From the sequence record OR670491: a DNA stretch of 64,000 nucleotides. One strand, written 5' to 3'. The position numbers were made by a program, and so were the translations under genes. Positions 1-64,000 of the stretch are shown piece by piece; within the stretch, counting starts at the first letter, position 1, and every line of letters starts with the position of its first letter. The notes below the pieces were generated by a model. That model did not search any database, was not told where the DNA came from, and was given only the letters and a program-made list of their open reading frames with translations. The DNA is from Escherichia phage vB_EcoM_JNE01.

Positions 1-15
1 ATAACTAATGAAGAG

Positions 16-750
16 GTGAATAATCGAATTTCAGAAAAAATGAAAAAACTAAATATCAATGAATATGAAATTGTAGAATATAACAGTACTAGGAGCATGG
101 TTGAATATACAGTTGATGATATTTCATATACAACTAGTTACGATAAGATTATGCATCCAACTTGGAAAGGTAATCCAAGATATACAAAAGAAAGAATAAT
201 AAAATTGTCGAAAAAATATTGCAAGGGTAAAAAATTTCAATTTAATAAAATAATTGGTAATGTTAAAGGAATTAATACTATCATTGAATTAGAACTTGAA
301 AATGGTATGTTTATATATCCAAAATTTATACAATTAAAAGGAGGTTCTGACTTTAATACATCCACTGATGGTAAGATTTTAACAGAAATAATTTATCCTT
401 TGTTCGACAATTATATCACACAAAAACGTTTTGAAAATTGTAGAAATCCTGAAACTGGATACTTGTTGCCATATGATTTGTATGTTCCAGAATTTAATTT
501 ATTATTAGAAAAAGATGGAGTGCAACATTACAATCCAACAGCATATTTTAATAAAACATATGAATCATATTTGAAATTGAGAGAGAGAGATGAATTTAAA
601 AACAAATATGCCATATCAAATGGTTATAATTTCATGCGAATAGCAGATTATGAAGATCATGAAAAAATATTGAAATCTTTCCTTAAACTCATTGAAGAGA
701 ATCCAGGAAAGCAAATCGTGCAGATCTATGGTGAAGTACAAATTATCTAA
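16..750 (+). CDS. hypothetical protein (frame open to window start; may be 5' partial)
   Basis: 244-aa ORF from GTG; no in-frame stop upstream to position 1; followed by terminator/promoter hairpin at 757-790. Confidence 0.5.
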   Translation: MNNRISEKMKKLNINEYEIVEYNSTRSMVEYTVDDISYTTSYDKIMHPTWKGNPRYTKERIIKLSKKYCKGKKFQFNKIIGNVKGINTIIELELENGMFIYPKFIQLKGGSDFNTSTDGKILTEIIYPLFDNYITQKRFENCRNPETGYLLPYDLYVPEFNLLLEKDGVQHYNPTAYFNKTYESYLKLRERDEFKNKYAISNGYNFMRIADYEDHEKILKSFLKLIEENPGKQIVQIYGEVQII

Positions 751-760
751 AACAAAAGGG

Positions 761-790
761 TTGACACTAGTCAGCCCTTTTTGCTATAAT
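761..790 (+). promoter_or_regulatory. sigma70-like promoter (TTGACA-18-TATAAT) with -35 inside an inverted repeat
   Basis: TTGACA 761-766, TATAAT 785-790; AGGGTTGAC/GTCAGCCCT dyad; same module recurs at 31033, 35061, 38336, 41086. Confidence 0.55.
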
Positions 791-818
791 CATTTCATCA
801 ACTCAAGAGGATAAAGAC

Positions 819-1592
819 ATGACCCGTACAGAGAAAGCAATCCAAATCGAAAAGAACTTCAACAGCATGATGGCAGCTTTGGAATGTTTACTTGATACCC
901 AAGCTAATTCAATCAATTCCCTGATTGTATCTGGTAAAGGTGGTGTTGGTAAAACTTACAACGTTGACCAGCGTTTACAGAAAGCTGATGATAACTTTGA
1001 AATCGACTACAAAAAGATCAGCGGTAAAGTAACCACTATGGGTTTGTACGAAGCACTGTATCGTTCACGTCATGCCGCTTCAGTACTGTTACTTGATGAC
1101 GTTGATATCTTCAGTGATGAAACTAACATTGACTTGCTCAAAGCAGTGTTGGACACGTCGGAGAAGCGGGTTGTATCTTATGCAACTTCTGGTAAGTACC
1201 TGGAGCAGCAGGGTATTCCTAAGCAGTTTGAATTCCGTGGGAAGGTAATCTTCCTGACGAACAAAAACCTGTCACAGATTGCTAAAGGTAAAAGCAGTTT
1301 AGCACCACACATTGATGCACTGATTACTCGTAGTATCTTTGTTGACCTACAACTGTTCACCAACGAAGAAGTCATGATTCACATTGAGAACATCATGAAC
1401 AAGACTAACATTCTTGAGAACAATGGTGTTAATAAAAATGGTTGTAAAGCAATCCTGAACTGGATGCTGAACAACGAAGAAAACCTGCGTTCACCTTCAC
1501 TGCGTATGCCGTGCCTGATTGCTGGTTTGTACAACAAATTCCCGTATGATTGGGAATCAATGGCAGAAAACATGTTCCTGGAAAAGAACTAA
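819..1592 (+). CDS. P-loop NTPase (Walker A GKGGVGKT, Walker B LLLDDVD)
   Basis: 257-aa ORF, SD AGAGGA before ATG; Walker A/B motifs read directly in the translation. Confidence 0.7.
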   Translation: MTRTEKAIQIEKNFNSMMAALECLLDTQANSINSLIVSGKGGVGKTYNVDQRLQKADDNFEIDYKKISGKVTTMGLYEALYRSRHAASVLLLDDVDIFSDETNIDLLKAVLDTSEKRVVSYATSGKYLEQQGIPKQFEFRGKVIFLTNKNLSQIAKGKSSLAPHIDALITRSIFVDLQLFTNEEVMIHIENIMNKTNILENNGVNKNGCKAILNWMLNNEENLRSPSLRMPCLIAGLYNKFPYDWESMAENMFLEKN

Positions 1593-1595
1593 TAC

Positions 1596-1624
1596 TTGAC
1601 AGTACTACCAATGTACAGTACAAT
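1596..1624 (+). promoter_or_regulatory. sigma70-like promoter (TTGACA-17-TACAAT) for the membrane-protein array
   Basis: TTGACA 1596-1601, TACAAT 1619-1624, directly after stop of the ATPase gene. Confidence 0.5.
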
Positions 1625-1651
1625 ACCTGTATTGAAAAGCGAGGAAACGAT

Positions 1652-1981
1652 ATGCAAGAATTTATAACACAAGATTGGGTACGAAGTTTGACATTCTTCT
1701 ATATGTTGGGGTTCGTATATTATCATGTACTGGTTGGTATACTATGGTACTTTAAGAAGCGAGCGTGTTTAACTCTGTATCCAGAATGGATGATTTTATT
1801 TTCTGTCGTACAAGGCGTTGGTGTGTTATTTGGGGCAATAACACATTGGGTGTATGTGACTGACCCTAGATTAATTTATATTGCACCTTACTTTGTATTT
1901 GGATTTGGTATCATATTTTTGTGCATGAGTGCAATATATGGTTTGGTAGTTTATCGTAGAAAAATTGTTGGCGATTTATAA
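1652..1981 (+). CDS. small multi-pass membrane protein (membrane family 1/8)
   Basis: start moved to ATG at 1652 with SD GAGGAAA; hydrophobic segments; WYFKKR motif. Confidence 0.6.
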   Translation: MQEFITQDWVRSLTFFYMLGFVYYHVLVGILWYFKKRACLTLYPEWMILFSVVQGVGVLFGAITHWVYVTDPRLIYIAPYFVFGFGIIFLCMSAIYGLVVYRRKIVGDL

Positions 1982-1993
1982 GGGGATACAAAG

Positions 1994-2344
1994 ATGGGTT
2001 CTGATTACATTGAGTTTATTTTGAATAGCGGCATTGTACAAACTATTTCTATGTGTATCTTTTATCTTTATATTTTTGTTTGTGCATTTTTCTTTATTGG
2101 ATGGTACTTTAAACGTCCTTACTACGAAGTATATGCATACAGTGAAGAACTAAGTATTGCTAATAATATCTTAGCGTACTGTAGTGTAGGAGCATTAATT
2201 ATTGCAGTTGCAAGTGATAAAGGCTTAAATGTTGCATTTGCATTCTCTTATGGTGTCTGTGCATTGCCAGCATTCATTTTCTTTGGTATTATATTAGTAC
2301 TGAAATACCTTAACAAACTACGTAACCACATTCCAGAGGCATAA
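1994..2344 (+). CDS. small multi-pass membrane protein (family 2/8)
   Basis: hydrophobic ORF, GWYFKRPY motif, basic C-tail. Confidence 0.6.
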   Translation: MGSDYIEFILNSGIVQTISMCIFYLYIFVCAFFFIGWYFKRPYYEVYAYSEELSIANNILAYCSVGALIIAVASDKGLNVAFAFSYGVCALPAFIFFGIILVLKYLNKLRNHIPEA

Positions 2345-2345
2345 T

Positions 2346-2684
2346 ATGGAGTACTTTCTGAGTTTATTACCAATGCACATTCTAATCGCTACAGGTTATT
2401 ATGTATTCTTTGCAGTATTCTTTTTCCTGATGTGGTTCTTCAAACGACCCATTTCAGTCGTGATTGACCGTAACTACTGGCCTCCTATGTTACACGTTTG
2501 GTACTGGTTTTCGTGCTTTATGTCTATTATTCACTACGCTTTGATTAGTACTGGTCAACGTTCAAATGGGGAAGGTATTTGTACTGTGTTTTTTATATTA
2601 GGAACAGCGGTATATATATTTCTTCTAGTAACACCACTGATTCAGAAGTTACGTTCTAAGATTCCTGACGTGAGAGGTCACTAA
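2346..2684 (+). CDS. small multi-pass membrane protein (family 3/8)
   Basis: hydrophobic ORF, MWFFKRP motif; 1-nt gap to previous gene. Confidence 0.6.
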   Translation: MEYFLSLLPMHILIATGYYVFFAVFFFLMWFFKRPISVVIDRNYWPPMLHVWYWFSCFMSIIHYALISTGQRSNGEGICTVFFILGTAVYIFLLVTPLIQKLRSKIPDVRGH

Positions 2685-2686
2685 CA

Positions 2687-2995
2687 ATGTTTGAATTTGT
2701 AATGTTTACAGTAATTTCATTTTACTTTTGTATTTGCTGGGTTGGATTTCTCTTTGCACTGAAATCTTTTATCTTCTTTGAGAAGCAAGCAAAAGAGTTT
2801 TGGTTCCCAATCGCAGTAGTGACAGTAACATCACTGATTTGGGTATGGAAATTGTCATATGGTACATATGATGACATTCAGGTAGCACAATTTCTTCTTG
2901 GCCCTTGTGTAGTTGTATTTGTAGTAAGTTCAATTCCACCATTGTGTCGTGCAGTGAAGTCGTTTCATATGAAACAAAAAGCTAAACGCAGATAA
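2687..2995 (+). CDS. small multi-pass membrane protein (family 4/8)
   Basis: hydrophobic ORF, FFEKQ motif shared with next gene, basic tail KQKAKRR. Confidence 0.6.
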   Translation: MFEFVMFTVISFYFCICWVGFLFALKSFIFFEKQAKEFWFPIAVVTVTSLIWVWKLSYGTYDDIQVAQFLLGPCVVVFVVSSIPPLCRAVKSFHMKQKAKRR

Positions 2996-3006
2996 AGGAT
3001 AATAAC

Positions 3007-3324
3007 ATGCAAATTGAATTGATTCTATTCATCATCTGTGCTGTGTACATGTTATCGTGTTGGGTTGGATACCTGTTCGCAATCCCTGTATTTGACTTTT
3101 TTGAGAAACAATGCAAGAATGGTTTTATATGGGCGTGGGGTGCAACATTCAACAGTGTAATATGGACAGTACTACTTATATTCCATCCTCCTGAAGATAT
3201 GTACGGTGTGAGGATAGTACTGGTTATGACGCTTATATTAGTTGGATTATCAGCCTGTGAAGCACTATACAAAGTATTCACTTCCGTTCGTTTGAAGTAC
3301 TTGAATAAGAGGAAAGATGTATGA
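3007..3324 (+). CDS. small multi-pass membrane protein (family 5/8)
   Basis: hydrophobic ORF, CWVGYLFA...FFEKQ motif. Confidence 0.6.
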   Translation: MQIELILFIICAVYMLSCWVGYLFAIPVFDFFEKQCKNGFIWAWGATFNSVIWTVLLIFHPPEDMYGVRIVLVMTLILVGLSACEALYKVFTSVRLKYLNKRKDV

Positions 3325-3698
3325 TTACATTTACATTAAATGCATTGACAGTAATTCTATGCTATAGTACACTAGTCTACATTGGTAAATTCTTTTGTGT
3401 AAGATTCTTTGAAGCACAATACGATGCAGCGGCTGAAGACGATATTGATAATGTTGCTATCAGTGCTATGTGTTATTGTTTTGGTTTATTCTTCACTGTA
3501 TGTGCATGGTTAACGTACTATTATGATTTTGGATACCTAGAGGGTGACAGATTCTTACTAGTGTTGTTATTGGTATTCGGTTCATTTTGTGTCGTGATAC
3601 ACTTTTTTATTCTTGTGTGTACTAGTGTAGTATATAAGTTAGTTCCGTTCTTTAAAGATTTGCACAGTAAAATCCGTGCTAAGAAGAGAGGTGAGTGA
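3321..3698 (+). CDS. small multi-pass membrane protein (family 6/8)
   Basis: hydrophobic ORF; ATGA start/stop overlap. Confidence 0.6.
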   Translation: MITFTLNALTVILCYSTLVYIGKFFCVRFFEAQYDAAAEDDIDNVAISAMCYCFGLFFTVCAWLTYYYDFGYLEGDRFLLVLLLVFGSFCVVIHFFILVCTSVVYKLVPFFKDLHSKIRAKKRGE

Positions 3699-4051
3699 TG
3701 TTATCATTTGCGGGTCAGATTATCGTCATGGGTATTACATTATTATTCACGGTGAATAGTATTATTTTACTCGGTAAGTACTTTAATATTCGTCCAATGA
3801 ATAAGTTGTACGATAAATTAAAAGAAGATAATCCATTCTATGTATTTTTATCTGTAGCAATTGGCATAGGTTTCGTTTTAGAAGTTATTGGTTTAATTGC
3901 ATCTGCACCAGTTGTGATTGTTTTTGGAATCTTTTCTGCTACATGTGGGTTATTATTATTTTCTTTAGGTTTAATACTCGACCTATCGATTAACATTGGT
4001 ATTAAACTTAAGAAGTTTCATGAAAAGCAACTTCAGAGGGACGTAAAATGA
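3695..4051 (+). CDS. small multi-pass membrane protein (family 7/8)
   Basis: hydrophobic ORF; ATGA overlap. Confidence 0.6.
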   Translation: MMLSFAGQIIVMGITLLFTVNSIILLGKYFNIRPMNKLYDKLKEDNPFYVFLSVAIGIGFVLEVIGLIASAPVVIVFGIFSATCGLLLFSLGLILDLSINIGIKLKKFHEKQLQRDVK

Positions 4052-4419
4052 CATACCGTGAGTACTTCCTAATTGTTCATATCTTATTTTTTACCGTATT
4101 TTCTGTTGTAGGGTTGATGTATTATTTTTGTATTCAACCAGTGTACAATTACTTCCAGAAGACTACTGACACAAAGGTTGTTGGTACAATTGCTGCAATC
4201 CTATTATATATGTTGAGTATCCTTCTTATAATTGGTGAAGTATTTTTTGATGGTATGCCAAATTCAGACGGTTTGCTTATTCATGAGTTTATAACTGGTT
4301 TATATTGTTTAGTTGGGTTTATTGCATTTGTGATTTTTACAGTGTACAGGATCTATAAATTTTTCATGTATCTTGGTGGACTACACGATTCTATTCGTCA
4401 GAAACGTATGGGGGAATAA
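4048..4419 (+). CDS. small multi-pass membrane protein (family 8/8)
   Basis: hydrophobic ORF; ATGA overlap; followed by terminator. Confidence 0.6.
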   Translation: MTYREYFLIVHILFFTVFSVVGLMYYFCIQPVYNYFQKTTDTKVVGTIAAILLYMLSILLIIGEVFFDGMPNSDGLLIHEFITGLYCLVGFIAFVIFTVYRIYKFFMYLGGLHDSIRQKRMGE

Positions 4420-4424
4420 AAAAA

Positions 4425-4460
4425 TACCCAGTACTGAAATATTGTACTGGGTATTTTAAT
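4425..4460 (+). terminator. rho-independent terminator
   Basis: ACCCAGTAC-loop-GTACTGGGT hairpin followed by T-run. Confidence 0.6.
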
Positions 4461-4465
4461 ATATT

Positions 4466-4819
4466 ATGAGATTCATTAAAGCGAGCTTGCAATCACAAAA
4501 GAAATGTCAAATTATAATTGAACACGATGGTTTGAAGATATCAGCATTTGATTTTGGAAGTACTAAACATTCTATTTGCTTTAATGATCCTGACAACGCA
4601 GTGTATTGTCTTATGATTAAAGTAAACTACTTACATAAACTTATAACAGAACCTGAATATTTTGTTCGTTTCAAAAACTTTAGTACAGAGAAACTACATG
4701 AGATATATAGAATTTCAATGATTGCATATACATTTTTGGGAATACCTGATGATGAACTTGATGTGACATTCCCTGGTGAAGCTAAAATACCTAAAGAATC
4801 ATTTTGGAAGGATTTATGA
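4466..4819 (+). CDS. hypothetical protein
   Basis: 117-aa ORF after terminator. Confidence 0.5.
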   Translation: MRFIKASLQSQKKCQIIIEHDGLKISAFDFGSTKHSICFNDPDNAVYCLMIKVNYLHKLITEPEYFVRFKNFSTEKLHEIYRISMIAYTFLGIPDDELDVTFPGEAKIPKESFWKDL

Positions 4820-5457
4820 AACACAGACTTAATAAGTTTTACACTGACTATTTCAAAGATGTAAATGCATTCTTTAAAAAATACAAGATGCATACTAAAA
4901 ATGCACAGAACAGACGAAACCCAGCATTTGCCAGACCAAGTAGAAATATTACTTCATGTACACCTACGTGCTCAACGAAAAAGATGTTAAGTGCCAAAGG
5001 TATAAAGATAGCTTATATTGAAGCATATAAAGATAATGCACGTTTGAATAGTACTGATGATATTAAATTCAGTTCTGTTAAAATGAAAATTGGTGATATT
5101 CAGTGTGAAATGGCTGTTGATTTGGAATACAATCTGGAAATCAGAATGTATGTAGCTCACGATAGTTCACGAAAAGTGGAATTAATGGGAATAACATCTT
5201 ATATTTGTAAAGATACAGATGGATTTGCATTGAAAACTTCAACGTTCAACGTTGATTCGGTAGATGATCTCGATGGTGCATTAAATCATCTGATGAGTTC
5301 TGAATGTACAGACGAACTAATGTTCCAGTACTCACTGTTGTATAAAGATATTGACCAGTACATTGAAATGTGCAAAGTACTACAACGTGTATATGATATG
5401 TACATGAAGACTGGAAAACTAACTGCATTTATTTTATATAACGCAGTAGAGGTATGA
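4816..5457 (+). CDS. FQ-S family protein (outlying member)
   Basis: ATG at 4816 with SD GGAAGGA; motif DELMFQYSLLYKD shared with the 48-64 kb array. Confidence 0.55.
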   Translation: MKHRLNKFYTDYFKDVNAFFKKYKMHTKNAQNRRNPAFARPSRNITSCTPTCSTKKMLSAKGIKIAYIEAYKDNARLNSTDDIKFSSVKMKIGDIQCEMAVDLEYNLEIRMYVAHDSSRKVELMGITSYICKDTDGFALKTSTFNVDSVDDLDGALNHLMSSECTDELMFQYSLLYKDIDQYIEMCKVLQRVYDMYMKTGKLTAFILYNAVEV

Positions 5458-5458
5458 T

Positions 5459-5668
5459 ATGGAAAAGTTTTATAGTTCACTACTTCTATCTACTGAACTT
5501 GTATCATTTATGGTGTGCAAGACTAAGAAAGATTATTACATTAATAATCCAAATCCTTTAAATGATATAGAGCTATCACTTAAATTTGTAAATTGTACTG
5601 AAAATATATTAAAGTACAACAATAAAGTTTATTTTAATGTATTGAAATTGATATTTGTATATAACTAA
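5459..5668 (+). CDS. YY-family small protein (outlying member)
   Basis: C-terminus VYFNVLKLIFVY matches the 17-21 kb family. Confidence 0.5.
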   Translation: MEKFYSSLLLSTELVSFMVCKTKKDYYINNPNPLNDIELSLKFVNCTENILKYNNKVYFNVLKLIFVYN

Positions 5669-5670
5669 AA

Positions 5671-5698
5671 AGCCAGTACAAAGTACTGGCTTTATTTT
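5671..5698. terminator. bidirectional terminator between convergent genes
   Basis: AGCCAGTAC-AA-AGTACTGGCT hairpin flanked by A/T runs. Confidence 0.6.
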
Positions 5699-6902
5699 AT
5701 ATACCACGACTGGGTATTTGATATAATTGGAATTTAGTGTAGTAATCAGAAACTGTTGTCCCGGCTGCTTGTGGGATATAGCCACTCAAATACACATCCC
5801 CTTGATTATCCATATACACTGTTGTACATTCACTTGAACAGAATAACTCGGTGTTAGATACTTTAGGAGCATCAACTGGTGTTACAAATGTAGTACTTGA
5901 TGTTGTATTACCGCGACCGAGCTTACCATACGTGTTTATACCACACATATAAAGTGAATCGGCAGTTTTAACCGTAAGCCCACCATATGTTAATGAATTT
6001 GATTTCATTTCCATATCATCTGATATTGGTAGAGTGGAGATAGTGGATAATACTGTCCAAGAATTAGCGGATGAACCATTACCCAAGTTACCATCGGACT
6101 GAATCCCACTTGCACGAACTGTATATGTATTATTCGTGTTGTGTTTATATACAACCCATGATGCACTCCCACCGAGTTCATAATGTATAACAGTATTGTT
6201 GGCGAATGCACCCATTTGTGTCCATACTCTAATGTTAGTTGCATTATTACTTATACCAAGCGAACCCCATGTGTTTTGACCAGTGACCCAAAGTGTTTTA
6301 TCAATTTTCTGCACAATCACTGCACTTGAACCTGTTTTAACACTATCAACATTCGTATTAATTGACGTAAAAGTTGATAATCTAGTGGTTGTGTTATTAC
6401 CAAAATATCCCTGTGTATTCGTCCCCATTCCATATAGCGTACCATTTTCAAGTAAAACAAAAATACCCTCACCTACAAGTTGAATGTCCTTAATTTGGGA
6501 CAATTGTGTAGCATTGAATACTGATGTAAAATATGAAGTACAATCAGTATAAGTACTGGCAGTACTTAAACCTGCACCAATAGCTTTACCAACCCCACTG
6601 TAATAAAATTTATTATCTTCAGTTTGGATTAAATTAAAAGTACCTTGGGCTGTTCTGAAACGTTTTACATTTTGGTATATTAAAGTCCATTCTTTTACTT
6701 TCGCATTATGTACACCATTCCCGAATCCATAGTTTTGTGAAGTAGTTCCACCTATACCCATTAAGTCTCCATTTTTATATAATAGTAAGAGTGCTGTTGC
6801 TGGAATTACTGACGCACTATAACCATTGTACATAAAGATTTCTTTCACTTCAGGAACTTTCATTTTATTAGCGTATTTAACCATTCTTGCAAAAGGTAAC
6901 AT
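5697..6902 (-). CDS. RCC1-like beta-propeller repeat protein (paralog 1/9)
   Basis: 401 aa; N-terminus MLPFARMVKYAN; Gly/Ser/Thr-rich with G-x-N-x-x-G-[QK]-LG repeats (e.g. INTYGKLGRGN). Confidence 0.7.
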   Translation of the reverse strand: MLPFARMVKYANKMKVPEVKEIFMYNGYSASVIPATALLLLYKNGDLMGIGGTTSQNYGFGNGVHNAKVKEWTLIYQNVKRFRTAQGTFNLIQTEDNKFYYSGVGKAIGAGLSTASTYTDCTSYFTSVFNATQLSQIKDIQLVGEGIFVLLENGTLYGMGTNTQGYFGNNTTTRLSTFTSINTNVDSVKTGSSAVIVQKIDKTLWVTGQNTWGSLGISNNATNIRVWTQMGAFANNTVIHYELGGSASWVVYKHNTNNTYTVRASGIQSDGNLGNGSSANSWTVLSTISTLPISDDMEMKSNSLTYGGLTVKTADSLYMCGINTYGKLGRGNTTSSTTFVTPVDAPKVSNTELFCSSECTTVYMDNQGDVYLSGYIPQAAGTTVSDYYTKFQLYQIPSRGI

Positions 6903-6907
6903 AAAAT

Positions 6908-6930
6908 CCTCCTTTATTCATTATACTATA
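6908..6930 (-). promoter_or_regulatory. conserved upstream motif TATAGTATAATGAATAAAGGAGG (candidate promoter -10 plus SD)
   Basis: near-identical copy upstream of every RCC1-like gene. Confidence 0.4.
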
Positions 6931-6934
6931 TTTA

Positions 6935-6968
6935 GCCAAAAAGGAAAAGCCAGTACTTGAGTACTGGC
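6935..6968 (-). terminator. rho-independent terminator
   Basis: GCCAGTACTCAAGTACTGGC hairpin plus T-run on minus strand. Confidence 0.6.
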
Positions 6969-6979
6969 ATTATAAAGAA

Positions 6980-8155
6980 TCAAATTGTAGGAAGTAGGAA
7001 TTCTTTCATAACAGATGAACTACTCGCACTGACATTATCTGGTGATTTCCCTGCGTAGTATAATTTATTATTAATGAACATATATAATGTTGCATCATTC
7101 CCTGCAACAAGAGAAACCTCTTTATTAAAAACAACACCACTAGGTAAAATTGCTTCAACGAATGAACCTGATTCGCGTGTGGTATTATTTGCTAATTGAC
7201 CATTGTTATTATAACCAGTACTATAAATTTTACCTGAACTATAATACACAAGCCCACGTGTACTAGTGTTTTCTATACGAAGGAATTCACTATCATCTGG
7301 AACTGAAGTTGATAAAGTTGCATTTAACTTATAAGCGGATGTTGTATTATTATTACCCAACTGACCATAACCTTGATATCCTAGTGTATACATAGGACAT
7401 GATTCTGGTGTACCTTTAGTTATAACACCAAAATAATTCGAACTACAAAAAGCGTCTATAACTTCTGTAACAGGTGTACCCTTATATTGAACCCAAGGGA
7501 ATACATATGATTGTTGTTTGCCATTCCCTAAAGTACCAGAGCTTGTTGTTCCGGTACGCCATATTGTATCATCAAGTTTAATAATCCAGTTAGCAGATGT
7601 TATAGATGAACAGAATTTTTTAACATTATCAATTAAGTATGTAAATTTATTATAATATGATGCAGTGTTTAGCCCAAACTTAGCACCAGTATTATCACCT
7701 AACAAATATAAACTATTATCAGTACCTAAAATGACAGCATAATCATAACCTACATATATCTCTTTTATTTTTGAAATACCAAATTGTGTAAAATAGCTTG
7801 TACATTCAGTGAATGTTGTTACTGTATTTGTTGTATTATTACCTAACCATTTATCAAAACCACTAAAAAAGAATCTATCATCATTTGTGCGTATTAGACA
7901 AAAAGCGTTCCCTGTACTACACCAGAAATCTTTAACATTGCTATATATTTTTGTCCATTCCTGTACCTGTGTCGTATTACCTAGACCAAAAATACCACCA
8001 TTTTGAAGACCGATGGCCCATACTGAACCATTTTTATCAAGTAGCATTGTAGTTGTAAATGAGTATCCAGATGATGGTGTAACCAATTTAACAAAATTTG
8101 GGATATATGGCACGACCTTATTTCCGTACTTAGCCATCCTTGCAAAAGGTAACAT
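6980..8155 (-). CDS. RCC1-like beta-propeller repeat protein (paralog 2/9)
   Basis: 391 aa; N-terminus MLPFARMAKYGN; motifs YQGYGQLGNNN, YNNNGQLANN. Confidence 0.7.
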   Translation of the reverse strand: MLPFARMAKYGNKVVPYIPNFVKLVTPSSGYSFTTTMLLDKNGSVWAIGLQNGGIFGLGNTTQVQEWTKIYSNVKDFWCSTGNAFCLIRTNDDRFFFSGFDKWLGNNTTNTVTTFTECTSYFTQFGISKIKEIYVGYDYAVILGTDNSLYLLGDNTGAKFGLNTASYYNKFTYLIDNVKKFCSSITSANWIIKLDDTIWRTGTTSSGTLGNGKQQSYVFPWVQYKGTPVTEVIDAFCSSNYFGVITKGTPESCPMYTLGYQGYGQLGNNNTTSAYKLNATLSTSVPDDSEFLRIENTSTRGLVYYSSGKIYSTGYNNNGQLANNTTRESGSFVEAILPSGVVFNKEVSLVAGNDATLYMFINNKLYYAGKSPDNVSASSSSVMKEFLLPTI

Positions 8156-8190
8156 AATTTCTCTCCTTTATTCATTATAATGTATTTACC

Positions 8191-8223
8191 CAAAAAAAGA
8201 AATGCCAGTACTGGAGTACTGGC
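8191..8223 (-). terminator. rho-independent terminator
   Basis: GCCAGTACTCCAGTACTGGC hairpin plus T-run. Confidence 0.6.
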
Positions 8224-8229
8224 ATTATA

Positions 8230-18315: not shown

Positions 18316-18990
18316 ATGAAACTCAATAATTACAGTAAACAATACCTAAAGCATTTTAAGTACCTCAAAAGCATTAAGGCTGAATCTATCACCAGCAGCT
18401 ACGTTTACAGCCCTAATGTACTAAAACAATTAAAGTACAAGAAAGAAAAAGTATCAAAGAACCTCAAAAAGTTTCTTAAGCACAAAGACGCAAAGATTCA
18501 GTACTTGAACATTAAAAACGATCATCCAGTACTAAGCCTCAATACAAGTCTAAAGAATCTGGATAACTCTTCATTTATGCTTGAGTTCAATATAAATGAA
18601 AATACTCCAGCGGTTTTTACAATTGCGTATAATAAAGCACAAATCTTTTTAGGTGCAAAAACCGCACTTAAACTCAGTAAAGCACAATTCTGTTTAGGTG
18701 ACCAGTACTACGTAGGTAGTGTACATATTGAACTCGAAAAAGATATGTACTTCGGTAGTACCCACGATAATCCAGAACATAAAGATACTATTGACTTCTT
18801 CAGGAATCTCCCTAAAGAGTATTCAGAAGATGAAATGTTCCAGTGGAGTACTATTATTAAAGACCCACATCTTTGCTACGAAGTGTATAAGAAAGTACAA
18901 GGGATTAAACAAATGATTAAAGAAAATAAAAAAATGTACCAACTCTTGCAGTTCTTAACCGGAGAAAATCTAATTGTTCAAAGACCATAA
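18316..18990 (+). CDS. hypothetical protein with FQ-S motif (EDEMFQWSTIIKD)
   Basis: 224-aa ORF inserted in the YY array. Confidence 0.55.
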   Translation: MKLNNYSKQYLKHFKYLKSIKAESITSSYVYSPNVLKQLKYKKEKVSKNLKKFLKHKDAKIQYLNIKNDHPVLSLNTSLKNLDNSSFMLEFNINENTPAVFTIAYNKAQIFLGAKTALKLSKAQFCLGDQYYVGSVHIELEKDMYFGSTHDNPEHKDTIDFFRNLPKEYSEDEMFQWSTIIKDPHLCYEVYKKVQGIKQMIKENKKMYQLLQFLTGENLIVQRP

Positions 18991-19168
18991 AGAGTACTAC
19001 AGAAATCAACTCCCAAAGGAATGGCAAATAACATTAGAAACTAACCTAGCACAGATATATACCCAGAAGTTTCTTGCTATGACATGGGAGCACTGCATTG
19101 AGTCAGTACTGAATTCTTCAAATGAATCACAATATCTCAATACTCTTTTACTTGTATATAAATTCTAA
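18974..19168 (+). CDS. YY-family small protein (TTG start)
   Basis: TTG directly after in-frame TAA, SD GGAGAA 8 nt upstream; HKEYY ... QYLNTLLLVYKF. Confidence 0.45.
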   Translation: MFKDHKEYYRNQLPKEWQITLETNLAQIYTQKFLAMTWEHCIESVLNSSNESQYLNTLLLVYKF

Positions 19169-19181
19169 AAAGGAATAACAA

Positions 19182-19388
19182 ATGCAATTCCATGAACATA
19201 TGGAGTACTACAGAAAACAACTACCAGAACCTTTATCGATGATAATCGGTTCCAGAAGTTTAATAAGTAATCCCAATTTTCATATGCGTAGTCACTATAA
19301 ATGTACTGCTTCAATTTGTAATGGAACTGCTCACAATGAACCGCACCAGCATCTATACCAAATCCTTAAACTAATATATCAGTACTAA
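19182..19388 (+). CDS. YY-family small protein
   Basis: HMEYY ... LYQILKLIYQY. Confidence 0.55.
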   Translation: MQFHEHMEYYRKQLPEPLSMIIGSRSLISNPNFHMRSHYKCTASICNGTAHNEPHQHLYQILKLIYQY

Positions 19389-19391
19389 ATT

Positions 19392-19583
19392 ATGCACGAA
19401 TATAAAGAGTACTACAAAGATAAAATCCCAAAGTTTCTACAATACCAAATACCAGATGCTGCACTAGGAATAAATGATGTGCACACCTGTACAAGATTCT
19501 ATCAATGCACTGAAAGTTTTCTGGTAGATGATTATGACCAATGCAAGGTGTACTATGTTATTTCACTAATATATAGGTACTAA
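19392..19583 (+). CDS. YY-family small protein
   Basis: MHEYKEYY ... VYYVISLIYRY. Confidence 0.55.
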   Translation: MHEYKEYYKDKIPKFLQYQIPDAALGINDVHTCTRFYQCTESFLVDDYDQCKVYYVISLIYRY

Positions 19584-19586
19584 ATC

Positions 19587-19766
19587 ATGCACAACGATTT
19601 CTATATACAAAAACTTATCGACGCTGGCCTGGAAAGCTTCCCGATAAATCCTGTACAAACAAAAGGATTGCACTGGTACTTCATCCCCTGTACTAAAGCA
19701 TGTATAAACCCCAGCAATTACAAGGATCTATACCACAATATATTAATACTCGCATTGAGGTACTAA
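19587..19766 (+). CDS. YY-family small protein (59 aa, absent from ORF track)
   Basis: hand-translated MHNDFYIQK...LYHNILILALRY. Confidence 0.45.
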   Translation: MHNDFYIQKLIDAGLESFPINPVQTKGLHWYFIPCTKACINPSNYKDLYHNILILALRY

Positions 19767-19769
19767 ATT

Positions 19770-19952
19770 ATGCAAGAACACTTGGAGTACTACAGAAGCC
19801 ATCTCCCAAAGAAGGCACAAAGAAACTTCGACCAACAATATATAAACCAAAAGAATCAGTTCTATAATGCATTCTATTCGTCTATGAAAACTATTGCTAT
19901 ACAAGGCAAAGACCCGTACTATAGCATCCTGAACATCATCTTCAAGTACTAA
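19770..19952 (+). CDS. YY-family small protein
   Basis: MQEHLEYY ... YYSILNIIFKY. Confidence 0.55.
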   Translation: MQEHLEYYRSHLPKKAQRNFDQQYINQKNQFYNAFYSSMKTIAIQGKDPYYSILNIIFKY

Positions 19953-19955
19953 AGC

Positions 19956-20141
19956 ATGTACAGAGACTTCTATATAAGTAAACTTAATCCTGTACTACAA
20001 ACTCGTATTCCTCCAGCGAAATTTATCCTCAAAACAAAAGCACAAAGGTATGAGTTCAAAAAGTGTACAAAAGAAATACTCAGTACTAAAAGTAATAAGA
20101 ACATATACTATCAAGTACTCGTCCTTATATTCAAGTACTAA
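19956..20141 (+). CDS. YY-family small protein
   Basis: MYRDFY ... YYQVLVLIFKY. Confidence 0.55.
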   Translation: MYRDFYISKLNPVLQTRIPPAKFILKTKAQRYEFKKCTKEILSTKSNKNIYYQVLVLIFKY

Positions 20142-20161
20142 AGTACTAAAGGAATAAACAT

Positions 20162-20356
20162 ATGCAACACCAGCACAAATTGTACTACACGCAATTTCTT
20201 AATCAGCAACTACAACAATTTATACCTAATGAACCATTACCATATGATCATCCCCTGGGTGCACGCGTTTTCAAAAGAACTATTAATGAACTATTGAGTA
20301 CTACCGACGACGATTCCCTGTACTACTGCTTAATTAAACTTATATATAGGCACTAA
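20162..20356 (+). CDS. YY-family small protein
   Basis: KLYY ... YYCLIKLIYRH; SD AAGGA. Confidence 0.55.
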   Translation: MQHQHKLYYTQFLNQQLQQFIPNEPLPYDHPLGARVFKRTINELLSTTDDDSLYYCLIKLIYRH

Positions 20357-20357
20357 T

Positions 20358-20552
20358 ATGCAACTCCTGCACAGAGAATACTACACACAATTCCTTAAAG
20401 AGAACTACAGAGATTCAGTCCCCGTAACTCCTTTTGACCCAAATAACCCAAGTTCAATCTTCCTCTTTAACGACGCAACACGTACTGCACTCTGTACTAC
20501 CAATAAACATTGGCACTACGCATTTGTACTTATACTTATATACAGACACTAA
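20358..20552 (+). CDS. YY-family small protein
   Basis: REYY ... HYAFVLILIYRH. Confidence 0.55.
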   Translation: MQLLHREYYTQFLKENYRDSVPVTPFDPNNPSSIFLFNDATRTALCTTNKHWHYAFVLILIYRH

Positions 20553-20561
20553 GGCACTAAC

Positions 20562-20747
20562 ATGAATGAGCACAGAGAGTACTACATAAAGAGACTTCAC
20601 CCCGACCTACGAGATACTATACCATTCGTTCCACATAATATACATGAACCCGTAGTGCAGTACTACTTTAATATAACAGTACAAGCCGCATTAAGTGAAT
20701 ATAGACTTGAGTACTTCACTGTACTAAAACTTATATATAAGTACTAA
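20562..20747 (+). CDS. YY-family small protein
   Basis: HREYY ... YFTVLKLIYKY. Confidence 0.55.
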   Translation: MNEHREYYIKRLHPDLRDTIPFVPHNIHEPVVQYYFNITVQAALSEYRLEYFTVLKLIYKY

Positions 20748-20812
20748 CCCCTTGACATATACTCCAAGAATGATATACTACTTTCTATATAGAAACAATA
20801 CAGAGATAACAT

Positions 20813-21022
20813 ATGCACGAACATAAAGATTTCTATGTAAGCCAACTCCCCGTAATAGACCAATTCTGGTTAGCTGATGCAGCACCGTGTAATACAGATA
20901 CTAAGTACGGACAATTGTGCTTTGTTGAATCTATAAAGAAAGTACTACAACAAGATAAAACTAAGTACCGTAAAGAAAAAGACTTGTACTTTAATATAGT
21001 AGAACTTACCTTTATGTTCTAG
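20813..21022 (+). CDS. YY-family small protein
   Basis: HKDFY ... LYFNIVELTFMF. Confidence 0.5.
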   Translation: MHEHKDFYVSQLPVIDQFWLADAAPCNTDTKYGQLCFVESIKKVLQQDKTKYRKEKDLYFNIVELTFMF

Positions 21023-21080
21023 TATAGAGAATAGTACAGGATACTAAGGTCTAGATGTGTTCCTAGGGAAGCATTATAAC

Positions 21081-21190
21081 AGGCTTTAACATCTCGTAAA
21101 GATGTTAAAATTCAGCCTGCTCGACGTCTGAATTGTTAAAATTCAGCCTGGACAAATGCGATCACTAGGATTCTATCTAGGCTGAATCCC
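21081..21190. repeat. direct and inverted copies of GTTAAAATTCAGCCTG
   Basis: two direct copies (about 21104 and 21134) and inverted partial copies, in non-coding DNA. Confidence 0.5.
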
Positions 21191-21928
21191 GTAATCACAA
21201 GTACGCATATGTAATCATATATAAACATTTCCGTGAGAAGTTTTGAGTACTGTATAGTATTAAGAATCACCGTAGGAGCACAGAATGATTAAGAATGCAC
21301 GGGAATGATTCAGAATGATTCAGTACTGATATGTCACTAAGTAGGCAGAGGAAGTCTGCCGTACTTTTTAGTTTCCAAGCTCCTTTTCCATTTTTCAAAT
21401 TACATCAAATGCAATCAAAAGTAATCACGCAATGATTAGTACTGAATTATTACTTTCACCTTAATTTCAAATACCCGTTGACCCTTCGGGGTAAAATTCC
21501 ATTACCCCTTGAGGCTCCAGCAAAAAGTTGGTTAGTACTCCATCCTAAATCTCGATCCTAAAAATTTTGGAGTACCTATGAAATAAAAGTTGGATCTTCG
21601 AAAGTTGAAATTTACGTTGGGATGATTAGGATTTGTGAACTATAATGTAGTTCAAGTTGGAGTACAGAGTGAGAACAATCTAGAGTACTGAAAGATGAAA
21701 TAACATCTTGACAATACAATTCAGTACTGTATAATGTTGTACATAGGGTGAGGGAACGGCGGCAACTGTTCCTTAATCTCAGTATCATGTCGTGAGACAT
21801 TACGCAAGTTATATCCTCCTGTGCATAGTGCTGGTGGTTATCTCTTGAACCTCATTTTTTCTCGTGAACTAAACAGTACTGATATTAACAGAATGGTAGC
21901 AGTACTGATATTAATCTAATGCATTATG

Positions 21929-21948
21929 CCACCAGCTTGTGCTGGTGG
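21929..21948. repeat. perfect hairpin CCACCAGC-TTGT-GCTGGTGG (Chi octamer in both orientations)
   Basis: read directly; GCTGGTGG is the E. coli Chi sequence. Confidence 0.6.
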
Positions 21949-22162
21949 ATTCCCTCTAACAGTATTCAGTACTACATGATGGTCTTCATCCTCCTGGGGT
22001 AACATAGTGAAGGTTATGATGGCAGTACTGAATACTCCAAACTCAAGATGGATTAAGGGTGTAGTACTGACGGATTTTGGGTGTAGTTACCCTGGATGGA
22101 TTTTGGACGTAGATATGTCTAGCCCTCCAGAAGTCTGGAAGTAAAGATGGCTATCCATCTAG

Positions 22163-22238
22163 ACGGCTAAACGGCTAGATTTCTGGATGGCTGGACGTTT
22201 GGACGGCTAAACGGCTAAACGGCTAAACGGCTAAACGT
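22163..22238. repeat. tandem 8-mer ACGGCTAA (iteron-like) with GGATGG/GGACG satellites
   Basis: four perfect tandem copies at 22203-22234 plus two copies at 22163-22178. Confidence 0.6.
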
Positions 22239-22878
22239 CTGGATGTATGGATGGCTAAATCAAAATTTTATTTTGTTTTTTCCAATAGTTCCCCTACCGC
22301 GTGGGGATAGTTTCCCCGCAGTATCTGGTGTTAGATTTTTCTGAATCTGGAATCATTATCTTATAAACTGGGGGCAATGTCAACGGCCTGGACGGATATT
22401 TTTAAAAATTTTTTCAGTACTGAATTTTGGGCGTAACTATGCACCCGGTGGGCTTGAGTCTTTCTCGACTTGATGGAACTATTATACAGTACTGAAAAAA
22501 TAAAGCAATACCCTGGAAGCAAAAAAGTTTTAATTAATTTGCTTGCTATCCTGGGCCGGACTATGGTACTATATTTCAGTACTGAGAAAGTGCGTTTACC
22601 TGCTAGGGTGCGGGAGTGTATCCTTTTTTTATATCTTGAATTTTGGACGGATCTTCCCACCCCCTGGGGTATCCGCTTTCTCGCGTCTATGTAGTAATTA
22701 TACGCTTTTTCAGGATCAAGTCAATACCTAAAAACAAAATAATTGAAAATAATTTAACGCGTTTAAACGGCCCGTAACGCCCTGGAATGATTAGAATGGT
22801 GCAAATGTATAGCTTAGGTGTATTAATGCGTTAGAATGCGTCTGAGGCCGTTTTATGGGGTGTAGTAGTGATTTGGTT

Positions 22879-23045
22879 GATTCAGTACTGAATAATAGTA
22901 CTCCTATATAGAAAGATAGTTCCCCTGGATTGATTCAGTACTGAATGATAGTACTGAATAATAGTACTCCTATATAGAAAGATAGTTCCCCTGGATTGAT
23001 TCAGTACTGAATGATAGTACTGAATAATAGTTCCCCTATATAGAA
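22879..23045. repeat. direct repeat of a roughly 66-bp unit, about 2.7 copies
   Basis: unit GATTCAGTACTGAATGATAGTACTGAATAATAGTACTCCTATATAGAAAGATAGTTCCCCTGGATT; abuts first early promoter. Confidence 0.6.
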
Positions 23046-23077
23046 AGAAAACTATTTTAAAAGTATTTGTAGAAAGT

Positions 23078-23138
23078 ACTTGCACAGTACTGATAAAAGC
23101 GTATAATGTTTTACATCGAGAGCGGGAACTCTTCCCGC
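23078..23138 (+). promoter_or_regulatory. early-type promoter (TTGCAC-16-TATAAT, extended -10 TG) plus 5' stem-loop GCGGGAA-CTC-TTCCCGC
   Basis: consensus AGTACTTGCA...AGTACTG-TATAAT-GTTTTACATC then GC hairpin then SD. Confidence 0.55.
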
Positions 23139-23162
23139 TACACTTTAAGAGAGATTAATACG

Positions 23163-23525
23163 ATGGCGACTCAAATCACTAAAATCATTGCTAACCTGGT
23201 TAACTTCCGCGACGATATGAAAGATCTTCCGGCGGCAACGGTTAAAACTCACATTGACGCATACCGCGAACTGATTAAAATGCTGCCGCTTAAGCGTGAA
23301 CAATACGCCGCCACCGTGATGCTTGATGCGATGATCCATAAGATGATCGCCAGTGATTTAACGATGGCTTATCAGTATATGGGTGAATTGTTCGCGGTGT
23401 ATAGTAAACCAGTACCAGGAATGGAAAGTACAGAAGTATTACACGGTTTAAATTTAAAACAAGATGCATGGGATAATATGCCTCGTTTCCTGGTATGGGC
23501 TGACAGTGGCAAAATTTACGAATAA
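23163..23525 (+). CDS. hypothetical protein
   Basis: start moved to ATG at 23163 (MATQITKII) downstream of promoter hairpin; SD AAGAGAG. Confidence 0.6.
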   Translation: MATQITKIIANLVNFRDDMKDLPAATVKTHIDAYRELIKMLPLKREQYAATVMLDAMIHKMIASDLTMAYQYMGELFAVYSKPVPGMESTEVLHGLNLKQDAWDNMPRFLVWADSGKIYE

Positions 23526-23538
23526 GTTAAAAATTAGT

Positions 23539-23595
23539 TTGACAGTACTGAATAAAAGCGTATAATGTTTTACATCAGGTGGGGAATAGTTCCCC
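23539..23595 (+). promoter_or_regulatory. early-type promoter (TTGACA-16-TATAAT) plus 5' stem-loop GGGGAA-TAG-TTCCCC
   Basis: read directly. Confidence 0.55.
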
Positions 23596-23617
23596 ACTAT
23601 ATAAGAGGATTAAAAAA

Positions 23618-23857
23618 ATGGCTAAATCAAAAATGTTCTTAGGTCACAAAAATAAAACTCATTGGAATGTAAGCCTTTGGATTAATAACGATGAGGGATT
23701 GTATCGGTTGGCCCAGGACTTTATTAACGATAGCACTAATCGCAATGATGCGGCCCGTCATATGATGTTATTTTTAGAACAGACTGGACAAGATAAAACA
23801 CCGGACGGATTCAAATATAGCACTACTGCGATCCGTGCGGCAATGGTAGGAATGTAA
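23618..23857 (+). CDS. hypothetical small protein (paralog of 25659..25898)
   Basis: MAKSKMFLGHKNKTHWNVSLWINN...PDGFKYSTTAIRAAMVGM; SD AAGAGGA. Confidence 0.6.
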   Translation: MAKSKMFLGHKNKTHWNVSLWINNDEGLYRLAQDFINDSTNRNDAARHMMLFLEQTGQDKTPDGFKYSTTAIRAAMVGM

Positions 23858-23869
23858 TAGAATATATTT

Positions 23870-23906
23870 AAAGTACTATCATTTTTTTGCGATAGTACTT
23901 TATAAT
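23870..23906 (+). promoter_or_regulatory. dyad AAAGTACTATC-N10-GATAGTACTTT abutting TATAAT (operator-like)
   Basis: same dyad plus promoter upstream of the paralog at 36326-36364. Confidence 0.4.
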
Positions 23907-23943
23907 AGTGTTTTATTCATACACCAACGATAAGGGCAACAGC

Positions 23944-24210
23944 ATGAATATTAAGTATTTTGCGACGCGTGAACAAGCTCGGATCGCCGCTCGCCAGGAC
24001 GGGGCAACGTTTAAAGATATGGGCGTACAATCGGAACGTGGTAAACGTTGGGCCATTGTAAAGCGTAGTACCGCCAGATCATTACAGTACTGGTTAGCGG
24101 CCTTAAAAAGTCCCGATAGTGTATCGCGTCGAGTGGTAGAAATAAAGCTCGACCGAAAGGGCAACCGCGTGACCGTGTACCGTACTAAAAAGATAGCAGT
24201 ACTTGAATAA
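23944..24210 (+). CDS. hypothetical small protein (paralog of 36413..36808)
   Basis: MNIKYFATREQARIAARQDG...DRKGNRVTVYRTKK. Confidence 0.6.
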   Translation: MNIKYFATREQARIAARQDGATFKDMGVQSERGKRWAIVKRSTARSLQYWLAALKSPDSVSRRVVEIKLDRKGNRVTVYRTKKIAVLE

Positions 24211-24217
24211 AAAGTAC

Positions 24218-24276
24218 TTGCAAACTATGTTTAATGGCGTATAATGTTTTACATCGAGAGCGGGAACTCTTCCCGC
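24218..24276 (+). promoter_or_regulatory. early-type promoter (TTGCAA-16-TATAAT) plus 5' stem-loop GCGGGAA-CTC-TTCCCGC
   Basis: read directly. Confidence 0.55.
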
Positions 24277-24297
24277 CTATAACCTGGAGTAATAAAA

Positions 24298-24528
24298 ATG
24301 ACTAATATGTATATGACTGAAGTTAAAACCGTAAAAGATACTACCACGAATAAAACTACTTACTTACAGCGGATCTGCGGTGTATGGCAACGTATCAGCA
24401 AATCAAAGTACTTTAAATTAACATCATATGCAAATCGTTCGGATTCATTCAGTACTGAAATAAAAGGTAATAAAGTACACCAATACGGCACTTATTATTA
24501 TTACAGCCTGGACGCGATTGCAGTATAA
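24298..24528 (+). CDS. hypothetical small protein
   Basis: 76-aa ORF, SD GGAG. Confidence 0.6.
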   Translation: MTNMYMTEVKTVKDTTTNKTTYLQRICGVWQRISKSKYFKLTSYANRSDSFSTEIKGNKVHQYGTYYYYSLDAIAV

Positions 24529-24558
24529 GCAGTTTACAAATCTTTACAATTGCCGGTA

Positions 24559-24640
24559 TTGACTTATTTTGTCAGTACTGGCATAATGTATTCATTGGCA
24601 GATAAGCCGTAGCCCATAGGGTGCGGGAGTGTATCTATAG
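24559..24640 (+). promoter_or_regulatory. promoter (TTGACT/CATAAT) followed by conserved element AGCCCATAGGGTGCGGGAGTGTATCTAT
   Basis: seven copies of this element in the window, always downstream of a promoter. Confidence 0.45.
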
Positions 24641-24812
24641 AAAAATTAGTTTAGTATAGTTACAATTGTGCACCCGGTGGGTTAGCTGTTGTCATGGGGT
24701 ATATTATGCCAGTACTTGATAATTCTGTCAATACTTTTTTTTTACTATTCAGTACTGAAAACTATTTTTAAAAAGTACTTGCAAACTATGTTTAAAGGCG
24801 TATAATGTTTTA

Positions 24813-24895
24813 CATCAGGACGGGGAACGAAATAAGTAACTTCCCGTTAAGTAGCCCAGGAGTAAGGCACACGAAAAACTCCCCTGATAAAATAG
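24813..24895 (+). ncRNA. candidate structured leader / small RNA (about 80 nt)
   Basis: promoter-driven, no ORF, two hairpins; near-identical copy at 35214-35295. Confidence 0.3.
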
Positions 24896-24956
24896 TTTGA
24901 CAAATGTTTTTAAAAGCGTATAATACTTACATCAACTACTGAATGAGGGTTACAAA

Positions 24957-25568
24957 ATGAAAACTATCACTACTACTACTTTCGTTATGGATTTTTCTGA
25001 ATTGAACGCAGAACAACAAACGTCAGCTATCGAACTGGTTCGGGATCGTGAGCGTTCATGTGAGGATAATTTCTTTGCTGAGGGCGTTATCGAGTACTAT
25101 AAAGAAACAGTACTACCAGAATACGGCATAGATGAAGCTGAATTGCAATACAGTGGTTTTTGGTCGCAAGGTGACGGTGCATCAATCAGTACTGACAGCG
25201 TGGACGCAGTGAAGTTTTTACGCAAGATTAAAGCGTTAACGAAATATCGTTCTATCCGTCACTTGTTGAATGAAGATGATTTGGCAATGAGTGTAGAACG
25301 TTCACACTCTCGCTACGCACACGAAAACACGGTAAGCGGGTACATTGAATCGGCTTACACTGATTTAACCGCAAAACAAGAAACGTTAGTTAATGAGCTT
25401 GAGGAACTACTCACTGATACTATTCGTGAATTGTCCCGCAAGTTGTACCGTGATTTAGAGAATGCATATGAGGATCAATTCACTACTGAAAACATTACGG
25501 CACTGATTGAGGGTAACGAATATCAATTCAATGTTATTGATGGCGTAGTGGAATCAATCGAATATTAA
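24957..25568 (+). CDS. hypothetical protein
   Basis: 203-aa acidic ORF with its own promoter (TTGACA...TATAAT) and SD. Confidence 0.65.
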   Translation: MKTITTTTFVMDFSELNAEQQTSAIELVRDRERSCEDNFFAEGVIEYYKETVLPEYGIDEAELQYSGFWSQGDGASISTDSVDAVKFLRKIKALTKYRSIRHLLNEDDLAMSVERSHSRYAHENTVSGYIESAYTDLTAKQETLVNELEELLTDTIRELSRKLYRDLENAYEDQFTTENITALIEGNEYQFNVIDGVVESIEY

Positions 25569-25580
25569 TTTAAAAAGTAC

Positions 25581-25640
25581 TTGCAAACTAAGTTTAAAAG
25601 CGTATAATACTTTATATCGAGGCGGGGAGTGGTTCCCCGC
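25581..25640 (+). promoter_or_regulatory. early-type promoter plus 5' stem-loop GCGGGGA-GTGG-TTCCCCGC
   Basis: TTGCAA 25581-25586, TATAAT 25603-25608. Confidence 0.55.
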
Positions 25641-25658
25641 TCAAACGAGGATTTAAAA

Positions 25659-25898
25659 ATGGCTAGTACTAAAACTTACAACGGACACAAAAACAAAACT
25701 CATTGGAATGTAAGCCTTTGGATTAATAACGGTGAGTCATTGTATCGGCTTGCTCAAAGTTGCATCGCACAAAGTAGAACTAAAGATATTGCTGCGGAAT
25801 GTATGTACCGCAGATTAAAAGCCAACGGTACTACTACAACGCCGGACGGCTTTAAGTATAGCACTACTGCGATCCGTGCTGCAATGGTTGGAATGTAA
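25659..25898 (+). CDS. hypothetical small protein (paralog of 23618..23857)
   Basis: MASTKTYNGHKNKTHWNVSLWINN...PDGFKYSTTAIRAAMVGM. Confidence 0.6.
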   Translation: MASTKTYNGHKNKTHWNVSLWINNGESLYRLAQSCIAQSRTKDIAAECMYRRLKANGTTTTPDGFKYSTTAIRAAMVGM

Positions 25899-25955
25899 TA
25901 TTCAGTACTGAGATAATGGCGGGTAATAGTTCCCGCCTTTACTGAGGGTTATCTA

Positions 25956-26216
25956 ATGAGTAAAGTAATTAGCTATACAGCACTAAGCAAGACATTATCT
26001 ATTAGCCAGTGCACCGATGGTTATTGGCTATTTGATGAAACGCGTGGCATGAATTTAGCGATGCGTGCAAAAACTGCTGAGGCGGCGTATATTCAAGCAC
26101 TGGAATACTACCAGGAACGTTTAAAGGAAGTAGAAGAAGATTATAAAAGCCTCAAAGCGAAAGTAGATCATTTCGTCGGTCAATTCAACGAGGAAGACGA
26201 CGACAAACAATATTGA
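25956..26216 (+). CDS. hypothetical small protein
   Basis: 86-aa ORF preceded by hairpin GGCGGGTAATAGTTCCCGCC. Confidence 0.55.
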   Translation: MSKVISYTALSKTLSISQCTDGYWLFDETRGMNLAMRAKTAEAAYIQALEYYQERLKEVEEDYKSLKAKVDHFVGQFNEEDDDKQY

Positions 26217-26224
26217 AAAAGTAC

Positions 26225-26283
26225 TTGCAATTAGTTTTCAGTACTGTATAATGGTTTACATCAAAGGGAGAAATGGTTCTCCC
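26225..26283 (+). promoter_or_regulatory. early-type promoter plus 5' stem-loop GGGAGAA-ATGG-TTCTCCC
   Basis: TTGCAA 26225-26230, TATAAT 26247-26252. Confidence 0.55.
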
Positions 26284-26302
26284 TGGTAATGAGGAAAATA
26301 AA

Positions 26303-26524
26303 ATGGCTAATATCACTACTCTTTCCCAACTGGAAGCACTGGTGAAATCTATGCGGGAACATGCCGACAAAATCGGCGTACAAGATCCAGCCGTTTGCTT
26401 CTGCGACGAATTGAATGATGATACCCTGGTAATAGCAGAAGTCCAGGACGTTTCTAACTATTCCTCGCGTTACACTGGCGGCGTAGCAAATAAAGGCGAC
26501 TTCTGTTTATACCTTACAAAATAA
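26303..26524 (+). CDS. hypothetical small protein
   Basis: start moved to MANITTLSQ with SD GAGGAAA. Confidence 0.6.
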   Translation: MANITTLSQLEALVKSMREHADKIGVQDPAVCFCDELNDDTLVIAEVQDVSNYSSRYTGGVANKGDFCLYLTK

Positions 26525-26529
26525 CAACG

Positions 26530-26559
26530 CGGGGAGATAATAACTCCCCGTTACTTTTT
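26530..26559 (+). terminator. rho-independent terminator
   Basis: CGGGGAG-loop-CTCCCCG hairpin plus T-run. Confidence 0.6.
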
Positions 26560-26767
26560 CAGTACTGAATCATTTAATAGACGGATCTCGGCACCCGGTG
26601 GGTTAGTGACTGTTTCGTCTTGATGTAGTAATTATGCCAGTACTGGATGCACTTGTCAACAACTATTTTTCAAATACTTTTTATTAAAATACTTGCAATT
26701 AGTTTTTAAACGCGTATAATGTTTTGCATAGGGGGAGCGGTTCCCCTGGTAACTAAGGAATAATAAA

Positions 26768-27004
26768 ATGCTTGAACAAATCAAATCAACGTCTGCGAAT
26801 GTAACGGGAACGGTATCACACTTTACTAGTGATGAATCGCGTGGTGTTCCTTATTGTGCTGTACATGTAAACACTGATGGCAACTACTGGTTTACGGTTT
26901 ACGGATCATATTCATTTGGACGGCCAGGGCATCAAAAAATTCTGGATAAAGTACAACCAACGGGTAAAAATATCACTGCCGAAATGTTTTATAAAAAATC
27001 ATAA
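26768..27004 (+). CDS. hypothetical small protein
   Basis: 78-aa ORF with promoter, hairpin and SD upstream. Confidence 0.6.
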   Translation: MLEQIKSTSANVTGTVSHFTSDESRGVPYCAVHVNTDGNYWFTVYGSYSFGRPGHQKILDKVQPTGKNITAEMFYKKS

Positions 27005-27009
27005 AGTAC

Positions 27010-27068
27010 TTGCAATTAGTTTTTAGTACTGTATAATATTTTACATCGCAAGGGGAAACGGTTTCCCC
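27010..27068 (+). promoter_or_regulatory. early-type promoter plus 5' stem-loop GGGGAAA-CGG-TTTCCCC
   Basis: TTGCAA 27010-27015, TATAAT 27032-27037. Confidence 0.55.
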
Positions 27069-27088
27069 TGGTAACTAAGGATAATCAA

Positions 27089-27388
27089 ATGAAAGTTGCA
27101 ATCATCGCCCTGGCTTTATCTGTATCGTCTTTCGCTGTTAACGCTTCCGTTGATGTACCGCGTGAAAAATTCATTCAGTGCACTGTTGCAATGACTAACG
27201 AGGAAACGGCTGAGATTGTTACCAAATCCCTGGAACTGGCCCCTGCAATGTTTGCTAATGGCCCGTACCATGAAGAAGATGATCAGGGTAGCACGACCAT
27301 CTATTACGATGCAAAAAGTAAACGCGGTTCAGTTACTGTAATGGATACTGAGAAAGTTACATTCACGGGAGTAATTAATTGTTTTTAA
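27089..27388 (+). CDS. small secreted/periplasmic protein (Sec signal peptide)
   Basis: MKVAIIALALSVSSFAVNA/SVD: hydrophobic N-region with AxA cleavage motif. Confidence 0.65.
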   Translation: MKVAIIALALSVSSFAVNASVDVPREKFIQCTVAMTNEETAEIVTKSLELAPAMFANGPYHEEDDQGSTTIYYDAKSKRGSVTVMDTEKVTFTGVINCF

Positions 27389-27404
27389 TGAAGTACTGAA
27401 TCAT

Positions 27405-27434
27405 AAGCCCACTATAAGAAGTGGGCTTTTTTTA
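27405..27434 (+). terminator. rho-independent terminator
   Basis: AAGCCCACT-loop-AGTGGGCTT plus T-run. Confidence 0.65.
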
Positions 27435-27518
27435 TTGTAGTACTGAATACTTTAAAAATAGTTTTGAAATAGTAGTTGACATTACCAGGGAAAGGCGTAG
27501 AATGTATTACATCAGGAC

Positions 27519-27600
27519 GGGGAACACTAAGTAGACCGCCAGTAAGTCGAACGAAAAACTGGACACGACCTGGAAACTTTGATAAACTAACTTACACTTT
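27519..27600 (+). ncRNA. candidate structured 5' leader (diverged copy of the 80-nt element)
   Basis: begins CATCAGGACGGGGAAC like copies at 24813 and 35214. Confidence 0.25.
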
Positions 27601-27618
27601 AATTGAGGAATTAAAAAA

Positions 27619-28098
27619 ATGGCAAATGTAAAATCATTCTTTAAAGCACTGGTATCTTCTGACGTATCTATCGCCGCTGAATTGCTGGCTGACCTGGATA
27701 ATGATACCATGAAAGCAGTACGCAATAATTTTAATATGGCGTACAGTGCAGCAAAAGAACTGCAAGCCAAAAAGGTAGCAGAACTGGAAGCGGCAAAGGC
27801 AGAACGTGAAGCAGAACTGCAAGCAACAATCGAAAGCATCCAGGCGGCGGTAAGTGGATTGGATATCGAGATCGTAACCGATATGGCACATAAAGCCCTA
27901 GCTGCAAAATACGGTGAAGTAAAAGCGGTTAAAGAAAAGAAATGGATTCAGGACCGCGTTAACGTAGTACTTGACAACGGGGAAGAATATCTTATTCCTG
28001 TACGCGGTAACTGCATTGCCGTAGTACTGGACGCGATTAACTCCAGTGGTATGACACGCGAGGAATGGATCGAAGCTCATCGCAAAGTTGAAGCATAA
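27619..28098 (+). CDS. hypothetical protein with central coiled-coil-like segment
   Basis: 159 aa; AKKVAELEAAKAEREAELQATIESIQAAV. Confidence 0.65.
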   Translation: MANVKSFFKALVSSDVSIAAELLADLDNDTMKAVRNNFNMAYSAAKELQAKKVAELEAAKAEREAELQATIESIQAAVSGLDIEIVTDMAHKALAAKYGEVKAVKEKKWIQDRVNVVLDNGEEYLIPVRGNCIAVVLDAINSSGMTREEWIEAHRKVEA

Positions 28099-28119
28099 CA
28101 ATAAAAGTACTGAATCACT

Positions 28120-28147
28120 AGCCCACCTTAAACGGTGGGCTTTTTTG
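28120..28147 (+). terminator. rho-independent terminator
   Basis: AGCCCACC-TTAAAC-GGTGGGCT plus T-run. Confidence 0.65.
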
Positions 28148-28373
28148 TGTTTATCGTTTACCAGGCCACCAGCACCGCCTAGAAACGATTCTAACGCATT
28201 AAACTGATTATCTGATGCATTGCCCTAGCTGGTGGCGTTAAGGCTGTAAGAACGCGATTGAGAGCGTTTAAAGTATTTTGCAAAAAGTAATAAAAAGTAC
28301 TTGCACGATTAAGAGATTAGCGTATAATTAATTACATCAAGGCAAGACACCTTAACTAACTGAGGATATAAAG

Positions 28374-28526
28374 ATGAATACTTATGACCTGGATTGTTTT
28401 ACTTTACAAGTAATGTCAGTATGCAGTAAGAAAGATTGGTCATCAAAGGAATTTAAAGCAGTTATCGCGTGTGCAAAACACGGCAAGACTATCAATGAAA
28501 CGGCATCAATCATTGATAAACTTTAA
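28374..28526 (+). CDS. hypothetical small protein (50 aa, not in ORF track)
   Basis: hand-translated; promoter and SD GAGGA upstream. Confidence 0.45.
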   Translation: MNTYDLDCFTLQVMSVCSKKDWSSKEFKAVIACAKHGKTINETASIIDKL

Positions 28527-28595
28527 AAAATAGTTTGACAATAGTTTTAAGTACTGGCATAATACATACATCAACTACTGAATAGGAATTAAAAA

Positions 28596-28823
28596 ATGGC
28601 TATTATCATTACTCGCGTATCTGGTACTACTGGCAACGAACAAGTAGTTGCAGTCATTACCAACAAGGAAGGTGCGGAATTGCAAAATGCAATGAATACC
28701 TGGGCCGTTAATGAGTTCGGTCAGTGGGCAAGTGTAGCATACATTGAAACCTATCAAGTGCCGTCGATTAGTTTAACTGATTTGGGCGTTGAGCGTATCC
28801 TTTGCCTGGATGAATTAAATTAA
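28596..28823 (+). CDS. hypothetical small protein
   Basis: 75-aa ORF with promoter and SD. Confidence 0.6.
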   Translation: MAIIITRVSGTTGNEQVVAVITNKEGAELQNAMNTWAVNEFGQWASVAYIETYQVPSISLTDLGVERILCLDELN

Positions 28824-28908
28824 AAAAGTACTTGCAAAGTAAATCGAATAAAGTATAATACATTACATCAAGGGGAGAAATGGTTCTCCCCACTACAAGG
28901 AAACTAAA

Positions 28909-29052
28909 ATGAAAACTTGTCAATGTGGTCATAAATCTATTACGGGTTTTAAGCGGGGCGTTGCTCTTTGCCAGTACCATTATAATTTACAAGTATGGGG
29001 TAAAGAATGGGCCGACCAGGTGGAAGCAGCAAAGAAAGCAAAAAGTAAGTAA
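28909..29052 (+). CDS. hypothetical small protein (47 aa, not in ORF track)
   Basis: hand-translated MKTCQCGHKS...; promoter, hairpin and SD upstream. Confidence 0.45.
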   Translation: MKTCQCGHKSITGFKRGVALCQYHYNLQVWGKEWADQVEAAKKAKSK

Positions 29053-29140
29053 AATATTATCACAGTACTATTGACATAGTTTGATAGTACTGGCATAATA
29101 GATTTTATCAAGACAACATATTAATTTAAGGAATACAAAA

Positions 29141-29464
29141 ATGGCTAAAACTATCATTAACACCGTTTCCCTGGCTGCAATCCGTGCAATCAATGTTGAC
29201 GGTAAACGTTGGACTGATACATATGGCAATACTTATCATTCTTGTCATGTAAGCGTTGAACTGGATAACGGTTTGAATGATCTGGCGGTTGAATCATTTA
29301 CTTATGGCTATGAAGATGCATATCAACAAACGGCGTTAGATCTATTAAAGGAATCAGTAGACGGGCTTAATACTGATGAAACCTCCCTTACTCGTTTGTG
29401 CAATGATCTTAATATCCCGTTGCATTGTACTGTACAGAATGTTAAACGCAAAAAAGATCTTTAA
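29141..29464 (+). CDS. hypothetical protein (paralog of 35990..36313)
   Basis: shared RWTD..GNTYHSC.VS and C-terminal KRKKD. Confidence 0.6.
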   Translation: MAKTIINTVSLAAIRAINVDGKRWTDTYGNTYHSCHVSVELDNGLNDLAVESFTYGYEDAYQQTALDLLKESVDGLNTDETSLTRLCNDLNIPLHCTVQNVKRKKDL

Positions 29465-29544
29465 TTAGCTTTACTTTATGCAGATACTTTGATATAGTGT
29501 CTGCATAGGGGAAAGAAATTAAATTAACTTAAGAGGATCGTATA

Positions 29545-29814
29545 ATGAAAAATATCAGTACTTTAATCGATACAGGTACTCATGTTCGTCGGTCTATGGT
29601 TGCAACCAGTACTACAAAACAAGTACCAAGCGGTTATCTTGTATTTGTGCACGATGGTAAACTCCTGGAACGTTCAATCAATTTTGATGTTAAAAACAAT
29701 TGCCGTTTTATTATCTTTAAGCGTGAGCAATATAAAATTGATTTACCAGCAAAGCCCATAAGCGGGGCGTACAACGTGCAATCATTGTTTGAACGTCAAC
29801 CATACACCTATTAA
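29545..29814 (+). CDS. hypothetical small protein
   Basis: 89-aa ORF, SD GAGGA. Confidence 0.55.
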   Translation: MKNISTLIDTGTHVRRSMVATSTTKQVPSGYLVFVHDGKLLERSINFDVKNNCRFIIFKREQYKIDLPAKPISGAYNVQSLFERQPYTY

Positions 29815-29865
29815 TCAAAACATCGTTAGCGGTCGATTTAGGCCGCGTATATTGGGGATTATACC

Positions 29866-30138
29866 ATGAACGTTAATCAAGTACTGAATGAGATCGAAAG
29901 CATCATTAAACCAATGAAACGCATTGATGCTATGTTAACACCGGAAGAATGCCGCCTTTATGAGCGTTACAGCGTCGAACAAGTCCAGGCAATGGCTATG
30001 GCTACCCCAGCCGTTAAACCGCCTGAGAATGCGTTACAGGACGTTACAGGGGATTATATCATCAATCCAGTACTAGGGAAGATGGCTGCAATCACCGAAG
30101 ATCAACAAGATTACTTAAGTCAGTACTTAAAAGGTTAA
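29866..30138 (+). CDS. hypothetical small protein
   Basis: 90-aa ORF. Confidence 0.55.
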   Translation: MNVNQVLNEIESIIKPMKRIDAMLTPEECRLYERYSVEQVQAMAMATPAVKPPENALQDVTGDYIINPVLGKMAAITEDQQDYLSQYLKG

Positions 30139-30143
30139 TTAAT

Positions 30144-30353
30144 ATGCTTACTGTACAGGATAAGATCGACATCTTAAAGGTTAATATGTATGTGATTGAT
30201 GCAGTACCTGGTAAAGTATTTGCATACGATGACAGTACTGTAAGCGATTTCTACTATAGCCAGGACGTGGGGGATCTTTCTGTACAGTCGGTTATTGAAA
30301 ACGTAGTTAATGCAGCGTATGAGCATTTACTTTCAAATAGTACTTGCAATTAG
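30144..30353 (+). CDS. hypothetical small protein
   Basis: 69-aa ORF; 3' end runs into next promoter. Confidence 0.5.
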   Translation: MLTVQDKIDILKVNMYVIDAVPGKVFAYDDSTVSDFYYSQDVGDLSVQSVIENVVNAAYEHLLSNSTCN

Positions 30354-30422
30354 TTTTTAAACGCGTATAATGTTTTACATGAAGGGGAGAAATGATTCTC
30401 CCCACTAATTAAGGAATATGAA

Positions 30423-30569
30423 ATGAAAGCATCAAAAAAGAGTAATACTAAGAAAGCACGTTCAACCTTAGATGGGGTATTCCCTTTACGTTTCGTTGAT
30501 GAAGTGGTGTCCTACCCGCCGGGCCTTACTCCTGAGATGGTAGAAAGTTTGCGTAAATCTAAAAAATAG
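30423..30569 (+). CDS. hypothetical small basic protein (48 aa, not in ORF track)
   Basis: hand-translated; promoter, hairpin and SD upstream. Confidence 0.45.
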   Translation: MKASKKSNTKKARSTLDGVFPLRFVDEVVSYPPGLTPEMVESLRKSKK

Positions 30570-30650
30570 TACTTGCAATTAGTTTTTAGTACTGTATAAT
30601 AGTTTACATGAAGGGGAGAAATGATTCTCCCCAATAACAGGAGAATCAAA

Positions 30651-30803
30651 ATGAAACAATACAACGCTCGGTTTGATGTTACTATCGGTAACGGCAAAGG
30701 TCAATTCTCTTTCAGTACTCGCAAAAGTTATACAGAAAACTTCCTGCGTAATTGTGCACTGACCGCCGCTCAAATTAAACATTACTTTCAGGCTAAAAAA
30801 TGA
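30651..30803 (+). CDS. hypothetical small protein
   Basis: start moved to MKQYNARF downstream of promoter hairpin; SD AGGAGAA. Confidence 0.5.
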   Translation: MKQYNARFDVTIGNGKGQFSFSTRKSYTENFLRNCALTAAQIKHYFQAKK

Positions 30804-30889
30804 AAACATTAGCTTACTATAGTTCGGCCCTGGTCGGTGCATTGATCGCGGCGTTGTTAGTAACCTATCTATTCTTTATGGTGATTTAA
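30800..30889 (+). CDS. candidate 29-aa single-TM peptide
   Basis: ATGA overlap with previous gene; hydrophobic MKTLAYYSSALVGALIAALLVTYLFFMVI. Confidence 0.3.
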   Translation: MKTLAYYSSALVGALIAALLVTYLFFMVI

Positions 30890-31033
30890 ATGAATCCAAC
30901 AGGTTTAAACTATAAAAGTTGTTCGGCGTTTACGAAAGCAAATAAAGCGAATGCACGTAAAGCGAAAGTACAAGAATACATCAAGCAAGGCATGACGCGA
31001 AAGGCGGCGATTCTAAAAGCTAAAAATAAATGA
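30890..31033 (+). CDS. candidate 47-aa basic protein
   Basis: TAA-ATG abutting start; hand-translated. Confidence 0.3.
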   Translation: MNPTGLNYKSCSAFTKANKANARKAKVQEYIKQGMTRKAAILKAKNK

Positions 31034-31113
31034 AAAAAGTGGTTGACTCCGGTCAGCCATTTTGCTATTATATATTCATTGAGAGATAGCTCACTAGCCC
31101 ACAGGGTGCATAA
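31033..31113 (+). promoter_or_regulatory. terminator/promoter hairpin plus conserved element AGCCCACAGGGTGCATAAGTGTATCTAT
   Basis: TTGACT inside inverted repeat, TATTAT -10, then conserved element. Confidence 0.45.
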
Positions 31114-31254
31114 GTGTATCTATTATATGAGTATTGAGTACTGAAAACTATTTTAAAAGTATTTGTAGAAAGTACTTGCAAACTATCTCAATAAGCGTAT
31201 AATGTTTTACATCGAAAGGGGAAACGGTTTCCCCTGATAATAAGGAAACAAATC

Positions 31255-31596
31255 ATGACTATCTCAATTGCTCAATCTAACTTTGAAAACGAAATCATCG
31301 CCCAGGCACTGCGTTTAAATGATGGTCGGGCCGAAATTAATTACGGTTTCAATTCAGGCGGTTGTGAAAAATATCAGTACTTTGTAACGGCTGATGGCGG
31401 TGTCCTGGGTATCAATACAGTTATTGTAAACATCCAAAAAATTAATTTCAATGATCCAGACGATAGCCAGTTTTACATCACTGGCGTAGACGTGAACTAT
31501 GAGGATGACTCACTAACTGATGATCACACTGGTGAGAAGTTAGAGAGTGCATACGGTGAAGATGATTATCAGTCAGTACCGGAAGATTTTGAATAA
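31255..31596 (+). CDS. hypothetical acidic protein
   Basis: 113-aa ORF; second promoter, hairpin and SD upstream. Confidence 0.6.
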   Translation: MTISIAQSNFENEIIAQALRLNDGRAEINYGFNSGGCEKYQYFVTADGGVLGINTVIVNIQKINFNDPDDSQFYITGVDVNYEDDSLTDDHTGEKLESAYGEDDYQSVPEDFE

Positions 31597-31693
31597 TATT
31601 AAAAAAATAGTTTGACAATAGATTATAGTACTGTATAATAGTTTACATCAAGGGGAGAAAAACTTCTCCCCACTAACAGAGAGAGAAAACAAA

Positions 31694-31906
31694 ATGGCTA
31701 ATATCTGCACTGTACTGAAAAATGCAAAACAAGTTTTATTTTCTGATCACGATCATTTAAACAAGGATATTACTGGCGTTCGGAATATCAAAGATGTAAA
31801 AAGTGTTATGGGTATCTATTGCAATATGAAACGTGTTGGAACGTTCGGCGACAAAGTACTATACCAGGCAGGGGATTACAATTTTACACTGACTATCATT
31901 AACTAA
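31694..31906 (+). CDS. hypothetical small protein
   Basis: 70-aa ORF with promoter, hairpin and SD. Confidence 0.6.
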   Translation: MANICTVLKNAKQVLFSDHDHLNKDITGVRNIKDVKSVMGIYCNMKRVGTFGDKVLYQAGDYNFTLTIIN

Positions 31907-31998
31907 AAATATATTACCAGTACTATTAAATCTATTGACAACGTTTGATAGTACTGACATAATAACTTTTATCAACTACACTACTAAGGAATTAAAAA

Positions 31999-32178
31999 AT
32001 GGCTATCATCGCAAAAACTGAAATCGTTGGTCTGGATTCTATCATCATGACGTTTGAAGATCAAAAAGGTATGTATGTAGTTTCATATGGTGATTATGTT
32101 CGGGAGTATGAAACGGTAGACGAAGCCTTTGAAAGTTATATTCGCCAGGTGAATAAAGCATACGACGACTACCGCTAA
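31999..32178 (+). CDS. hypothetical small protein (59 aa, not in ORF track)
   Basis: hand-translated MAIIAKTEIVG...; promoter and SD AAGGAA. Confidence 0.45.
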   Translation: MAIIAKTEIVGLDSIIMTFEDQKGMYVVSYGDYVREYETVDEAFESYIRQVNKAYDDYR

Positions 32179-32268
32179 AATATATTACCAGTGCTATTGA
32201 CAAAGTTTGATAGTACTGTATAATAAGTTTTATAAACAGTAGTTAACTTAACCTAAGAGAGAAATAAA

Positions 32269-32412
32269 ATGATCGCACTGGATTCATTCATCGACGCAGT
32301 ACTGGCAAAAACTGGCGAGGATCTGACCGCAGAACAATACGCGATGATCGAGCAATGTCAGCAAAACGGTAAATCGGTGAAAGATACTGTTAAGATTATC
32401 CGCAAGATGTAA
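32269..32412 (+). CDS. hypothetical small protein (47 aa, not in ORF track)
   Basis: hand-translated; promoter TTGACA...TATAAT and SD upstream; terminator downstream. Confidence 0.45.
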   Translation: MIALDSFIDAVLAKTGEDLTAEQYAMIEQCQQNGKSVKDTVKIIRKM

Positions 32413-32418
32413 GATTAT

Positions 32419-32447
32419 AGCCCACTGGTTAACGCTGGTGGGCTTTA
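32419..32447 (+). terminator. terminator hairpin containing a Chi octamer
   Basis: AGCCCAC-loop-GTGGGCT; loop/stem contains GCTGGTGG. Confidence 0.5.
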
Positions 32448-32517
32448 ATCCTTTACCCTATACAATGCCAGTACTCAACCGTTTATCTCGTTAGAATGCG
32501 TTACAGGACGTTTGACA

Positions 32518-32715
32518 ATGATTAGCATGAAATCAGTACAAAAACAAATAGAAACATTATCAAAAATTAAACGTAAACAGTACTCGTTAGAATATACAAT
32601 CAATGGTAACTATCATCTAATGAAAGAGAATAATTTTATCGTCATTGATGAATCATTGCAAGTTATTAGTATAGTACTGAAAGCATTAATCAATGACAGA
32701 AAAAAATTAAAATAA
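32518..32715 (+). CDS. hypothetical small protein
   Basis: ORF; weak SD; start uncertain. Confidence 0.35.
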   Translation: MISMKSVQKQIETLSKIKRKQYSLEYTINGNYHLMKENNFIVIDESLQVISIVLKALINDRKKLK

Positions 32716-32804
32716 TCTATTGACAATATCCTCCAGTACTGGCATAATACTTACATCAAGACGAGAACGTCGCTAACCCATAGGGTGCACAAATGTAACT
32801 ATAT

Positions 32805-32895
32805 AATATCGATCAATAAATGATCAAAAAAGTACTGGATCAATTTAGCATAAGGCGTATAATTCTGATCAATTCTTGATCAAAGGCAATATACG
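32805..32895 (+). promoter_or_regulatory. GATC-rich palindromic cluster (five GATC sites, TGATCAA repeats)
   Basis: ATCGATCAATAAATGATCAA...GGATCAAT...TGATCAATTCTTGATCAA, upstream of the TraR-like gene. Confidence 0.35.
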
Positions 32896-33044
32896 CAGTT
32901 GAATTTATATAGACAGTACAAAGGCGTTACTATCCGTGGTAATGCTGGTGGATATGTAGTATCATATGGTTTGAATAAGATAAACACTAGTAGTATTATT
33001 GTAGCATTACAGTACTATAGTATTTTTATAATGAGGTTAAAATA

Positions 33045-33302
33045 ATGGCAGTAGGATACGCGAAAGACGGGGCCGAACAAGACGAGATTCACGCAGTGAT
33101 TCAGGCCGCCGTTAACCACGCTAGAAAGCAAATTAACGCACAAAGAGAATCACTGGTACATTGCCTCGACTGCGGCGATAAAATCCCTGAGAATCGACGC
33201 CAGGCCGTTATAGGGTGCATGTATTGTATTACTTGCCAGGAGGATCATGATAGTACTTTTAAAAGAGATCCGCGTAATTGTTGGCATAGATCTATGAGAT
33301 AA
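33045..33302 (+). CDS. TraR/DksA-family C4 zinc-finger protein
   Basis: CLDCGDKIPENRRQAVIGCMYCITCQ matches the CxxCGxxIPExRR...CxxCQ signature. Confidence 0.7.
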   Translation: MAVGYAKDGAEQDEIHAVIQAAVNHARKQINAQRESLVHCLDCGDKIPENRRQAVIGCMYCITCQEDHDSTFKRDPRNCWHRSMR

Positions 33303-33365
33303 AAAGTATTGACAGTACTGAAAGATAGTGTATAATGTTTTATATCTTAACTGAGGATAGTAATC

Positions 33366-33722
33366 ATGGGAATACAACATATCACGCGTACTACTGACAA
33401 TGGCGAGATCACTGGTTATCAGGTACAGGGCAAAGTAGCACAATTGCAGTACTGGTTTGTTAAACGTGGAATCATTGCACCGGATCTTGATTATGACCGT
33501 GTAGCGTTTATTGATTCTCTTTATGTTGATCCTGATAGTCGGGGCAATGGTGAAGGTAACGAATTAATGAATGCCTTTATTGATGCCGCCGATGATTCAG
33601 ATTGTATCATCTTAGAATGCGATACGGGAGAAGATAACGCCTTTAATCTTAAAGAATGGTACGAAGGTTTCGGATTCGAGGTACTGATCGATAGTGAATA
33701 TCCTATCATGATTTTATCATAG
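33366..33722 (+). CDS. possible GNAT-like acetyltransferase domain protein
   Basis: VAFIDSLYV...RGNGEGNELMNAF resembles the R-x-x-G-x-G CoA-binding motif; weak. Confidence 0.4.
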   Translation: MGIQHITRTTDNGEITGYQVQGKVAQLQYWFVKRGIIAPDLDYDRVAFIDSLYVDPDSRGNGEGNELMNAFIDAADDSDCIILECDTGEDNAFNLKEWYEGFGFEVLIDSEYPIMILS

Positions 33723-33800
33723 TACTTGCATTTAGTTTTCAGTACTGTTATAGTACTTGCATCAAGGGGAAACATCTTCCCCTACTAAGAGGAAATAAAA

Positions 33801-33989
33801 ATGGAAAACTTATCAAGTATTTTAGTACAAGATGATTTCGGTAATCCTGGAAGTGCTATCATTGTTCGGGGCAATAAAGCAACGTTTGTTATTGCTGGTG
33901 GACCCGTACAGCGTAGCATTAAAAATAATGCTGTTACCATTAATAATGTACGCTATCGCTTAGATAAAGAATTAATTCATAAACTGTAA
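33801..33989 (+). CDS. hypothetical small protein
   Basis: 62-aa ORF with promoter, hairpin and SD. Confidence 0.55.
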   Translation: MENLSSILVQDDFGNPGSAIIVRGNKATFVIAGGPVQRSIKNNAVTINNVRYRLDKELIHKL

Positions 33990-34016
33990 TATTAATTTAA
34001 TAGAGGATAACAATAA

Positions 34017-34340
34017 ATGTACATTCATACTACTATCACAAAGGAAGTCCGTTGCCAGTTCGAAAGTATTCCGGGCGTATGTTTCATCACTGGTACGTTT
34101 TCCCCTGGTGATCGTGATAATCCAGTACTGTTACAATTACGCCATCCATCATGGGATAAAGCATTTGATCTACCGTTGAATGAATTCGCAACTACTGCTG
34201 AAAAGTACATTAAAAATATTCGCGAGAATGATCGACTATTCATTAATGCTTTTAGTGATGCCGCGTTAAGTGAGATCCATGCTGTATTGGTTGCAATCAT
34301 GGAATCAATGGAGAAAACTATATTCAAACAAGGTGAATAA
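34017..34340 (+). CDS. hypothetical protein
   Basis: 107-aa ORF, SD GAGGA. Confidence 0.55.
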   Translation: MYIHTTITKEVRCQFESIPGVCFITGTFSPGDRDNPVLLQLRHPSWDKAFDLPLNEFATTAEKYIKNIRENDRLFINAFSDAALSEIHAVLVAIMESMEKTIFKQGE

Positions 34341-34423
34341 AAACTATTGACAATGCAATCCAGTACTGTATAATAGTTTACATGAAGGAGAGAAATGATT
34401 CTCCCCACTAAGAGGAAAGAAAA

Positions 34424-34636
34424 ATGCAAGGTCAACTAATCGTTCGTAAATGGTCTGATACTAACGAAAAACCGTGGGATGTACAATACATCGCCCCAAA
34501 TGGTGAATCCAGATATCAACCAGGTGTAACGCATAGTACTGAGCAATTCGCCGCCGCTCATCGCGAACGTCTGTTACAATCAATGCAGCAAGGTTCCGGT
34601 GAAAAATTCATTCAGGATCATTGGCTGAAAGATTAA
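34424..34636 (+). CDS. hypothetical small protein
   Basis: 70-aa ORF with promoter, hairpin and SD. Confidence 0.6.
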   Translation: MQGQLIVRKWSDTNEKPWDVQYIAPNGESRYQPGVTHSTEQFAAAHRERLLQSMQQGSGEKFIQDHWLKD

Positions 34637-34722
34637 AAAGTACTTGCACAGTACTGAATAAAGTGTATAATGTTTTATATCGGAAGGGGAATAGTTCCCC
34701 TCCGAACAAAGAGGAAAGTATA

Positions 34723-34896
34723 ATGGTCCAGGTAGAATTAACAGTACTGAAAGATCTGTTTTATCGGATTGGTACTACTGGCGAATATCCGAAGGGTGAT
34801 AATGCAAAACTTTACGTATCACTCGACTTATGGCAACGCGAACAATTAGCAACGGCCTGGCGTAAAGGCAAAGCAGATAGCGAGGTGAAAGCATGA
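34723..34896 (+). CDS. hypothetical small protein
   Basis: start moved to MVQVELTVLK downstream of promoter hairpin; SD AGAGGAAA. Confidence 0.5.
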   Translation: MVQVELTVLKDLFYRIGTTGEYPKGDNAKLYVSLDLWQREQLATAWRKGKADSEVKA

Positions 34897-35042
34897 AAGA
34901 ATTCTTATTTGAAGTAGTGTTTCAAGGTGTCGGTAATAACCAACTGATTCGATCAAGTGGTTATAATGTTAACCAGGCATGGAATAACATTAAACAAATG
35001 TACCCGAACGCTATCACATATCGCAACCCGAAAGAAGTTTAA
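34893..35042 (+). CDS. hypothetical small protein (49 aa, not in ORF track)
   Basis: ATGA overlap; hand-translated. Confidence 0.4.
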   Translation: MKEFLFEVVFQGVGNNQLIRSSGYNVNQAWNNIKQMYPNAITYRNPKEV

Positions 35043-35060
35043 AAATAATTGAAAAAGGGA

Positions 35061-35136
35061 TTGACTCCGGTCAGTCCCTTTGTTATTATATACGCATAGA
35101 AACAAATTAGCCCACCGGGTGCATAAATGTATCTAT
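35061..35136 (+). promoter_or_regulatory. terminator/promoter hairpin GGGATTGACTCCGGTCAGTCCC plus conserved element AGCCCACCGGGTGCATAAATGTATCTAT
   Basis: near-identical copies at 38336 and 41086. Confidence 0.45.
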
Positions 35137-35213
35137 TGTTTGCTGGTGGCTAGTACTGAAAACTATTTTTAAAAAGTACTTGCATTGTACTTAGAATCAA
35201 GTATAATGTTTTA

Positions 35214-35295
35214 CATCAGGACGGGGAACGAAATAAGTAACCCCGTTAAGTAGTCCAGGAGTAAGACATACGAAAAACTCCCCTGATAAAATAGT
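35214..35295 (+). ncRNA. candidate structured leader / small RNA (about 80 nt)
   Basis: second copy of the 24813-24895 element; differences preserve hairpin pairing. Confidence 0.3.
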
Positions 35296-35356
35296 TTGAC
35301 AATAGAAAGTAAACGAGTATAATACTTACATCAACCACTGATAAGGAAACATAAAA

Positions 35357-35632
35357 ATGCGGATTCTACTGACAGCTAACGAAATCGAACAAGTACTGAC
35401 TACTAATCTGGAACAATGGAAACGTGAAGCAGATATCCAGGCGGTTCAATGCCTTAACGATAAGTTAACGCCAGATGACTTAAGCACGATTGTTGATCCA
35501 CAATTTTATGAAGATATTCACGACACGTCTTTAAGCGTCGAGGATGTACTTGATAAGCACTACATTGATACTGATTTACATGTTTACGGTCGTAAAAACT
35601 TTATCACTATTCACGACATTTACAATACTTAA
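35357..35632 (+). CDS. hypothetical protein
   Basis: 91-aa ORF with third promoter and SD. Confidence 0.6.
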   Translation: MRILLTANEIEQVLTTNLEQWKREADIQAVQCLNDKLTPDDLSTIVDPQFYEDIHDTSLSVEDVLDKHYIDTDLHVYGRKNFITIHDIYNT

Positions 35633-35718
35633 GTATTGACAAAGTATCTTAGTACTGTATAATAGTTTACATCAAGGGGGGGAATGGTTCCCCTCCTAAC
35701 TAAAAGAGAGAAATAAAA

Positions 35719-35901
35719 ATGGCTAAGTGCACTATCTGTAATAAAGAAATAGTATTAGTTCCAAGTGCCCGTGAACGTGCCGCTCGGTTCGGTGGCAAAG
35801 CGTCAGACTATACAAAAATGTTTACTACCCATACAGCTTGCCAGGTAGCAAAACGTTCACAAGAAAGCGTAGAATTAATGCGTAAACTTTCCAAAAAATA
35901 A
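35719..35901 (+). CDS. hypothetical small protein
   Basis: 60-aa ORF with promoter, hairpin and SD. Confidence 0.55.
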   Translation: MAKCTICNKEIVLVPSARERAARFGGKASDYTKMFTTHTACQVAKRSQESVELMRKLSKK

Positions 35902-35989
35902 GTATTGACAAAGTATCTTAGTACTGTATAATAGTTTACATCAAGGGGGGGGGAATGGTTCCCCTCCTAACAAAGAGAGAGAAATAAAA

Positions 35990-36313
35990 ATGGCTATGAT
36001 CCTTACCCAGAAAGTAGAACTGAAAATTGTAACCTCCTTTGACATTAAAGTTAATCGGTGGACTGATAGCCACGGCAATACTTACCACTCCTGCTACGTG
36101 TCCGCATTGATTGGTGATCGCTGGGAAGACCTGGGACACGAAACCTTTACATACGGTTACGGCACACAAGGCGAGTACACGGGTTTAGAAATCATTAAGG
36201 AAACTGTAATAGGTTTCAACCCGAAAGAGAAAGTACTACACAGAATTGAGAAAGAGATCAACAAAGAAATTACAGTTCGCTACTACGATGTAAAACGTAA
36301 GAAAGACATGTAA
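35990..36313 (+). CDS. hypothetical protein (paralog of 29141..29464)
   Basis: shared RWTD.HGNTYHSCYVS and C-terminal KRKKDM. Confidence 0.6.
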   Translation: MAMILTQKVELKIVTSFDIKVNRWTDSHGNTYHSCYVSALIGDRWEDLGHETFTYGYGTQGEYTGLEIIKETVIGFNPKEKVLHRIEKEINKEITVRYYDVKRKKDM

Positions 36314-36325
36314 TAGAATCCATTT

Positions 36326-36364
36326 AAAGTACTATTTGACATTGCCCAGATAGTACTTTATAAT
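36326..36364 (+). promoter_or_regulatory. dyad AAAGTACTAT-N-ATAGTACTTT enclosing TTGACA, abutting TATAAT (operator-like)
   Basis: TTGACA 36337-36342, TATAAT 36359-36364; dyad arms on both sides of -35. Confidence 0.45.
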
Positions 36365-36412
36365 AGACTCTAACTTGTAGTACTAATTAACTTAACTAAT
36401 AGGATGTACACC

Positions 36413-36808
36413 ATGATTACTAAATTCTTCGCTACCCGTGAACAAGCTCGCATCGTTGCCCGTGAGGAAGGTGAAACATTTAAAGACATGGGTAAAGATT
36501 CTCCTACTGGTAAACGCTGGGCGGTACAGTTCAAAGAGATCTCTGATATTGTGAATTCACCTGAGCCTGTACTTACAGCAGCAGAACTAAAGCAAGCTCA
36601 AGAACTGGCTGAAGTACTGAACGCTCAAGATGACTTCTTGAAAGGTTCTGATATTGAAGTTACAGTTAACGCAAATGCATGGACTCACGCGGATCACCTG
36701 GCAAACCTTAAGCGTCCAAGTGAACTGATTCGTAACCAGAAAGAGATCCGTCATGACCGTAAAGGAAACCGTGTTACCGTATACAGTAAACGCCGCCAGG
36801 TTATCTAA
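36413..36808 (+). CDS. hypothetical protein (paralog of 23944..24210 with insertion)
   Basis: FATREQARIVAREEGETFKDMG...HDRKGNRVTVYSKRR. Confidence 0.6.
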   Translation: MITKFFATREQARIVAREEGETFKDMGKDSPTGKRWAVQFKEISDIVNSPEPVLTAAELKQAQELAEVLNAQDDFLKGSDIEVTVNANAWTHADHLANLKRPSELIRNQKEIRHDRKGNRVTVYSKRRQVI

Positions 36809-36831
36809 TACCTTGCAGTACTAACCAACAC

Positions 36832-36859
36832 GGCGGGAAGACAGTTCCCGCCTTTTTTA
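36832..36859 (+). terminator. rho-independent terminator
   Basis: GGCGGGAA-GACAG-TTCCCGCC plus TTTTTT. Confidence 0.65.
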
Positions 36860-36872
36860 TAGGACAAACAAA

Positions 36873-37127
36873 ATGATTAAGGTTCAACTATATAAAGATA
36901 ACATCTTACGGGTACACTATAAAGCACCTCAGAGAATCATCACAAAGGCCGTACAGCTTGCTAATGAGTTTATTAATGGTAACCTATTACCTAGGAAGTT
37001 AAGCAACGGGAAACTGCGTGTAATCGACGTGGACACTAACAACAGGATAGTAATCGAGAACACAGGAAAGATAAACCTTTATGAGCATCAACAATACAAT
37101 AAGAAAATAAAACTAATATCACGTTGA
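36873..37127 (+). CDS. hypothetical small protein
   Basis: 84-aa ORF. Confidence 0.55.
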   Translation: MIKVQLYKDNILRVHYKAPQRIITKAVQLANEFINGNLLPRKLSNGKLRVIDVDTNNRIVIENTGKINLYEHQQYNKKIKLISR

Positions 37128-37180
37128 CAGTACTCAATTGTTTTAGTACTATGTACACATACCAACACGGGAGAAACAAA

Positions 37181-37399
37181 ATGAAATTATCTAAAATCGA
37201 AAAGAAAACTATTGATGAAGCAGTTAAGCACGGTTATACCTTTCGTAATGATTCACATTTTACCAATTTTCAACAAGGGTATCGTACTATTAAAAAACTA
37301 ATTGACAAAGGTTTATTAGTTGAAGTCAATAACGGTAACGGTATCGAGTATCAACCAACACAGGACGCATTTTATTTTAAGAAATATAATATTATCTAA
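37181..37399 (+). CDS. hypothetical small protein
   Basis: start moved to MKLSKIEKK; promoter TTGACA...TACTAT and SD GGGAGAAA. Confidence 0.55.
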   Translation: MKLSKIEKKTIDEAVKHGYTFRNDSHFTNFQQGYRTIKKLIDKGLLVEVNNGNGIEYQPTQDAFYFKKYNII

Positions 37400-37457
37400 T
37401 TGACAGTACTCAAATGTTTTAGTACTATATGTACATACCAACACGGGGGGAAACAAA

Positions 37458-37700
37458 ATGATTACTTTAGAAAAACGTATCAAAGAAACTACATCGCTGG
37501 TGGAACTGTTAACAGTACTCAAATGTAAAACAGCACCATTCAGCACGCCGGACTTTATTAATATGGTTGATGTTAATGGTCGCTATCGTATCACGGTCGA
37601 ACAAGGAGCGGCGAAAGTATTCAGTACTAAAAACACGAAGGAAGTGATCCACGCCGTTAATGTTAAAAAAGTAGTTGCCATTGATAGTAAAGTACTGTAA
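37458..37700 (+). CDS. hypothetical small protein
   Basis: 80-aa ORF; promoter nearly identical to that of 37181. Confidence 0.55.
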   Translation: MITLEKRIKETTSLVELLTVLKCKTAPFSTPDFINMVDVNGRYRITVEQGAAKVFSTKNTKEVIHAVNVKKVVAIDSKVL

Positions 37701-37731
37701 TATAGTTTCATTAACTCAAGGAGATCATGCA

Positions 37732-38316
37732 ATGCGTAATTATACAAAATTCATCCGTACACTGTCAGAAATGGAAACCAACAAAGAGATCCTTTCAGCT
37801 TGTCGGTTAGCTGACCTGGAGATCATCGGTGCTGGTTCTTCCCGTATAGTTTTCGCTTTAAATGATCGGTTAGTGATTAAGGTCGCGAATTGTGATGCGG
37901 GTGTAGAACAAAATGAAACTGAATGTAAGGTATGGAATTTTTTAGACTATGACCGCCCTCAGTTGAAACAGTACTTTGCAAAGGTGCATATGCATTTATG
38001 CGATCCTGATAATATGTTTATCGTTATGGATCGGTTGAGTACTGCAAGCAAAGGCAGTGTGAAGCACGTAAACGCGTGCAATGAATTAAAGTACAATATT
38101 AAACGTAATGCAATCGAACGCCAGCACCGCTTTGCTGATGCACTACAACACGTTGATGATACATTATCAACACTAACGATAAGAGATATCAGAAAACAGA
38201 ATATCGGCCAGGATCGTAATGGACTTATTAAAGTACTTGATTACGGTTTAACCAGCAATATCTGGAATCAGTACTATAAAAAGCGTGATGTGGCAGCAAG
38301 TAAGGTAACACGATAA
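37732..38316 (+). CDS. protein-kinase-like protein (candidate phage Ser/Thr kinase)
   Basis: start moved to MRNYTKF; Gly-loop IGAGSSRIVF, VIKV lysine, catalytic-loop-like IRDIRKQNIG, DFG-like LDYGLT. Confidence 0.55.
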   Translation: MRNYTKFIRTLSEMETNKEILSACRLADLEIIGAGSSRIVFALNDRLVIKVANCDAGVEQNETECKVWNFLDYDRPQLKQYFAKVHMHLCDPDNMFIVMDRLSTASKGSVKHVNACNELKYNIKRNAIERQHRFADALQHVDDTLSTLTIRDIRKQNIGQDRNGLIKVLDYGLTSNIWNQYYKKRDVAASKVTR

Positions 38317-38335
38317 AAAAGATTAAAAAAAGGGA

Positions 38336-38416
38336 TTGACTCCGGTCAGTCCCTTTGCTATTATATATCCATTGAGAGATAACTCACTGACCCATAGGGT
38401 GCGGAAGTGTATCTAT
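38336..38416 (+). promoter_or_regulatory. terminator/promoter hairpin plus conserved element GACCCATAGGGTGCGGAAGTGTATCTAT
   Basis: copy of the module at 35061 and 41086. Confidence 0.45.
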
Positions 38417-38538
38417 TATATAAGTATTCAGTACTGAAAACTATTTTTAAAAAAGTACTTGCATTGTACTTAGAATCAAGTATAATGTTTTATATCGAGA
38501 GGGGGAAATGGTTCTCCCTGGCAATAAGGAATAAAATC

Positions 38539-38760
38539 ATGACTACAATGACTTGCATTTACGCTTCCAATCGTCTGAATGATGCGGCCTTTAATGTTGA
38601 TTCAGAATATCAATGTTATCGGGATGAAAATAAAAAAGTTTTTGTAGTTGATAATAATGGTTTCCATATTGAATTACAATCCGGCTTCACTGGTGTTGAT
38701 GGTAAATCAGTATGGGGCGTACAGGATGATAAAGGCACATATCATTTTAAACGTAATTAA
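38539..38760 (+). CDS. hypothetical small protein
   Basis: start moved to MTTMTCIYAS downstream of promoter hairpin. Confidence 0.55.
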   Translation: MTTMTCIYASNRLNDAAFNVDSEYQCYRDENKKVFVVDNNGFHIELQSGFTGVDGKSVWGVQDDKGTYHFKRN

Positions 38761-38843
38761 GTATTGACAAAGTATATCAGTACTGTATAATAGTTTACAT
38801 CAAGGGGAGAATAGTTCTCCCCGATACTAAAAGGAATAAAATC

Positions 38844-39248
38844 ATGACTACTACTAATCTTGCTCGGAATATCGCCAACGATAAAAATCATGCTGCAATG
38901 GTTGTTGGTTACATTGAAGCTATGCAATTCAGTACTGTACACAATGAGAACGGCGATTACCTGGAAGATTATGAATTATCAGAGCAAGCCCATCAAGCGG
39001 CAGTGATTGCATGTTCTCGCTTCATTGAGAAACACGGTAATGATCTGGAAGTAGTTCGCGGTATGTTTATTGATTACGGTTATGAGCAAGCTGGTCATGA
39101 TCTGTTCCTTACCCGCGAAGGTCACGGAACTGGTTTTTGGGATCGTGGTTTAGGTCACTATGGCGATGTATTCACGAAGTACTGCGAAGAAATCAACGTT
39201 TGCGATCCCTATGTAGGCGATGATAATCTAATCTATATGGGCGAATAA
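38844..39248 (+). CDS. hypothetical protein
   Basis: 134-aa ORF with promoter, hairpin and SD. Confidence 0.65.
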   Translation: MTTTNLARNIANDKNHAAMVVGYIEAMQFSTVHNENGDYLEDYELSEQAHQAAVIACSRFIEKHGNDLEVVRGMFIDYGYEQAGHDLFLTREGHGTGFWDRGLGHYGDVFTKYCEEINVCDPYVGDDNLIYMGE

Positions 39249-39335
39249 AAGTATTTGACAAAGTATATCAGTACTGTATAATAGTTTACATCAAGGGGAG
39301 AATAGTTCTCCCCGATACTAAAAGGAAACAAAATT

Positions 39336-39608
39336 ATGTCCAGCTACTCCGCTACTATGATCATTAAAGATATGAACGGTAATCCTACTTCTGCTGGTGG
39401 ATCATTTGGAAACATTAATTTAGATGGTCGGTTATCCATGCAATCAGCAATCGATGCAGCGAAAGAAGTTTTTAAGAATGAATGTACTGTTAGTAAGCTG
39501 GATTATATGGGATTTGCTATCGAAAAAACTAATCGTTTTGTGGACTACAAAAAACCACTGATGATTGATACTAACCTGAAAGCAAACGAAGTGGAGTACT
39601 TATTATGA
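39336..39608 (+). CDS. hypothetical small protein
   Basis: 90-aa ORF; promoter identical to that of 38844. Confidence 0.6.
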   Translation: MSSYSATMIIKDMNGNPTSAGGSFGNINLDGRLSMQSAIDAAKEVFKNECTVSKLDYMGFAIEKTNRFVDYKKPLMIDTNLKANEVEYLL

Positions 39609-39796
39609 CAGTTGAAGAAGTTAAAAAAGTACTGGCAGTACTACGCTATCATAATCATTGTAAGGTGAAGAATGATCCTGATTATCTTGATTCATCCCTG
39701 GAAGAGGATACACTACAAGCAATAAGCCATATGCAAACATTAGCAAAGCGTATGACCGAAAAGAATAGACCGGACTATATCGGAAATAAAATTTAA
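39605..39796 (+). CDS. hypothetical small protein
   Basis: ATGA overlap with previous gene. Confidence 0.55.
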   Translation: MTVEEVKKVLAVLRYHNHCKVKNDPDYLDSSLEEDTLQAISHMQTLAKRMTEKNRPDYIGNKI

Positions 39797-39882
39797 AAAG
39801 TACTTGCATTGTAGTTAGATTAACGTATAATGTTTTACATAGAGCGGGGGAATAGTTCTCCCGCCAGTCCAGGAGATACACC

Positions 39883-40146
39883 ATGAACACTATCGAAATC
39901 ACTATCAATGCACACGTATACGACAACGTAATCATGCAAACTACTATGACCGCTAATGATACCAGTACTTTGCGGAATACTGTTATTAGTGCTGTATGTG
40001 CCGCTATCGGTGATGTCGCCCTGGAAAATGCAAAACACGTAAACGATGGTTTCACTATGTGCAAACGTGATAACGCAAAACATATCATCGTGGAAGGTTA
40101 CGGCGGTGTAGAATTTAATGTTTATATGAAAAAAGTACTTGCATAA
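39883..40146 (+). CDS. hypothetical small protein
   Basis: 87-aa ORF with promoter, hairpin and SD. Confidence 0.6.
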   Translation: MNTIEITINAHVYDNVIMQTTMTANDTSTLRNTVISAVCAAIGDVALENAKHVNDGFTMCKRDNAKHIIVEGYGGVEFNVYMKKVLA

Positions 40147-40213
40147 TAACTAAAACAAAGTATAATGTTTTGCATAGGGGGAGATATCCTCCCCCACTAA
40201 AAGGAGTAATAAA

Positions 40214-40438
40214 ATGGCTAACTTTGATGAACTGATGCGGGAAGTAGCTAACCTGGCAGAAGAGAAGAAATCATTCGATTCTATCTATAACACCGCTCAC
40301 CGTGATTCAGTACTGGCATGTAACCAGGATCAAAAAGATGAACTAATCGCCACCTATCATGAAGCATGGAAGTACTACCGACAATGGGAGAAAGAAGAAA
40401 GTGAGTCTACCATTGACGGCCTCAATAATCTAATCTAA
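40214..40438 (+). CDS. hypothetical small acidic protein
   Basis: 74-aa ORF with promoter, hairpin and SD. Confidence 0.6.
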   Translation: MANFDELMREVANLAEEKKSFDSIYNTAHRDSVLACNQDQKDELIATYHEAWKYYRQWEKEESESTIDGLNNLI

Positions 40439-40514
40439 AAGTTTTATTTCAGTACTATTGACATAGCTTGATAGTACTGATGTAATAACTTTACTAACTA
40501 CAAGGGGAAACATA

Positions 40515-40772
40515 ATGGATCAGTTCACACAATATCGGGTAAATCATCAAGCTATGGCCTACGTAGAAGACCATAAAACGTTACCAGTACTGCAACCAGT
40601 TAAAGGCCATATCTATCGTGCAATGTCGTGGTGTACGGCCCAGGATGGCTATAAAACCGTAGCCGTTGGTATGTATTGCGGTAATGGTGAATGGTTTGAT
40701 CCAAATAATCCGGTAGCCATTGACAGTACTGAAAAAATGAAATGGGCCGACTACATCGAAGATATTTCATAA
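40515..40772 (+). CDS. hypothetical small protein
   Basis: 85-aa ORF with promoter. Confidence 0.6.
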   Translation: MDQFTQYRVNHQAMAYVEDHKTLPVLQPVKGHIYRAMSWCTAQDGYKTVAVGMYCGNGEWFDPNNPVAIDSTEKMKWADYIEDIS

Positions 40773-40861
40773 AAACTATTTGACAGTACTAACCAGTAAT
40801 GTATAATGTTTTACATAGAGCGGGGAATAGTTCTCCCGCCAATAGTTTGGAGTAAAACATT

Positions 40862-41062
40862 ATGTCTATCGCTATCGCCCTGGTTGAAGTACTGAAAGAA
40901 GCTAAAGCCAACCAGATCGACGTAAAGATCCAGGAACTACAAAACGGCTTAATCGGCTGTACTTGTACCGCTGGTGGAGCGGCAGACTATCGAGAACACG
41001 AATCACTCGAATCACTGGTTCGGTATCTTACCATGATCGTTGATGATTGGAGAATCATCTAA
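40862..41062 (+). CDS. hypothetical small protein
   Basis: 66-aa ORF with promoter and hairpin; contains in-frame Chi octamer. Confidence 0.55.
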   Translation: MSIAIALVEVLKEAKANQIDVKIQELQNGLIGCTCTAGGAADYREHESLESLVRYLTMIVDDWRII

Positions 41063-41085
41063 CAAAAAAAGAATAAAAAAAGGGA

Positions 41086-41159
41086 TTGACTCCGGTCAGT
41101 CCCTTTGCTATTATATACGCATAGACAAAAACTAGCCCACAGGGTGCATAGGTGTATCC
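41086..41159 (+). promoter_or_regulatory. terminator/promoter hairpin plus conserved element AGCCCACAGGGTGCATAGGTGTATCC
   Basis: copy of the module at 35061 and 38336. Confidence 0.45.
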
Positions 41160-41308
41160 AAAATATATAGTTAATAACGGTGAGTAACTATCTGCTGGTG
41201 GAACTAAAACTATTAATAAAAAAGTATTGACAAAGTATATCAGTACTGCAATAATGTATCTCGTAGGGCGGCAATGGTGCGACGGCCCACAAAGTTAGGA
41301 GATTCAAA

Positions 41309-41641
41309 ATGACTACTTCAATCGCTATCGTTAAAGCTTTCATCCGTACTAATGTTTCCTCTGTATTCATCGACGGCCTCGACCGTAACGTAGAATACTC
41401 AATCATTATCGCACAAACGGCAAACGGTTCTCGGTACATCCTGAATGATAGTGAAGCAAATCACTACTACTTCACTAAAGCCACTGGCTTTAAACGCATC
41501 GATGCTGATGTAGTATACGCTAAGATGAATAAGCTGGTAGACAAGATTAACGCTAAAGGTACTATAGATTTACAGTACTGGACCGAAACCGATCCAGAAT
41601 ATGGATCTCACCGCTACCTGAATCCAGGTATCAAAATGTAA
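41309..41641 (+). CDS. hypothetical protein
   Basis: 110-aa ORF with promoter and SD. Confidence 0.6.
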   Translation: MTTSIAIVKAFIRTNVSSVFIDGLDRNVEYSIIIAQTANGSRYILNDSEANHYYFTKATGFKRIDADVVYAKMNKLVDKINAKGTIDLQYWTETDPEYGSHRYLNPGIKM

Positions 41642-41730
41642 AAAGTACTTGCATAGTACTTAGATTCATGTATAATGTTTTACATAGAGAGGGGGAAATG
41701 GTTCTCCCTCCTAAATTAAGGAGTATTGTC

Positions 41731-42132
41731 ATGACTTTTTCTATCAATTCTTATGCTGACGTTTTAGTACTGGCTCGGACTTTTGGTAAAGATGCACTGG
41801 AGTACGCTGTAAGTAATGGCACTATCCAACCGGAACAGTGCCGCATCATTGGAAACTGCAAACGTTGGGCGGTTTCCAATACTATTGCACTGGAAAACTT
41901 CCACGATGGCAACAATGAATATTCTGTTGATGTAGTATTCGAAGCCGTTGATCTCGGCGGTATCTATAATACTAACCTGAATGATGTGCGTATCGTTCGC
42001 ACTGGGTTCGGTGCTTATGATGTATCTATTCGTGAAGCTATGAACACCGGATACATTAGCAAGGACTTACTTGCTCACATCATGCAGCTGTGTACGGAAC
42101 GTAACGAAGCACGCACTATCTTAGGACTGTAA
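41731..42132 (+). CDS. hypothetical protein
   Basis: start moved to MTFSINSYADV downstream of promoter hairpin; SD AAGGAG. Confidence 0.6.
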   Translation: MTFSINSYADVLVLARTFGKDALEYAVSNGTIQPEQCRIIGNCKRWAVSNTIALENFHDGNNEYSVDVVFEAVDLGGIYNTNLNDVRIVRTGFGAYDVSIREAMNTGYISKDLLAHIMQLCTERNEARTILGL

Positions 42133-42200
42133 GCGTTACACATCACCAAACATCATAGGCCGCCTTGTAGCGGCCTTAACTATATCAGGAGTACATACAC

Positions 42201-42410
42201 ATGATCTATACAGTATACAGCGTTCTAGGCACTATTGCAGGCGTACATGATAACGTCGATAGTGCTATGCGTACAGTACTGCAACAGGTTCCACTAAAGC
42301 CTAAGACCATTAAGCAGATGACAGCACGACTAACCAGGGCGACGGCTGGCGTGGAAGTATGGCAGGACTATGGGGATACACAGATAATCGTAAGCGTAAC
42401 GAAGGATTAA
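42201..42410 (+). CDS. hypothetical small protein
   Basis: 69-aa ORF, SD AGGAG. Confidence 0.55.
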   Translation: MIYTVYSVLGTIAGVHDNVDSAMRTVLQQVPLKPKTIKQMTARLTRATAGVEVWQDYGDTQIIVSVTKD

Positions 42411-42585
42411 TGCGTAAAAGGATTTAGTACTGATGCATTTTAAATTTTAGTCATTTTTTAAAAACTACGCAAAAAAACTAAACCAATACCTTAGCGTAAT
42501 AGTTTAGGGATTGGACTATGTTTTTATGCGTGGGGGGGCTAGTATGGGGTAACCTTAGCTCGATCGTGAAGTAGCCCATAGGGTA

Positions 42586-42613
42586 TTGACTTTTTATATG
42601 GAACGTGTAAAAT
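42586..42613 (+). promoter_or_regulatory. sigma70-like promoter (TTGACT-16-TAAAAT) for the LGT-family array
   Basis: preceded by truncated conserved element AGCCCATAGGGTAT. Confidence 0.45.
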
Positions 42614-42643
42614 CTGAATGATATAAATTATCAAGGAGTCCCC

Positions 42644-42874
42644 GTGAAAAACTTAAGTAAAGATGAATACGATGAGTTACTTATACGAACTGTTAATAAA
42701 GCCTTTGGAGCCGCTACACCGTTGATACGTTTGGATTACTTCCTTTCGGCTACTCTAGGAACTAACTATCAGGATTTTTGGATAGATAAGTATATTGCAC
42801 AACTAAAAGAAGATATAACTTACAAGGTAGTCAATTACACTATACAAAACGCTATTACTAAAGGTAACAAATGA
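42644..42874 (+). CDS. LGT-family small protein
   Basis: GTG start with SD AAGGAG; motif LGTNYQDF. Confidence 0.6.
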   Translation: MKNLSKDEYDELLIRTVNKAFGAATPLIRLDYFLSATLGTNYQDFWIDKYIAQLKEDITYKVVNYTIQNAITKGNK

Positions 42875-43098
42875 AAGTCATAACACAAACACAAGCGTAT
42901 TCACTTATGCTGCTTTACATGGATGACTTAACCAGTATCTCCCGTGACCTCAATCCTTTGATTAGGGGTCATCTGCAATGTGAGATTCGCATGTTGGCTG
43001 TACTGGGGACCAACTTTCAACTGGAGTACGTTGAAGAATATCTTTACGCACTGAAGAGGTATATTGCACATGAAGCACATCTCGCCGGACGAACATGA
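42871..43098 (+). CDS. LGT-family small protein
   Basis: ATGA overlap; motif LGTNFQLEY. Confidence 0.6.
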   Translation: MKVITQTQAYSLMLLYMDDLTSISRDLNPLIRGHLQCEIRMLAVLGTNFQLEYVEEYLYALKRYIAHEAHLAGRT

Positions 43099-43288
43099 AG
43101 AAATCATTAGAAAACTCACACAGCAAGCATTAAATCTGTATAACGATCCATCTAAAACATGGTATGAAAATAGAATCGCAGTGAGTGACTTATGGGTTCT
43201 GCACTTTATCGGGACACAGTATCAAGAAAGGTATCTGGATCACTTGATTGGACATTTACTGCAAGGAATTATAATTAAATGCGAATGA
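43070..43288 (+). CDS. LGT-family small protein
   Basis: start at ATG 43070 (29-nt overlap); motif IGTQYQERY. Confidence 0.55.
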   Translation: MKHISPDEHEEIIRKLTQQALNLYNDPSKTWYENRIAVSDLWVLHFIGTQYQERYLDHLIGHLLQGIIIKCE

Positions 43289-43527
43289 AAATCCTAAGCG
43301 AAGTAGAATTTTCTGAAAGAATGAAACTAGGAAGAAACGCCAGATTAAAAGTCTACGATGAAGTGGAGTTAACTAACACACAAAGAGCCGTAAAGCGTAT
43401 GGAAATAACATTACCTTACTTCCTTGGGACGAACTATCAGGAAACGATGATAATGAACTATATAAATGAACTTAAAATTCATATCCATGAAACATATCAA
43501 GGTGTACTGAATGAAAAAACTAAGTAA
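43279..43527 (+). CDS. LGT-family small protein
   Basis: motif LGTNYQETM. Confidence 0.55.
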   Translation: MRMKILSEVEFSERMKLGRNARLKVYDEVELTNTQRAVKRMEITLPYFLGTNYQETMIMNYINELKIHIHETYQGVLNEKTK

Positions 43528-43753
43528 TTACGATTACTTCAAACTATTGGACGGCATCAAAGGTGACATACGTTTAATTCATCAAACTGAATACATTCCA
43601 AGGGACGATAGGATTATTATTGTATCAGAAATGAAACTCAAACTCCTTGTGGGAACCGATAGACAGAATATCGCGGTGGACTTACTTATATCATCCTTAC
43701 GCAATAAGATATGGAACCAATATAATGAAGACAATCGACATAAAGGAATTTAA
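43511..43753 (+). CDS. LGT-family small protein
   Basis: motif VGTDRQNIA. Confidence 0.55.
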   Translation: MKKLSNYDYFKLLDGIKGDIRLIHQTEYIPRDDRIIIVSEMKLKLLVGTDRQNIAVDLLISSLRNKIWNQYNEDNRHKGI

Positions 43754-43952
43754 CATTAGACTGGCTCGAACTCGTGCACTAAGACAACAGATTTTCTACG
43801 ATACAAACACACCACAAACCAAAAAGGATGTTGCAATATCAGAGATTAACATGTATAGTACCTTGGGAACGCAATACCAAGAGATGTACGTCCAAGAGCA
43901 TGTACTGAACTTAAAAAAGGAAATCCAACATGAAATACATCGATGCCGCTGA
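43725..43952 (+). CDS. LGT-family small protein
   Basis: start moved to MKTIDIKEF; motif LGTQYQEMY. Confidence 0.55.
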   Translation: MKTIDIKEFNIRLARTRALRQQIFYDTNTPQTKKDVAISEINMYSTLGTQYQEMYVQEHVLNLKKEIQHEIHRCR

Positions 43953-44169
43953 AAAACAACGTAGATTAATGGAATCGCTTAAAGCATGTAAAAAGATTTT
44001 CAATGACTATACGATTACACATGAAGAACGAATGGTGCTAATCGCTGAAACCCGCGTTCTGGTTATGCTGGGAACATCTGAACAGGAAGGTGCAGTTGAA
44101 ATCTTACTTAAGGAAATGCAATTCCACTTAAAACGAAGAGGCAAAGATGAAACACTTGACAAGCGATGA
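43930..44169 (+). CDS. LGT-family small protein
   Basis: motif LGTSEQEGA. Confidence 0.55.
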   Translation: MKYIDAAEKQRRLMESLKACKKIFNDYTITHEERMVLIAETRVLVMLGTSEQEGAVEILLKEMQFHLKRRGKDETLDKR

Positions 44170-44434
44170 ATTGAATGCTAAATTAAACCATGCGTTCACA
44201 GTAAGAACCAGAATTATGATGAACAAGAATTACAGCATAAACGAAAAACGTATCCTCTGTGTAGAAGCTACGATGGGTGTACTGTTGGGAACCACTAAGC
44301 AAGAGCATCACGTTAATCTTGTTATCTCGGAGTTACTCCAGGAAATCAAAGGTAAAATCTATATTCAAAATATGAGTAAAGCTATCCACAGAAAGGATAT
44401 TGACTCTATCGTATCTTTAAACAGAGAAATTTAA
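44147..44434 (+). CDS. LGT-family small protein
   Basis: motif LGTTKQEHH. Confidence 0.55.
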   Translation: MKHLTSDELNAKLNHAFTVRTRIMMNKNYSINEKRILCVEATMGVLLGTTKQEHHVNLVISELLQEIKGKIYIQNMSKAIHRKDIDSIVSLNREI

Positions 44435-44688
44435 TGCAAAATGAAATGATATACTTAACGAACGATGAACTAAAAGTAAGGCTCGTTAAATCCAGAAGAG
44501 ATACCAATAACATCCCAAAAGACCCTATGCAATCACCCGCAGAAAGGAGTGCTGAAGTATTATATGCACAACTCTTGTACTTTCTAGGAACTGATAGACA
44601 AGAACATTACGTTCAATCCTGGCTTAGATACACTAAAATTACTATTCAAGAAAAGCTACATGAACAAGAATTTCCTAAGTCGGAGTAA
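44434..44688 (+). CDS. LGT-family small protein
   Basis: motif LGTDRQEHY. Confidence 0.55.
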   Translation: MQNEMIYLTNDELKVRLVKSRRDTNNIPKDPMQSPAERSAEVLYAQLLYFLGTDRQEHYVQSWLRYTKITIQEKLHEQEFPKSE

Positions 44689-44692
44689 TAGA

Positions 44693-44917
44693 ATGCAAAA
44701 ACCTAAACCACTAGGAACAGCAGAATACATTGAACTAATGGCAGTGAACTTCTCTGCATTTAAGAAACTGCTACAAGAATCAAAGAATGATTTAGAGTAT
44801 AAGATTAAGGGTTCTGATTTAAGATTGTTACTTACTCTAGGAACAGACATTCAGGATAAATCTGTTCAAGAGCATATCAGAGCACTTACACATAGCATCT
44901 GTCATAAACATTCCTAA
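44693..44917 (+). CDS. LGT-family small protein
   Basis: start moved to MQKPKPLG; motif LGTDIQDKS. Confidence 0.55.
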   Translation: MQKPKPLGTAEYIELMAVNFSAFKKLLQESKNDLEYKIKGSDLRLLLTLGTDIQDKSVQEHIRALTHSICHKHS

Positions 44918-44931
44918 ATCGGAGAAATACA

Positions 44932-45159
44932 ATGCAAGCCCAAATCAAAACTCTAACATCTAAAATGTATCACGATGGTTTAATGAAGAGATCACCACAG
45001 CTACTGGAAATTTCCTCAAGCGATAAAAGTGATGAAGAGATTGAAATGCTCATGCAGGAAGTCAGACTAGATATCACGATAGGCACTGATGCACAATCAG
45101 AATACATTGGTTATTATATTGATTGTACTAAAGATTACATCAAGAGCCTATGCCAATGA
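44932..45159 (+). CDS. LGT-family small protein
   Basis: motif IGTDAQSEY. Confidence 0.55.
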   Translation: MQAQIKTLTSKMYHDGLMKRSPQLLEISSSDKSDEEIEMLMQEVRLDITIGTDAQSEYIGYYIDCTKDYIKSLCQ

Positions 45160-45207
45160 CATATTAGTACTGAATACTTAGTACTAAATTTTAATTAGGA
45201 AAATAAA

Positions 45208-45561
45208 ATGAAAAACATTTGGGGAATTGAAAGTACTAGTACTAAACAAAATGATTTAGCACTTTCAGCGATTGGAGTGGAGTTTATTAATCTACAAGGA
45301 AAGACATTCTTTTTATCGTGTTCTTCTGATGATGACATTAATATGTGTTTTGAATTAGATAAACATAACATTTCTTTATCGTACATTAAAAGTGAAGGAT
45401 TATTATTATATAGAGTGTATGACACTTGTAGTACTATCAGTACTGTTTATTACATCCAGAATAATACTGGAATGATATTAGATCAAAATGGAAATGAACA
45501 CAATCTATTTGGTTTATCTTATAGGGATAGTTCTTATTTAATTTCAAAGATTATGGAGTAA
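45208..45561 (+). CDS. hypothetical protein (non-family insert in LGT array)
   Basis: 117-aa ORF, SD AGGAAAA. Confidence 0.55.
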   Translation: MKNIWGIESTSTKQNDLALSAIGVEFINLQGKTFFLSCSSDDDINMCFELDKHNISLSYIKSEGLLLYRVYDTCSTISTVYYIQNNTGMILDQNGNEHNLFGLSYRDSSYLISKIME

Positions 45562-45564
45562 TTA

Positions 45565-45789
45565 ATGCACACAATAACACCAAAAGAACTATGGCGTAGG
45601 CTAGGACTAACTGCTACTAACTCTAGTCCAATCAGGACTGACCCAAATCTGACTGTCCTAGAGAAGCGTGTTTTAATGCATGAATTACAATTGCACAAAA
45701 CCATAGGAACAAACTACCAGGAACAGTTCGTTGGAATTTACCTTAAGAGTTTACAAGATTTAATTAAACAGAATAAAAGGACATTATGA
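45565..45789 (+). CDS. LGT-family small protein
   Basis: motif IGTNYQEQF. Confidence 0.6.
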   Translation: MHTITPKELWRRLGLTATNSSPIRTDPNLTVLEKRVLMHELQLHKTIGTNYQEQFVGIYLKSLQDLIKQNKRTL

Positions 45790-46025
45790 GCATCATCTCA
45801 ATAACCCAAGATGAACTATTACGTAGGATAGGACTAACAACTGCCAGTGCTATTGCAATTCGTAATAATCCAAACTTTACAGTACTAGAAAAGTACGCTC
45901 TAATGTACGAAGTAAAATTGAATGCTATTTTAGGAACAAACTACCAAGAACAGTTCATTGAAAGTTACGTAAATGCCTTAAAAGATTTAATTGAACATAA
46001 TAAAAAGGAATATACCAGAATATGA
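45786..46025 (+). CDS. LGT-family small protein
   Basis: ATGA overlap; motif LGTNYQEQF. Confidence 0.6.
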   Translation: MSIISITQDELLRRIGLTTASAIAIRNNPNFTVLEKYALMYEVKLNAILGTNYQEQFIESYVNALKDLIEHNKKEYTRI

Positions 46026-46267
46026 GAATCATTACATCTCAACAGTACAGAAACATTATGCTCAATACTATCCCTGATTGCAGGGCAATAGATAAACTAA
46101 CCTTAAGACCTGATGAGCGAAAGTGCAAGTACTATGAACTTATGTACTTTAACTTACTGGGTACTAACTATCAAGAGCATCATATTAAAGCGTACTTAAA
46201 TGTTTTAAAGGAGAGCACTGAATACCTTATTGAACAATCTAAGAAAGCTAAAAAGAGACAGAAATGA
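46022..46267 (+). CDS. LGT-family small protein
   Basis: ATGA overlap; motif LGTNYQEHH. Confidence 0.6.
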   Translation: MRIITSQQYRNIMLNTIPDCRAIDKLTLRPDERKCKYYELMYFNLLGTNYQEHHIKAYLNVLKESTEYLIEQSKKAKKRQK

Positions 46268-46524
46268 CAGCAATGAAAGAATTAAGACACGAAGATTACT
46301 TTACTTTTATTTCAAAGCACAACCAACAGTACAAAGAATTTAAAGAGCAGAGTACTTCCCATTATGAGTACTGTGTATTAAGTACTGATTATACTTTAGG
46401 TTTTACAGTAGGAACTACATTACAGGAATACTCTATTGGTTTGCACTTAAATGCTTTAGAAAGATTAATTCAAAGTAAAGTCCTAGAACATGAACAAGAA
46501 AATAAAAATACTAACAAAAAGTGA
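46264..46524 (+). CDS. LGT-family small protein
   Basis: ATGA overlap; motif VGTTLQEYS. Confidence 0.55.
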   Translation: MTAMKELRHEDYFTFISKHNQQYKEFKEQSTSHYEYCVLSTDYTLGFTVGTTLQEYSIGLHLNALERLIQSKVLEHEQENKNTNKK

Positions 46525-46729
46525 ATACGCAGATATCATTTTCAATACTATGCACAAATACCAGTACTTAAAAGATAATTACGATTCTATAGAGTTAGAA
46601 GTTAAAAAAGCAGACTTAGATGTATTAATAGCTTTAGGTACTAATTATCAAAAGTACAGTACTCCAAGATTAATAGAAGCATTACTACAAGAGGTCCAAA
46701 GTAAATGCAATGACAATGACAATGAATAA
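46490..46729 (+). CDS. LGT-family small protein
   Basis: motif LGTNYQKYS; 35-nt overlap. Confidence 0.5.
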   Translation: MNKKIKILTKSEYADIIFNTMHKYQYLKDNYDSIELEVKKADLDVLIALGTNYQKYSTPRLIEALLQEVQSKCNDNDNE

Positions 46730-46976
46730 GAACATAGTAGTAATACAGTACATGAGTTCTGTGCAGTACAAAAATGAAATTGCTAAAATGCAGAGCAATA
46801 GTACAGAAGACCGTTCTAAGTACTTGTGGTTAGTACAATCCAGAGAAATCGTTTTAAATAAATTTATAGGGACAGATGCACAAGAGTATTGCTTAGAGCA
46901 GTACATTGAAGCGTTGATGATGCACATCAGAGGTCTTAAGAAATTACGTTACAGTATTGACAGTACCAGAAAGTAG
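46722..46976 (+). CDS. LGT-family small protein
   Basis: start moved to MNKNIVV; motif IGTDAQEYC. Confidence 0.5.
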   Translation: MNKNIVVIQYMSSVQYKNEIAKMQSNSTEDRSKYLWLVQSREIVLNKFIGTDAQEYCLEQYIEALMMHIRGLKKLRYSIDSTRK

Positions 46977-47025
46977 TGCTATAGTACCTGTACATTCAAG
47001 GTACGTTCAATAAAGGGTAGAGGTT

Positions 47026-47262
47026 ATGATTAAATTAGCATTCGGTATTGTAGTACTGGCACTTGCAATCAGCTTAGGTCTAGCTGCACTGGAAGTTAAT
47101 GAATTAGAAGAGATGCATTGCACAAAGACAGGACAGAGTAGAGTTGAAACGGTTTTGATTCCCGTAACGGTTATTGTGAATAATATGCCCATCACGAATC
47201 TGATTCCTACCCTAACGACAACGTATCAGTACACTTGCGATGACGGAGAGCGATGGAGATAA
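47026..47262 (+). CDS. small protein with N-terminal signal peptide or membrane anchor
   Basis: MIKLAFGIVVLALAISLGLAA hydrophobic N-terminus; SD GGTAGAGG. Confidence 0.55.
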   Translation: MIKLAFGIVVLALAISLGLAALEVNELEEMHCTKTGQSRVETVLIPVTVIVNNMPITNLIPTLTTTYQYTCDDGERWR

Positions 47263-47504
47263 TGCATTACAAACATCTTCCAGAAATGGAATTCAGACGC
47301 ATGTCCAAGTCAATCAGACAAAAATACATTGCAACACAAAGGTACAACCTAAAGTACAAGCACAATATTCATGACGAACGATTGCTGTACGTAGTAGGGA
47401 CAGAGTATCAGGATAGGGTTGTTAATTCATATTTGTACGCCCTAAAAGAGTACATCCTATATCTTTGTAATAACAACAATAACAGTACAAAGGACATAAA
47501 ATGA
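47253..47504 (+). CDS. LGT-family small protein
   Basis: motif VGTEYQDRV. Confidence 0.55.
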   Translation: MEIMHYKHLPEMEFRRMSKSIRQKYIATQRYNLKYKHNIHDERLLYVVGTEYQDRVVNSYLYALKEYILYLCNNNNNSTKDIK

Positions 47505-47821
47505 AATTTAATATCCTAAGAGTATCAAAAAGAGCGATTTATGCATATGAGTTTAATTATGATCAATTTGATGTAGATATCATTTTGTACAAGAACAGCC
47601 AAGGTGAAATGCTTTTTAAGTACCAAAATAGTGAAGCAGATAATATTCCTTTACCGGATTTAACCAAAATGCAAGAGGATGAATTCTTTCAGCAGAGCTT
47701 AGTATATGATATTGATTTTTATAGTATAGATATTCTTTTAGCTTTACAGAAAAAGATGCACGAAATCTTTAATGATTTAGTCCAGGGTGATGATAGCACA
47801 AGGTTCGTATTCTATGTTTAG
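47501..47821 (+). CDS. FQ-S family protein (short type A)
   Basis: ATGA overlap; motif EFFQQSLVYD. Confidence 0.55.
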   Translation: MKFNILRVSKRAIYAYEFNYDQFDVDIILYKNSQGEMLFKYQNSEADNIPLPDLTKMQEDEFFQQSLVYDIDFYSIDILLALQKKMHEIFNDLVQGDDSTRFVFYV

Positions 47822-48017
47822 AAACATAGATCCCAATCAGTACGCAACAATGTACAGAGATTATTGGATGCAAAGTTCCAGTACCAAGTCCCTTGCGGAA
47901 TTTCGTATGATATATTTTCTTGGTACAGAGAATCAAGAAGAAACGATGCTGGACTATATTGAAGTACTAAAGGTTGAAGTACAAGATGAATACATATTAG
48001 GGGTTATGGAGCAGTGA
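47814..48017 (+). CDS. LGT-family small protein
   Basis: start moved to MFRNIDPNQY; motif LGTENQEET. Confidence 0.5.
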   Translation: MFRNIDPNQYATMYRDYWMQSSSTKSLAEFRMIYFLGTENQEETMLDYIEVLKVEVQDEYILGVMEQ

Positions 48018-48508
48018 AATCGAGATTCGTTTCAGAGTTCAGTACAGACACGGTGTACGCTAAGGATTTAGTACAGTTATTAATTTCATTGCTCAAGGCT
48101 AAGGATAATTCAGAAGTTCAAGATTTGTGTAGTTCTTGTATCCGATATGCAGGTGGTAATTTGTATATTAATATAGATGGATTAGATCGTCCTATATATA
48201 AACAATCAAAATTCATCCAAAGTTGGACATACATTGATTTTGATAGTACATATTCGGCGTACACAAAAAGAAGTACAAAAACCTTTTTTACAATCCAGGG
48301 TAAAACGTATAATTTATTAAAAGAGCCATTAACAGAAGAAATGTATTTCCAGATGCAATGCTTAGGATTAAGTACAGAAGCGTTAAATGCTTATGTGCTT
48401 ATTGATGCTATGGATTATTTAGATTTAGATAAGTACGTTCCAGACGGATGGAGAATGTCTTTACCTTCGTTATTTGCAGTGTACAATACAATACATGGGG
48501 AACCTTAA
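48014..48508 (+). CDS. FQ-S family protein
   Basis: GTG start overlapping stop; motif MYFQMQCLGL. Confidence 0.5.
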   Translation: MKSRFVSEFSTDTVYAKDLVQLLISLLKAKDNSEVQDLCSSCIRYAGGNLYINIDGLDRPIYKQSKFIQSWTYIDFDSTYSAYTKRSTKTFFTIQGKTYNLLKEPLTEEMYFQMQCLGLSTEALNAYVLIDAMDYLDLDKYVPDGWRMSLPSLFAVYNTIHGEP

Positions 48509-49019
48509 AGTGAATTTTAATGTAATTGATGTTCCTGAATTAGCAAAGAAGATTCAAACAATCCTGTACATAGGTAGTTCAATACGAAGTACAGGTGATT
48601 TCATCAGGACAGATAAAGTAAGAATGCAAGGTATGCGTTCATCATATGATGTTAAAGGTATGTGTACATTTGATATGGTCTATACAAAATACGGAAAGGA
48701 AAAGAATGCAGTATGTTTATTATCGTTTCCACCGAACCCTATAGCACCGAGAAATCCTAACAATACATTATGGTACGAGCAAGGTGCAGATACAGTAGAG
48801 TTCAAGGGTGTATTTTATGATGTAGAAGATATTCCAGCAACAGAAGAAGGAGCATTCCAGTACAGCTTATTATATCCAGATGATGTAATATTTTATAAGA
48901 AGTTATTTTGGGAGTTAAACAATTTACCTCATTACACCCCTAATTTTTCAATAGATCTGGAGTGCATTGATACCGTATACGAAAGTTTAATGGAGTTCAT
49001 TAGTTATGAAGTACAGTAA
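48495..49019 (+). CDS. FQ-S family protein
   Basis: motif GAFQYSLLYP; start ambiguous (48474/48495/48510). Confidence 0.5.
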   Translation: MGNLKVNFNVIDVPELAKKIQTILYIGSSIRSTGDFIRTDKVRMQGMRSSYDVKGMCTFDMVYTKYGKEKNAVCLLSFPPNPIAPRNPNNTLWYEQGADTVEFKGVFYDVEDIPATEEGAFQYSLLYPDDVIFYKKLFWELNNLPHYTPNFSIDLECIDTVYESLMEFISYEVQ

Positions 49020-49587
49020 CCCAGAAGAGACAGTATTTGAGTACACATATGAAAATGCTGTAGAGCTTTGTACAAAATTAAAAGAAGTCCTTCAAATTTA
49101 CAATTCCATTGTAAATGACCCAAAGAATAAAGATAAAAATGTAATCCAATTAAATGCATTTTGTTCCATAAACATAGCAAAAGACCATTCAGAATTACAG
49201 GTCCGTAAAACACAAGATAACGAGGACAAATTCAGATTCATCAGGAATTATCCAATATCAGATGTATTATCATATCTTAGTTTTCCACCTGGTCCTTGTT
49301 TGAGTAAAGAAGATACGGATTCATTTTGGTATAATAGTACATTCCAGTACATGGGTATTAATAACAAGGGTTCAGATGCAACGGACAGGATTGAAGTGAA
49401 TCAAAGTCCTAAAAGTGCAGAGGAATTCTTTCAGTACAGTACCCTTATGCATCCAAGAACAATTTTTTATTCATGCGTTTTAGATGCTTTGAAGAGTTCA
49501 GGTTTAGATTTACCGCATTTACGTTTCAACCCACAGAGCATTCCTAGTGTGTGGGAAATGTTAAAGAACGAGCCGCCTGTGTCGTAA
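49006..49587 (+). CDS. FQ-S family protein
   Basis: motif EFFQYSTLMH. Confidence 0.55.
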   Translation: MKYSNPEETVFEYTYENAVELCTKLKEVLQIYNSIVNDPKNKDKNVIQLNAFCSINIAKDHSELQVRKTQDNEDKFRFIRNYPISDVLSYLSFPPGPCLSKEDTDSFWYNSTFQYMGINNKGSDATDRIEVNQSPKSAEEFFQYSTLMHPRTIFYSCVLDALKSSGLDLPHLRFNPQSIPSVWEMLKNEPPVS

Positions 49588-49606
49588 GATACGGGCTTTT
49601 TTTGTA

Positions 49607-49635
49607 TTGACAAAAGCAAAAGTACCAAGTACAAT
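49607..49635 (+). promoter_or_regulatory. sigma70-like promoter (TTGACA-17-TACAAT) preceded by T-run terminator
   Basis: TTGACA 49607-49612, TACAAT 49630-49635, SD AAAGGAA, ATG 49664. Confidence 0.5.
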
Positions 49636-49663
49636 ACAGATATATTAATAAAAGGAACATACC

Positions 49664-50230
49664 ATGCAACCAGTACAACCAGTACAACCAGTACCTAAAG
49701 TGCCTAAAGTGCATCTAGTAGCCGATTTCGAAGTACCACAAACGTTCGAAGAGTGCAATGCGTACATCGACAAGGTGCTTTGTATTTTCAAGGCATTCAT
49801 TGAAGATGACATTCCATCCTTTGATTACGAACATCCCAGCCAAGGGTACGCAAACATGTACACAAGGAATAACATGAGTGGTATTATTCCTCACATCACG
49901 AGTACAACGTTTTGGTACACAGATAGTTCAAAGAAATCAAAAGATTTCCTTGTACGCGATTTGAATTTAAACGAACCTTCATCAGTACCTATGCTGTTTG
50001 AGCCTATTCAATCCAAAGAAGAGTATTTTCAGTACAGCACCTTGTATACAGCATTTGAGTTATTTTGTATTCAGATGTACGCAAGAACAAATGCTTATAT
50101 TAAAGATAATCCAATCAATTTCAAAAGTGCCAAGATTGTCCATCCTGTATTTGCTGATTTATATGATTCAGTGTATTCAGGTAAAAAGCCAAAGTACACC
50201 ACAACAGCGTATAGAGCGTTTCGTCCTTAA
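49664..50230 (+). CDS. FQ-S family protein with N-terminal QPV/KVP short repeats
   Basis: MQPVQPVQPVPKVPKV...; motif EYFQYSTLYT. Confidence 0.6.
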   Translation: MQPVQPVQPVPKVPKVHLVADFEVPQTFEECNAYIDKVLCIFKAFIEDDIPSFDYEHPSQGYANMYTRNNMSGIIPHITSTTFWYTDSSKKSKDFLVRDLNLNEPSSVPMLFEPIQSKEEYFQYSTLYTAFELFCIQMYARTNAYIKDNPINFKSAKIVHPVFADLYDSVYSGKKPKYTTTAYRAFRP

Positions 50231-50239
50231 GGAGCTATA

Positions 50240-50851
50240 ATGAGTTACATGAGTTCGCACAGATTATTAGATGTGTTAAAGGAGCATCTTGTTTTCCTTC
50301 AGGACAAGTTACGTTCCTTTTCAGAGACATTCCCGGAGGGTAGTAAGTTGGTAGTTCCTTTTCGTGCACCCAATGTGAATGACCAGTTCATAGTACACAT
50401 CAGTACAGATAATATTTCGTTGCGTATTATCAATTCAGATTTAGATTTATTCGGTGTAAGATTCAATACAAAACAAACGGTATCGAGTTCGTCCCTGAAC
50501 AAATGGGATTTTTGTATTGCTCACCCTAATAAAGCTGAAGAGATTTGGATACAAATCAGTGCAGATGGTCATGAGAGATCGCATTTTGCGTATTATCCTA
50601 AAACAGATAAGTTCCCAGAATCAGTGTATTACAAGAGAACAGATTATGAAACATTGGATTCATTTTTGTTCCAGCAGCAGATGTTTGAAGGCGTAAGAAA
50701 TCAAGATGAAATCCAGAAGGACATTGATACAATCCTTGATATCCAAAGTTATCTTGATGAAGACATGTACGTATATCATGGTAATTCAGTTATTTTTGAA
50801 AATGTATTACCGTCCTTTATCAATGCATTACAAGATATTAAGGTGTTTTAA
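50240..50851 (+). CDS. hypothetical protein (FQ-S-like)
   Basis: 203-aa ORF, SD AAGGAG; weak motif FLFQQQMF. Confidence 0.55.
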   Translation: MSYMSSHRLLDVLKEHLVFLQDKLRSFSETFPEGSKLVVPFRAPNVNDQFIVHISTDNISLRIINSDLDLFGVRFNTKQTVSSSSLNKWDFCIAHPNKAEEIWIQISADGHERSHFAYYPKTDKFPESVYYKRTDYETLDSFLFQQQMFEGVRNQDEIQKDIDTILDIQSYLDEDMYVYHGNSVIFENVLPSFINALQDIKVF

Positions 50852-51084
50852 TGATTTTATTCAATACAGGTCCGTGTTCCTTAGAAGTGATGTTTTCAAG
50901 AAATCGTTTATGGAATCAAAAATTCAGGGACGATACGTTGTTTCACAGGATGGTACAAACCTTCGAAAACGAGAAAGAAGAAGAATACATACACAGAATC
51001 ATGTACATAGCAGTCCTCAGTACACCTGAATATTACGAGCGTTTGAGAGCGTTCAATTCCACAATACCAAAGGAGCCTAAGTGA
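50851..51084 (+). CDS. hypothetical small protein
   Basis: 77-aa ORF; TAATG overlap. Confidence 0.5.
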   Translation: MILFNTGPCSLEVMFSRNRLWNQKFRDDTLFHRMVQTFENEKEEEYIHRIMYIAVLSTPEYYERLRAFNSTIPKEPK

Positions 51085-51482
51085 CAACCATGAAACCAGT
51101 ACCGTTAAGATATCAATTTTGTGCTTACGCAGTGCAAATGTACAGTTCAGAAGGTATATGTCAATACGAGTTTGATATTGAGTCACAGGAGACGAATGAA
51201 GAGGTGTACACGGTACGTTACCTTTACGGGAAGTACACCTTCGCTATCAAAGACAAGCACAGAAACATATCCCCTGTTCCTAATTTTGTACACGAACCGG
51301 AGTTGGAGTTCCAGTACAGCACCTTAAGAGATGACATTCCTGTGCACAAGAAGATGCAGGATGTGCTGATAAAGTTCGTAGAATGTGTTATGGCGGTTGA
51401 CAATTACCCGAATATCCTGTACATTACCTTTGATAGTTACGAAATCTTAGAAGATATGTTCGAGGGATGGGAATTATGTTAA
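51081..51482 (+). CDS. FQ-S family protein
   Basis: GTGA overlap; motif LEFQYSTLRD. Confidence 0.55.
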   Translation: MTTMKPVPLRYQFCAYAVQMYSSEGICQYEFDIESQETNEEVYTVRYLYGKYTFAIKDKHRNISPVPNFVHEPELEFQYSTLRDDIPVHKKMQDVLIKFVECVMAVDNYPNILYITFDSYEILEDMFEGWELC

Positions 51483-51670
51483 GTGAAAATCAGACCAAAA
51501 TAATTGACAGGATGGTATCCCTGCATATCAGTCAGTACCTTTATGATTCCAGAAGAGGTATTGATACATGGGACATTACAATGCAATGCATCAGGCTTTT
51601 TTATTCGGATTTTAATAATGGATTAAAATGGCTCCAAGAGAGAAAAGATGAGAAAGTACACCAGACATGA
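51476..51670 (+). CDS. hypothetical small protein
   Basis: ORF, 7-nt overlap. Confidence 0.45.
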   Translation: MLSENQTKIIDRMVSLHISQYLYDSRRGIDTWDITMQCIRLFYSDFNNGLKWLQERKDEKVHQT

Positions 51671-51848
51671 GTTTATAGTAGAAATTCAGGAAGTATTTCA
51701 GAGGTGGAAAGCCTTGGGTTTAGAGAATTTTCCGTATCAGGATTTTAAATTATTACATTTTTGGGGTAGTAATATGCAGGACGCTGTATTAAAAGAGTAC
51801 CTAAAAGAGATGCAGTACAAGATACAGTACAAGAAGGAACAACAATGA
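51648..51848 (+). CDS. LGT-family-like small protein
   Basis: motif FWGSNMQDAVLKEYL. Confidence 0.5.
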   Translation: MRKYTRHEFIVEIQEVFQRWKALGLENFPYQDFKLLHFWGSNMQDAVLKEYLKEMQYKIQYKKEQQ

Positions 51849-52069
51849 GTCCAAATCCAAGTCATGAAGTTGCATTTGATTCGAGTATAGTACATTTAGT
51901 TGTAGAAATGGTTAATGAAGATTTCAAACATGAAATTAACAAAGACCGATGGGAAATGCTTTTGGAGTTCATATTACAAAACATCAGGTCGTATTGGACG
52001 GAGGCAGTACGAGAAGAGATGTTTTGGAGGGGTGAAATTCAAATGATAAATAACGGCATTTTGGAATAA
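51845..52069 (+). CDS. hypothetical small protein
   Basis: ATGA overlap. Confidence 0.5.
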   Translation: MSPNPSHEVAFDSSIVHLVVEMVNEDFKHEINKDRWEMLLEFILQNIRSYWTEAVREEMFWRGEIQMINNGILE

Positions 52070-52273
52070 CATGAGGGGGCGGTTTTACAGGCCGATGTTT
52101 TAGGGGTCAAAAAAATTTCCGCTTTAACAAGGTGGAGATTATCTTTTATATATCCTGTTAGAATTGTGCATAAGCGTAGAAGGAATTTTCGAAAAAGAAA
52201 AAAAGACGCGACGCAGGCACGATTCGGGCTGGGAATATATTTCTTTATCTTGTATTTTAATTTGGAGTTCATT

Positions 52274-52618
52274 ATGGATTTTGATTATTCGATTTACAGT
52301 ATAAAGTACCATGATTCTTTTGAATTGTATTGTAATCTTGTAAAGGGTGATAGCAAGCACGATTGTGAGCAATTCCTGCGATACGATGGGAAACAATTTC
52401 ATTTCTATGATTACTGTACTGGAGATAAAGAAGAAGTACCAGATTATACGGGGCTGGATGATGCAGAACTATTTCAGGCTAGACTTGTATTTGATTCGAG
52501 ATTAGTTTGCAGTATTGAAGAGATGATTCCTTTACAACAGGAATTAAAAGAACATTCCGAAAAGAAAGTCCAGTACGGATATGATCATCGTTATTACTTT
52601 AATCTAGAGGATAAGTAA
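52274..52618 (+). CDS. FQ-S family protein, type A (ends YYFNLEDK)
   Basis: start moved to MDFDYSIY with SD GGAG; motif ELFQARLVFD. Confidence 0.6.
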   Translation: MDFDYSIYSIKYHDSFELYCNLVKGDSKHDCEQFLRYDGKQFHFYDYCTGDKEEVPDYTGLDDAELFQARLVFDSRLVCSIEEMIPLQQELKEHSEKKVQYGYDHRYYFNLEDK

Positions 52619-53094
52619 TGAGTTTAGAAAGTGCACTGGAATTAGGTCGAAGGATAGTTCCTATTATTAATTTCTACCAAAAGAATTTATATAAGCTAGG
52701 ATACTTCAATGATGAAATCCTGACTCCAGAAGAACTGGAGTTGGGATACATGTGTATGTTAGCCTTTGGTCAGTATCATACTAGTGGTGATTGTGATATG
52801 AACCTTAGTGGTGGATATCTTGATTTCGAAAGGAATAGTGCACTCCAATTCGTAGACAGAAATGGTTCAGTACAACGTATTGAACCGGAAGAGTTTAAAG
52901 AATTTAGTACTATGACAGAGGATATGTATTTCCAGTTAAGTACTCTTTACAGTTCAGAAGCACTTGATGCAATGATACTTTTTGATTACTTATATGGCAG
53001 TGATGTTCCTAACTTCGTGTATCTAAGTCTTACTCGCTTGGATATTCTGGAAGAATTATATGAACAGGATTTATTAAAACAGGTACATATGTAA
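52618..53094 (+). CDS. FQ-S family protein, type B (starts MSLESALE)
   Basis: TAATG overlap; motif MYFQLSTLYS. Confidence 0.6.
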   Translation: MSLESALELGRRIVPIINFYQKNLYKLGYFNDEILTPEELELGYMCMLAFGQYHTSGDCDMNLSGGYLDFERNSALQFVDRNGSVQRIEPEEFKEFSTMTEDMYFQLSTLYSSEALDAMILFDYLYGSDVPNFVYLSLTRLDILEELYEQDLLKQVHM

Positions 53095-53447
53095 TGGAAT
53101 TTGAATTTGTAATATCGACACATAGTTTCAAGTTACAGCGTCAGTACTTTTGTAATTTAAACAAAGGTGATATGATACACGCAGGGAATGAATATCTTCA
53201 TTACAGTAGTGGTAAATTTACATTTGTTAATTACGATAATTATCTTAATCCACATGAAGAGATGCTGGATTATACAGTACTACCAGATGGTGAACTATTT
53301 CAGCAGTCCCTGGTATTTGATAAGAAGTACATTTGTTCTTTTGAGGATGTTTGTGCTTTGCAGAAGATCATAAAAGAATACGACAAGAGTATTTCTGGGC
53401 GTGATATAATAATTAAGGAATATAAGTTCAACCTAGAGGATATGTAA
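53094..53447 (+). CDS. FQ-S family protein, type A (ends KFNLEDM)
   Basis: TAATG overlap; motif ELFQQSLVFD. Confidence 0.6.
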   Translation: MEFEFVISTHSFKLQRQYFCNLNKGDMIHAGNEYLHYSSGKFTFVNYDNYLNPHEEMLDYTVLPDGELFQQSLVFDKKYICSFEDVCALQKIIKEYDKSISGRDIIIKEYKFNLEDM

Positions 53448-53884
53448 TGAGTTTAGAAAGAGCATTAGAAATTGCTGAGTTGATTGATTTGTGCAGAACT
53501 AAAATCAAAACTGACTGCCTCAATGGATATCTATACCAGGAAGGCAATTCATATTTCCGAAGTTTATTTGATGAAAGTTCTGATAGTATTGAAATGTATG
53601 ATGATAAGTTAGATACCAGATATACTGTTGAATGCGATGTTAGTTTAGAAGATAATTACATATTCTTTTGTAAGAACTCTAGTATTGCATTAAGTTATAA
53701 TGAGCTTCTCCCTTATTCAGTACTTGAAGGTAATTGGGGTAGTCCAGAATATTACTTCCAGCAAAGTACTATCTACAGTGAAGAAGTTCTTGATAAACTA
53801 GTCATTTTGTGGTACTTTAATAACACTAGTCCCAATAACTTCTACATGGACTTGGACATATTAGATGTAATGAAAGGGGGATAA
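53447..53884 (+). CDS. FQ-S family protein, type B (starts MSLERALE)
   Basis: TAATG overlap; motif YYFQQSTIYS. Confidence 0.6.
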   Translation: MSLERALEIAELIDLCRTKIKTDCLNGYLYQEGNSYFRSLFDESSDSIEMYDDKLDTRYTVECDVSLEDNYIFFCKNSSIALSYNELLPYSVLEGNWGSPEYYFQQSTIYSEEVLDKLVILWYFNNTSPNNFYMDLDILDVMKGG

Positions 53885-53886
53885 AC

Positions 53887-54366
53887 GTGTCATTTGAAAG
53901 TGCCTTTATGGAAGCCCAACGAATCCATGAGTACATGATTCGTATTATTAATGATGATAATCCAAATATAACAAAGTACTGTGATGCATCATGGACTGAG
54001 TACTACCTATGTACACCAGCACAAAAAAATTACATGTTGGATTCAAATACTCGTATTCTACATTTATGCCCTGGTAGTAATCACTTCTACTGTTGTCGTA
54101 CAGCAGAGCACAGTACTATGGAGTTCAGTAGGAGTAGTCCTATTATTTTTTATAACTGGAATGTAGAGGGTTCTAACTATACTGACTGTACACACCAGAT
54201 AGATGCAGAAGTACTGGATGAGCCGTGGGATTCTTCTGATTATTATTTTCAGATGAGCACTGTGTACGAAGAAGATGTACTTGACACTTTAGTACTGATG
54301 TGGTACTTTAAGCACAGAACAGATTATCCAGATTTCTATCTGGAGTACTTCCACGACATAGGCTAA
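53887..54366 (+). CDS. FQ-S family protein, type B (starts MSFESAFM)
   Basis: GTG start; motif YYFQMSTVYE. Confidence 0.55.
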   Translation: MSFESAFMEAQRIHEYMIRIINDDNPNITKYCDASWTEYYLCTPAQKNYMLDSNTRILHLCPGSNHFYCCRTAEHSTMEFSRSSPIIFYNWNVEGSNYTDCTHQIDAEVLDEPWDSSDYYFQMSTVYEEDVLDTLVLMWYFKHRTDYPDFYLEYFHDIG

Positions 54367-54375
54367 GAGGATTAT

Positions 54376-54924
54376 ATGGATTACACATTTAATGGTTTAG
54401 AGTACAGGCACTGTATTGCAATGGCTAAAGTACTGGAGTACGTTGTTACCAGATTGCAATGCAATGAATTTCTTAAGCGAAATATCTTATATCTAAATTC
54501 CGATGGTTACTTGTGCCATATTAATGATTTTGTTGACTTTGGTTGGGGCGTTCGTATTGACAAAGATACCATATCAAGAGCCGGATGCAGGGGTGCAGTT
54601 CTTACGCACTGTATTTGTTTTTCTCCTGATAGTAGATCTGTTATTATCAATCACGACAGTCAAAAATATTTTCTGGGTCTGGACAATGGAGATTTGGAAG
54701 CGTGGTTCTTCCAGAACATTTTAGTACTTGAACCTATGAAAGTACTATATATGGTAGTGTTTAATTATTTGTACAACATTAAATGCATAGATTCATTTGA
54801 TATAGAAATGAGTCTTATGCGTATTATCAATCAAATACCTGAACTCCAGCGTATTACAGAAGAACCGTACTTCAACGATTTCACAGAATTATATCGTATG
54901 CACAGCTTTGAAGGAGATGAATAA
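54376..54924 (+). CDS. FQ-S family protein (divergent)
   Basis: SD AGAGGA; motif AWFFQNILVL. Confidence 0.55.
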   Translation: MDYTFNGLEYRHCIAMAKVLEYVVTRLQCNEFLKRNILYLNSDGYLCHINDFVDFGWGVRIDKDTISRAGCRGAVLTHCICFSPDSRSVIINHDSQKYFLGLDNGDLEAWFFQNILVLEPMKVLYMVVFNYLYNIKCIDSFDIEMSLMRIINQIPELQRITEEPYFNDFTELYRMHSFEGDE

Positions 54925-55406
54925 TGTCATTTAAAGGAGCACTTGAAAAAGCTAATACTATTTTCGAGTACTATAAACTATTTCGTAATGGTGACTTGGA
55001 TGATCTTTTTCAATGCAGCGATTTTTCTAATTCATACTTTCATACCAATAGTGATGGTAAGACATGGATAGTATACAGTACTAGTGGATCACGTGAAACT
55101 ATTGAGTACTGCTGCAATCCAGACAGGGATTATATCTCGTACTGTCATAATTCTGAATATATTAATCTTGAGTTATGGACACATGATGACAGTACTTACA
55201 TGAAGACAACTGTTGATGGTGATGAGTTAAATGCCATGTACCAAGATTGGTTATCAGAAGATTATTACTTCCAGCAAAGTACTTTGCACAAGGAAATGTA
55301 TCTTGATGCTATGGTAGTTCTTTCTTATCTTCGTTCTAAGAATTTAAGTCCTTTTTATTTGAATTTAGGTTATCTTGAAGAAATCAAGAAGTCAATGCAA
55401 GGGTAA
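54924..55406 (+). CDS. FQ-S family protein, type B (starts MSFKGALE)
   Basis: TAATG overlap; motif YYFQQSTLHK. Confidence 0.6.
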   Translation: MSFKGALEKANTIFEYYKLFRNGDLDDLFQCSDFSNSYFHTNSDGKTWIVYSTSGSRETIEYCCNPDRDYISYCHNSEYINLELWTHDDSTYMKTTVDGDELNAMYQDWLSEDYYFQQSTLHKEMYLDAMVVLSYLRSKNLSPFYLNLGYLEEIKKSMQG

Positions 55407-55409
55407 TCA

Positions 55410-55757
55410 ATGAAAACTGAAATAGATGTAACTAACTTTTCGTACCACGGTACACTGTATTGTATTTTTAAACTCAAGAACAAAGATGTATCAATTCGTG
55501 CTCTTTATAATATTTGTACTACCGAAACTGAATACGATTTGTACATAGTTAAAGATGAACGTGGTGAGCGTGGTAGGATTCCTAATTACGCTGAATGTTC
55601 ATACAGGGATGAATATGAAGCTTTTATGTTCCAGGAATCATTAGTATGGGAGAAGGATGTTGATTTCTTCTTAGTAAAAGAAATCCAAGAGTACTTCCAA
55701 CGTAATCACGAAAAGTTTATAAATGATGATTCCAAATTTACTTTAACACTAGGATAA
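55410..55757 (+). CDS. FQ-S family protein, type A
   Basis: motif FMFQESLVWE. Confidence 0.6.
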   Translation: MKTEIDVTNFSYHGTLYCIFKLKNKDVSIRALYNICTTETEYDLYIVKDERGERGRIPNYAECSYRDEYEAFMFQESLVWEKDVDFFLVKEIQEYFQRNHEKFINDDSKFTLTLG

Positions 55758-55760
55758 TTT

Positions 55761-56153
55761 ATGACATTCGAAGATTCACAAAGAATTGTAAGTAAATGTA
55801 TGGAATTAATAAAAGAATTAAAAGAAGTAACAGAATATGATCTATCATTTGCTGAACAAAATGAATTCAAGATTGATGGTTCTTTTTACTACAATCCCCT
55901 TTGGGATAAAAAAATCACATTCTTCTCAAAAGAGGGTTATAAAACAGATTATCCCCTAGAGCCAGAGCACGATCCTAGTACTGAAGAAGGTTTCTTTCAG
56001 TTGAGTTTACTTTACAATGATGATATAGTTCTAATGTACGCGATGTTCGATGCGTTCAAAAAGAGCGATTACGAAGAAATTTTCTTCCCTAATTATCGTT
56101 ACCGTGTTGAACTAACTGGGATGGTGAAATGCAAAGTCAAAGTGGAGGAATAG
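55761..56153 (+). CDS. FQ-S family protein, type B-like
   Basis: motif GFFQLSLLYN. Confidence 0.6.
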   Translation: MTFEDSQRIVSKCMELIKELKEVTEYDLSFAEQNEFKIDGSFYYNPLWDKKITFFSKEGYKTDYPLEPEHDPSTEEGFFQLSLLYNDDIVLMYAMFDAFKKSDYEEIFFPNYRYRVELTGMVKCKVKVEE

Positions 56154-56154
56154 T

Positions 56155-56466
56155 GTGACACACGATGAATATAAAAGAGTCATTACTGTGCAGAGTTCAC
56201 TCCTTGATATAACTAAGGAGGATGCTGCATATGCACTTGTTTGTAAGAATATTCTTTCTGATTACCAAGATTTCTTTACGAAGAAATACACTGCTCGTTC
56301 TGTTTTGTTCACGGTGTACTTGGTAGGGGAAGAACAAATCCAAGAAATGAAAATAAACGAGTACTGTATAAATTTACACGCGATATTCTTCAGAGTAGGT
56401 AAAAACGGTTCTAACTCATACGCTGCCAGATGTTTCAGTACTGGATACGTTGAATTACTCCCATAG
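56155..56466 (+). CDS. hypothetical protein
   Basis: GTG start; 3' end contains promoter 56469-56496. Confidence 0.45.
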   Translation: MTHDEYKRVITVQSSLLDITKEDAAYALVCKNILSDYQDFFTKKYTARSVLFTVYLVGEEQIQEMKINEYCINLHAIFFRVGKNGSNSYAARCFSTGYVELLP

Positions 56467-56468
56467 GA

Positions 56469-56496
56469 TTGACACTTGGGAGTTTTGTGCTATAAT
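56469..56496 (+). promoter_or_regulatory. sigma70-like promoter (TTGACA-16-TATAAT)
   Basis: TTGACA 56469-56474, TATAAT 56491-56496, SD AGAGG, ATG 56513. Confidence 0.5.
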
Positions 56497-56512
56497 ATTT
56501 TTAGAGGTACTT

Positions 56513-56824
56513 ATGACAACATATACAGTTGAGGTTAGCAGTTACGGGACGTACACGTACAGGGCAGGTGTAGTAGGTAAATTAGATCAGATCCTTGCAT
56601 ACGATGCATTTGAAGATTTCTGGTACATTCCATATCCTAATGAACGCAAATACGCTGATATCAGTGAAATCTTTAAGATGAATGAAGAAGAGTTGTTTCA
56701 ATTCTCATTAGTATGGGAACATAAAATCCCAATGGAAGTCGTTCTTGCACTGAATCCTATCATCATGAATTTAGTACTGAATTGTGAAACGCCCCGCAAC
56801 ATGAAGATTACATTTGAGGTGTAA
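56513..56824 (+). CDS. FQ-S family protein, type A
   Basis: start moved to MTTYTVEV; motif ELFQFSLVWE. Confidence 0.55.
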   Translation: MTTYTVEVSSYGTYTYRAGVVGKLDQILAYDAFEDFWYIPYPNERKYADISEIFKMNEEELFQFSLVWEHKIPMEVVLALNPIIMNLVLNCETPRNMKITFEV

Positions 56825-57295
56825 ATGATTAATTTAGAGAATAGCAGGACTTTAGCGAATAAGGTTATTACAATTGTTCAGTACTACCATACAAACAGGC
56901 ATCTTCTTACTGAGAATGTTCTGGTAGTTAGTAGGAGTGAAGATTTCGATGTAGATGCCTTAAAGGTATGTGAATGTATTTCTGAAGATAATTTAACAGA
57001 ATACAGTGCTCGTTATCAGTACATGTGCTACAATAAGATGAGACGCTTGCACATTTCGAGTGACATGTACCCAACTAAAGATGAATTCGAAGAATTTGAT
57101 ATCACCAAAGATGAGTGCATGTATGCCTGTACTGAAGAAGGTTTCTTTCAATTAGAGACAATGTATTACCCTGAAGTTGTTGAAATTATTGCAGCTTTTG
57201 GTTTCATTTATAATAGCGATATTAACGTTGACTTCTATCTGGACTTAGATTATCTGGATTATCTTTATGCTGAGGCTACTAAAAATGAACATTAA
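56825..57295 (+). CDS. FQ-S family protein, type B
   Basis: TAA-ATG abutting; motif GFFQLETMYY. Confidence 0.6.
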   Translation: MINLENSRTLANKVITIVQYYHTNRHLLTENVLVVSRSEDFDVDALKVCECISEDNLTEYSARYQYMCYNKMRRLHISSDMYPTKDEFEEFDITKDECMYACTEEGFFQLETMYYPEVVEIIAAFGFIYNSDINVDFYLDLDYLDYLYAEATKNEH

Positions 57296-57821
57296 TATTA
57301 ACAATCCAGAATCACTTGAGTACTTTTATTCTTTTATTACTAAAGCAGTTCCTTTGATCAAACAATCATTTCTCGAAGGTACTGAAGATAAACTTCTGAA
57401 TTCTAAGTACACTATTGATGGCACAGTCCAAGAAAAATCTTCAGCGTTTCAGTCATGTGAAGTGCGTAATGTATTTTGTAAAAGCGAAGTGCCTGTTATC
57501 ATTGGGACAAGTGTGTCTAATTCTTTTATGACAGTAGATGATGATGGTAAAATTCTACGTTTCGAGTACACAAGAAAAAGTAATGTCTTTGAGTTATTCA
57601 CTAATACAAAATACAAGTTCAGTTCTTCGTGTAACGCATTTCTTATTCCTGAATATAATTACACAGAATTTGAAGAACAATGTTTCCAGTTGCGTTGTAC
57701 CGATGAGAACTGTGAACTAATGATTTTCTTAATGAAACTAAGAATGGTTATGAATAATACATTTGCAATGTACTTACCGTTCTTAAAAGTAAATGAAGTA
57801 TTCAATGAAGGTGTACTGTGA
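57285..57821 (+). CDS. FQ-S family protein (divergent)
   Basis: start moved to MNININNPESLEY; motif QCFQLRCTDE. Confidence 0.5.
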   Translation: MNININNPESLEYFYSFITKAVPLIKQSFLEGTEDKLLNSKYTIDGTVQEKSSAFQSCEVRNVFCKSEVPVIIGTSVSNSFMTVDDDGKILRFEYTRKSNVFELFTNTKYKFSSSCNAFLIPEYNYTEFEEQCFQLRCTDENCELMIFLMKLRMVMNNTFAMYLPFLKVNEVFNEGVL

Positions 57822-58027
57822 GTAAAATAAAGTACATCAATGATGATTACATTATGAAGAACGCTATTAAGTACTTCAGTAATTCTGCCAATCAGGGTGA
57901 CAATCTTAAGATGGTGGAGATTCGTGTACTCATATACTTAGGAACACAACACCAGGAAAAATTGATTGCAGAATATCTTGATTCACTAAAACGACATGTA
58001 GAGAAAATTTATTATGGAATACAATGA
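57818..58027 (+). CDS. LGT-family small protein
   Basis: GTGA overlap; motif LGTQHQEKL. Confidence 0.5.
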   Translation: MSKIKYINDDYIMKNAIKYFSNSANQGDNLKMVEIRVLIYLGTQHQEKLIAEYLDSLKRHVEKIYYGIQ

Positions 58028-58514
58028 AGTTTTGAAGTTATACGAAGATATTTGTACTGCAATTAAAGTTGTGGAACTTGATACAAAGAATCCAAATCCC
58101 AAGTTACATACACAGATAGTTAGTCCAGTAGCTTCCTTCCGTAAGATATTAATAAAATCAGACTACGAGATGGAACACTTAATGTTTGTACATGATGAGA
58201 AGTTGACTAATATTGTACCGAACTCTCATTTCGAACAAGCAATGCATACGTTCATGTCATTCCACAAGGACAGTACTAAAATCATGTTACACAGTGATAT
58301 ATACACTGAGTATGATATTGTTCCTGTGGAGTTGAATGCTGACAGTTATTTTCAGTACAGTTTTGTGTACGACGAGACGCTACTGATGATGCAGTTTCTT
58401 TCTAATCTATACATGCAGAACGATGACCTTCCGAACTTCATTAAGATTAATATTTCATATCTCAAGATGCCACAGTACTTAAAGATTAAGGAATACTACA
58501 GTGATTTACTCTGA
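58014..58514 (+). CDS. FQ-S family protein
   Basis: motif SYFQYSFVYD. Confidence 0.55.
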   Translation: MEYNEVLKLYEDICTAIKVVELDTKNPNPKLHTQIVSPVASFRKILIKSDYEMEHLMFVHDEKLTNIVPNSHFEQAMHTFMSFHKDSTKIMLHSDIYTEYDIVPVELNADSYFQYSFVYDETLLMMQFLSNLYMQNDDLPNFIKINISYLKMPQYLKIKEYYSDLL

Positions 58515-59043
58515 ATACAATTCGTTAATTGAAACTATTGAAAAGTCCAGACGTGCTCATACGTTAATGGTTAAGTACGATATTAATAAGTATAAGAAAT
58601 TTAGTATTCAAGAACTTGAACTCGGTGAAAATACAAGGAAATTTCTTTCTTATAGTGGTAGAATGTTTATCTCTCTTAATTTCTTTGAGAATCCAGATTT
58701 GGAATTGATGCGTTCTATGGTTACATCAATGGACGATAAAATACAAAGTATCTATTTCCGTAATGGCAAGAAGATGGAAATCCATGTGTACTATCAGTGT
58801 GATGACCGTTTATCATATGATATTACAAACTATCCACAATTCAGTACTTCAGACGATGCAGCTTTATTCCAGTACAGTACTCTGTACAGTAATTTTGATT
58901 TCATGTGCTTGTACATAATCAATGCCCTACGAGAACTGGACTATAACAATTACAACATCAACTGCTCTGTAATGCAGGACGATGGTTTCGATGAAGGTAT
59001 TGATGAGTTACTTACATATCTAAATGAGTACATTAATGAATAA
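58501..59043 (+). CDS. FQ-S family protein
   Basis: GTG start; motif ALFQYSTLYS. Confidence 0.5.
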   Translation: MIYSEYNSLIETIEKSRRAHTLMVKYDINKYKKFSIQELELGENTRKFLSYSGRMFISLNFFENPDLELMRSMVTSMDDKIQSIYFRNGKKMEIHVYYQCDDRLSYDITNYPQFSTSDDAALFQYSTLYSNFDFMCLYIINALRELDYNNYNINCSVMQDDGFDEGIDELLTYLNEYINE

Positions 59044-59096
59044 AATAGAAATAAAATCTTTTTGTAATAGTTTTATAAAAGATCTGGAGTACTAAT

Positions 59097-59465
59097 ATGA
59101 AACAGGTATTTCGTTATACGTATTACACTACAAAAAAGCAATTGGTTTCTTTATTTGGTTTCAAGACTTTGAAGACAAATGCATATCAAAGGGTATTCAT
59201 TGGCATTGATGATAATGGTTTCTTTCAATTACTGTCCAATGAAAGTGATAAGTCCTATACTATCCCTGACACTACTGTACTGGGAGAAGGTGAATTATTC
59301 CAGTTGAGTACTGTATGGGATGATTCAGAATATGCATGTAATTTTGAGAATTTTGTTCAGTACCAGAAAATATTACGAACTGATTTTGAGAACTACCCAG
59401 TGAAAGTATTAAGTACTGGAAACGAACAATACAGACAAAAAGTGGTTGAACTTGATGCGTATTGA
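59097..59465 (+). CDS. FQ-S family protein, type A
   Basis: SD GGAG; motif ELFQLSTVWD. Confidence 0.6.
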   Translation: MKQVFRYTYYTTKKQLVSLFGFKTLKTNAYQRVFIGIDDNGFFQLLSNESDKSYTIPDTTVLGEGELFQLSTVWDDSEYACNFENFVQYQKILRTDFENYPVKVLSTGNEQYRQKVVELDAY

Positions 59466-59988
59466 AACAATAAGAACACACAGTGCAGAAACATTCTTTG
59501 ATATTTGGCTTGTCCAGGAGCTAATGACTATTGGTTCTATTCCTACGAAATTATTAAATTACACACATAACAATAGTAATTCTGTACCACACCAATCAAT
59601 TACCGATAGTAGTGGTGTGGTGTACATGCGTAGTAGTACTAATATTAATAATATAAAAAGTGCATACAATAATTCATGTGGCTTCTTTACTTATAAATCC
59701 GATACTCACCCATCATTCAGTACTATATTACAGGGGAATGTAATTTATCTTGACATGTTGAAACCACAAGAGTATACTGACGATGTAATTAATGAAATTA
59801 GTACTGCAACAGATCCGAATCTGGTAATTGCTTCTATGGTATTCTCTTACATGAGATACAGTGCTATGCCGTGTACGTGGGCTTCAGCACCTGATCTCAG
59901 GAGATATTTAAATTCACTCCTAGGCACAAACTTCAGAGAACATTTAAATGCACGACGATTTATACAAAATAAACTACAGATTGAGTAG
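59455..59988 (+). CDS. hypothetical protein with C-terminal LGT-like motif
   Basis: start moved to MRIETIRT; C-terminal LGTNFREH. Confidence 0.5.
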   Translation: MRIETIRTHSAETFFDIWLVQELMTIGSIPTKLLNYTHNNSNSVPHQSITDSSGVVYMRSSTNINNIKSAYNNSCGFFTYKSDTHPSFSTILQGNVIYLDMLKPQEYTDDVINEISTATDPNLVIASMVFSYMRYSAMPCTWASAPDLRRYLNSLLGTNFREHLNARRFIQNKLQIE

Positions 59989-60301
59989 AAAAGAACTTAT
60001 ACTCAGGATTGGTTATGATGCACGTAAAAAATGTCACAATAATATCATGTACAACAGTACTGAACGTTTTCTTTTTTGTGTTGGATTTACAAGGTACTTC
60101 ATTGATGACTTTACGGAGTTAGGTGAAGGGGAACTATTCCAGAACATGTGTGTTCTTCCTGATTACATTAATGTAGATATATATGACTTAGTAAAGTATC
60201 AGAAAGCATTAAAGTACTTATACAATAACTATCCATGTACACCAGATCCTAAAACTATAGGTTATGAGGTTTATCACTTACCAGGAAATCTAATATGTTA
60301 G
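59948..60301 (+). CDS. FQ-S family protein, type A
   Basis: motif ELFQNMCVLP; start uncertain (41-nt overlap). Confidence 0.45.
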   Translation: MHDDLYKINYRLSRKELILRIGYDARKKCHNNIMYNSTERFLFCVGFTRYFIDDFTELGEGELFQNMCVLPDYINVDIYDLVKYQKALKYLYNNYPCTPDPKTIGYEVYHLPGNLIC

Positions 60302-60879
60302 ATAAAGATAAAAAACTACTGTCCCCAAGAAATAATCATTTAAAATTAGATACATTAGAAGAAGCTATCCAATGCGGTAAACAGTTAGTTGAACTAATCA
60401 ATGCAATTGAAAATGATGAAATACCACAGATTCAACGCTGTGAAGAAGAATTTGAGGGTGATGGCGATCCTTACTATTACAATTTTAGAAAGGAAGATGC
60501 TAGAACATCTGAATACGAAAGTGCACTATATACAGTACAAGGTGATTACGACACAAGTGAATACGATCCATGTTTTCAGGGTGGATTCCTCAGTACTAGT
60601 TTAAAATCAGATATAATTGTAGTTGACTGGTATGTACACAGAGATGGTAGTTTAGAGGATAATAATGAACTTCGTCTCGATGCATCAGGTATTGAATTTA
60701 CTGAAGAGTCATTCTTCATGCACAGTACATTGTACTCTCAGTACTGCACTGGTGTTATGGTACTGGCGAAGTACTTAAACCAAGAACTCAAAAAACCTAT
60801 CTATCTGGACTTAGATATGCTAGAACAAGCATACAAGTACCACCTTCAAGCCAAATCAAAAAAGGCATCTAAAAAATAG
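60295..60879 (+). CDS. FQ-S family protein (divergent)
   Basis: motif SFFMHSTLYS. Confidence 0.55.
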   Translation: MLDKDKKLLSPRNNHLKLDTLEEAIQCGKQLVELINAIENDEIPQIQRCEEEFEGDGDPYYYNFRKEDARTSEYESALYTVQGDYDTSEYDPCFQGGFLSTSLKSDIIVVDWYVHRDGSLEDNNELRLDASGIEFTEESFFMHSTLYSQYCTGVMVLAKYLNQELKKPIYLDLDMLEQAYKYHLQAKSKKASKK

Positions 60880-60909
60880 TTGACCTTCCTCCTTCTCTTG
60901 TGATATAAT
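60880..60909 (+). promoter_or_regulatory. sigma70-like promoter (TTGACC-18-TATAAT)
   Basis: TTGACC 60880-60885, TATAAT 60904-60909, SD GGAG, ATG 60944. Confidence 0.5.
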
Positions 60910-60943
60910 TCTTTTAATATCTTTTTAATGGAGTTATATCACA

Positions 60944-61417
60944 ATGAGCACTCATTTTCTTTGCACTTATCAATCAGCATTTGCTTTAGCTCAAAAAATC
61001 GAATTCCTTTACCATACATTCATTTCCTTCGAGGATGATGAACACATCCAAGTAGGTTCAGAAAGACTTGATTTCAAGGAAAGTCATAACCAAATTATAT
61101 ATAAAAAATGTTTGTTATTCAGTGTAAATGAAAATTCAGTGAATATCAGGACAAATATAGACCCTTATGTTTGTTATTCCCCAACAATAAAGAGATATAA
61201 ATTATCTACTGCAAGGGGTTATTCAAATGATTATGAAGCTGTTGACATTTTCAGTGAAGAAGATTACTTCATGAATTTGTGTTTGTTCCCTGAACTGGAC
61301 GTATATAATCTTACTATCATTTCATACTTCAAGTTAAAGGGCATGGGTTCATTCTATATGGATCTGGATTGCGTTAATGAATTGTATGAGCATTTTTCTG
61401 GAGTACATAATGTATAA
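60944..61417 (+). CDS. FQ-S family protein (divergent)
   Basis: motif DYFMNLCLFP. Confidence 0.55.
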   Translation: MSTHFLCTYQSAFALAQKIEFLYHTFISFEDDEHIQVGSERLDFKESHNQIIYKKCLLFSVNENSVNIRTNIDPYVCYSPTIKRYKLSTARGYSNDYEAVDIFSEEDYFMNLCLFPELDVYNLTIISYFKLKGMGSFYMDLDCVNELYEHFSGVHNV

Positions 61418-61898
61418 GAATGTAATGATGACCGACTACGATTCAGTACTGAAATTTGCAGAAATCGTAACCAAAATACACTTTGAAGCTTACACTGATA
61501 ATCCATTCGGTGGTTTATTTTATAAGAAATTCGACTCATACGAACGACCAATCCTCGCTGATCTAAATTATGTAAATGATGAGAATGCAATGGAACGATA
61601 TTGTGAGTACTTCAAAGATAGTGATTTCAGTTTAAAAAGTGCATATATGTCATACGCACCTGGAACTGATATATCCATTAATGATGGCTATGATAAAGTC
61701 CTATACAAATCTGAAGATTTACCAAAGGATTATAGTGAGGATTCATATTTTCAGTACTTATGTATACATGATATCAATACTGTGAATGTATTATTCTTCT
61801 ATACTATTCTTCGTAAGAAATATCAGTTGACTAAATGTTTCTTTTTGGATTTTGAATTAATGTCCGATGCAGTACTGGAGTATCTCAATGCCGATTGA
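61410..61898 (+). CDS. FQ-S family protein
   Basis: start moved to MYKNVMMTDY; motif SYFQYLCIHD. Confidence 0.5.
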   Translation: MYKNVMMTDYDSVLKFAEIVTKIHFEAYTDNPFGGLFYKKFDSYERPILADLNYVNDENAMERYCEYFKDSDFSLKSAYMSYAPGTDISINDGYDKVLYKSEDLPKDYSEDSYFQYLCIHDINTVNVLFFYTILRKKYQLTKCFFLDFELMSDAVLEYLNAD

Positions 61899-62229
61899 AA
61901 TCGAGTTCATGGTTGATTCGGATTATGATTGTTTTATTATCCAGACTAAGTACAAAGATGACTTGTACTTAGTTTATATTCACGATAATTCACAGTTCTA
62001 TATGCATAGAAAAGTATCCAAAACATACACACAAGAAAAGAAAATCAAAAACTATACCAAACTAAGTACAGAAGAACTATTCCAAATGAGTTGTTCTGAC
62101 GACTATGATGTGCATTTGATAAAAGAATTACAATTACCGCTTCTTAAATTCCAAAAAGAATGTAATCCTGTATTTGCAAAGCACTTTGGTATCCCGTGGG
62201 ATTATACAACATTTATGTACGAAGGATAA
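61888..62229 (+). CDS. FQ-S family protein, type A
   Basis: start moved to MPIEIEF with SD GGAG; motif ELFQMSCSDD. Confidence 0.5.
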   Translation: MPIEIEFMVDSDYDCFIIQTKYKDDLYLVYIHDNSQFYMHRKVSKTYTQEKKIKNYTKLSTEELFQMSCSDDYDVHLIKELQLPLLKFQKECNPVFAKHFGIPWDYTTFMYEG

Positions 62230-62232
62230 GAT

Positions 62233-62628
62233 ATGAAAACAATGCATGTAATTTTACGTGTTGAAACTGCTTTACGTGTTGATACTTCTCTTAAATATGC
62301 CAATAATTCATATGATTCAGTAGTATATGAACGTTGGGTTAAGCTTGACAAGACGAACACTTTACGCTATATTTCTAATACAAATAAATTCGATGTGAAC
62401 TCCGAGAACGTTCCTAGGCTCGCTCACATGAGTTCTGAAGAGGTATTTCAGTACTCCTTAGTGCACAAGCATAGTGCTGATTTGAAGGTTCTGAAGGCCG
62501 TTCAGGAGGCTCTATTGGAGAATAACAGGACTCGTTACGTTACAATTGAGGTGGATGCACCGGATTATATGTTAGATGATGACGAATTCTATGAGAAACA
62601 TTTCCCTAAGAAACAATGGAGGGATTAA
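62233..62628 (+). CDS. FQ-S family protein
   Basis: motif EVFQYSLVHK. Confidence 0.6.
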   Translation: MKTMHVILRVETALRVDTSLKYANNSYDSVVYERWVKLDKTNTLRYISNTNKFDVNSENVPRLAHMSSEEVFQYSLVHKHSADLKVLKAVQEALLENNRTRYVTIEVDAPDYMLDDDEFYEKHFPKKQWRD

Positions 62629-63096
62629 ATGCGAAAGTACAATGATGCTATGCGTTTCGCACGTGATAGTCTAAATGCACTCACGTACCTTGTACTGAAC
62701 GAAGATAAACTACCAAAAGAGTTTGACGTTCGTTATCCAGCCCGTAACGTTATGGTTACATGGCACGGTGCTTATAGTGTTAGTGTTTCGTCGGCAGGAG
62801 ATCCATCACCTTATGTAGCTTCCATATTTGAAAAAGCCAGAACAAACTATGTGTACTTCGCTAAGAACACTAATACTGTTAATTTCATCGCTAAAGACCG
62901 TAACTTGTGCAAGATGCAAGTACTGACAGAATTAAGTCCAGAGAATTTCTTTCAACAGAGTCTTCTTTATCCAGAAGATGCAGTACTTGCATTGTTTATG
63001 ATTTCGTACTATAATTTGAACAGTACTATCGGTTCGTTCTCCTACGAGGTTGCTGACATGAAGCACTTCATTAAAACACTGAAGGGATTAAAATGA
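62629..63096 (+). CDS. FQ-S family protein
   Basis: TAA-ATG abutting; motif NFFQQSLLYP. Confidence 0.6.
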   Translation: MRKYNDAMRFARDSLNALTYLVLNEDKLPKEFDVRYPARNVMVTWHGAYSVSVSSAGDPSPYVASIFEKARTNYVYFAKNTNTVNFIAKDRNLCKMQVLTELSPENFFQQSLLYPEDAVLALFMISYYNLNSTIGSFSYEVADMKHFIKTLKGLK

Positions 63097-63638
63097 ATAT
63101 TGAAGGTATAGATAAAATTGTCCAAATGTACAAGTTCTTATTATATGCTCGTAAGAATATGGAAGCACATAAAATTTGGTTTGATGCACCTGATGATGAA
63201 TATATGTTGATTAGAAATATCGCTGCGGGTACTGATTTTTATGGAAAGGGTGATGGACTAATATTTACAATTCGCCCTGAAGTTCAGGGTGATCATAACC
63301 GACGAAACCCCAATAGTGCTTCACATTACAAGCACATACTACGCGATGATAATTTCTTCATTAGCTCAAGTGAAAGTGATTTATGTGATGATATTTTCAT
63401 TAGTTATTTGGATGAACCTGTTATAATCAAAATGCCAAGTACTGAAGAAGAGGAATTTCAGTTCTCATTAATTCATGATGACAAGACTATGTTTATATAT
63501 TATCTACAGAAAGCATTGAAAGGTATTATACCAAATGATGTATGGGTTGGTGGTTATTATGATAGAATCATAAACTACGATTTCAGTACTGTACTAAGTC
63601 TCATTAACACTGATAAGATGAAATATGGAAAATATTAA
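63093..63638 (+). CDS. FQ-S family protein
   Basis: ATGA overlap; motif EEFQFSLIHD. Confidence 0.6.
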   Translation: MNIEGIDKIVQMYKFLLYARKNMEAHKIWFDAPDDEYMLIRNIAAGTDFYGKGDGLIFTIRPEVQGDHNRRNPNSASHYKHILRDDNFFISSSESDLCDDIFISYLDEPVIIKMPSTEEEEFQFSLIHDDKTMFIYYLQKALKGIIPNDVWVGGYYDRIINYDFSTVLSLINTDKMKYGKY

Positions 63639-64000
63639 AACACCTAAGCATATTATTAAAGTACTTGAATTCATGTTAACTAAAGTACAAAAAACAATAG
63701 AGAATGGTATTAAAAAATCTATATACGTTAATGGAAAAGATTCTCTACTTATTATCCATCCTGATGGTCAATGCACTTTGCAGTACAATACTGACCGTAA
63801 AATCACTATGTTAAATGAAAACCTTCAGTACGTAAGTGATAGTGTTTCAAGGATTATCATCAGGGGTGATACATTCTTCCTATCTTCACCGAACTCAATG
63901 AAGTTGTATCCAGTCAACGATGTTATTGAATATGAGGATGCAGAAAAATATGATTTGACTGGTTTCAAGACCGAAGAAGGTCGCTTCATGTTAAGTACAC
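63625..64000 (+). CDS. hypothetical protein, 3' partial (runs off window end)
   Basis: ATG at 63625, frame open to position 64000; not in ORF track because no stop. Confidence 0.45.
   Translation, partial: MENIKTPKHIIKVLEFMLTKVQKTIENGIKKSIYVNGKDSLLIIHPDGQCTLQYNTDRKITMLNENLQYVSDSVSRIIIRGDTFFLSSPNSMKLYPVNDVIEYEDAEKYDLTGFKTEEGRFMLST

Follow-up and report, generated by a model that had tools for sequence, protein, structure and literature searches.

A hyper-abundant AGTACT palindrome in an Asteriusvirus-like jumbo coliphage and the case for its maintenance by selection on DNA

Why does a phage genome carry one palindromic hexamer far more often than chance would allow, and is the word maintained at the level of protein, RNA or DNA? 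The question is raised by a 64,000-nucleotide stretch (the window) of Escherichia phage vB_EcoM_JNE01 (OR670491), an Asteriusvirus-like jumbo coliphage with PBECO4 and fEgEco12 among its relatives, throughout which a first-pass annotation had noticed AGTACT, the recognition sequence of ScaI. The word occurs 301 times in the window, where shuffles that preserve dinucleotides give 22.4 ± 4.6 and never more than 35, an enrichment of ~14 fold over chance, and is the most frequent hexamer (rank 1 of 4096), while 22 of the 64 palindromic hexamers do not occur at all. The Markov expectations were 22 (order 0-1), 56 (order 2) and 120 (order 3). AGTACT remains enriched once its promoter and terminator copies are set aside, as the coding copies described below show, so the condition named beforehand as refuting the observation does not hold. 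The extended form CAGTACTG was found 59 times with 0.75 expected; describing it as the usual form was nevertheless an overstatement, as both flanks are present in just 59 of the 301 sites. Such a hyper-abundant palindrome has apparently not been described in phages before.

The distribution of the sites over coding sequence was informative about the level at which the enrichment arises. The word had been said to be frequent inside genes, and two thirds of the copies (200 of 301) indeed lie in coding sequence, at 3.66 per kb compared with ~0.34 per kb expected (~10 fold over composition), on genes of both orientations and in all three reading frames (79, 62, and 59 sites). Synonymous shuffling within genes retained 26, 22, and 17 sites per frame, one third of the observed number, which none of 300 shuffles reached, and codon-order shuffling retained 14, 8, and 6. 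The density in non-coding DNA is 3 fold that in coding DNA (10.9 vs. 3.7 per kb), and beyond this excess no positional bias of the sites relative to genes was seen. The bases around the word are symmetric: C at −1 (130 of 301, 43%) and G at +1 (131 of 301, 44%) are preferred equally, C at +1 is depleted, and the preferred extended form in the window is (T)N(C)AGTACT(G)N(A). Because the sites use all three frames, exceed the synonymous shuffles and carry symmetric C/G flanks, the signal acts on DNA, and the enrichment is DNA-level in nature.

Outside the terminal repeat described below, no information was found past ±1 of the word, and the sites are therefore not copies of a longer repeat. A dispersed repeat or REP/MITE-like mobile element was rejected, conserved sequence being confined to the core ±1, and the suggestion of a recombination substrate gained no support, as no extended repeat context surrounds the sites. 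One-base variants are most common at the outer positions (2.2 fold the expectation); all single-mismatch neighbours but one occur at or above expectation, and no near-cognate is strongly depleted. Half-site variants are strand-balanced (170 vs. 146) except in one AGTACT-free stretch considered below, and an oriented word of the Chi or KOPS type was rejected on the same ground, the palindrome being without strand skew with that stretch excepted.

AGTACT is found in 32 of the 53 sigma-70-like promoter candidates in the window, so its placement in almost every promoter spacer was overstated. Three registers are used, at −27, −17, and −7/−8 from the start of the −10 hexamer. In nine promoters the word abuts the −35 hexamer (AGTAC/TTGCAA), as in AGTAC/TTGCAA-N16-TATAAT at 24213..24245 (plus strand); in five it overlaps the 3′ end of the −35 hexamer (TTGAC/AGTACT), as at 23539..23566 (plus strand); and in 19 it lies 7–8 nt before the −10 hexamer and supplies TG. 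A two-site promoter at 26220..26252 (plus strand) carries one site at 26220 that abuts the −35 and another at 26240 that gives TG directly before TATAAT. The promoter role proposed for the word needs qualifying: it is no fixed element, and the use of three registers looks like accommodation rather than a dedicated RNA polymerase contact. With the register not fixed and 200 of the 301 sites intragenic rather than upstream, AGTACT as a sigma-70 promoter element was rejected.

The word had likewise been assigned to most terminator stems, which holds for the minus-strand array of RCC1-like genes (5.7-17 kb; GCCAGTACT..AGTACTGGC) and a few other places, whereas in the early region most terminators have stems of another sequence. 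A hairpin of two adjacent sites (GCCAGTACT-TG-AGTACTGGC) follows an RCC1-like gene at 6949..6968 (minus strand), and equivalent hairpins lie on the same strand at 8204-8223, 9620-9639, 13368-13387, and 14620-14638, the site contexts being followed by minus-strand T-runs. Inverted AGTACT pairs that form a GC-rich stem with a T-run make up a subset only, ~8 hairpins of this array, and one further pair forms a terminator hairpin at about 4,425-4,458. In addition, AGTACTGAAT is often located between a stop codon and a terminator.

The density of AGTACT is uneven along the window. It is highest in an early-gene block (20950..42450, plus strand, with boundaries placed by homology), where 141 sites lie within 21,000-42,000 (6.7 per kb) alongside ~40 strong sigma-70-type promoters, all rightward. 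The counterpart of this block in fEgEco12 is, by homology, the direct terminal repeat of ~21 kb (20,993 bp; PMC13070987). A 66-bp tandem repeat of 2.5 copies with three AGTACT per unit (22884..23048) lies in a 2-kb non-coding region adjoining the inferred genome end. An array of small 'YY' paralogs (17067..21022, plus strand) contains 33 sites, which encode (E/Q)-Y-Y close to the N-termini and K/Q/E-Y-stop where the genes end; the reported occurrence of the word at the junctions of this family was confirmed, with GAGTACTAC encoding E-Y-Y and AAGTACTAA encoding K-Y-stop. A tightly packed paralog family (phrog_9317/12674; 52906..64000, plus strand) holds 53 coding sites in all frames.

Related and unrelated genomes were then compared with the window. 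In the whole genome of fEgEco12, AGTACT is the top hexamer (977 vs. 119 expected, 8 fold), with 6–37 sites in every 5-kb bin but one and with nearly exponential, Poisson-like gaps (mean 390 bp, CV 1.16). Between the window and fEgEco12, 62% of AGTACT words are kept compared with 28% of other hexamers where local identity is 60–85%, and 94% compared with 80% where it is 92–97%, which indicates that the sites are under purifying selection both within genes and between them. The observed and expected counts are 125 and 17 in RaK2, 64 and 10 in GAP32, and 58 and 10 in fHe-Yen9-04; AGTACT enrichment characterises the enterobacterial RaK2-like jumbo phages as an entire clade. In four genera the late structural genes hold ~6 fold more sites than expected. 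In orthologous structural genes of three genera, carrying 30, 27, and 24 AGTACT, only 5–11 are positionally shared, and this, together with the near-exponential gaps, indicates that density rather than position matters. The controls are depleted: Pseudomonas phage PA5oct (3 vs. 17 expected), T4 (5 vs. 15), rV5-like FV3 (2 vs. 12), and E. coli K-12 (3 vs. 12, in one 50-kb sample). Enrichment recurs in at least two unrelated temperate phages, namely a Mixta prophage (95 sites in 22 kb; CAGTACTG 19 vs. 0.4) and a Pseudescherichia prophage (47 sites in 18 kb and none in the adjoining 2.8 kb of host DNA), both with the same preference for C before and G after the word.

One stretch of ~5 kb (47969..52905, plus strand) is an AGTACT desert, with 0 sites in 47,963-52,906, although GTAC remains dense there (13 per kb). 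On its plus strand there are 42 copies of AGTAC[ACG] and just one of the complementary GTACT, the oriented AGTACA taking the place of the palindrome. Ser-Thr in this desert is encoded by AGT-AC[ACG] and not by AGT-ACT, and thus codon choice follows the DNA word rather than the reverse. The region 29,016-37,647 of fEgEco12 has the same character (0 AGTACT, 51 AGTAC[ACG], 1 [CGT]GTACT). A simple model of symmetric binding does not predict this replacement of AGTACT by AGTACA, which counts against it. A second site-poor stretch follows closely on the inferred end of the terminal repeat: very few AGTACT lie in 42,426-45,166 and none in 42432..45165, where GTAC is scarce too (3.3 per kb). The region 20,857-26,616 of fEgEco12 behaves like it.

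Several readers or origins of the word were weighed. One account follows Elhai's model for the highly iterated palindromes (HIP) of cyanobacteria, in which an orphan N6-adenine methyltransferase marks AGTACT or GTAC and methyl-dependent selection or methyl-directed repair creates and maintains the sites; HIP abundance tracks the presence of the cognate methyltransferase in cyanobacteria (PMC4390886), and the outer-position bias of one-base AGTACT variants resembles that reported for HIP1. One candidate, carrying the annotation of a putative N6-adenine methyltransferase, is a protein of 273 aa with FxGxG-like and NPPF motifs; it is common to the AGTACT-rich Pseudescherichia prophage, GAP32 and Asteriusvirus ph0011 (60% amino-acid and 68% nucleotide identity) and gave no informative match in Pfam, NCBIfam or PDB. 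Its gene, however, is missing both from the equally site-rich fEgEco12 and from the window, homologues of the protein at 36% identity occur in rV5-like phages that are depleted of AGTACT, and repair drive would predict strongly depleted near-cognates, of which there are none; this account therefore seems rather unlikely. The clade conserves two methyltransferases, one a CpG-type C5 enzyme and the other of the Dam family and probably directed at GATC (PMC3622015), and neither target lies within the word. Comparison of parts of each of the three AGTACT-rich phage lineages by phmmer found no gene common to all, and fEgEco12 DNA is cut normally by a set of ten restriction enzymes that does not include ScaI (PMC13070987). 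Hijacking of the host nucleoid-occlusion factor SlmA has an identical core hexamer in its favour, AGTACT standing at the centre of the 12-bp SlmA site GTGAGTACTCAC (PMC3020112), as well as the fact that the AGTACT-rich phages all infect Enterobacterales and a Pseudomonas relative lacks the word. SlmA requires that AGTACT be preceded by G, T and a purine, with the flank on the other side held to the same rule, whereas phage sites prefer C at −1 without the preceding G-T; the 301 cores include 0 full sites and 1 that is a single mismatch away, which does not exceed chance, and we give this idea, which the sequence contradicts, virtually no chance.

An RNA-level signal, in which the AGUACU of every transcript serves as a self-complementary unit for pairing or as a place of processing or protection, would accommodate the presence of the palindrome in all mRNAs whichever way genes point, the hairpins formed by site pairs, the placement of AGTACTGAAT after stop codons and the sense-strand AGTACA of the desert, which hints at strand-specific reading. 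We consider it distinctly unlikely, since the equal preference for C at −1 and G at +1 is a flank symmetry that an RNA motif does not need; AGTACT is densest in promoters and in a repeat region that looks untranscribed, and only the non-coding excess ties the sites to gene positions. Neutral drive, by which biased mismatch repair or gene conversion would turn near-cognates into AGTACT to no function, fits the Poisson-like spacing and the positional turnover between genera as a position-blind process, and could also raise both abundance and apparent conservation. It is very unlikely, because conservation is well above background, no single-mismatch neighbour shows the depletion expected of a source word and one region strictly excludes AGTACT, so that selection can evidently see the word. 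A building block of early promoters (AGTACTG providing the TG of an extended −10) and terminator stems only would explain the non-coding excess, the 32 promoter candidates and the paired sites of the RCC1-like terminators; the coding-sequence statistics contradict it, the ~10 fold excess remaining with non-coding DNA removed, and the structural genes of four genera, the three registers incompatible with one polymerase contact and the lack of AGTACT in most early-region terminators add to making it highly improbable. An artefact of protein motifs or codon usage, with Y-Y or S-T motifs of paralogs written in the preferred codons AGT, ACT, GTA and TAC, has in its favour the repeated contexts contributed by the YY and FQxSTLY families and the false local 'enrichments' that collagen-like and Ser/Thr-repeat genes give in other viral contigs. 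It too was rejected as extremely improbable, being contradicted by the equal use of three frames and by the synonymous shuffles, with non-paralogous structural genes likewise enriched and the Ser-Thr codons of the desert avoiding AGT-ACT.

We therefore favour, with a probability of roughly 0.55, the reading that AGTACT is a highly iterated palindrome kept by DNA-level selection and likely read by a homodimeric binding or modifying protein specific for (C)AGTACT(G). In such a scheme, selection on the DNA itself would hold a short dyad-symmetric word at high density across the whole phage genome, and the word would be written wherever other constraints permit: in any of the three frames of genes, through the codons and amino acids chosen, in sigma-70 promoters at the three permissive registers, and, as adjacent pairs, in what would become terminator stems. 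The first-pass suggestion of a site for a binding or modifying protein agrees with the frames, the shuffles, the symmetric flanks and the conservation, though no such protein was identified. We infer that a protein dimer reads the word, and speculate that this reading marks, organises or protects phage DNA. The density in phage DNA is ~50–80 fold that in E. coli DNA, so any reader would act almost only on phage DNA, making the word a possible 'self' tag. More tentatively, AGTACT may be the phage counterpart of the cyanobacterial iterated palindromes, a 'self' tag for a dyad-symmetric factor that is host-encoded or mobile among phages, convergent in unrelated low-GC Enterobacterales phages (lytic jumbo myoviruses and at least two temperate ones), with a domain by the terminal repeat that must exclude the palindrome and carries oriented AGTACA. 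If true, that palindrome-free domain next to the terminal repeat would point to a process that is sensitive to polarity, of which DNA entry, replication and nuclease protection are examples.

Other dispersed words share some of these features. The uptake sequences of Pasteurellaceae (USS) and Neisseria (DUS) are hyper-abundant short words in coding and non-coding DNA whose inverted pairs often serve as terminators, as AGTACT pairs do, but they are non-palindromic and kept by biased uptake in competent bacteria, and we know of no uptake step for phage genomes. Chi and KOPS are over-represented oriented octamers for which, as for AGTACT, genome-wide density matters over exact position; they are asymmetric and strand-skewed, whereas AGTACT is palindromic and skewed in the 5-kb desert alone. 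The extended −10 (TGn) is approached by the 19 promoters with the G of AGTACTG just before the −10, but in AGTACTG-TATAAT the TG abuts TATAAT instead of standing one base away, two other registers are used and most sites lie outside promoters. The SlmA site shares the central hexamer and differs in its required flanks. Phages normally avoid restriction targets, and unlike such a target the ScaI word is the commonest in the window. The closest analogue, on our best reading, is HIP1 (GCGATCGC), which with alternate HIPs populates cyanobacterial chromosomes, with a reported 10–90-kb periodicity (PMC5861425, PMC4390886). AGTACT differs in being AT-rich, 6 bp long (8 bp with flanks) and 8–14 fold rather than 15–300 fold enriched, in its Poisson-like spacing, in having no more than a candidate cognate methyltransferase, and in residing in phage genomes, where it is common to unrelated phages of one bacterial order. 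Both are short palindromes in many-fold excess, inside and between genes and in all frames, conserved above background and with one-base variants biased to the outer positions.

The palindromic hexamer AGTACT was observed 301 times in the window, against 22.4 ± 4.6 (maximum 35) in dinucleotide-preserving shuffles, and ranked first in frequency among all 4096 hexamers. Markov expectations were 22 at order 0 and order 1, 56 at order 2 and 120 at order 3; the sole model near the observed number was that of order 4 (258), into which the enriched pentamers AGTAC and GTACT are built. The bases adjoining the site were biased as well, with C at −1 in 130 of the 301 sites, G at +1 in 131, and weak preferences for T at −3 and A at +3, and the extended site carrying both preferred neighbours, CAGTACTG, occurred 59 times against 0.75 expected. 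Since only the adjacent bases were informative, the sites are not copies of a longer repeat, and a longer repeat unit was ruled out. Short palindromes are normally purged by phages as a means of escaping restriction, and 22 of the 64 palindromic hexamers were absent from the window, including GGTACC, CGTACG, CTGCAG, GGATCC and GAGCTC; these missing words are the usual signature of restriction avoidance, which is strong here beside the AGTACT excess. In a literature search of incomplete coverage, no paper was found that reports how abundant AGTACT is in these phages.

The first-pass annotation would have been refuted had promoter and terminator copies sufficed to explain the AGTACT excess; on a strand-aware ORF map covering 85% of the window they did not. 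Coding sequence held 200 sites (3.66 per kb) and non-coding sequence 101 (10.9 per kb), against a base-composition expectation of ~0.34 per kb. By frame, the coding sites numbered 79/62/59, whereas shuffling synonymous codons within each gene, with proteins and codon usage kept, gave 26/22/17, none of 300 shuffles reaching the observed counts, and shuffling codon order gave 14/8/6. Because the observed counts exceeded both codon nulls, AGTACT is favoured through codon choice and amino-acid choice, and it was favoured in all frames, whichever way the genes point. The coding statistics rule out that promoters and terminators alone account for the abundance, and the frame balance together with the shuffles rules out a codon or paralog artefact.

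By megablast the window falls within the Asteriusvirus jumbo coliphages (PBECO4, vB_Ec-M-J, fEgEco12, phAPEC6 and Sharanji), to which it is 88-98% identical in a mosaic manner, with none of the records spanning the full window. The genome ends of fEgEco12 have been experimentally mapped and carry 20,993-bp direct terminal repeats (PMC13070987), and the window layout was assigned by homology with this genome. The right end of the unique region occupies 1-17 kb and includes nine tandem RCC1-like paralogs of 357-447 aa (5,697-16,965, minus strand), annotated as "chromosome condensation regulator" in related records. It is followed by an array of small "YY" genes (17-21 kb), a 2-kb non-coding, repeat-rich region placed at the presumed left genome end (21.0-23.1 kb), one collapsed copy of the terminal repeat with many small early genes, each under its own sigma-70 promoter (23-42.4 kb), and, from 42.4 to 64 kb, the initial 21 kb of unique sequence. 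The non-coding region contains 4.4 copies of ACGGCTAA (22,203-22,237) and 2.5 copies of a 66-bp tandem repeat with three AGTACT per unit (22,884-23,048), and also a 48-bp repeat and recurring GAATGATT words; an Rfam search of it (21,030-23,100) gave no match, and a role in packaging, as an origin or as the terminus is possible. In megablast 20,000-32,000 also matched Phapecoctavirus, Justusliebigvirus and seven "Campylobacter phage" records at 60-90% identity. Records of the last name were matched beside rV5-like coliphages in a separate protein search, which suggests that they are mislabelled rV5-like phages, and short segments seem to be common to the early region and rV5-like phages.

Among 53 sigma-70-like promoter candidates, ~40 of them strong, 32 contained AGTACT. 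In 19 cases the site gave the TG before the −10 hexamer (AGTACTG/TATAAT or AGTACTGG/CATAAT), in nine its last T was the first T of the −35 hexamer (AGTAC/TTGCAA), and in five it overlapped the 3′ end of the −35 hexamer (TTGAC/AGTACT). One RNA-polymerase contact could hardly account for all three registers, and the sites look like words fitted in wherever the promoter consensus permits. Terminator stems behind the RCC1-like genes consist of two adjacent AGTACT copies (GCCAGTACT-NN-AGTACTGGC), an arrangement found behind nearly all nine paralogs; early-region terminators mostly have stems unrelated to the word. Genes of the YY family use AGTACT to encode (E/Q)-Y-Y and K-Y-stop. The word is accommodated in promoters and terminators as well as in coding sequence. 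Separately, a 28-nt perfect hairpin, AAAGGGATTGACTCCGGTCAGTCCCTTT, was found in four copies (31,036-31,063, 35,054-35,081, 38,329-38,356 and 41,079-41,106), with a −35-like TTGACT in its left arm and TATTAT 17 nt later; a promoter buried in this stem could be a structural or regulatory switch. Many early promoters (23,100-42,000; e.g. 23,096-23,142 and 24,236-24,280) have in common, on their downstream side, the sequence TATAATGTTTTACATC and after it a GC-rich hairpin (for example GAGAGCGGGAACTCTTCCCGCT), which is a conserved 5′-leader stem-loop ahead of the ribosome-binding site.

AGTACT was again the top hexamer in the unique sequence of fEgEco12 (353.7 kb), with 977 copies against 119 expected and 6-37 copies in each 5-kb bin, one bin excepted, late structural and replication genes included. 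Inter-site gaps outside the terminal repeat were approximately exponential (mean 390 bp, CV 1.16), and no regular spacing or helical phasing was seen in the gap statistics. When the window was aligned with fEgEco12, AGTACT was retained more often than other hexamers: 62% vs 28% at 60-85% local identity, 65% vs 53% at 85-92%, 94% vs 80% at 92-97% and 99% vs 94% above 97%. Three other genera of the RaK2-like jumbo phages were likewise enriched, with 125 copies vs 17 expected in 50 kb of Klebsiella phage RaK2, 64 vs 10 in 30 kb of Cronobacter phage GAP32 and 58 vs 10 in Yersinia phage fHe-Yen9-04, so that the enrichment is conserved across four jumbo-phage genera. Within 13 orthologous structural genes (12.9 kb), fEgEco12, GAP32 and fHe-Yen9-04 carried 30, 27 and 24 sites, of which 5-11 per pair were shared in position; site density is kept across genera and individual sites turn over. 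AGTACT was depleted in the Pseudomonas relative PA5oct (3 vs 17 expected), in T4 (5 vs 15), in the rV5-like phage FV3 (2 vs 12) and in one 50-kb sample of E. coli K-12 (3 vs 12), and, by this host sample, phage DNA is ~50-80 times denser in the word than host DNA. In PA5oct (100-150 kb), CTGCAG, TGCAGA and ATGCAG were ~4-fold over expectation and TGCA ~2-fold; these TGCA-type words may be a weaker analogue of AGTACT.

Two IMG/VR pattern scans yielded RaK2-like contigs, many chance matches, several tandem-repeat artefacts and two groups, A and B, of ~30-40-kb phages with a GC of ~0.40 and no nucleotide similarity to fEgEco12, in both of which AGTACT was the commonest hexamer. Contigs L162, L172, L173, L227, L239 and L109 were discarded, their "enrichment" consisting of tandem or collagen-like repeats, and in contig L146 the word was merely 2.5-fold over dinucleotide expectation. 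Group A, which had no match in the public phage collection, encodes a single-subunit RNA polymerase, a portal and a large serine recombinase; the portal was 97% identical to that of a Mixta sp. BE291 prophage, whose locus held 95 AGTACT in 22 kb and 19 copies of CAGTACTG against 0.4 expected. Group B encodes a lambda-type large terminase, a portal and a capsid protein, and one of its proteins has a 100%-identical counterpart in Pseudescherichia genomes; at the Pseudescherichia locus, 47 sites fell in the 18 kb of prophage and 0 in the adjoining 2.8 kb of host DNA (GC 0.57). The group B prophage was not present in complete E. coli genomes. The GC of these Mixta and Pseudescherichia temperate phages was ~0.40 vs ~0.55 in their hosts, and every host identified for AGTACT-rich phages belongs to the Enterobacterales. 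The flanks in groups A and B matched those of the jumbo phages (G at +1 in 41-51%, C at +1 depleted, A at +3 and +4), and this common preference implies that one and the same reader, a protein recognising AGTACT, would serve the jumbo phages and both groups. Among the genome parts compared, no gene was common to all three AGTACT-rich lineages; spanins, an HNH domain, a lysozyme domain, a helicase and a serine recombinase were shared pairwise only, groups A and B having in common a helicase and closely related large serine recombinases (L032:5761-7593 and L253:16222-18000 in the Mixta-type and Pseudescherichia-type loci; phmmer E = 7e-124). The reader could possibly be encoded by the host, or be encoded by the phage and mobile. 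Collectively, a dyad-symmetric word is held by selection at high density across a whole jumbo-phage clade and in unrelated temperate phages of one host order.

One stretch of the window departs from this density. AGTACT was absent from 47,963-52,906 and from the homologous 8.6 kb of fEgEco12 (29,016-37,647), and at genome-wide density a gap of this length has a probability of ~1e-10. GTAC was no less dense in this desert than in other parts (13 per kb); AGTAC on the sense strand was followed by A, C or G 42 times and by T 0 times, and the complement GTACT occurred once ([CGT]GTACT). The homologous stretch of fEgEco12 carried AGTAC[ACG] 51 times (46 as AGTACA) vs 1, whereas in the rest of the window T followed AGTAC in 67% (301/449). 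The oriented word, AGTACA, was dense on the sense strand, all three frames being occupied (10/15/16), Ser-Thr was spelt AGT-AC[ACG] and not AGT-ACT, and the desert genes and the AGTACT-rich genes next to them are members of one paralog superfamily. With AGTAC[ACG] dense and AGTACT absent, the palindrome is therefore actively avoided in the desert, whereas one oriented half is retained. This pattern is not predicted by symmetric binding, and it hints at a polarity-sensitive process near the terminal repeat. A second site-free stretch, directly past the terminal repeat (42,426-45,166; 20,857-26,616 in fEgEco12), is simply GTAC-poor.

We infer that AGTACT would be read by a homodimeric DNA-binding or DNA-modifying protein, and several candidates were compared. 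The conserved methyltransferases of the clade are, in fEgEco12, the C5-cytosine enzyme g455, closest to DNMT3 catalytic domains and M.HhaI, and the Dam-family N6-adenine enzyme g162; RaK2 DNA has been reported to carry methylated CpG (PMC3622015). Both were rejected as readers, as the target of neither lies within AGTACT. The third candidate was a 273-aa protein with an NPPF motif and no Pfam hit, annotated in GenBank as a putative N6-adenine methyltransferase. This putative gamma-class enzyme was common to group B, GAP32 and ph0011, an Asteriusvirus, with identities of 60% (amino acid) and 68% (nucleotide) (L066:1387-2205 and L127:1422-2240, both minus strand; L253:10001-10822; GAP32 350,642-351,451; ph0011 334,476-335,279). 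Its gene itself contains no AGTACT, and the comparison points to horizontal movement among AGTACT-rich phages; Pfam, NCBIfam and PDB comparisons gave no clue to the specificity of the enzyme. As a universal correlate of the word it was rejected, being absent from the AGTACT-rich fEgEco12 and having 36%-identical homologues in AGTACT-poor rV5-like phages including FV3.

The E. coli nucleoid-occlusion factor SlmA binds GTGAGTACTCAC, which has AGTACT at its centre; SlmA depends on G, T and a purine ahead of this core (PMC3020112). The required flanks were missing in the window, which held 0 full sites and one single-mismatch site, and SlmA sites were ruled out. A repair drive would instead generate AGTACT from a related word. 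The single-mismatch neighbours were mostly mildly enriched (1.0-2.2 times, strongest at the outer positions), with AGGACT/AGTCCT the sole depleted one (0.42 times); this pattern is taken as evidence against a drive fed by one particular neighbouring word, and the explanation was rejected, no depleted source word being taken as found. The homodimeric reader might, speculatively, serve to mark "self", a purpose made attractive by how much denser the word is in phage than in host DNA.

That one palindrome is the commonest word of a 350-kb genome implies that phage DNA is under a strong constraint so far unrecognised, and an explanation of it could reveal a new means for phages to distinguish their own from host DNA. 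The ~1000 ScaI sites per genome and the site-free island of 5-9 kb are relevant to the engineering and typing of therapeutic-candidate phages. Such an explanation could likewise open to experiment the 30-year-old puzzle of the role of iterated palindromes. Among known phenomena, cyanobacterial HIP1 comes closest, a word likewise of unexplained function, which resembles AGTACT in its over-representation, its occurrence in all frames and its conservation (PMC5861425). A link between AGTACT and the putative methyltransferase of group B, GAP32 and ph0011 would be of the type reported for cyanobacterial HIPs, which pair an abundant palindrome with a cognate methyltransferase (PMC4390886).

What the first reader, a model, noticed from the sequence alone, without database searches (positions are those of the whole stretch)
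1652..4419. Eight tandem paralogous small membrane proteins in one operon
Eight consecutive 100-140 aa ORFs are strongly hydrophobic with several predicted TM helices and short basic C-tails. They share motifs such as WYFKRP and FFEKQ and are linked by ATGA or 1-nt junctions behind a single promoter at 1596-1624. An expanded family of small membrane proteins in a phage suggests superinfection exclusion, membrane remodelling or a holin/antiholin-like function.
Basis: partly seen in the sequence, partly recalled or inferred. Interest (0 to 1): 0.5.

Follow-up and report, generated by a model that had tools for sequence, protein, structure and literature searches.

The report
Jumbo-phage operon of eight membrane paralogs
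A giant E. coli phage carries one early operon of eight related, tiny three-pass inner-membrane proteins. The gene family is real, fast-evolving, found only in RaK2-like jumbo phages and of unknown function; it most likely acts at the host membrane in phage–phage or phage–host conflict.

Summary
Positions 1652-4419 carry eight tightly packed + strand genes of 102-125 aa. Each has a Shine-Dalgarno site, three hydrophobic helices and a basic C-tail. A near-consensus sigma-70 promoter (1596-1624) lies upstream and a strong hairpin (4421-4457) downstream.

Profile-profile comparison links all eight into one old family of seven orthogroups; m4 and m5 are a recent duplicate. The window is an Asteriusvirus-like jumbo coliphage, closest to Turkey5.

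The same array of 4-11 genes sits directly after the NrdC.10-like ATPase gene in every RaK2-like phage examined: 121Q/G17, A4, RaK2, GAP32, Serratia BF, Munch, Hallingskeid and two metagenome contigs. It is found nowhere else.

Orthologs are only 30-53% identical where the flanking ATPase is 96-99% identical, yet dN/dS is 0.1-0.5. Charge distribution predicts N-out/C-in topology. The TM2-loop-TM3 hairpin varies more than the N-terminal half and C-tail.

No homology or fold match gives a function. My best inference, about 0.35, is early inner-membrane gatekeepers that exclude other phages or counter defence. A holin role is disfavoured. The operon is real, uncharacterised and moderately interesting.

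The parts
761..790 (+). Perfect sigma-70-type promoter (TTGACA-18-TATAAT with TG) upstream of the ATPase gene. No terminator lies between it and the array, so it can also drive the array.
819..1592 (+). NrdC.10-like P-loop ATPase (257 aa; phrog_1250, function unknown). It is the invariable upstream neighbour of the array in RaK2-like phages; a functional link is inferred only.
   Evidence: synteny
1596..1624 (+). Array promoter TTGACA-17-TACAAT (11/12). It is identical in Turkey5, and a related TTGACAGTACTA... element sits at the same place in other Asteriusvirus genomes.
1652..1981 (+). m1, 109 aa, orthogroup A (WYFKKR after TM1; C-tail YRRKIVGDL).
   Evidence: (phrog_19454)
1994..2344 (+). 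m2, 116 aa, orthogroup B (GWYFKRP; C-tail KLRNHIPEA).
   Evidence: (phrog_19046)
2346..2684 (+). m3, 112 aa, orthogroup C (MWFFKRP; C-tail KLRSKIPD). It is the best-conserved member. The AF2 model has pLDDT 86.
   Evidence: (phrog_27396)
2687..2995 (+). m4, 102 aa, orthogroup D (WVGFLFALK..FFEKQ; C-tail FHMKQKAKRR).
   Evidence: (phrog_33258)
3007..3324 (+). m5, 105 aa, second copy of orthogroup D. This is a lineage-specific duplicate of m4 (Smith-Waterman z = 19).
3321..3698 (+). m6, 125 aa, orthogroup E (IGKFFCV; C-tail LHSKIRAKKRGE). Its start overlaps the m5 stop (ATGA).
   Evidence: (phrog_26405)
3698..4051 (+). m7, 117 aa from the ATG at 3698 (a GTG at 3695 is possible), orthogroup F (LGKYFNIRP; C-tail FHEKQLQR).
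4048..4419 (+). m8, 123 aa, orthogroup G (YYFCIQPVY; C-tail LHDSIRQKRMGE). The AF2 model has pLDDT 74.
   Evidence: (phrog_27618)
4421..4457 (+). Terminator-like hairpin: a 14-bp stem containing CCAGTAC/GTACTGG, running into a T-rich tract.

Best explanation
SHOWN. The eight ORFs are real genes of one anciently diverged protein family. Each product is about 100-125 aa with three membrane-spanning helices, a short helix after TM1 and a basic C-terminal extension. The lysine/arginine distribution places the N-terminus and the TM2-TM3 loop outside (periplasm) and the TM1-TM2 loop and C-tail inside (cytoplasm). The genes are packed for coupled translation. They are transcribed from host-type sigma-70 promoters and end at a hairpin. 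The family exists only in RaK2-like jumbo phages, always directly downstream of the NrdC.10-like ATPase gene. It evolves by rapid divergence, recombination and occasional duplication or loss, under overall purifying selection.

INFERRED. The proteins are made early by host RNA polymerase and inserted into the host inner membrane. There they act as a battery of small membrane gatekeepers. The better-conserved N-terminal half (N-terminus, TM1, the juxtamembrane motif W[YF]FK[RK]P or GK[FY]F) and the C-tail motif ([LF][RH]xK[IL]..KR or LRxKIP[DE]) provide insertion, topology or a common cytoplasmic contact. The fast-evolving TM2-periplasmic loop-TM3 hairpin provides specificity. The most likely role is membrane-level conflict: blocking genome entry by competing phages (superinfection exclusion) and/or neutralising membrane-acting host defences. 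Timing of lysis is less likely.
For: Gene reality:
- All eight have Shine-Dalgarno sites, and Turkey5 annotates the same eight genes.
- dN/dS is 0.09-0.47 in every orthogroup among four related phages. It is at most 0.66, on few substitutions, against Turkey5.

One family:
- Smith-Waterman against shuffles, PHROG cross-hits and hhalign links support it: A-B 86%, B-C 97%, B-D 91%, B-F 84%, E-F 90%, E-G 93%. Reversed controls stay below 2%.

Topology:
- Three hydrophobic windows per protein. Loop1 plus C-tail hold 4-11 K/R, against 0-2 in the N-terminus plus loop2.
- The AF2 models of m3 and m8 share one plan.
- The GAP32 depositors report 3 TMDs by TMHMM/Phobius for the syntenic genes GAP32_522-527.

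Early expression:
- The 11/12 promoter belongs to a class of 19 exact sites, all on the + strand, against 0.37 expected.

Restriction to the clade:
- 44 phage records, all Asteriusvirus or Alcyoneusvirus, by tblastn.
- 14 and 5 clusters in the 5.8-billion-protein index.
- 17 representatives among 1.84 billion for the B/C profile.
- HMM-detectable homologs in GAP32, Serratia BF, Munch and Hallingskeid.

Conflict-like evolution:
- Orthologs are 30-53% identical where the adjacent ATPase is 96-99% identical (WPEC3, ph0011, UE-S1).
- The array DNA matches only Turkey5 at megablast level.
- dS is mosaic along the array.
- Copy number ranges from 4 to about 11, with lineage-specific duplicates.
- Among diverged orthologs, TM2/loop2/TM3 are 19-23% identical, against 33-36% for the N-terminus, TM1, loop1 and C-tail.
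Against: - No sequence or fold similarity to any protein of known function, including exclusion proteins and defence-system or holin models.
- Gene-wide dN/dS is below 1. Site-wise positive selection was not tested.
- Seven orthogroups keep the same order across genera. That fits non-redundant, cooperating parts (a complex) better than a freely turning-over arsenal.
- The whole neighbourhood of the genome is mosaic, so divergence here is not unique.
- The variable TM2-TM3 hairpin could simply be under weak constraint.
- Relatives carry genes that depositors label 'superinfection immunity protein' (Hallingskeid) and 'protein spackle' (fEgEco12; ortholog at window 27089-27382). Exclusion may therefore already be covered, although I could not confirm those labels.
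- Timing of expression is inferred from promoter sequence only.
Confidence: 0.35

Rival explanations
1. Host-takeover modulators. Each small protein binds and inhibits or redirects a host inner-membrane protein (a transporter, the divisome, a protease such as FtsH, Sec/YidC or a sensor kinase). This would resemble bacterial small membrane regulators and early 'host-takeover' genes of other large phages, and would reshape cell physiology for a long jumbo-phage cycle.
For: - Early host-type promoter.
- Small three-pass inner-membrane proteins.
- Several non-redundant orthogroups retained across genera.
- Conserved polar residues inside helices within orthogroups, such as YH in TM1 of group A and IHY in TM2 of group C, suggest specific intramembrane contacts.
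Against: - Host inner-membrane targets are highly conserved among E. coli, Salmonella and Klebsiella. That does not predict 30-50% identity between orthologs of near-identical phages infecting the same species.
- No homology to any known modulator.
Confidence: 0.2
2. Subunits of one hetero-oligomeric inner-membrane assembly (a ring or channel built from paralogs) that works with the NrdC.10-like P-loop ATPase encoded immediately upstream.
For: - The ATPase gene directly precedes the array in every RaK2-like phage examined.
- In Serratia BF, GAP32 and Hallingskeid the ATPase stop and the first array start are separated by one base (TAATATG). In L012 and L014 they overlap or abut.
- Orthogroup order is conserved.
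- Translational coupling runs through the array.
- The loop after TM1 and the C-tail, both predicted cytoplasmic, carry conserved motifs that could dock a cytoplasmic partner.
Against: - The ATPase is common in T4-like phages (about 1300 records) without any such array. The genes downstream of T4 nrdC.10 are unrelated.
- Array size varies from 4 (Munch) to about 11 (Hallingskeid), which does not fit a fixed stoichiometry.
- Insertions between the ATPase gene and the array, or within the array, are tolerated: RaK2 ORF308, an endonuclease V fragment in A4, and a 254-266 aa soluble protein in GAP32 and BF.
- Recombination occurs inside the array.
- The link rests on synteny among related phages only.
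Confidence: 0.15
3. Lysis control: holins, pinholins or antiholins that set lysis timing for the phage's signal-anchor-release type endolysin.
For: - Size (102-125 aa), three TM helices, N-out/C-in topology and a charged basic C-tail are the textbook features of class I holins such as lambda S (established knowledge; topology).
- RaK2-like phages are reported to have an endolysin with an N-terminal TM domain (PMC5259590), and such endolysins need a membrane-depolarising partner.
Against: - Early host-type promoter, not a late one.
- No endolysin or spanin gene in the flanks: the neighbours are an ATPase, unknown genes and RCC1-like genes.
- No hit to any Pfam, NCBIfam or PHROG holin family.
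- Eight copies of a lethal function expressed early is unprecedented.
- A relative (fEgEco12) is reported to have a separately annotated holin (PMC13070987).
Confidence: 0.1
4. Non-functional or spurious ORFs: hydrophobic reading frames produced by T-rich DNA.
For: The region has a strong negative AT skew, and hydrophobic ORFs can arise in T-rich sequence.
Against: - Purifying selection in every gene.
- Orthologs are retained as intact ORFs of the same length across genera that share about 50% ATPase identity.
- Motifs are conserved.
- Shine-Dalgarno sites and coupled junctions are present.
- The AF2 model of m3 is confident.
Confidence: 0.02

Closest known systems
Syntenic 'membrane protein' genes of other RaK2-like jumbo phages: GAP32_522-527, Serratia phage BF gp389-384, RaK2 ORF309-316, 121Q gp224-232, Munch 529-533
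   Same: They occupy the same place, directly after the NrdC.10-like ATPase gene. They have the same size (100-130 aa) and three TM helices. The juxtamembrane and C-tail motifs are the same or related. They are detectable with the orthogroup HMMs.
   Different: They are only 20-50% identical to the window's proteins, and copy number differs (4 to about 11). All are annotated only as hypothetical or membrane proteins. No function or family-level description was found in the papers searched.
PHROG families 19454, 19046, 27396, 33258, 26405, 27618 (all 'unknown function')
   Same: Seven of the eight proteins match one of these with E from 1e-11 to 1e-35.
   Different: PHROGs splits them into six unrelated-looking families. 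Here they are shown to be one superfamily. m7 has only a weak hit (5e-4).
Class I holins (for example lambda S105)
   Same: About 105 aa, three TM helices, N-out/C-in, and a highly charged basic cytoplasmic C-tail.
   Different: No sequence-family match, an early-type promoter, no linked endolysin or spanin, eight paralogs in a row, and conserved cytoplasmic motifs not known from holins.
T4 Imm and other inner-membrane superinfection-exclusion proteins (P22 SieA, HK97 gp15)
   Same: Small phage-encoded inner-membrane proteins made early (T4 Imm) or from a prophage, which act on incoming phage DNA. They are fast-evolving accessory genes. This comparison rests on established knowledge.
   Different: No homology. 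Those are single genes, not a conserved seven-orthogroup array. An exclusion function was not tested here.

Membership tests
RaK2-like jumbo-phage NrdC.10-linked three-TM array (operational family defined here) | Position directly downstream of the NrdC.10-like ATPase gene, same strand, tightly packed | tested here: met
   Seen in the window and in Turkey5, UE-S1, Sharanji, G17/121Q, WPEC3, A4, ph0011, RaK2, GAP32, BF, Munch, Hallingskeid and metagenome contigs L012 and L014.
RaK2-like jumbo-phage NrdC.10-linked three-TM array (operational family defined here) | 100-130 aa, three TM helices, with W[YF]FK[RK]P or GK[FY]F after TM1 and a basic C-tail carrying [LF][RH]xK[IL] or LRxKIP[DE] | tested here: met
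RaK2-like jumbo-phage NrdC.10-linked three-TM array (operational family defined here) | Detectable common ancestry of all members | tested here: met
   hhalign gives a chain of links at 84-97% probability, with reversed controls below 2%. The orthogroup HMMs detect the distant arrays.
PHROGs 19454/19046/27396/33258/26405/27618 | Significant HMM match | tested here: met
   E from 1.7e-11 to 9e-35 for m1-m6 and m8; m7 is weak at 5e-4.
Class I holins | Small protein with three TM helices, N-out/C-in, and a charged C-terminal tail | tested here: met
   Hydropathy, K/R distribution and AF2 models.
Class I holins | Membership of a described holin sequence family | tested here: not met
   No Pfam, NCBIfam or PHROG holin hit at E<=0.1-1.
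Class I holins | Late expression and/or linkage to endolysin and spanin genes | tested here: not met
   The promoter is a sigma-70 consensus type. The neighbours are an ATPase, unknown genes and RCC1-like genes. Timing is inferred from sequence only.
Class I holins | Triggered hole formation that collapses membrane potential and releases or activates endolysin | not testable with these tools
   Needs expression and lysis assays.
T4 Imm-type superinfection immunity proteins | Sequence match to the Imm family | tested here: not met
   No Pfam, NCBIfam or PHROG hit. The Imm-annotated protein of Hallingskeid has no match in the window.
T4 Imm-type superinfection immunity proteins | Blocks DNA entry of a superinfecting phage | not testable with these tools
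   Needs plating and DNA-injection assays.
Known anti-phage defence system components (PADLOC) | HMM match | tested here: not met
   No hit for any of the eight proteins.

The most novel reading that the evidence does not exclude
The paralogs are subunits of a phage-built hetero-oligomeric inner-membrane machine that is coupled to the NrdC.10-like P-loop ATPase encoded just upstream. This would be a jumbo-phage-specific ATP-driven membrane device, for example one controlling passage of DNA or ions across the host inner membrane, with no counterpart among known phage or bacterial systems.
Probability: 0.12. Interest if true: 0.8.

Novelty: new variant of a known kind. Interest (0 to 1): 0.42.

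Why it matters
Jumbo phages of the RaK2/121Q group are being developed for therapy, yet more than 80% of their genes have no known function. This work turns eight 'hypothetical proteins' into one defined family with clear properties: it is clade-specific and membrane-embedded, its predicted topology is N-out/C-in, its motifs are conserved, its genomic address is fixed next to an ATPase gene, and its evolution is unusually fast and mosaic.

If the proteins are exclusion or counter-defence factors, they would help explain which related phages can co-infect or displace each other, and which hosts are permissive. If they form a complex with the ATPase, they would be a new kind of phage membrane machine. 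In either case the array is a compact, cloneable target for experiments.

Tried and rejected
- Pfam, NCBIfam and PADLOC scans of all eight proteins gave nothing above noise.
- Foldseek of the m3 model against the PDB found nothing (E 8.9). Against BFVD it found only its own ortholog and a weak hit to a phage CBB membrane protein.
- The degenerate-pattern locus search with the B/C alignment failed because no stretch was conserved enough.
- The word-indexed protein searches returned few proteins (14 and 5). The exhaustive HMM search returned only 17, all the same kind of about 110-aa protein. No bacterial or functionally annotated relatives appeared.
- I tested whether the T4 genes downstream of nrdC.10 (nrdC.9 to nrdC.6) are related. 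They are not.
tblastn found none.
- I looked for further paralogs in the 64 kb window and found none.
- A recalled T4 Sp sequence and the Imm-annotated protein of Hallingskeid have no significant match in the window.
- Literature searches on Asteriusvirus, RaK2, GAP32, CBB, phAPEC6, Sharanji, fEgEco12 and nrdC.10 found no description of this array.
- The ATPase has no PDB sequence match and only weak AAA_16, Orc1/Cdc6 and Hda-like hits.
Full report
WHAT THE WINDOW IS. Megablast places the first 7 kb in Asteriusvirus-like jumbo coliphages of about 350 kb. The closest is Escherichia phage Turkey5 (97.5% identity), which annotates eight 'hypothetical proteins' at the same positions.

OBSERVATION. 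Eight + strand ORFs fill 1652-4419:
- m1 1652-1981
- m2 1994-2344
- m3 2346-2684
- m4 2687-2995
- m5 3007-3324
- m6 3321-3698
- m7 3698-4051 (a GTG at 3695 is possible)
- m8 4048-4419

They encode 102-125 aa with GRAVY 0.77-0.96. Each has a GGAG-like site 5-11 nt upstream. The junctions are ATGA overlaps (m5/m6, m7/m8), TGATG (m6/m7), 1-2 nt (m2/m3, m3/m4) or 11-12 nt (m1/m2, m4/m5).

The promoter TTGACA-17-TACAAT at 1596-1624 scores 11/12. It is one of 19 exact TTGACA-N16-18-TAYAAT sites in the window, all on the + strand, against 0.37 expected. A perfect promoter at 761-790 precedes the upstream ATPase gene, and no terminator separates that gene from the array. A 14-bp hairpin at 4421-4457 (-20 kcal/mol, z -5.4) closes the unit.

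ARE THEY PARALOGS? Smith-Waterman scores against 200 shuffles give z = 19 for m4-m5, 7.6 for m2-m3, 7.0 for m6-m7, 5.6 for m6-m8 and 4.3 for m7-m8. Links between these groups are only weak. PHROGs places the proteins in six different families of unknown function, with weak cross-hits.

I collected orthologs from UE-S1, G17 (121Q type), WPEC3, ph0011, A4 and RaK2 and defined seven orthogroups: A = m1, B = m2, C = m3, D = m4 and m5, E = m6, F = m7, G = m8. I then compared their profiles with hhalign. The links are A-B 86%, B-C 97%, B-D 91% (95 columns), B-F 84%, E-F 90% and E-G 93% (108 columns). With the target columns reversed, every pair fell below 2%, with a maximum score of 18 against 37-59 for the real links. 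The eight proteins are therefore one family, mostly very old paralogs; m4/m5 is a younger duplicate. No other member lies in the 64 kb window.

STRUCTURE AND TOPOLOGY.
- Each protein has three 19-residue hydrophobic windows.
- The TM1-TM2 loop plus the C-tail hold 4-11 Lys/Arg, while the N-terminus plus the TM2-TM3 loop hold 0-2. The positive-inside rule then gives N-out/C-in.
- The AlphaFold2 model of m3 (22-sequence alignment; pLDDT 85.8, pTM 0.68) has helices 2-31, 35-42, 45-68 and 75-104.
- The m8 model (10 sequences; pLDDT 74, pTM 0.52) has helices 3-26, 30-38, 43-67 and 73-120. Both show the same plan: TM1, a short helix, TM2, then TM3 running into a cytoplasmic extension.
- The GAP32 depositors independently note '3 transmembrane domains shown using TMHMM 2.0 and Phobius' for the syntenic genes.

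DISTRIBUTION AND SYNTENY. tblastn with m8 or a group-A protein finds 44-45 phage records. All are Asteriusvirus (Escherichia, Salmonella) or Alcyoneusvirus (Klebsiella), apart from one sub-threshold partial match in Erwinia phage Hallingskeid (E = 0.1). Profile searches of 5.8 billion clustered proteins returned 14 (B/C) and 5 (E-G) clusters. An exhaustive HMM scan of 1.84 billion representatives with the B/C profile returned 17, all 101-118 aa with the same motifs.

The upstream gene (819-1592) is a homolog of T4 nrdC.10, a P-loop ATPase of unknown function (phrog_1250) present in about 1300 phage records. In every RaK2-like phage I opened, this ATPase gene is followed at once by an array of about 100-130-aa hydrophobic genes:
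- RaK2 ORF309-316
- 121Q/G17 gp224-232
- A4 and WPEC3 (7 genes each)
- GAP32_522-527
- Serratia BF gp389-384
- Munch 529-533 (4 genes)
- Hallingskeid (about 10 genes)
- a 324-kb metagenomic phage contig, L014 (9-11 genes), and a short contig, L012

The orthogroup HMMs detect the distant arrays; for example Hallingskeid F 8e-19 and E 4.5e-16, Munch E 2.7e-13, GAP32 B 9e-7 and BF B 5e-7. In BF, GAP32 and Hallingskeid the ATPase stop and the first array start form TAATATG. In Asteriusvirus there is a 60-70-nt spacer with a conserved TTGACAGTACTA... promoter-like element. In T4 itself the genes after nrdC.10 are unrelated. Relatives also carry one or two further B/C-type genes about 6 kb upstream (G17 145-832; Turkey5 L001 188-538). 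That position lies outside this window.

EVOLUTION. Against WPEC3, ph0011 and UE-S1 the ATPase is 96-99% identical in protein, but the array orthologs are only 30-51% identical. That is about the same as against Klebsiella phage RaK2 (27-40%). At DNA level the array matches only Turkey5. Megablast similarity to other Asteriusvirus genomes stops near position 1790 and resumes at about 5667.

There are at least three deeply diverged array haplotypes within the genus: this window with Turkey5, the 121Q-like type and the A4 type. The ATPase itself has two allelic types that assort independently of the array haplotype. Within the 121Q-like type, dS varies from 0.04 to 2.7 between adjacent genes, which indicates recombination inside the array. 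dN/dS is 0.09-0.47 in all groups and 0-0.66, on few changes, against Turkey5. The genes are therefore under purifying selection and are real.

Duplicates are lineage-specific: D here, A in the 121Q type, B in RaK2 and E/F in L014. There are five A/B/C-type genes in Hallingskeid. Among diverged orthologs, mean pairwise identity is 0.33-0.36 for the N-terminus, TM1, loop1 and C-tail, but 0.19-0.23 for TM2, loop2 and TM3. The strictly conserved residues are W[YF]FK[RK]P or GK[FY]F at the cytoplasmic end of TM1, and [LF][RH]xK[IL]..KR or LRxKIP[DE] in the C-tail. The surrounding genome is itself mosaic, so the plasticity is regional. Even so, the array genes are retained as diverged orthologs rather than replaced.

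FUNCTION. Nothing gives a function by homology:
- Pfam, NCBIfam and PADLOC are empty.
- The PHROG families are 'unknown'.
- The papers I could search on these phages do not describe the array.

What can be inferred is this. The proteins are made early, from host-type promoters. They sit in the inner membrane N-out/C-in and are co-produced. They belong to an accessory, clade-specific family that diverges and recombines fast and gains and loses copies. I therefore rank a membrane-level conflict role (superinfection exclusion and/or neutralising membrane-acting defence) first, at about 0.35.

The rivals are ranked as follows:
- Modulators of host inner-membrane proteins: 0.2. The conserved hosts do not predict such divergence.
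- A hetero-oligomeric assembly coupled to the ATPase: 0.15. The conserved ATPase-array junction, the fixed orthogroup order and the conserved cytoplasmic motifs favour it. The variable copy number, the tolerated insertions and the presence of the ATPase alone in T4-like phages argue against it.
- Holin or antiholin: 0.1. The shape matches class I holins, but the promoter type, gene context, copy number and lack of any family match argue against it.
- Spurious ORFs are excluded.

COMPARISON AND NOVELTY. By sequence the proteins are members of six PHROGs of unknown function and of the unnamed set of 'membrane protein' genes annotated in GAP32, BF and RaK2. They fail the membership tests for holin families and for T4 Imm.

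Three points are new here. First, these genes form one superfamily. Second, they form a conserved seven-orthogroup array tied to the nrdC.10-like gene across RaK2-like jumbo phages. Third, the family shows a defined predicted topology, conserved motifs near the cytoplasmic ends of TM1 and TM3, and hypervariable, mosaic evolution.

I rate the finding as a new variant of a known kind (small phage inner-membrane accessory proteins), with interest 0.42. It is real and well delimited, and it gives a compact experimental target. However, the function is inferred, and nothing yet shows a mechanism outside known categories.

Noticed in passing
whole window (1-64000): The octamer TATAAATA (the T4 late-promoter -10 motif) is completely absent from both strands. 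12.8 +/- 4.0 copies are expected from dinucleotide-preserving shuffles. This is strong, unexplained avoidance.
   Followed up: no
window 761, 1596, 17015, 21708, 23539, 24897, 31612, 32197, 33309, 34347, 35296, 35636, 35905, 36336, 38764, 39255, 40780, 49607, 56469: There are 19 exact TTGACA-N16-18-TAYAAT promoters, all on the + strand, against 0.37 expected. Many share the spacer end AGTACTG before TATAAT or have GTACT just after the -35 element. This suggests a phage-specific extended promoter or a binding site.
   Followed up: partly
window 4428-4450, 5673-5689, 6950-6967, 8205-8222, 9621-9638, 14621-14637: A hairpin family CCAGTAC-loop-GTACTGG recurs six times, against 0 expected; at least three copies (4428, 5673, 6950) sit just past gene ends. 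These are probably the phage's standard, bidirectional terminators. They share the AGTACT core with the promoters.
   Followed up: partly
window 5697-8155 and onward on the - strand (to about 21000): A run of paralogous RCC1-like beta-propeller genes of about 390-400 aa lies on the opposite strand, directly downstream of the array. The same neighbourhood is seen in relatives, where the genes are annotated 'regulator of chromosome condensation' or 'DNA condensation protein'.
   Followed up: no
window 16-750: An HNH/homing-endonuclease-like gene (phrog_559, phrog_9084) lies just upstream of the ATPase gene. Relatives have different endonuclease or other insertions at this spot (Turkey5 has about 3.4 kb extra), which marks an insertion hot spot.
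   Followed up: partly
window 819-1592 compared with L008, L010, L011: The NrdC.10-like ATPase exists in two deeply diverged allelic types within Asteriusvirus (about 59% against 96-99% protein identity). The types assort independently of the array haplotype, which is evidence of mosaic recombination.
   Followed up: partly
window 27089-27382 (+): This gene is the ortholog (80% aa identity) of the fEgEco12 gene annotated 'protein spackle', a small secreted protein. Pfam and NCBIfam do not support that label.
   Followed up: partly
L006 (G17) 145-832; L001 (Turkey5) 188-538; outside the window: One or two additional B/C-type family members (WFFK-like motif, C-terminal LRxNxP) lie about 6 kb upstream of the main array in relatives. 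The phage of this window therefore probably has more than eight members.
   Followed up: partly
L020 (GAP32) 6964-7728; L019 (Serratia BF) 6618-7418: In GAP32 and BF a 254-266 aa soluble protein of unknown function is inserted inside the membrane-gene array, after the first or second gene.
   Followed up: no
window 4466-5668 (+): Three non-membrane genes (117, 214 and 69 aa; the 214-aa one is phrog_34359, function unknown) lie between the array terminator and the RCC1-like genes. They belong to the same block that matches only Turkey5 at DNA level.
   Followed up: no

Follow-up and report, generated by a model that had tools for sequence, protein, structure and literature searches.

A putative composite of intrinsic terminator, T4-type late promoter and ribosome-binding site in the spacers of an RCC1-like gene array of a Rak2-like jumbo coliphage

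Our analysis suggests that the spacers within an array of RCC1-like genes in Escherichia phage vB_EcoM_JNE01 (OR670491) are composed of an intrinsic terminator, a T4-type late promoter with the core TAAATA, and a ribosome-binding site. We assign this reading a probability of roughly 0.7. The cassette is a real, selected and composite regulatory element, and the kinds of component that it contains are already known.

The window, that is, the whole stretch of 64,000 nucleotides analyzed here, comes from a Rak2-like jumbo coliphage of the Asteriusvirus type (PBECO4/121Q/phAPEC6-like). Positions 5500–17200 matched 36 Escherichia and Salmonella jumbo myophages of the PBECO4/121Q/phAPEC6/G17 group with 85–98% identity. 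The closest relative was Turkey5, in which the protein of gene 5697–6902 is 99.3% identical.

Results

The RCC1-like array and its spacers

The array contains nine paralogs (Table 1), whose proteins all start with MLPF and matched RCC1/RCC1_2/RLD in Pfam and “regulator of chromosome condensation” in PHROG. For the seventh gene, a frameshift had hidden the actual MLPF start (14574) from the ORF list. A repeat finder grouped the gaps into families of 8–9 copies each, while an Rfam scan of 5400–17400 (E ≤ 1) matched zero families. A protein-based scan of IMG/VR for further arrays found none, and a search of the same database with the DNA pattern ATGTTACCTTTTNNNAGA, taken from the conserved start, yielded just single chance matches; the comparative data were therefore taken from GenBank phage records.

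Seven gaps of 70–77 nt share one layout on the minus strand: a GC hairpin, a T-run, TAAATA-N3-TATAAT, AGGAGG, and the ATG. All eight matches to TAAATANAGTATAAT at 0–1 mismatch were located inside the array. The base 5′ of TAAATA is C in the cassette at 6903–6979 and T or G in the other copies. The original prediction had placed this layout before every RCC1-like gene, which holds for the seven gaps but not for the whole array: the head-of-array copy has no hairpin, and the gene with its ATG at 15754 starts 8 nt after the previous stop and has a Shine-Dalgarno sequence without a cassette. The latter gene is translationally coupled. The layout is also less uniform than had been proposed, since the variant cassette before 12059 has a compensated stem (ACCAG/CTGGT) and a weaker Shine-Dalgarno sequence (GGAG), and the second hexamer reads TATAAC before 10797 and 16965 (2/8 window copies).

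The head-of-array copy shares a divergent region with a plus-strand early promoter, TTGACA-N17-TACAAT (17015–17043), and its motif GGGTAAATATGA was also found in G17, fENko-Kae01, and Yersinia phage fHe-Yen9-04. TTGTCA, located 18 nt before TAAATA, was considered as a −35 element for the head copy and rejected: it is the reverse complement of the TTGACA of the divergent early promoter and is missing from the head copies of fENko-Kae01 and of the Yersinia and Erwinia phages.

Table 1. Features of the RCC1-like array and its spacers in the window (positions read 5′ to 3′ on the strand given for elements within cassettes)
Feature	Position	Strand	Remarks
Block of + strand	1–5668	+	
End-of-array hairpin AAAGCCAGTACTTTGTACTGGCTTT	5669–5693	.	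T-runs on both strands; repeat family D6
Array of nine RCC1-like paralogs	5697–16965	-	ORF list, Pfam, PHROG
Array genes 1–3	5697–6902, 6980–8155, 8230–9573	-	
Array genes 4–6	9646–10797, 10869–12059, 12137–13318	-	
Array genes 7–9	13395–14574, 14645–15754, 15763–16965	-	13395–14574 frameshifted
Cassette between genes 1 and 2	6903–6979	-	Putative terminator of 6980–8155, then putative promoter and ribosome-binding site of 5697–6902
Terminator stem-loop GCCAGTACTCAAGTACTGGC (putative)	6968–6949	-	8-bp stem, 4-nt loop; terminator scan, fold, covariation
T-run TTTTCCTTTTT	6948–6938	-	Directly 3′ of stem; U-tract
GGC spacer between T-run and TAAATA		-	In cassette 6903–6979
TAAATA	6934–6929	-	Proposed −10 core of T4-type late promoter (−11 to −6)
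TAG spacer between TAAATA and TATAAT		-	In cassette 6903–6979
TATAAT, second, variable A/T-rich hexamer	6925–6920	-	Predicted start inside
GAATAA between TATAAT and AGGAGG		-	In cassette 6903–6979
Shine-Dalgarno AGGAGG	6913–6908	-	5 nt (ATTTT) before ATG 6902
Cassette copy	8156–8229	-	Hairpin 8226–8201, TAAATA 8188–8183, TATAAT 8179–8174
Cassette copy	9574–9645	-	Hairpin 9642–9617, TAAATA 9605–9600, TATAAT 9596–9591
Cassette copy	10798–10868	-	Hairpin 10861–10843, TAAATA 10829–10824, TATAAC 10820–10815
Variant cassette, before 12059	12060–12136	-	Hairpin 12134–12105, TAAATA 12097–12092, TATAAT 12088–12083
Cassette copy	13319–13394	-	Hairpin about 13390–13365, TAAATA 13350–13345, TATAAT 13341–13336
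Cassette copy	14575–14644	-	Hairpin 14638–14620, TAAATA 14606–14601, TATAAT 14597–14592
Head-of-array putative promoter and ribosome-binding site	16966–17000	-	No hairpin; GGGGTAAATATGATATAAC...AGGAGG; TAAATA 16997–16992
Small early-type genes	17067 onward	+	

Hairpins of the spacers

The scan for terminator-like hairpins found 16, compared with 4.2 expected from shuffles (approximately four-fold). In the array, minus-strand hairpins followed by a U-tract were present at seven internal sites and at the array end. Hairpin energies in the window ranged from −9 to −17 kcal/mol, and those in Munch reached −21 kcal/mol. The minimum free energy fold of 6903–6985 formed the stem-loop listed in Table 1, and the energy of the whole 83-nt fold was −20.4 kcal/mol (z = −3.4). 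The four stem pairs outward from the GTAC core were canonical in 24/24, 24/24, 23/24, and 23/24 unique sequences (94/96), whereas shifted-partner controls were canonical in 28–38%. Double changes in the stem were compensatory, from C-G to T-A or A-T and from G-C to A-T or C-G. Because the stems covary, we read the cassette hairpins as probable intrinsic terminators, and the scan and the covariation together support what the original prediction had said of them. The array hairpins of G17 and Munch are annotated as terminators (ARNOLD-type) in their GenBank records, and GAP32_001 has an unrelated hairpin and T-run at the equivalent position. The spacers resemble known intrinsic terminators in their GC-rich hairpin of 7–11 bp, the T-run that follows, and the covarying stem; they differ in that the JNE01 stem is built from the AGTACT palindrome.

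The hairpin at the array end, located between two convergent genes, 5459–5668 (plus strand) and 5697–6902 (minus strand), resembles a bidirectional terminator, and no TAAATA follows it. AGTACT itself is approximately 14-fold over-represented throughout JNE01, and the hairpin sequence may therefore have a second meaning.

The minimum free energy fold also pairs the C-containing T-run with AAAGGAGG, which prompted the idea of ribosome-binding-site occlusion in the style of T4 gene e. This idea was rejected, since the accessibility of the Shine-Dalgarno sequence in 41 unique cassettes did not differ among read-through (0.29), promoter-initiated (0.35), and T-run-randomised (0.36) transcripts, and the T-runs of the other genera contain no C.

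Conservation of TAAATA and TATAAT

In an alignment of paralogous units, the mean pairwise DNA identity was 35–47% for the gene bodies and 74–84% for the cassette, a zone that begins at the hairpin and takes in about 30 nt of coding sequence. Conservation was highest (84%) in the Shine-Dalgarno sequence and the ~30 coding nucleotides that open the gene. Recent duplication does not account for the cassette; the conservation of the cassette within a genome could be inflated by concerted evolution via gene conversion. The layout recurs in phages of six genus-level groups, in which the RCC1-like proteins are just 25–28% identical to those of JNE01. Salmonella phage Munch and Klebsiella phage fENko-Kae01 read ...GGCCAGTAC...GTACTGGCC TTTTTT AAT TAAATA TAG TATAAT..., and the motif is TAAATA CTG TATATT in Erwinia phage Hallingskeid, TAAATA CTA GATATT and TAAATA CTA TATTAT in Cronobacter phage GAP32, TAAATA TGA TTACAA in Yersinia phage fHe-Yen9-04, and TAAATA TAA ATTTAA in Xanthomonas phage XaC1.

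TAAATA was present 24–50 nt (mostly 31–38 nt) 5′ of the ATG in 52/52 gapped array genes, namely full-length array genes with an upstream gap of at least 40 nt from 10 phages of the six genus-level groups. In contrast, none of the 36 tightly coupled array genes had TAAATA, although they retained the Shine-Dalgarno sequence and the MLPF/MIPF start. TAAATA is therefore unnecessary for translation. The original prediction had offered, as an alternative, that the spacer is no more than a ribosome-binding region that each duplication carried along; as a sole explanation, this is not supported by the coupled genes, by the difference in identity between gene bodies and cassette, or by the conservation across genera.

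The second hexamer was more variable. TATAAT was exact in 6/8 window copies and in 40/52 gapped genes overall, and a final C was found in 3/27 copies from the window, G17, and phAPEC6. Its variants comprised TATAAC, TATAAA, TATATT, TATTAT, GATATT, GTCTGC, TTACAA, and ATTTAA, and TAAATA was kept in all of them. In most copies, the second hexamer nevertheless keeps A as its second and T as its sixth base, at a fixed 3-nt spacing from TAAATA; a passive region around the start site would not strictly require this much conservation. These results argue against TATAAT, about 17–20 nt from the ATG, as the element that had been proposed: it varies and would span roughly −2 to +4 of the predicted transcript, while TAAATA is invariant.

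The base just 5′ of TAAATA, which would be position −12, was never A in the RCC1 cassettes (0/38 unique copies) and was T, G, or C instead; it was A in about 13/17 other putative late promoters of phAPEC6. The RCC1 cassettes are thus sub-consensus sites and possibly a separate class; they could be deliberately weak or a subclass.

A sigma-70 promoter has a −35 TTGACA at 16–18 nt or a TGn extended −10, together with an invariant final T in the −10 hexamer. A sigma-70 scan of the window made zero calls on any cassette, with neither a −35 nor a TGn extension, which bears out the earlier statement that no −35 is recognisable; the 16–18 nt upstream of TATAAT are filled by the terminator stem and the T-run. 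The window also contains 29 early-type promoters of the GTATAATGTTTTACATC family with the −10 core GTATAATG. The final −10 T was kept in 29/29 of these, and many carry TTGACA 17 nt upstream.

Depletion of TAAATA

On both strands of the window, TAAATA occurred 18 times, compared with 128 expected under a first-order and 69 under a fourth-order model. Its observed/expected ratio was the lowest of 1,604 hexamers with an expectation of at least 30. Eight of the 18 copies were those of the cassettes. Of the 112 window ORFs outside the array, most of them early-type, none had TAAATA 10–66 nt upstream. TAAATA was also depleted 3–4-fold in the loci of phAPEC6, Munch, fENko-Kae01, Hallingskeid, and fHe-Yen9-04, while TATAAT was at expectation. 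T4, whose late promoter is the 8-mer TATAAATA, was used as a control; its first 50 kb contains two copies of this 8-mer, upstream of soc and of I-TevII, and showed a milder depletion of TAAATA. Avoidance of a stop codon was rejected as the cause, since TAAATT, TAAAAA, and TAATAA were not depleted. We infer that the purge reflects selection against a short, −35-independent promoter word.

Late-type motifs and sigma factors in relatives

The motif (T/C/A)ATAAATA without a −35 was located upstream of the major head, scaffold, protease, and baseplate genes of phAPEC6, and also before gp228c, gp231c, gp232, gp238, gp242, gp244, and gp245. Outside the structural module, it was present at the genes of the virion proteins gp035c, gp037c, and gp077, which were confirmed by mass spectrometry. 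These late-type motifs often lie directly 3′ of a hairpin and T-run, as at gp035c, where hairpin and T-run are followed by TATAAATA. At gp077, the site is AATAAATAcgtTATAAT and reads AATAAATA CGT TATAAT; ATAAATA-N3/4-TATAAT was found at gp077, gp231c, and gp244. Sites with a base other than A were CTAAATA at gp228c and GTAAATA at gp247 and gp223c. Early-type genes of phAPEC6 have TTGACA/TATAAT in place of ATAAATA.

The product of phAPEC6 gp237c matched phrog_234, “late sigma transcription factor” (E = 8e-18), and tblastn matched it to cyanophage gp55, while Pfam and PDB sequence searches gave zero matches. The gene adjoins gp46/47 homologues and is conserved across Rak2-like phages, at 95–100% in Asteriusvirus and at 73–74% in RaK2 and CBB. 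Judged by these matches, the phage group encodes a gp55-family late sigma, whose gene was seen in relatives and lies outside the window. The genus also encodes an RpoD-like sigma with regions 2–4 (phAPEC6 gp066c homologue). The authors of the CBB study did not find gp33 or gp45 homologues (PMC5259590).

Mass spectrometry identified eight RCC1-like proteins in phAPEC6 virions (PMC7247149, Table 1) and also showed GAP32_001 to be virion-associated (PMC5259590). Since the RCC1-like proteins are virion components, late expression is expected. ATAAATA late promoters have been predicted for CBB and GAP32 (PMC5259590). The late element of T4, TATAAATA, occupies −13 to −6, with −13 poorly conserved, and the late promoters of the T4-like phage Aeh1 read CTAAATA (PMC1524935). 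In the literature searched, we found no transcript 5′ or 3′ ends, promoter mapping, or timing for Asteriusvirus. In the passages searched, the RNA-seq study of the related phage PA5oct reports TTGAC/TATAATA promoters and makes no mention of a late motif.

Gain and loss of modules

Five modules of Turkey5 are missing from the window, which in turn contains one that Turkey5 lacks (gene 6980–8155). All four Turkey5 indel junctions were located inside the conserved block of cassette and gene start, with overlaps of 38–119 bp. Two of the overlaps (110 and 119 bp) span the cassette itself; the remaining ones (38 and 49 bp) lie mostly over the ~37 nt with which the coding sequence opens. The cassette and gene start are the only well-conserved DNA of the array and would therefore serve as homology for module exchange. 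In this way, the cassette and the first ~35 nt of coding sequence may mediate the gain or loss of whole gene modules as a secondary effect, with recombination as the presumed mechanism at the cassettes.

Discussion

Our results suggest a model in which each cassette separates two transcription units. The GC-rich hairpin containing AGTACT, together with the U-tract, would end the transcript of the upstream gene. A T4-type late promoter, without a −35 and with the core TAAATA, would begin about 3 nt past the T-run and would be read by the host core RNA polymerase carrying the gp55-family late sigma of the phage. Transcription would start about 6 nt past TAAATA, inside the TATAAT hexamer, at about 6923 (±2), as obtained by applying the T4 rule that TATAAATA lies at −13 to −6 (PMC1524935). 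For the other copies, the starts are predicted at about 8177, 9594, 10818, 12086, 13339, 14595, and 16986. The resulting leader would be approximately 21 nt long and A/U-rich, with the strong Shine-Dalgarno sequence AGGAGG. With terminator, promoter, and ribosome-binding site in every cassette, each such gene would be its own short late transcription unit, while array genes without a cassette would be translationally coupled to the upstream neighbour. The best-supported reading thus agrees with the original prediction of a −35-less and probably late promoter that uses a phage factor; however, the TATAAT core named there is probably not the recognition element.

It is unlikely that TATAAT is instead the −10 element of a sigma-70-family promoter, used by host sigma-70 or by the RpoD-like sigma of the genus, with TAAATA as a spacer or auxiliary sequence. 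The exact TATAAT in most window copies and gapped genes would fit such a promoter, as would the fact that the 29 early-region promoters likewise have GTATAATG as their −10 core. The cassettes, however, offer neither a −35 at 16–18 nt nor a TGn, and that space is taken up by the terminator stem and T-run. The critical last T, which all 29 early promoters keep, is C in 2/8 window copies, and elsewhere the hexamer becomes GTCTGC, TTACAA, ATTTAA, or TATAAA. With a start 7 nt past TATAAT, the transcript would begin at or within the Shine-Dalgarno sequence, and both the invariance of TAAATA and its genome-wide depletion would be left unexplained. Less probable still is an array transcribed from the head promoter only, through leaky terminators, in which translation signals and gene conversion keep the block. 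The array of Yersinia phage fHe-Yen9-04 does form one coupled operon with a single motif at its head; the Shine-Dalgarno sequence and first ~30 coding nucleotides are the most conserved part of the block, and conversion or recombination is evident there. Translation signals do not account for TAAATA, which the coupled genes lack, and TAAATA-N3-TATAAT is common to genera that are unable to convert each other. Furthermore, a strong covarying terminator upstream would silence the downstream genes unless transcription re-initiated, whereas at least eight paralogs are made, as virions contain them.

We also doubt, somewhat more than in the case of a sigma-70-family promoter, that [T/G/C]TAAATA-N3-TATAAT is a distinct subclass, served by another or an extra factor or by tandem sigmas, or else a protein-binding or recombination site. 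The base at −12, never A in the 38 unique cassettes of six groups and mostly A elsewhere, is what such a subclass would show, and the fixed 3-nt spacing to a TATAAT-like hexamer and the indel junctions inside the block point the same way. On the other hand, the CTAAATA and GTAAATA sites of phAPEC6 precede other virion genes, and three further genes combine ATAAATA with TATAAT at a spacing of 3 or 4 nt; the cassettes therefore lie within the ordinary spread of late promoters. A segment that is the only conserved one would be expected to recombine even if it had no dedicated role.

The preferred reading, a terminator joined to a T4-type late promoter, is consistent with what is known of T4-like phages. 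T4-type late promoters depend on gp55, together with gp33 and the sliding clamp. The cassettes share with them a short, A/T-only element of the −10 type, without a −35, located 20–50 nt before the ATG of a virion gene, and the phage group encodes a gp55-family sigma. The sequence at T4 soc, TATAAATA-ATCATGTAATTTAAATAAAGGAGAATTAC-ATG, is much like the JNE01 cassette, TAAATA-TAGTATAATGAATAAAGGAGGATTTT-ATG. They differ in that the cassettes conserve the last six bases only (6/8 positions), with T, G, or C rather than A at −12, and in that TAAATA is avoided far more strongly in the JNE01 window than in the first 50 kb of T4 (observed/expected 0.14 versus 0.56). The CTAAATA promoters of Aeh1 have the same TAAATA core, which makes a base other than A at −12 compatible with the late-promoter class (PMC1524935), and the predicted ATAAATA promoters of CBB and GAP32 have this core within the same jumbo-phage clade (PMC5259590). 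Unlike the cassettes, the motifs of Aeh1, CBB, and GAP32 were derived from the upstream regions of structural genes, and the papers do not describe these motifs for RCC1-like arrays or as repeated cassettes fused to terminators (PMC1524935, PMC5259590).

The PeSL and PmSL of T4-like phages are composite terminator-promoter elements (Arbiol 2010, PMC2839356; Comeau 2014, PMC4122927). Like the cassettes, they consist of a stem-loop terminator followed by a promoter, are repeated between ORFs and more conserved than these, and bound the indels between close relatives. In contrast, the promoters of PeSL and PmSL are of the sigma-70 early or the MotA middle type, and the ORFs that these elements flank are small, unrelated, and located in hyperplastic regions. 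The JNE01 promoters appear late-type, and all modules are paralogs from a single family of virion proteins. The conserved block of JNE01 also reaches ~35 nt into the coding sequence, and its recombination is deduced from junctions. Since the cassettes contain neither a −35 nor a Mot box and their core is late-type, we regard them as an analogue of PeSL rather than a member of that class. That they form a dedicated subclass, with timing or strength set by a non-gp55 or added factor, and at the same time a selected “late” counterpart of PeSL that drives turnover of the virion family, appears as unlikely to us as the sigma-70-family promoter.

These findings do not overturn the current understanding of late transcription or of composite elements. 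They provide testable transcription-unit boundaries, in the form of eight start sites and eight terminators, all of them predicted, for a multigene family of virion proteins that is poorly understood and occurs in Asteriusvirus and other Rak2-like jumbo phages. The six bases of TAAATA may be a potent promoter signal, as they have been purged almost everywhere else in the genome, and would be a cheap genome-wide marker of late genes in the Rak2-like clade. With the cassettes, the idea of composite terminator-promoter “shuffling joints”, applied to early and middle genes in T4-like phages, would also extend to the late genes of jumbo phages.

Sequence features of the RCC1-like array

Each gene of the minus-strand array of nine RCC1-like paralogs opens with ~12 codons (at 6902-6867, for instance) that encode the N-terminus MLPF/MIPFxRMxxYGN. 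This N-terminus is kept across the array paralogs and across genera (L111, L112 and L114, loci of related phages), and it is also common to non-RCC1 proteins of the same arrays. GAP32_002 of the Cronobacter phage and one gene of the Erwinia phage Hallingskeid are non-RCC1 genes with the MLPF/MIPF N-terminus, and both are annotated as virion structural proteins.

At the junction downstream of gene 15763-16965, the GGAGG Shine-Dalgarno of the next gene begins 2 nt after the TAG stop (CAATAGGAGGGAATATG), and tight translational coupling takes the place of the intergenic cassette; the close relatives G17 and Turkey5 carry the same junction. In the seventh gene, the MLPF frame meets a stop once 59 codons have been read, with the RCC1-like frame resuming in +1, from ...DGSLY to ...GNQSAKMGVTG...; the break reflects either a pseudogene, an error in sequencing or a programmed shift.

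Coordinates of the features in the window
Feature	Position	Strand	Detail
Coupled junction without cassette	15755-15765	minus	CAATAGGAGGGAATATG
Frameshifted seventh array gene	13395-14574	minus	shift near 14450
Divergent control region	16966-17066	both	+ strand early promoter versus head-of-array TAAATA site
Early promoter TTGACA-N17-TACAAT	17015-17043	+	serves gene 17067-17312
AGTACT-free stretch	47963-52906		4.9 kb, zero copies
AGTACT-free stretch	42426-45166		2.7 kb, zero copies

Early promoters

At the head of the array, the TTGACA-N17-TACAAT promoter stands back-to-back with the TAAATA site. The early-type promoter cassette GTATAATGTTTTACATC occurs in 29 copies on the + strand of 21700-41700, compared with 0.9 expected, often with TTGACA 17 nt upstream and often with a GC-rich 5'UTR hairpin (GGGGAnnnnnTTCCCC-like) ahead of the Shine-Dalgarno of each small ORF. 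This region is an early-gene field resembling PeSL, the composite stem-loop terminator and early promoter element of T4-like phages.

The AGTACT palindrome

AGTACT is the top-ranked over-represented hexamer in the window (301 observed versus 22 expected, a ~14-fold excess), and it is enriched 6-20-fold in loci from all Rak2-like genera examined (L002, L003 and L111-L116). The sites lie in terminator stems, in spacers of early promoters (...AGTACTGTATAAT) and in gene interiors; the coding part, 72% of the sequence, holds 52% of the copies. We found no published explanation for the excess; possible roles for AGTACT are as a target of protein binding or of modification, or as a site connected with a nuclease. 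The mean spacing is ~210 bp, whereas two stretches lack the hexamer entirely with GC content unchanged (0.358-0.361 versus 0.359), and these may be modules of other origin or under other constraint.

Possible links to the virion and the genome end

In Klebsiella phage fENko-Kae01 (L116, locus 1-65), the RCC1-like array adjoins the annotated direct terminal repeat, and therefore lies beside a physical genome end. T4 internal proteins carry a capsid-targeting sequence, of which MLPF/MIPFxRMxxYGN may be reminiscent, and the shared N-terminus looks like a putative virion-targeting or assembly signal.

Follow-up and report, generated by a model that had tools for sequence, protein, structure and literature searches.

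In T7 and T3, the terminal repeat measures 160–230 bp and is accompanied by adjacent arrays of short repeats and by the early promoters A1–A3, and in the T7 model the repeat is duplicated by nicks and strand-displacement synthesis. The left end, the concatemer junction, and hairpin processing intermediates of these phages were reportedly described by Dunn and Studier in 1983 and by Fujisawa and colleagues. Bacillus phage SPO1 is said, after work by Stewart et al. in 1998, to carry a host-takeover module in its 13-kb terminal redundancy; its gene groups each stand behind a strong host-sigma promoter, with terminators after them. Iteron-type replication origins have 17–22-bp phased iterons, and R-loop-primed origins are represented by T4 oriF and oriG and by the T7 primary origin. 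In T5, the left terminal repeat contains Repeat Region 3, or the injection-stop (iss) region (Davison, 2020, bioRxiv 10.1101/866236), with eight paired DnaA boxes (bioRxiv 10.1101/866236). In P1 and its relatives, as well as in the lambdoid phage LLS, Chi sites occur far above expectation near the terminal repeats, and their proposed use is RecBCD/RecA recombination of these repeats and survival of linear DNA (PMC12315714; bioRxiv 10.1101/2021.07.08.451572).

For the group investigated here, little is known about the cutting of 350-kb phage chromosomes, their protection upon entry, and the way they are switched on. The genome ends of G17 were determined from coverage, with a terminal repeat (DTR) of ~20 kb, those of Sharanji by PhageTerm (DTR of 20,668 bp), and those of fEgEco12 by PhageTerm and restriction digests (DTR of 20,993 bp). 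Published genome papers of the group report ~20-kb terminal repeats; in term searches, neither promoters nor non-coding or intergenic DNA came up in them. We analyzed a 64,000-nucleotide stretch (the window) of Escherichia phage vB_EcoM_JNE01 (OR670491), an Asteriusvirus-like jumbo coliphage (PBECO4/121Q/G17 group) with a chromosome of ~350 kb. Based on sequence comparison, the ~21-kb DTR of this Asteriusvirus-type jumbo phage likely starts at a junction within its gene-free region, and the same region would also hold the repeat's non-coding leader. While the genome end is known already from close relatives, the leader is previously undescribed.

Results

The window was matched by 41 Asteriusvirus-type records at 88–90%. 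The gene-free span was repeat-rich, covered 21023–23162 (2.1 kb), and consisted of a junction segment outside the DTR and a 1.8-kb leader inside it (21340–23162; Table 1); a gene-free gap of ~2 kb was kept in all relatives compared. An initial annotation had called the stretch at 21040–23100 non-coding, which was borne out: the longest ORF (99 aa, minus strand, 22361–22660) had no match in Pfam or PHROG, and no ORF was conserved there. This ORF is annotated as a CDS in E9.1 and ELP-22, but we rejected it as a hidden gene given the absent family match and its interruption by frameshifts or stops in 5 of 17 relatives. The limits of the region had to be redrawn as above, with the first gene starting at the ATG at 23163 rather than at 23106; codon third-position variability starts at this same ATG. 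Genes flanking the region are small ORFs in PHROG families of unknown function. On the left lie small ORFs at 17.9–21.0 kb and ten tandem RCC1-like paralogues on the minus strand at 5.7–17.0 kb, and the proposed placement between structural-like and early-like gene blocks failed on that side.

Table 1. Features of the gene-free region and the boundaries of the terminal repeat, in window coordinates (a slash marks the cut).
Feature	Position	Strand	Basis or remark
Junction segment, unique DNA preceding the right-hand DTR copy	21023..21339		Alignment, repeats
TGTTAAAATTCAGCCTG direct copies	21103-21119 and 21134-21150		Both 100%
Hairpin from inverted TGTTAAAATTCAGCCTG partners	21141-21187		z = -3.1
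GAATGATT(C/A)AG array, period 10, 4.3 copies	21281-21323		TRF
Conserved outer flank TCAGTACTGATATGTCACTA, CTA directly before the cut	21320..21339	+	Alignment
Left DTR boundary, equated with the physical left end	Cut between 21339 and 21340		Homology to relatives
Terminal hairpin/inverted repeat AGTAGGCAGA-ggaag-TCTGCC(g)TACT	21339..21366		From DTR base +1
10-bp-phased (C/T)AATCA repeats, then inverted TGATTA	21403..21439		TRF, period 10
Near-invariant block including AGTACTCCATCCTAAATCTCGATCCTAAAAATTTTGGAGTACC	21505..21625		Nearly all columns identical in 17 sequences
TTGGGA-18-TATAAT, predicted sigma70-like promoter	21617..21646	+	10/12 consensus; both hexamers conserved
TTGACA-16-TATAAT then GTTGTACAT, predicted consensus sigma70 promoter, early-cassette type	21708..21735	+	12/12
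Candidate non-coding transcript, ~100-120 nt	21742..21860	+	Consensus fold
Palindromic Chi CCACCAGC-TTGT-GCTGGTGG (= CCACCAGCTTGTGCTGGTGG)	21929..21948		Perfect; DNA dG -9.8, z = -5.1
Contiguous 8-bp units (GGATGGCT / GGACGGCT / AAACGGCT ...)	22047..22260		Repeat search
IHF-like site	22258-22270		Single match, near chance (0.17 per kb)
A/T tract	22261-22285		Read from sequence
TTGACA-17-GATAAT, predicted sigma70-like promoter	22355..22383	-	11/12; conserved in Asteriusvirus and fENko-Kae01
TTGCTT-16-TATAAT, CAGTACTG in spacer, early-type promoter (predicted)	22481..22508	-	Read from sequence; invariant core
TTGACT-16-TATAAT, predicted sigma70-like promoter	22697..22724	-	11/12
66-bp tandem repeat, 2.5 copies, 97% matches	22884..23048		Upstream of first early promoter
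First early cassette: TTGCAC-16-TATAAT (23080-23107), GTTTTACAT, 5' stem-loop, ribosome-binding site	23080..23162	+	ATG 23163
Right DTR boundary ...GGGGTAACCT/TAGC...	42555..42556		Outside gene-free region; closes the repeat

Seven DTR-bearing GenBank records share one start or end base, equivalent to window position 21340: in reverse complement, the right end of G17 begins with AGTAGGCAGAGGAAGTCTGCC, as do the starts of E9.1, ELP-22, CRJP21, fEgEco12, vB_Ec-M-J, and BF17, although some deposited records may have this base in common by convention rather than independent mapping. In G17, positions 1–20668 recur at 350150–370817, placing the same sequence at both genome ends, and the vB_Ec-M-J record annotates its DTR as 1..21525. 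The right boundary, ...GGGTAACCT, was identical in three records (G17 position 1, fEgEco12 20,993, and vB_Ec-M-J 21,525), and in fENko-Kae01, a Klebsiella phage of a different genus, it read ...GCCT/TAGCC. The window carries the DTR as a single collapsed copy and has both boundary sequences conserved. By homology, packaged genomes would start at 21340, with the repeat running to 42555 (21,216 bp, or 21.2 kb), which would place the genome end in the window at single-base resolution. Of the functions offered by the initial annotation, a packaging site or terminus is supported by this end, which has been mapped experimentally in relatives.

Just outside the left cut, (ATTCAGTACT)GATAT(G/C)(C/T)CACTA/ was kept in all Asteriusvirus sequences aligned, and the corresponding flank of fENko-Kae01 read TTCAGTACT-N9-CCGCTA/. 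Read inward to the DTR, the flank outside the right boundary likewise ended in CTA/, and in either genus this short core (3–5 bp) lay just outside both boundaries. We rejected a longer motif common to the two boundaries, which shared only CTA/AG at the cut; other k-mers common to both were the ubiquitous AGTACTGA and GAATGAT. The terminal hairpin (DNA fold dG −8.0, z = −3.7) was nearly invariant in 17 sequences, and fENko-Kae01 had another perfect hairpin, TATCTTCT-ctgtata-AGAAGATA, likewise at +1, such that both genera had a +1 hairpin despite unrelated hairpin sequences. As an intrinsic terminator, the terminal hairpin was rejected because its T-run was broken (TTTGT) in most relatives. Further inward, the phased (C/T)AATCA repeats included one more 10-bp unit in vB_Ec-M-J, and TAATCA/TGATT motifs were also found across the cut, at 21200–21320; we infer that the (C/T)AATCA repeats are candidate sites for the terminase small subunit.

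The repeats listed in the initial annotation were all recovered at or close to the positions given there. The junction segment holds the direct and inverted TGTTAAAATTCAGCCTG repeats, the GAATGATT(C/A)AG array with its period of 10, and TAATCA motifs; this segment was poorly conserved and indel-rich among 11 relatives (mean pairwise identity 0.66, 48% of columns gapped). In contrast to this value outside the DTR, pairwise identity reached 0.88–0.94 inside it, compared to 0.90 for the first gene; the leader thus equaled the first gene in identity even though it offers no synonymous positions where change could accumulate. It was conserved across the genus, and its modules were collinear in fENko-Kae01, where the core of the AGTACTCCATCCTAAATCTCGATCCTAAAAATTTTGGAGTACC block occurred in two copies. 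Within the 8-bp array, ACGGCTAA formed 4.4 perfect copies at 22203–22237, inside a run of approximately twelve 8-bp units at 22161–22256. The copy number of this array differed between relatives in multiples of 8 bp, and fENko-Kae01 had another repeat family (GAGAATGGTTCTC-like) at its position. Each unit of the 66-bp tandem repeat contained three AGTACT motifs; this direct repeat was present as first reported, with 2.5 rather than 2.7 copies, and its copy number was specific to the window (~1.5 copies or fewer in relatives, with 88% of columns gapped). Proteins may bind to TCAGTACTGA, to the TAATCA repeats, and to the 8-bp array. A LexA-box reading of CAGTACTGTATAAT was rejected by eye, as the second half-site was missing, and apparent second leader copies elsewhere (2–4 places per record) turned out to be the two DTR copies and a repeated early promoter cassette.

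Exact GCTGGTGG occurred 13 times in the DTR (11 on the plus and 2 on the minus strand) vs. 0 times in the 42.8 kb outside (Fisher test, 6e-7), and the 11 plus-strand sites compared with an expectation of 0.16–0.40 (P about 1e-12). The same pattern was observed in G17 and at the DTR end of fENko-Kae01. The palindrome CCACCAGCTTGTGCTGGTGG, located 590 bp from the left end, presents Chi on both strands, and by the orientation rule (PMC12315714), its bottom-strand Chi faces RecBCD entering at the left end. It was present in 16 of 18 loci covering its position, including fENko-Kae01 (484–503), and its loop alternated between TTGT and ACAA among relatives. G17 annotates it as an intrinsic terminator, a function that we rejected as no T-run follows on either strand.

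Promoter-like sites in the region (20 vs. 17.5 expected) were not above chance in number, and enrichment by count was not significant; only the quality and conservation of single sites stood out. Five predicted sigma70-type promoters in the leader were conserved, two rightward and three leftward. The TTGACA...TATAAT promoter without an ORF that had been noted initially was found at 21708–21735, matching all consensus positions; its core was invariant in 17 sequences, and it shared its architecture with 16 gene-leading DTR promoters. In total, 17 plus-strand TATAATGTT promoters with a TTGACA or TTGCAN −35 element lie within 21340–42555, and the DTR carries ~60 small putative early genes, each behind a stereotyped, predicted host-type (sigma70) promoter. 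Leftward promoters of the DTR were found only in the leader: the one at 22481..22508 is an inverted copy of the DTR early promoters, and the one at 22697..22724 had its −10 element and the downstream TACTACATAGACGCGAGAAAGCGG conserved in Asteriusvirus and fENko-Kae01.

Downstream of the 21708 promoter, the candidate transcript comprised a 5′ stem-loop, an invariant CUGUCGUGAGACAG hairpin, a CCUCC-containing hairpin, and a U-run, with a consensus fold of 33 pairs, 4 of which had compensatory changes. The single-sequence fold was not better than that of shuffled sequence (z = −0.88). With a plausible fold and sparse covariation, a structured sRNA from this promoter was retained as a candidate only. 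At gathering score, no Rfam 15 family matched in the window, and at E<1 the interval 20900–23300 gave chance-level matches only; a tRNA/tmRNA scan of the window found none.

Discussion

We propose that a packaging nuclease could cut both repeat boundaries of the replicating concatemer at the inverted CTA/ core, the left-boundary cut falling at the exact foot of a hairpin-forming inverted repeat, and the phased TAATCA/TGATT repeats that flank the cut are candidates for the sites it recognizes. If opposite strands were nicked 21.2 kb apart, strand-displacement synthesis would then duplicate the repeat, as in the T7 model. After injection, the Chi palindrome near the left end and 9–11 co-oriented Chi sites facing the right end could switch RecBCD from degradation to RecA loading, which would protect the ends, and recombination between the repeat copies would generate circles or concatemers. 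The host-type promoters (two rightward, three leftward), the dense CAGTACTG palindromes, and the short-repeat arrays may serve to initiate and control the earliest transcription, with at least one leader transcript likely non-coding. A role of the leader as a regulatory hub is plausible because it has five conserved predicted sigma70-type promoters, directly followed by the first early-gene promoter.

A different emphasis would be that the region is an sRNA or regulatory hub only, with its conservation stemming from several short non-coding RNAs transcribed from five promoters and the genome end located there incidentally. Conserved promoters of consensus quality on both strands without ORFs are consistent with this, as are the conserved hairpins of the 21708 transcript, including the anti-Shine-Dalgarno-like CCUCC, and its terminator-like end in relatives. 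However, the absent Rfam match, a fold that shuffled sequences equal, and sparse covariation argue against it, as does the terminator-like element at 22605–22630, which was not kept in fENko-Kae01. RNA genes would also leave unexplained why end, hairpin, and conserved flank coincide exactly in two genera. We regard this reading as rather unlikely.

Slightly less likely still is that the leader functions as a replication origin, in which the 8-bp array would bind an initiator and the A/T tract would unwind, or the 21708 transcript would form an R-loop primer. Such a role would be an additional function of the leader and not an alternative to the terminus. As in iteron or transcription-primed origins (lambda ori, T4 oriF/oriG, and the T7 primary origin), short tandem repeats, here approximately twelve contiguous units, adjoin an A/T tract, and a strong, conserved predicted promoter with a candidate untranslated transcript lacks a downstream ORF. 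An IHF-consensus site also lies next to the units. GC skew also flips sign sharply at 21.0–21.5 kb, with plus-strand genes on both sides. On the other hand, skew was positive at 1–5.5 kb as well, where genes are on the plus strand, such that coding-strand effects are possible, and the single IHF match is about what chance predicts. DnaA boxes, TT(A/T)TNCACA, had no exact match in the region, and even at relaxed stringency only two one-mismatch sites occurred in 2.1 kb, below the window-wide rate. In contrast to iteron origins, the units are contiguous 8-mers rather than helically phased 17–22-bp iterons, their sequence was not kept in fENko-Kae01, and no initiator gene is adjacent. Overall, a replication origin has no positive support, the hints being the A/T tract, the IHF-like site, and the GC-skew flip.

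We consider it improbable that the leader acts as a T5-like injection stop, where the 21-kb repeat would enter first from the right end, entry would pause at the leader, and its leftward promoters would help bring in the remaining genome. The anatomy does mirror that of T5 Repeat Region 3 (conserved untranslated repeats and palindromes with genes reading away), which likewise straddles the inner terminal-repeat boundary, extending 270 bp outside it in T5 and ~317 bp here. The orientation of the Chi sites suits protection of the right end, and the sole leftward promoters of the DTR point at DNA that would not yet have entered. However, there is no sequence similarity to T5, the paired DnaA boxes proposed as its hallmark are absent, and a T7-like, left-first entry would account equally well for the rightward promoters, which lie 280–400 bp from the left end. 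Equally improbable as a whole is a scheme that makes the leader the cis-acting control center of staged genome delivery in Rak2/121Q-type jumbo phages: the Chi-armored 21-kb repeat would enter first by its right end, T5-like, and pause at the leader; leftward host promoters and arrays would license entry of the remaining ~330 kb; and the leader would later direct hairpin-guided symmetric CTA/ nicking, regenerating the 21-kb repeat during packaging. Finally, decayed DNA made of functionless promoter-cassette remnants and slippage-prone repeats is highly improbable, even though the early promoter cassette recurs as copies in several parts of the leader and the 66-bp and 8-bp copy numbers vary among relatives, given that the leader is as conserved as the neighboring gene and far more than DNA outside the repeat, with length and module order maintained both within the genus and in a second one.

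Reading the region as the start of the DTR and its leader yields four claims that can now be tested. These are that, in two genera, a hairpin stands at base +1 and both repeat boundaries are marked by an inverted CTA/ core; that the DTR forms a Chi island, with a single palindromic Chi directed at the left end; that divergent host-type promoters and genus-specific repeat arrays occupy the leader; and that the layout as a whole mirrors the proposed T5 injection-stop region. The wider question is whether the solutions of T5, T7, and P1 to end formation and protection are reused at jumbo-phage scale.

Compared to known systems, the long terminal repeat filled with small putative early genes resembles that of SPO1, which infects a different host and shows no homology; to our knowledge, neither a comparable 2-kb non-coding leader nor Chi clustering has been described in SPO1. 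With T7 and T3, the locus shares probable fixed ends with a DTR, arrays of 7–8-bp repeats beside the repeat boundary, strong predicted host-polymerase promoters pointing inward within the first few hundred bp, and an inverted repeat at the cut, and staggered cuts are a natural model for repeat duplication in both. However, the jumbo-phage repeat is 21 kb long and contains genes, compared to 160–230 bp in T7 and T3, and its 1.8-kb leader has divergent promoters and no recognized phage RNA polymerase promoters. Similar to P1 and LLS, exact GCTGGTGG is over-represented, concentrated in the terminal repeats, and oriented towards the DNA end. Unlike those phages, this is a virulent jumbo phage with probable fixed ends rather than headful or cos packaging, all of its Chi sites in the DNA examined fall within the 21-kb repeat, and one site is a perfect palindrome that provides both orientations.

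The closest analogue is the untranslated Repeat Region 3 in the terminal repeat of T5, although the locus lacks the T5 DnaA boxes. Only the jumbo-phage group has the Chi palindrome and the AGTACT motifs, the physical end would lie within the region here (the outer end of the left copy), and two-step transfer is a T5 feature not known for these jumbo phages. In both, however, a gene-free stretch of 1–2 kb full of direct repeats, inverted repeats, and palindromes lies at and beyond one boundary of a long DTR (10–21 kb) that holds putative earliest genes, is at least as conserved as neighboring ORFs across the genus, and has adjacent genes reading away from it.

Results

In a nucleotide database search, a 2.06-kb query from the repeat-rich region matched 41 phage records at 88–90% identity, none of them identical and all ~350-kb jumbo coliphages and Salmonella phages of the PBECO4/121Q/G17 group, genus Asteriusvirus. 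Several related records are 20–35 kb longer than the rest, and each contains the query twice. In phage G17, positions 1-20668 recur at the right end; the record's last base, read on the opposite strand, opens with AGTAGGCAGAGGAAGTCTGCC and equals window 21340; six more records (E9.1, ELP-22, CRJP21, fEgEco12, vB_Ec-M-J, and BF17) begin at the equivalent base. Published coverage, PhageTerm, and restriction data confirm these as true ends: a ~20-kb terminal redundancy from coverage in G17 (PMC6563267), a direct terminal repeat of 20,668 bp by PhageTerm in Sharanji (PMC11895373), and a terminal repeat of 20,993 bp by PhageTerm in fEgEco12, with its linear arrangement and end fragments confirmed by restriction digests (PMC13070987). 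The right boundary is common to G17 position 1, fEgEco12 position 20,993, and vB_Ec-M-J position 21,525, all ending in ...GGGTAACCT; by alignment, the equivalent window base is 42555, within a short gap between genes. Since both boundaries map from relatives, the direct terminal repeat (DTR) spans 21340-42555 (21,216 bp) in window coordinates. Of the region, ~317 bp (21023-21339) is unique DNA, and the remaining 1.82 kb, a non-coding leader, lies outermost in the DTR. The initial annotation had offered a packaging site among its options, and a physical genome end does map into the region via these relatives. The mapped ends thus point to the left boundary of a long DTR, with its non-coding leader, as the region's main identity; as they were already known from relatives, the region represents a known type of element.

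At the right boundary, a conserved AGGGATTGGACTATG...ATGCGT.GGGGG block lies directly inside the DTR and a putative TTGACT...TAAAAT promoter of the first unique gene directly outside. Phage UE-S1 has a published terminal repeat of 8.3 kb, yet the leader and the conserved cut-site sequence lie in the interior of its record, at ~117.9 kb (ON568341.1 115573-120222), which agrees with the remark of the fEgEco12 authors that its repeat may be mis-assigned (PMC13070987).

All repeat and promoter elements listed in the initial annotation were found in the sequence (see table), the 66-bp tandem repeat having 2.5 copies rather than ~2.7. Its view that the region lacks a convincing ORF also held: 21023-23162 is gene-free, and the sole sizeable ORF, of 99 aa on the minus strand, was rejected as a gene, having no family match and carrying frameshifts or interruptions in five relatives. 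In all 11 relatives inspected, ~2 kb at the same position is kept free of credible genes. Automatic annotation places several short 'hypothetical protein' CDSs, including the 99-aa ORF, in the leaders of E9.1 and ELP-22 (positions 193-1427); given the frameshifts in relatives, these are probably false calls. An ORF start at 23106 was rejected as it falls within a promoter's TATAATG. The first DTR gene starts at ATG 23163; beyond this codon, variation among relatives lies mainly at third codon positions (14/22/55 variable sites at positions 1/2/3). The most conserved block of the leader holds an invariant GGAG-N5-ATG-AAA-TAA (21569-21586), a start-Lys-stop mini-ORF with a Shine-Dalgarno-like sequence, which may be coincidental, as its ATG is absent from the Klebsiella phage fENko-Kae01.

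Conservation was measured on an alignment of 17 sequences over window 21000-23200. Left of the cut between 21339 and 21340, the DNA is indel-rich, with a mean pairwise identity of 0.66; in the leader, identity is 0.88–0.94 in most blocks, with just 22–28% of columns variable; in the first gene it is 0.90, with 46% of third positions variable. Two parts of the leader depart from this pattern: the window diverges from the other sequences 3' of the 21708 promoter, and it has a copy number of its own in the 66-bp repeat. In fENko-Kae01, a phage of a different genus with ~29% ANI to fEgEco12 (PMC13070987), the terminal repeat is 19,736 bp by PhageTerm. Its shorter leader (0.8–1.3 kb) is laid out alike, with modules collinear to those of the window, and another repeat family occupies the position of the 8-bp array, as would be expected of a binding-site array co-evolving with a phage-specific protein. 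The initial observation holds up, and the region is functional; a reading as junk DNA, contradicted by this conservation, is hardly credible.

Bases 1-26 of the DTR form a hairpin, AGTAGGCAGA-ggaag-TCTGCC(g)TACT (DNA dG -8.0, z = -3.7), and fENko-Kae01 has an unrelated, perfect hairpin, TATCTTCT-ctgtata-AGAAGATA, at base +1. The left outer flank ends in CCACTA in the window and CCGCTA in fENko-Kae01, preceded by TTCAGTACT in both. Read on the opposite strand towards the repeat, the right outer flank ends in GAGCTA in the window, TCGCTA in fEgEco12, and GGCTA in fENko-Kae01. Therefore, in both genera, both boundaries are cut after an inverted 'CTA', a motif that is short and exact in position; comparison of the two DTR boundaries revealed no longer similarity. 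Phased (C/T)AATCA and TGATT repeats flank the cut on both sides.

The DTR contains 17 plus-strand copies of a stereotyped early cassette, in the order -35 (AAAGTACTTGCAn or TTGACA), 16–17-bp spacer, TATAATGTTTTACAT, 5' G/C stem-loop (constant in position, variable in sequence), ribosome-binding site, and ATG. The series begins with the 21708 promoter, which alone lacks an ORF. The transcript predicted from it comprises a 5' stem-loop (alike in position but not in sequence between the window and its relatives), an invariant CUGUCGUGAGACAG hairpin, a CCUCC-bearing hairpin, and a U-run; it folds no better than shuffled sequence and matches no Rfam family. Apart from the three predicted in the leader, no leftward promoters were recognized in the DTR. 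Copies of the palindrome CAGTACTG number 12 in the region, a density of 5.6 per kb; elsewhere in the repeat the density is 1.5 per kb, and outside it 0.4 per kb. Its location within or beside the -35/spacer region of cassettes makes it a candidate operator at which a regulator might control early transcription. In window 1-64000, the palindromic hexamer AGTACT is found 301 times, most densely at 17000-42000; base composition predicts ~22 copies and a third-order Markov model ~120. Both coding sequence (3.9 per kb) and intergenic DNA (9.5 per kb) are enriched in it; in the latter it often forms pairs 8–11 bp apart, and it also lies in promoter -35/spacer regions and terminator stems. It could be a binding site or a target of modification, or reflect a mutational or codon effect.

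All 13 Chi octamers in the window, 11 plus-strand and 2 minus-strand, lie within the DTR, and none occurs in the other 42.8 kb (Fisher test, 6e-7); 0.16–0.40 plus-strand sites were expected (Markov; Poisson P about 1e-12). The G17 repeat has nine same-sense Chi and the partner site of the Chi palindrome, most of these lying at corresponding distances from the boundary, and its 10.6 kb of flanking DNA has none; fENko-Kae01 has three in the last 2.2 kb of its repeat and none in the 1.8 kb beyond. Given that top-strand Chi acts on RecBCD coming from the right (PMC12315714), the array faces the right genome end, the nearest site being 1.36 kb in. At the left end, the Chi palindrome (CCACCAGCTTGTGCTGGTGG, 21929-21948) supplies the one correctly oriented Chi, 590 bp in. 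It is exact in 16 of 18 loci covering the site, and its 4-nt loop (21937-21940; alignment columns 1091-1094) reads TTGT in some relatives and the complement ACAA in others, which suggests recurrent inversion via hairpin or cruciform intermediates.

In the small plus-strand gene block left of the region, GC skew is -0.05 to -0.33 and AT skew strongly positive; to the right of the repeat boundary, plus-strand genes have positive GC skew. The sign switches at that boundary, and a change of coding strand does not explain it. The RCC1-like paralogues further left carry beta-propeller repeats, with AGTACT pairs in the short spacers between genes.

Features of the window and collinear modules of fENko-Kae01
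Feature	Position	Strand	Remark
RCC1-like paralogues, ten in tandem, 358–447 aa	5697-16965	minus	PF25390/PF00415; phrog_4219, E down to 1e-104
~Fifteen ORFs of 59–69 aa and one of 224 aa	17.9-21.0 kb	plus	
TGTTAAAATTCAGCCTG direct copies	21103, 21134		inverted partners present
GAATGATT array	21281-21323		period 10
Second rightward sigma70-like promoter	21617-21646	plus	
Sigma70 promoter	21708-21735	plus	scores 12/12; no ORF downstream
Perfect palindrome CCACCAGCTTGTGCTGGTGG	21929-21948		
8-bp array	22161-22256		~twelve contiguous units, including 4.4 perfect ACGGCTAA copies
Leftward promoters	22355-22383, 22481-22508, 22697-22724	minus	
66-bp tandem repeat	22884-23048		
Gene-leading cassettes, ~16	23080-41700	plus	small gene after each
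Cassette -10 elements (partial list)	23102, 23561, 24240, 24801, 26715, 30366, 31198, 33331, 34666, 35202, 38481, 39826, 40161, 40802, 41671	plus	
Long run of small genes	right of region	plus	
Chi	21830, 21941, 28228, 32434, 32944, 33894, 35142, 37496, 39393, 40970, 41194	plus	
Chi	21929, 28166	minus	
Right boundary	42555/42556		in 233-bp intergenic gap 42411-42643
fENko-Kae01 module 1			terminal hairpin
fENko-Kae01 module 2			AGTACTCCATCCTAAATC...GGAGTACC block
fENko-Kae01 module 3			CAGTACTGATAT repeats
fENko-Kae01 module 4	484-503		Chi palindrome
fENko-Kae01 module 5			CCTACCGCG...GCAGTATC block
fENko-Kae01 module 6			two of the leftward promoters, then first early cassette

Discussion

Staggered nicks followed by strand displacement, as in the T7 model, are the classical route to terminal-repeat duplication. 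The inverted 'CTA' at the two DTR boundaries suggests that one nuclease acts in mirror orientation at both, the geometry that such a duplication would require, and the phased (C/T)AATCA and TGATT repeats are candidate recognition sites.

That the leader additionally serves as a replication origin seems unlikely: the repeat array, accompanied by an A/T tract and IHF-like site, the strong promoter with a predicted untranslated transcript, and the GC-skew switch at 21.0-21.5 kb between plus-strand genes would suit an origin, but the region has no DnaA boxes, its repeats do not resemble iterons, and conservation of the array does not extend across genera. Repeat Region 3 of phage T5, the closest published analogue of the leader, is untranslated and 1.2 kb long, consists of nested repeats and palindromes, exceeds the ORFs in conservation, overruns the repeat boundary by 270 bp, and has been proposed as an injection stop signal (bioRxiv 10.1101/866236). 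By analogy, the leader could halt injection, and its layout is the mirror image of the T5 region; however, the paired DnaA boxes of T5 are missing here, and we regard such a role as distinctly improbable.

Beyond a DTR boundary with its leader, two features seem undescribed. One is the leader anatomy common to two genera, with a hairpin at +1 and an inverted 'CTA' preceding the cut; the other is that oriented Chi sites are confined to the repeat. Both are testable and of moderate interest for phage biologists. Our literature search found no report tying Chi to jumbo-phage terminal repeats. The concentration of Chi in the terminal repeat resembles that at the ends or terminal repeats of P1 and its relatives and of lambdoid LLS, where Chi is the proposed driver of RecBCD/RecA recombination of repeats (PMC12315714; bioRxiv 10.1101/2021.07.08.451572).
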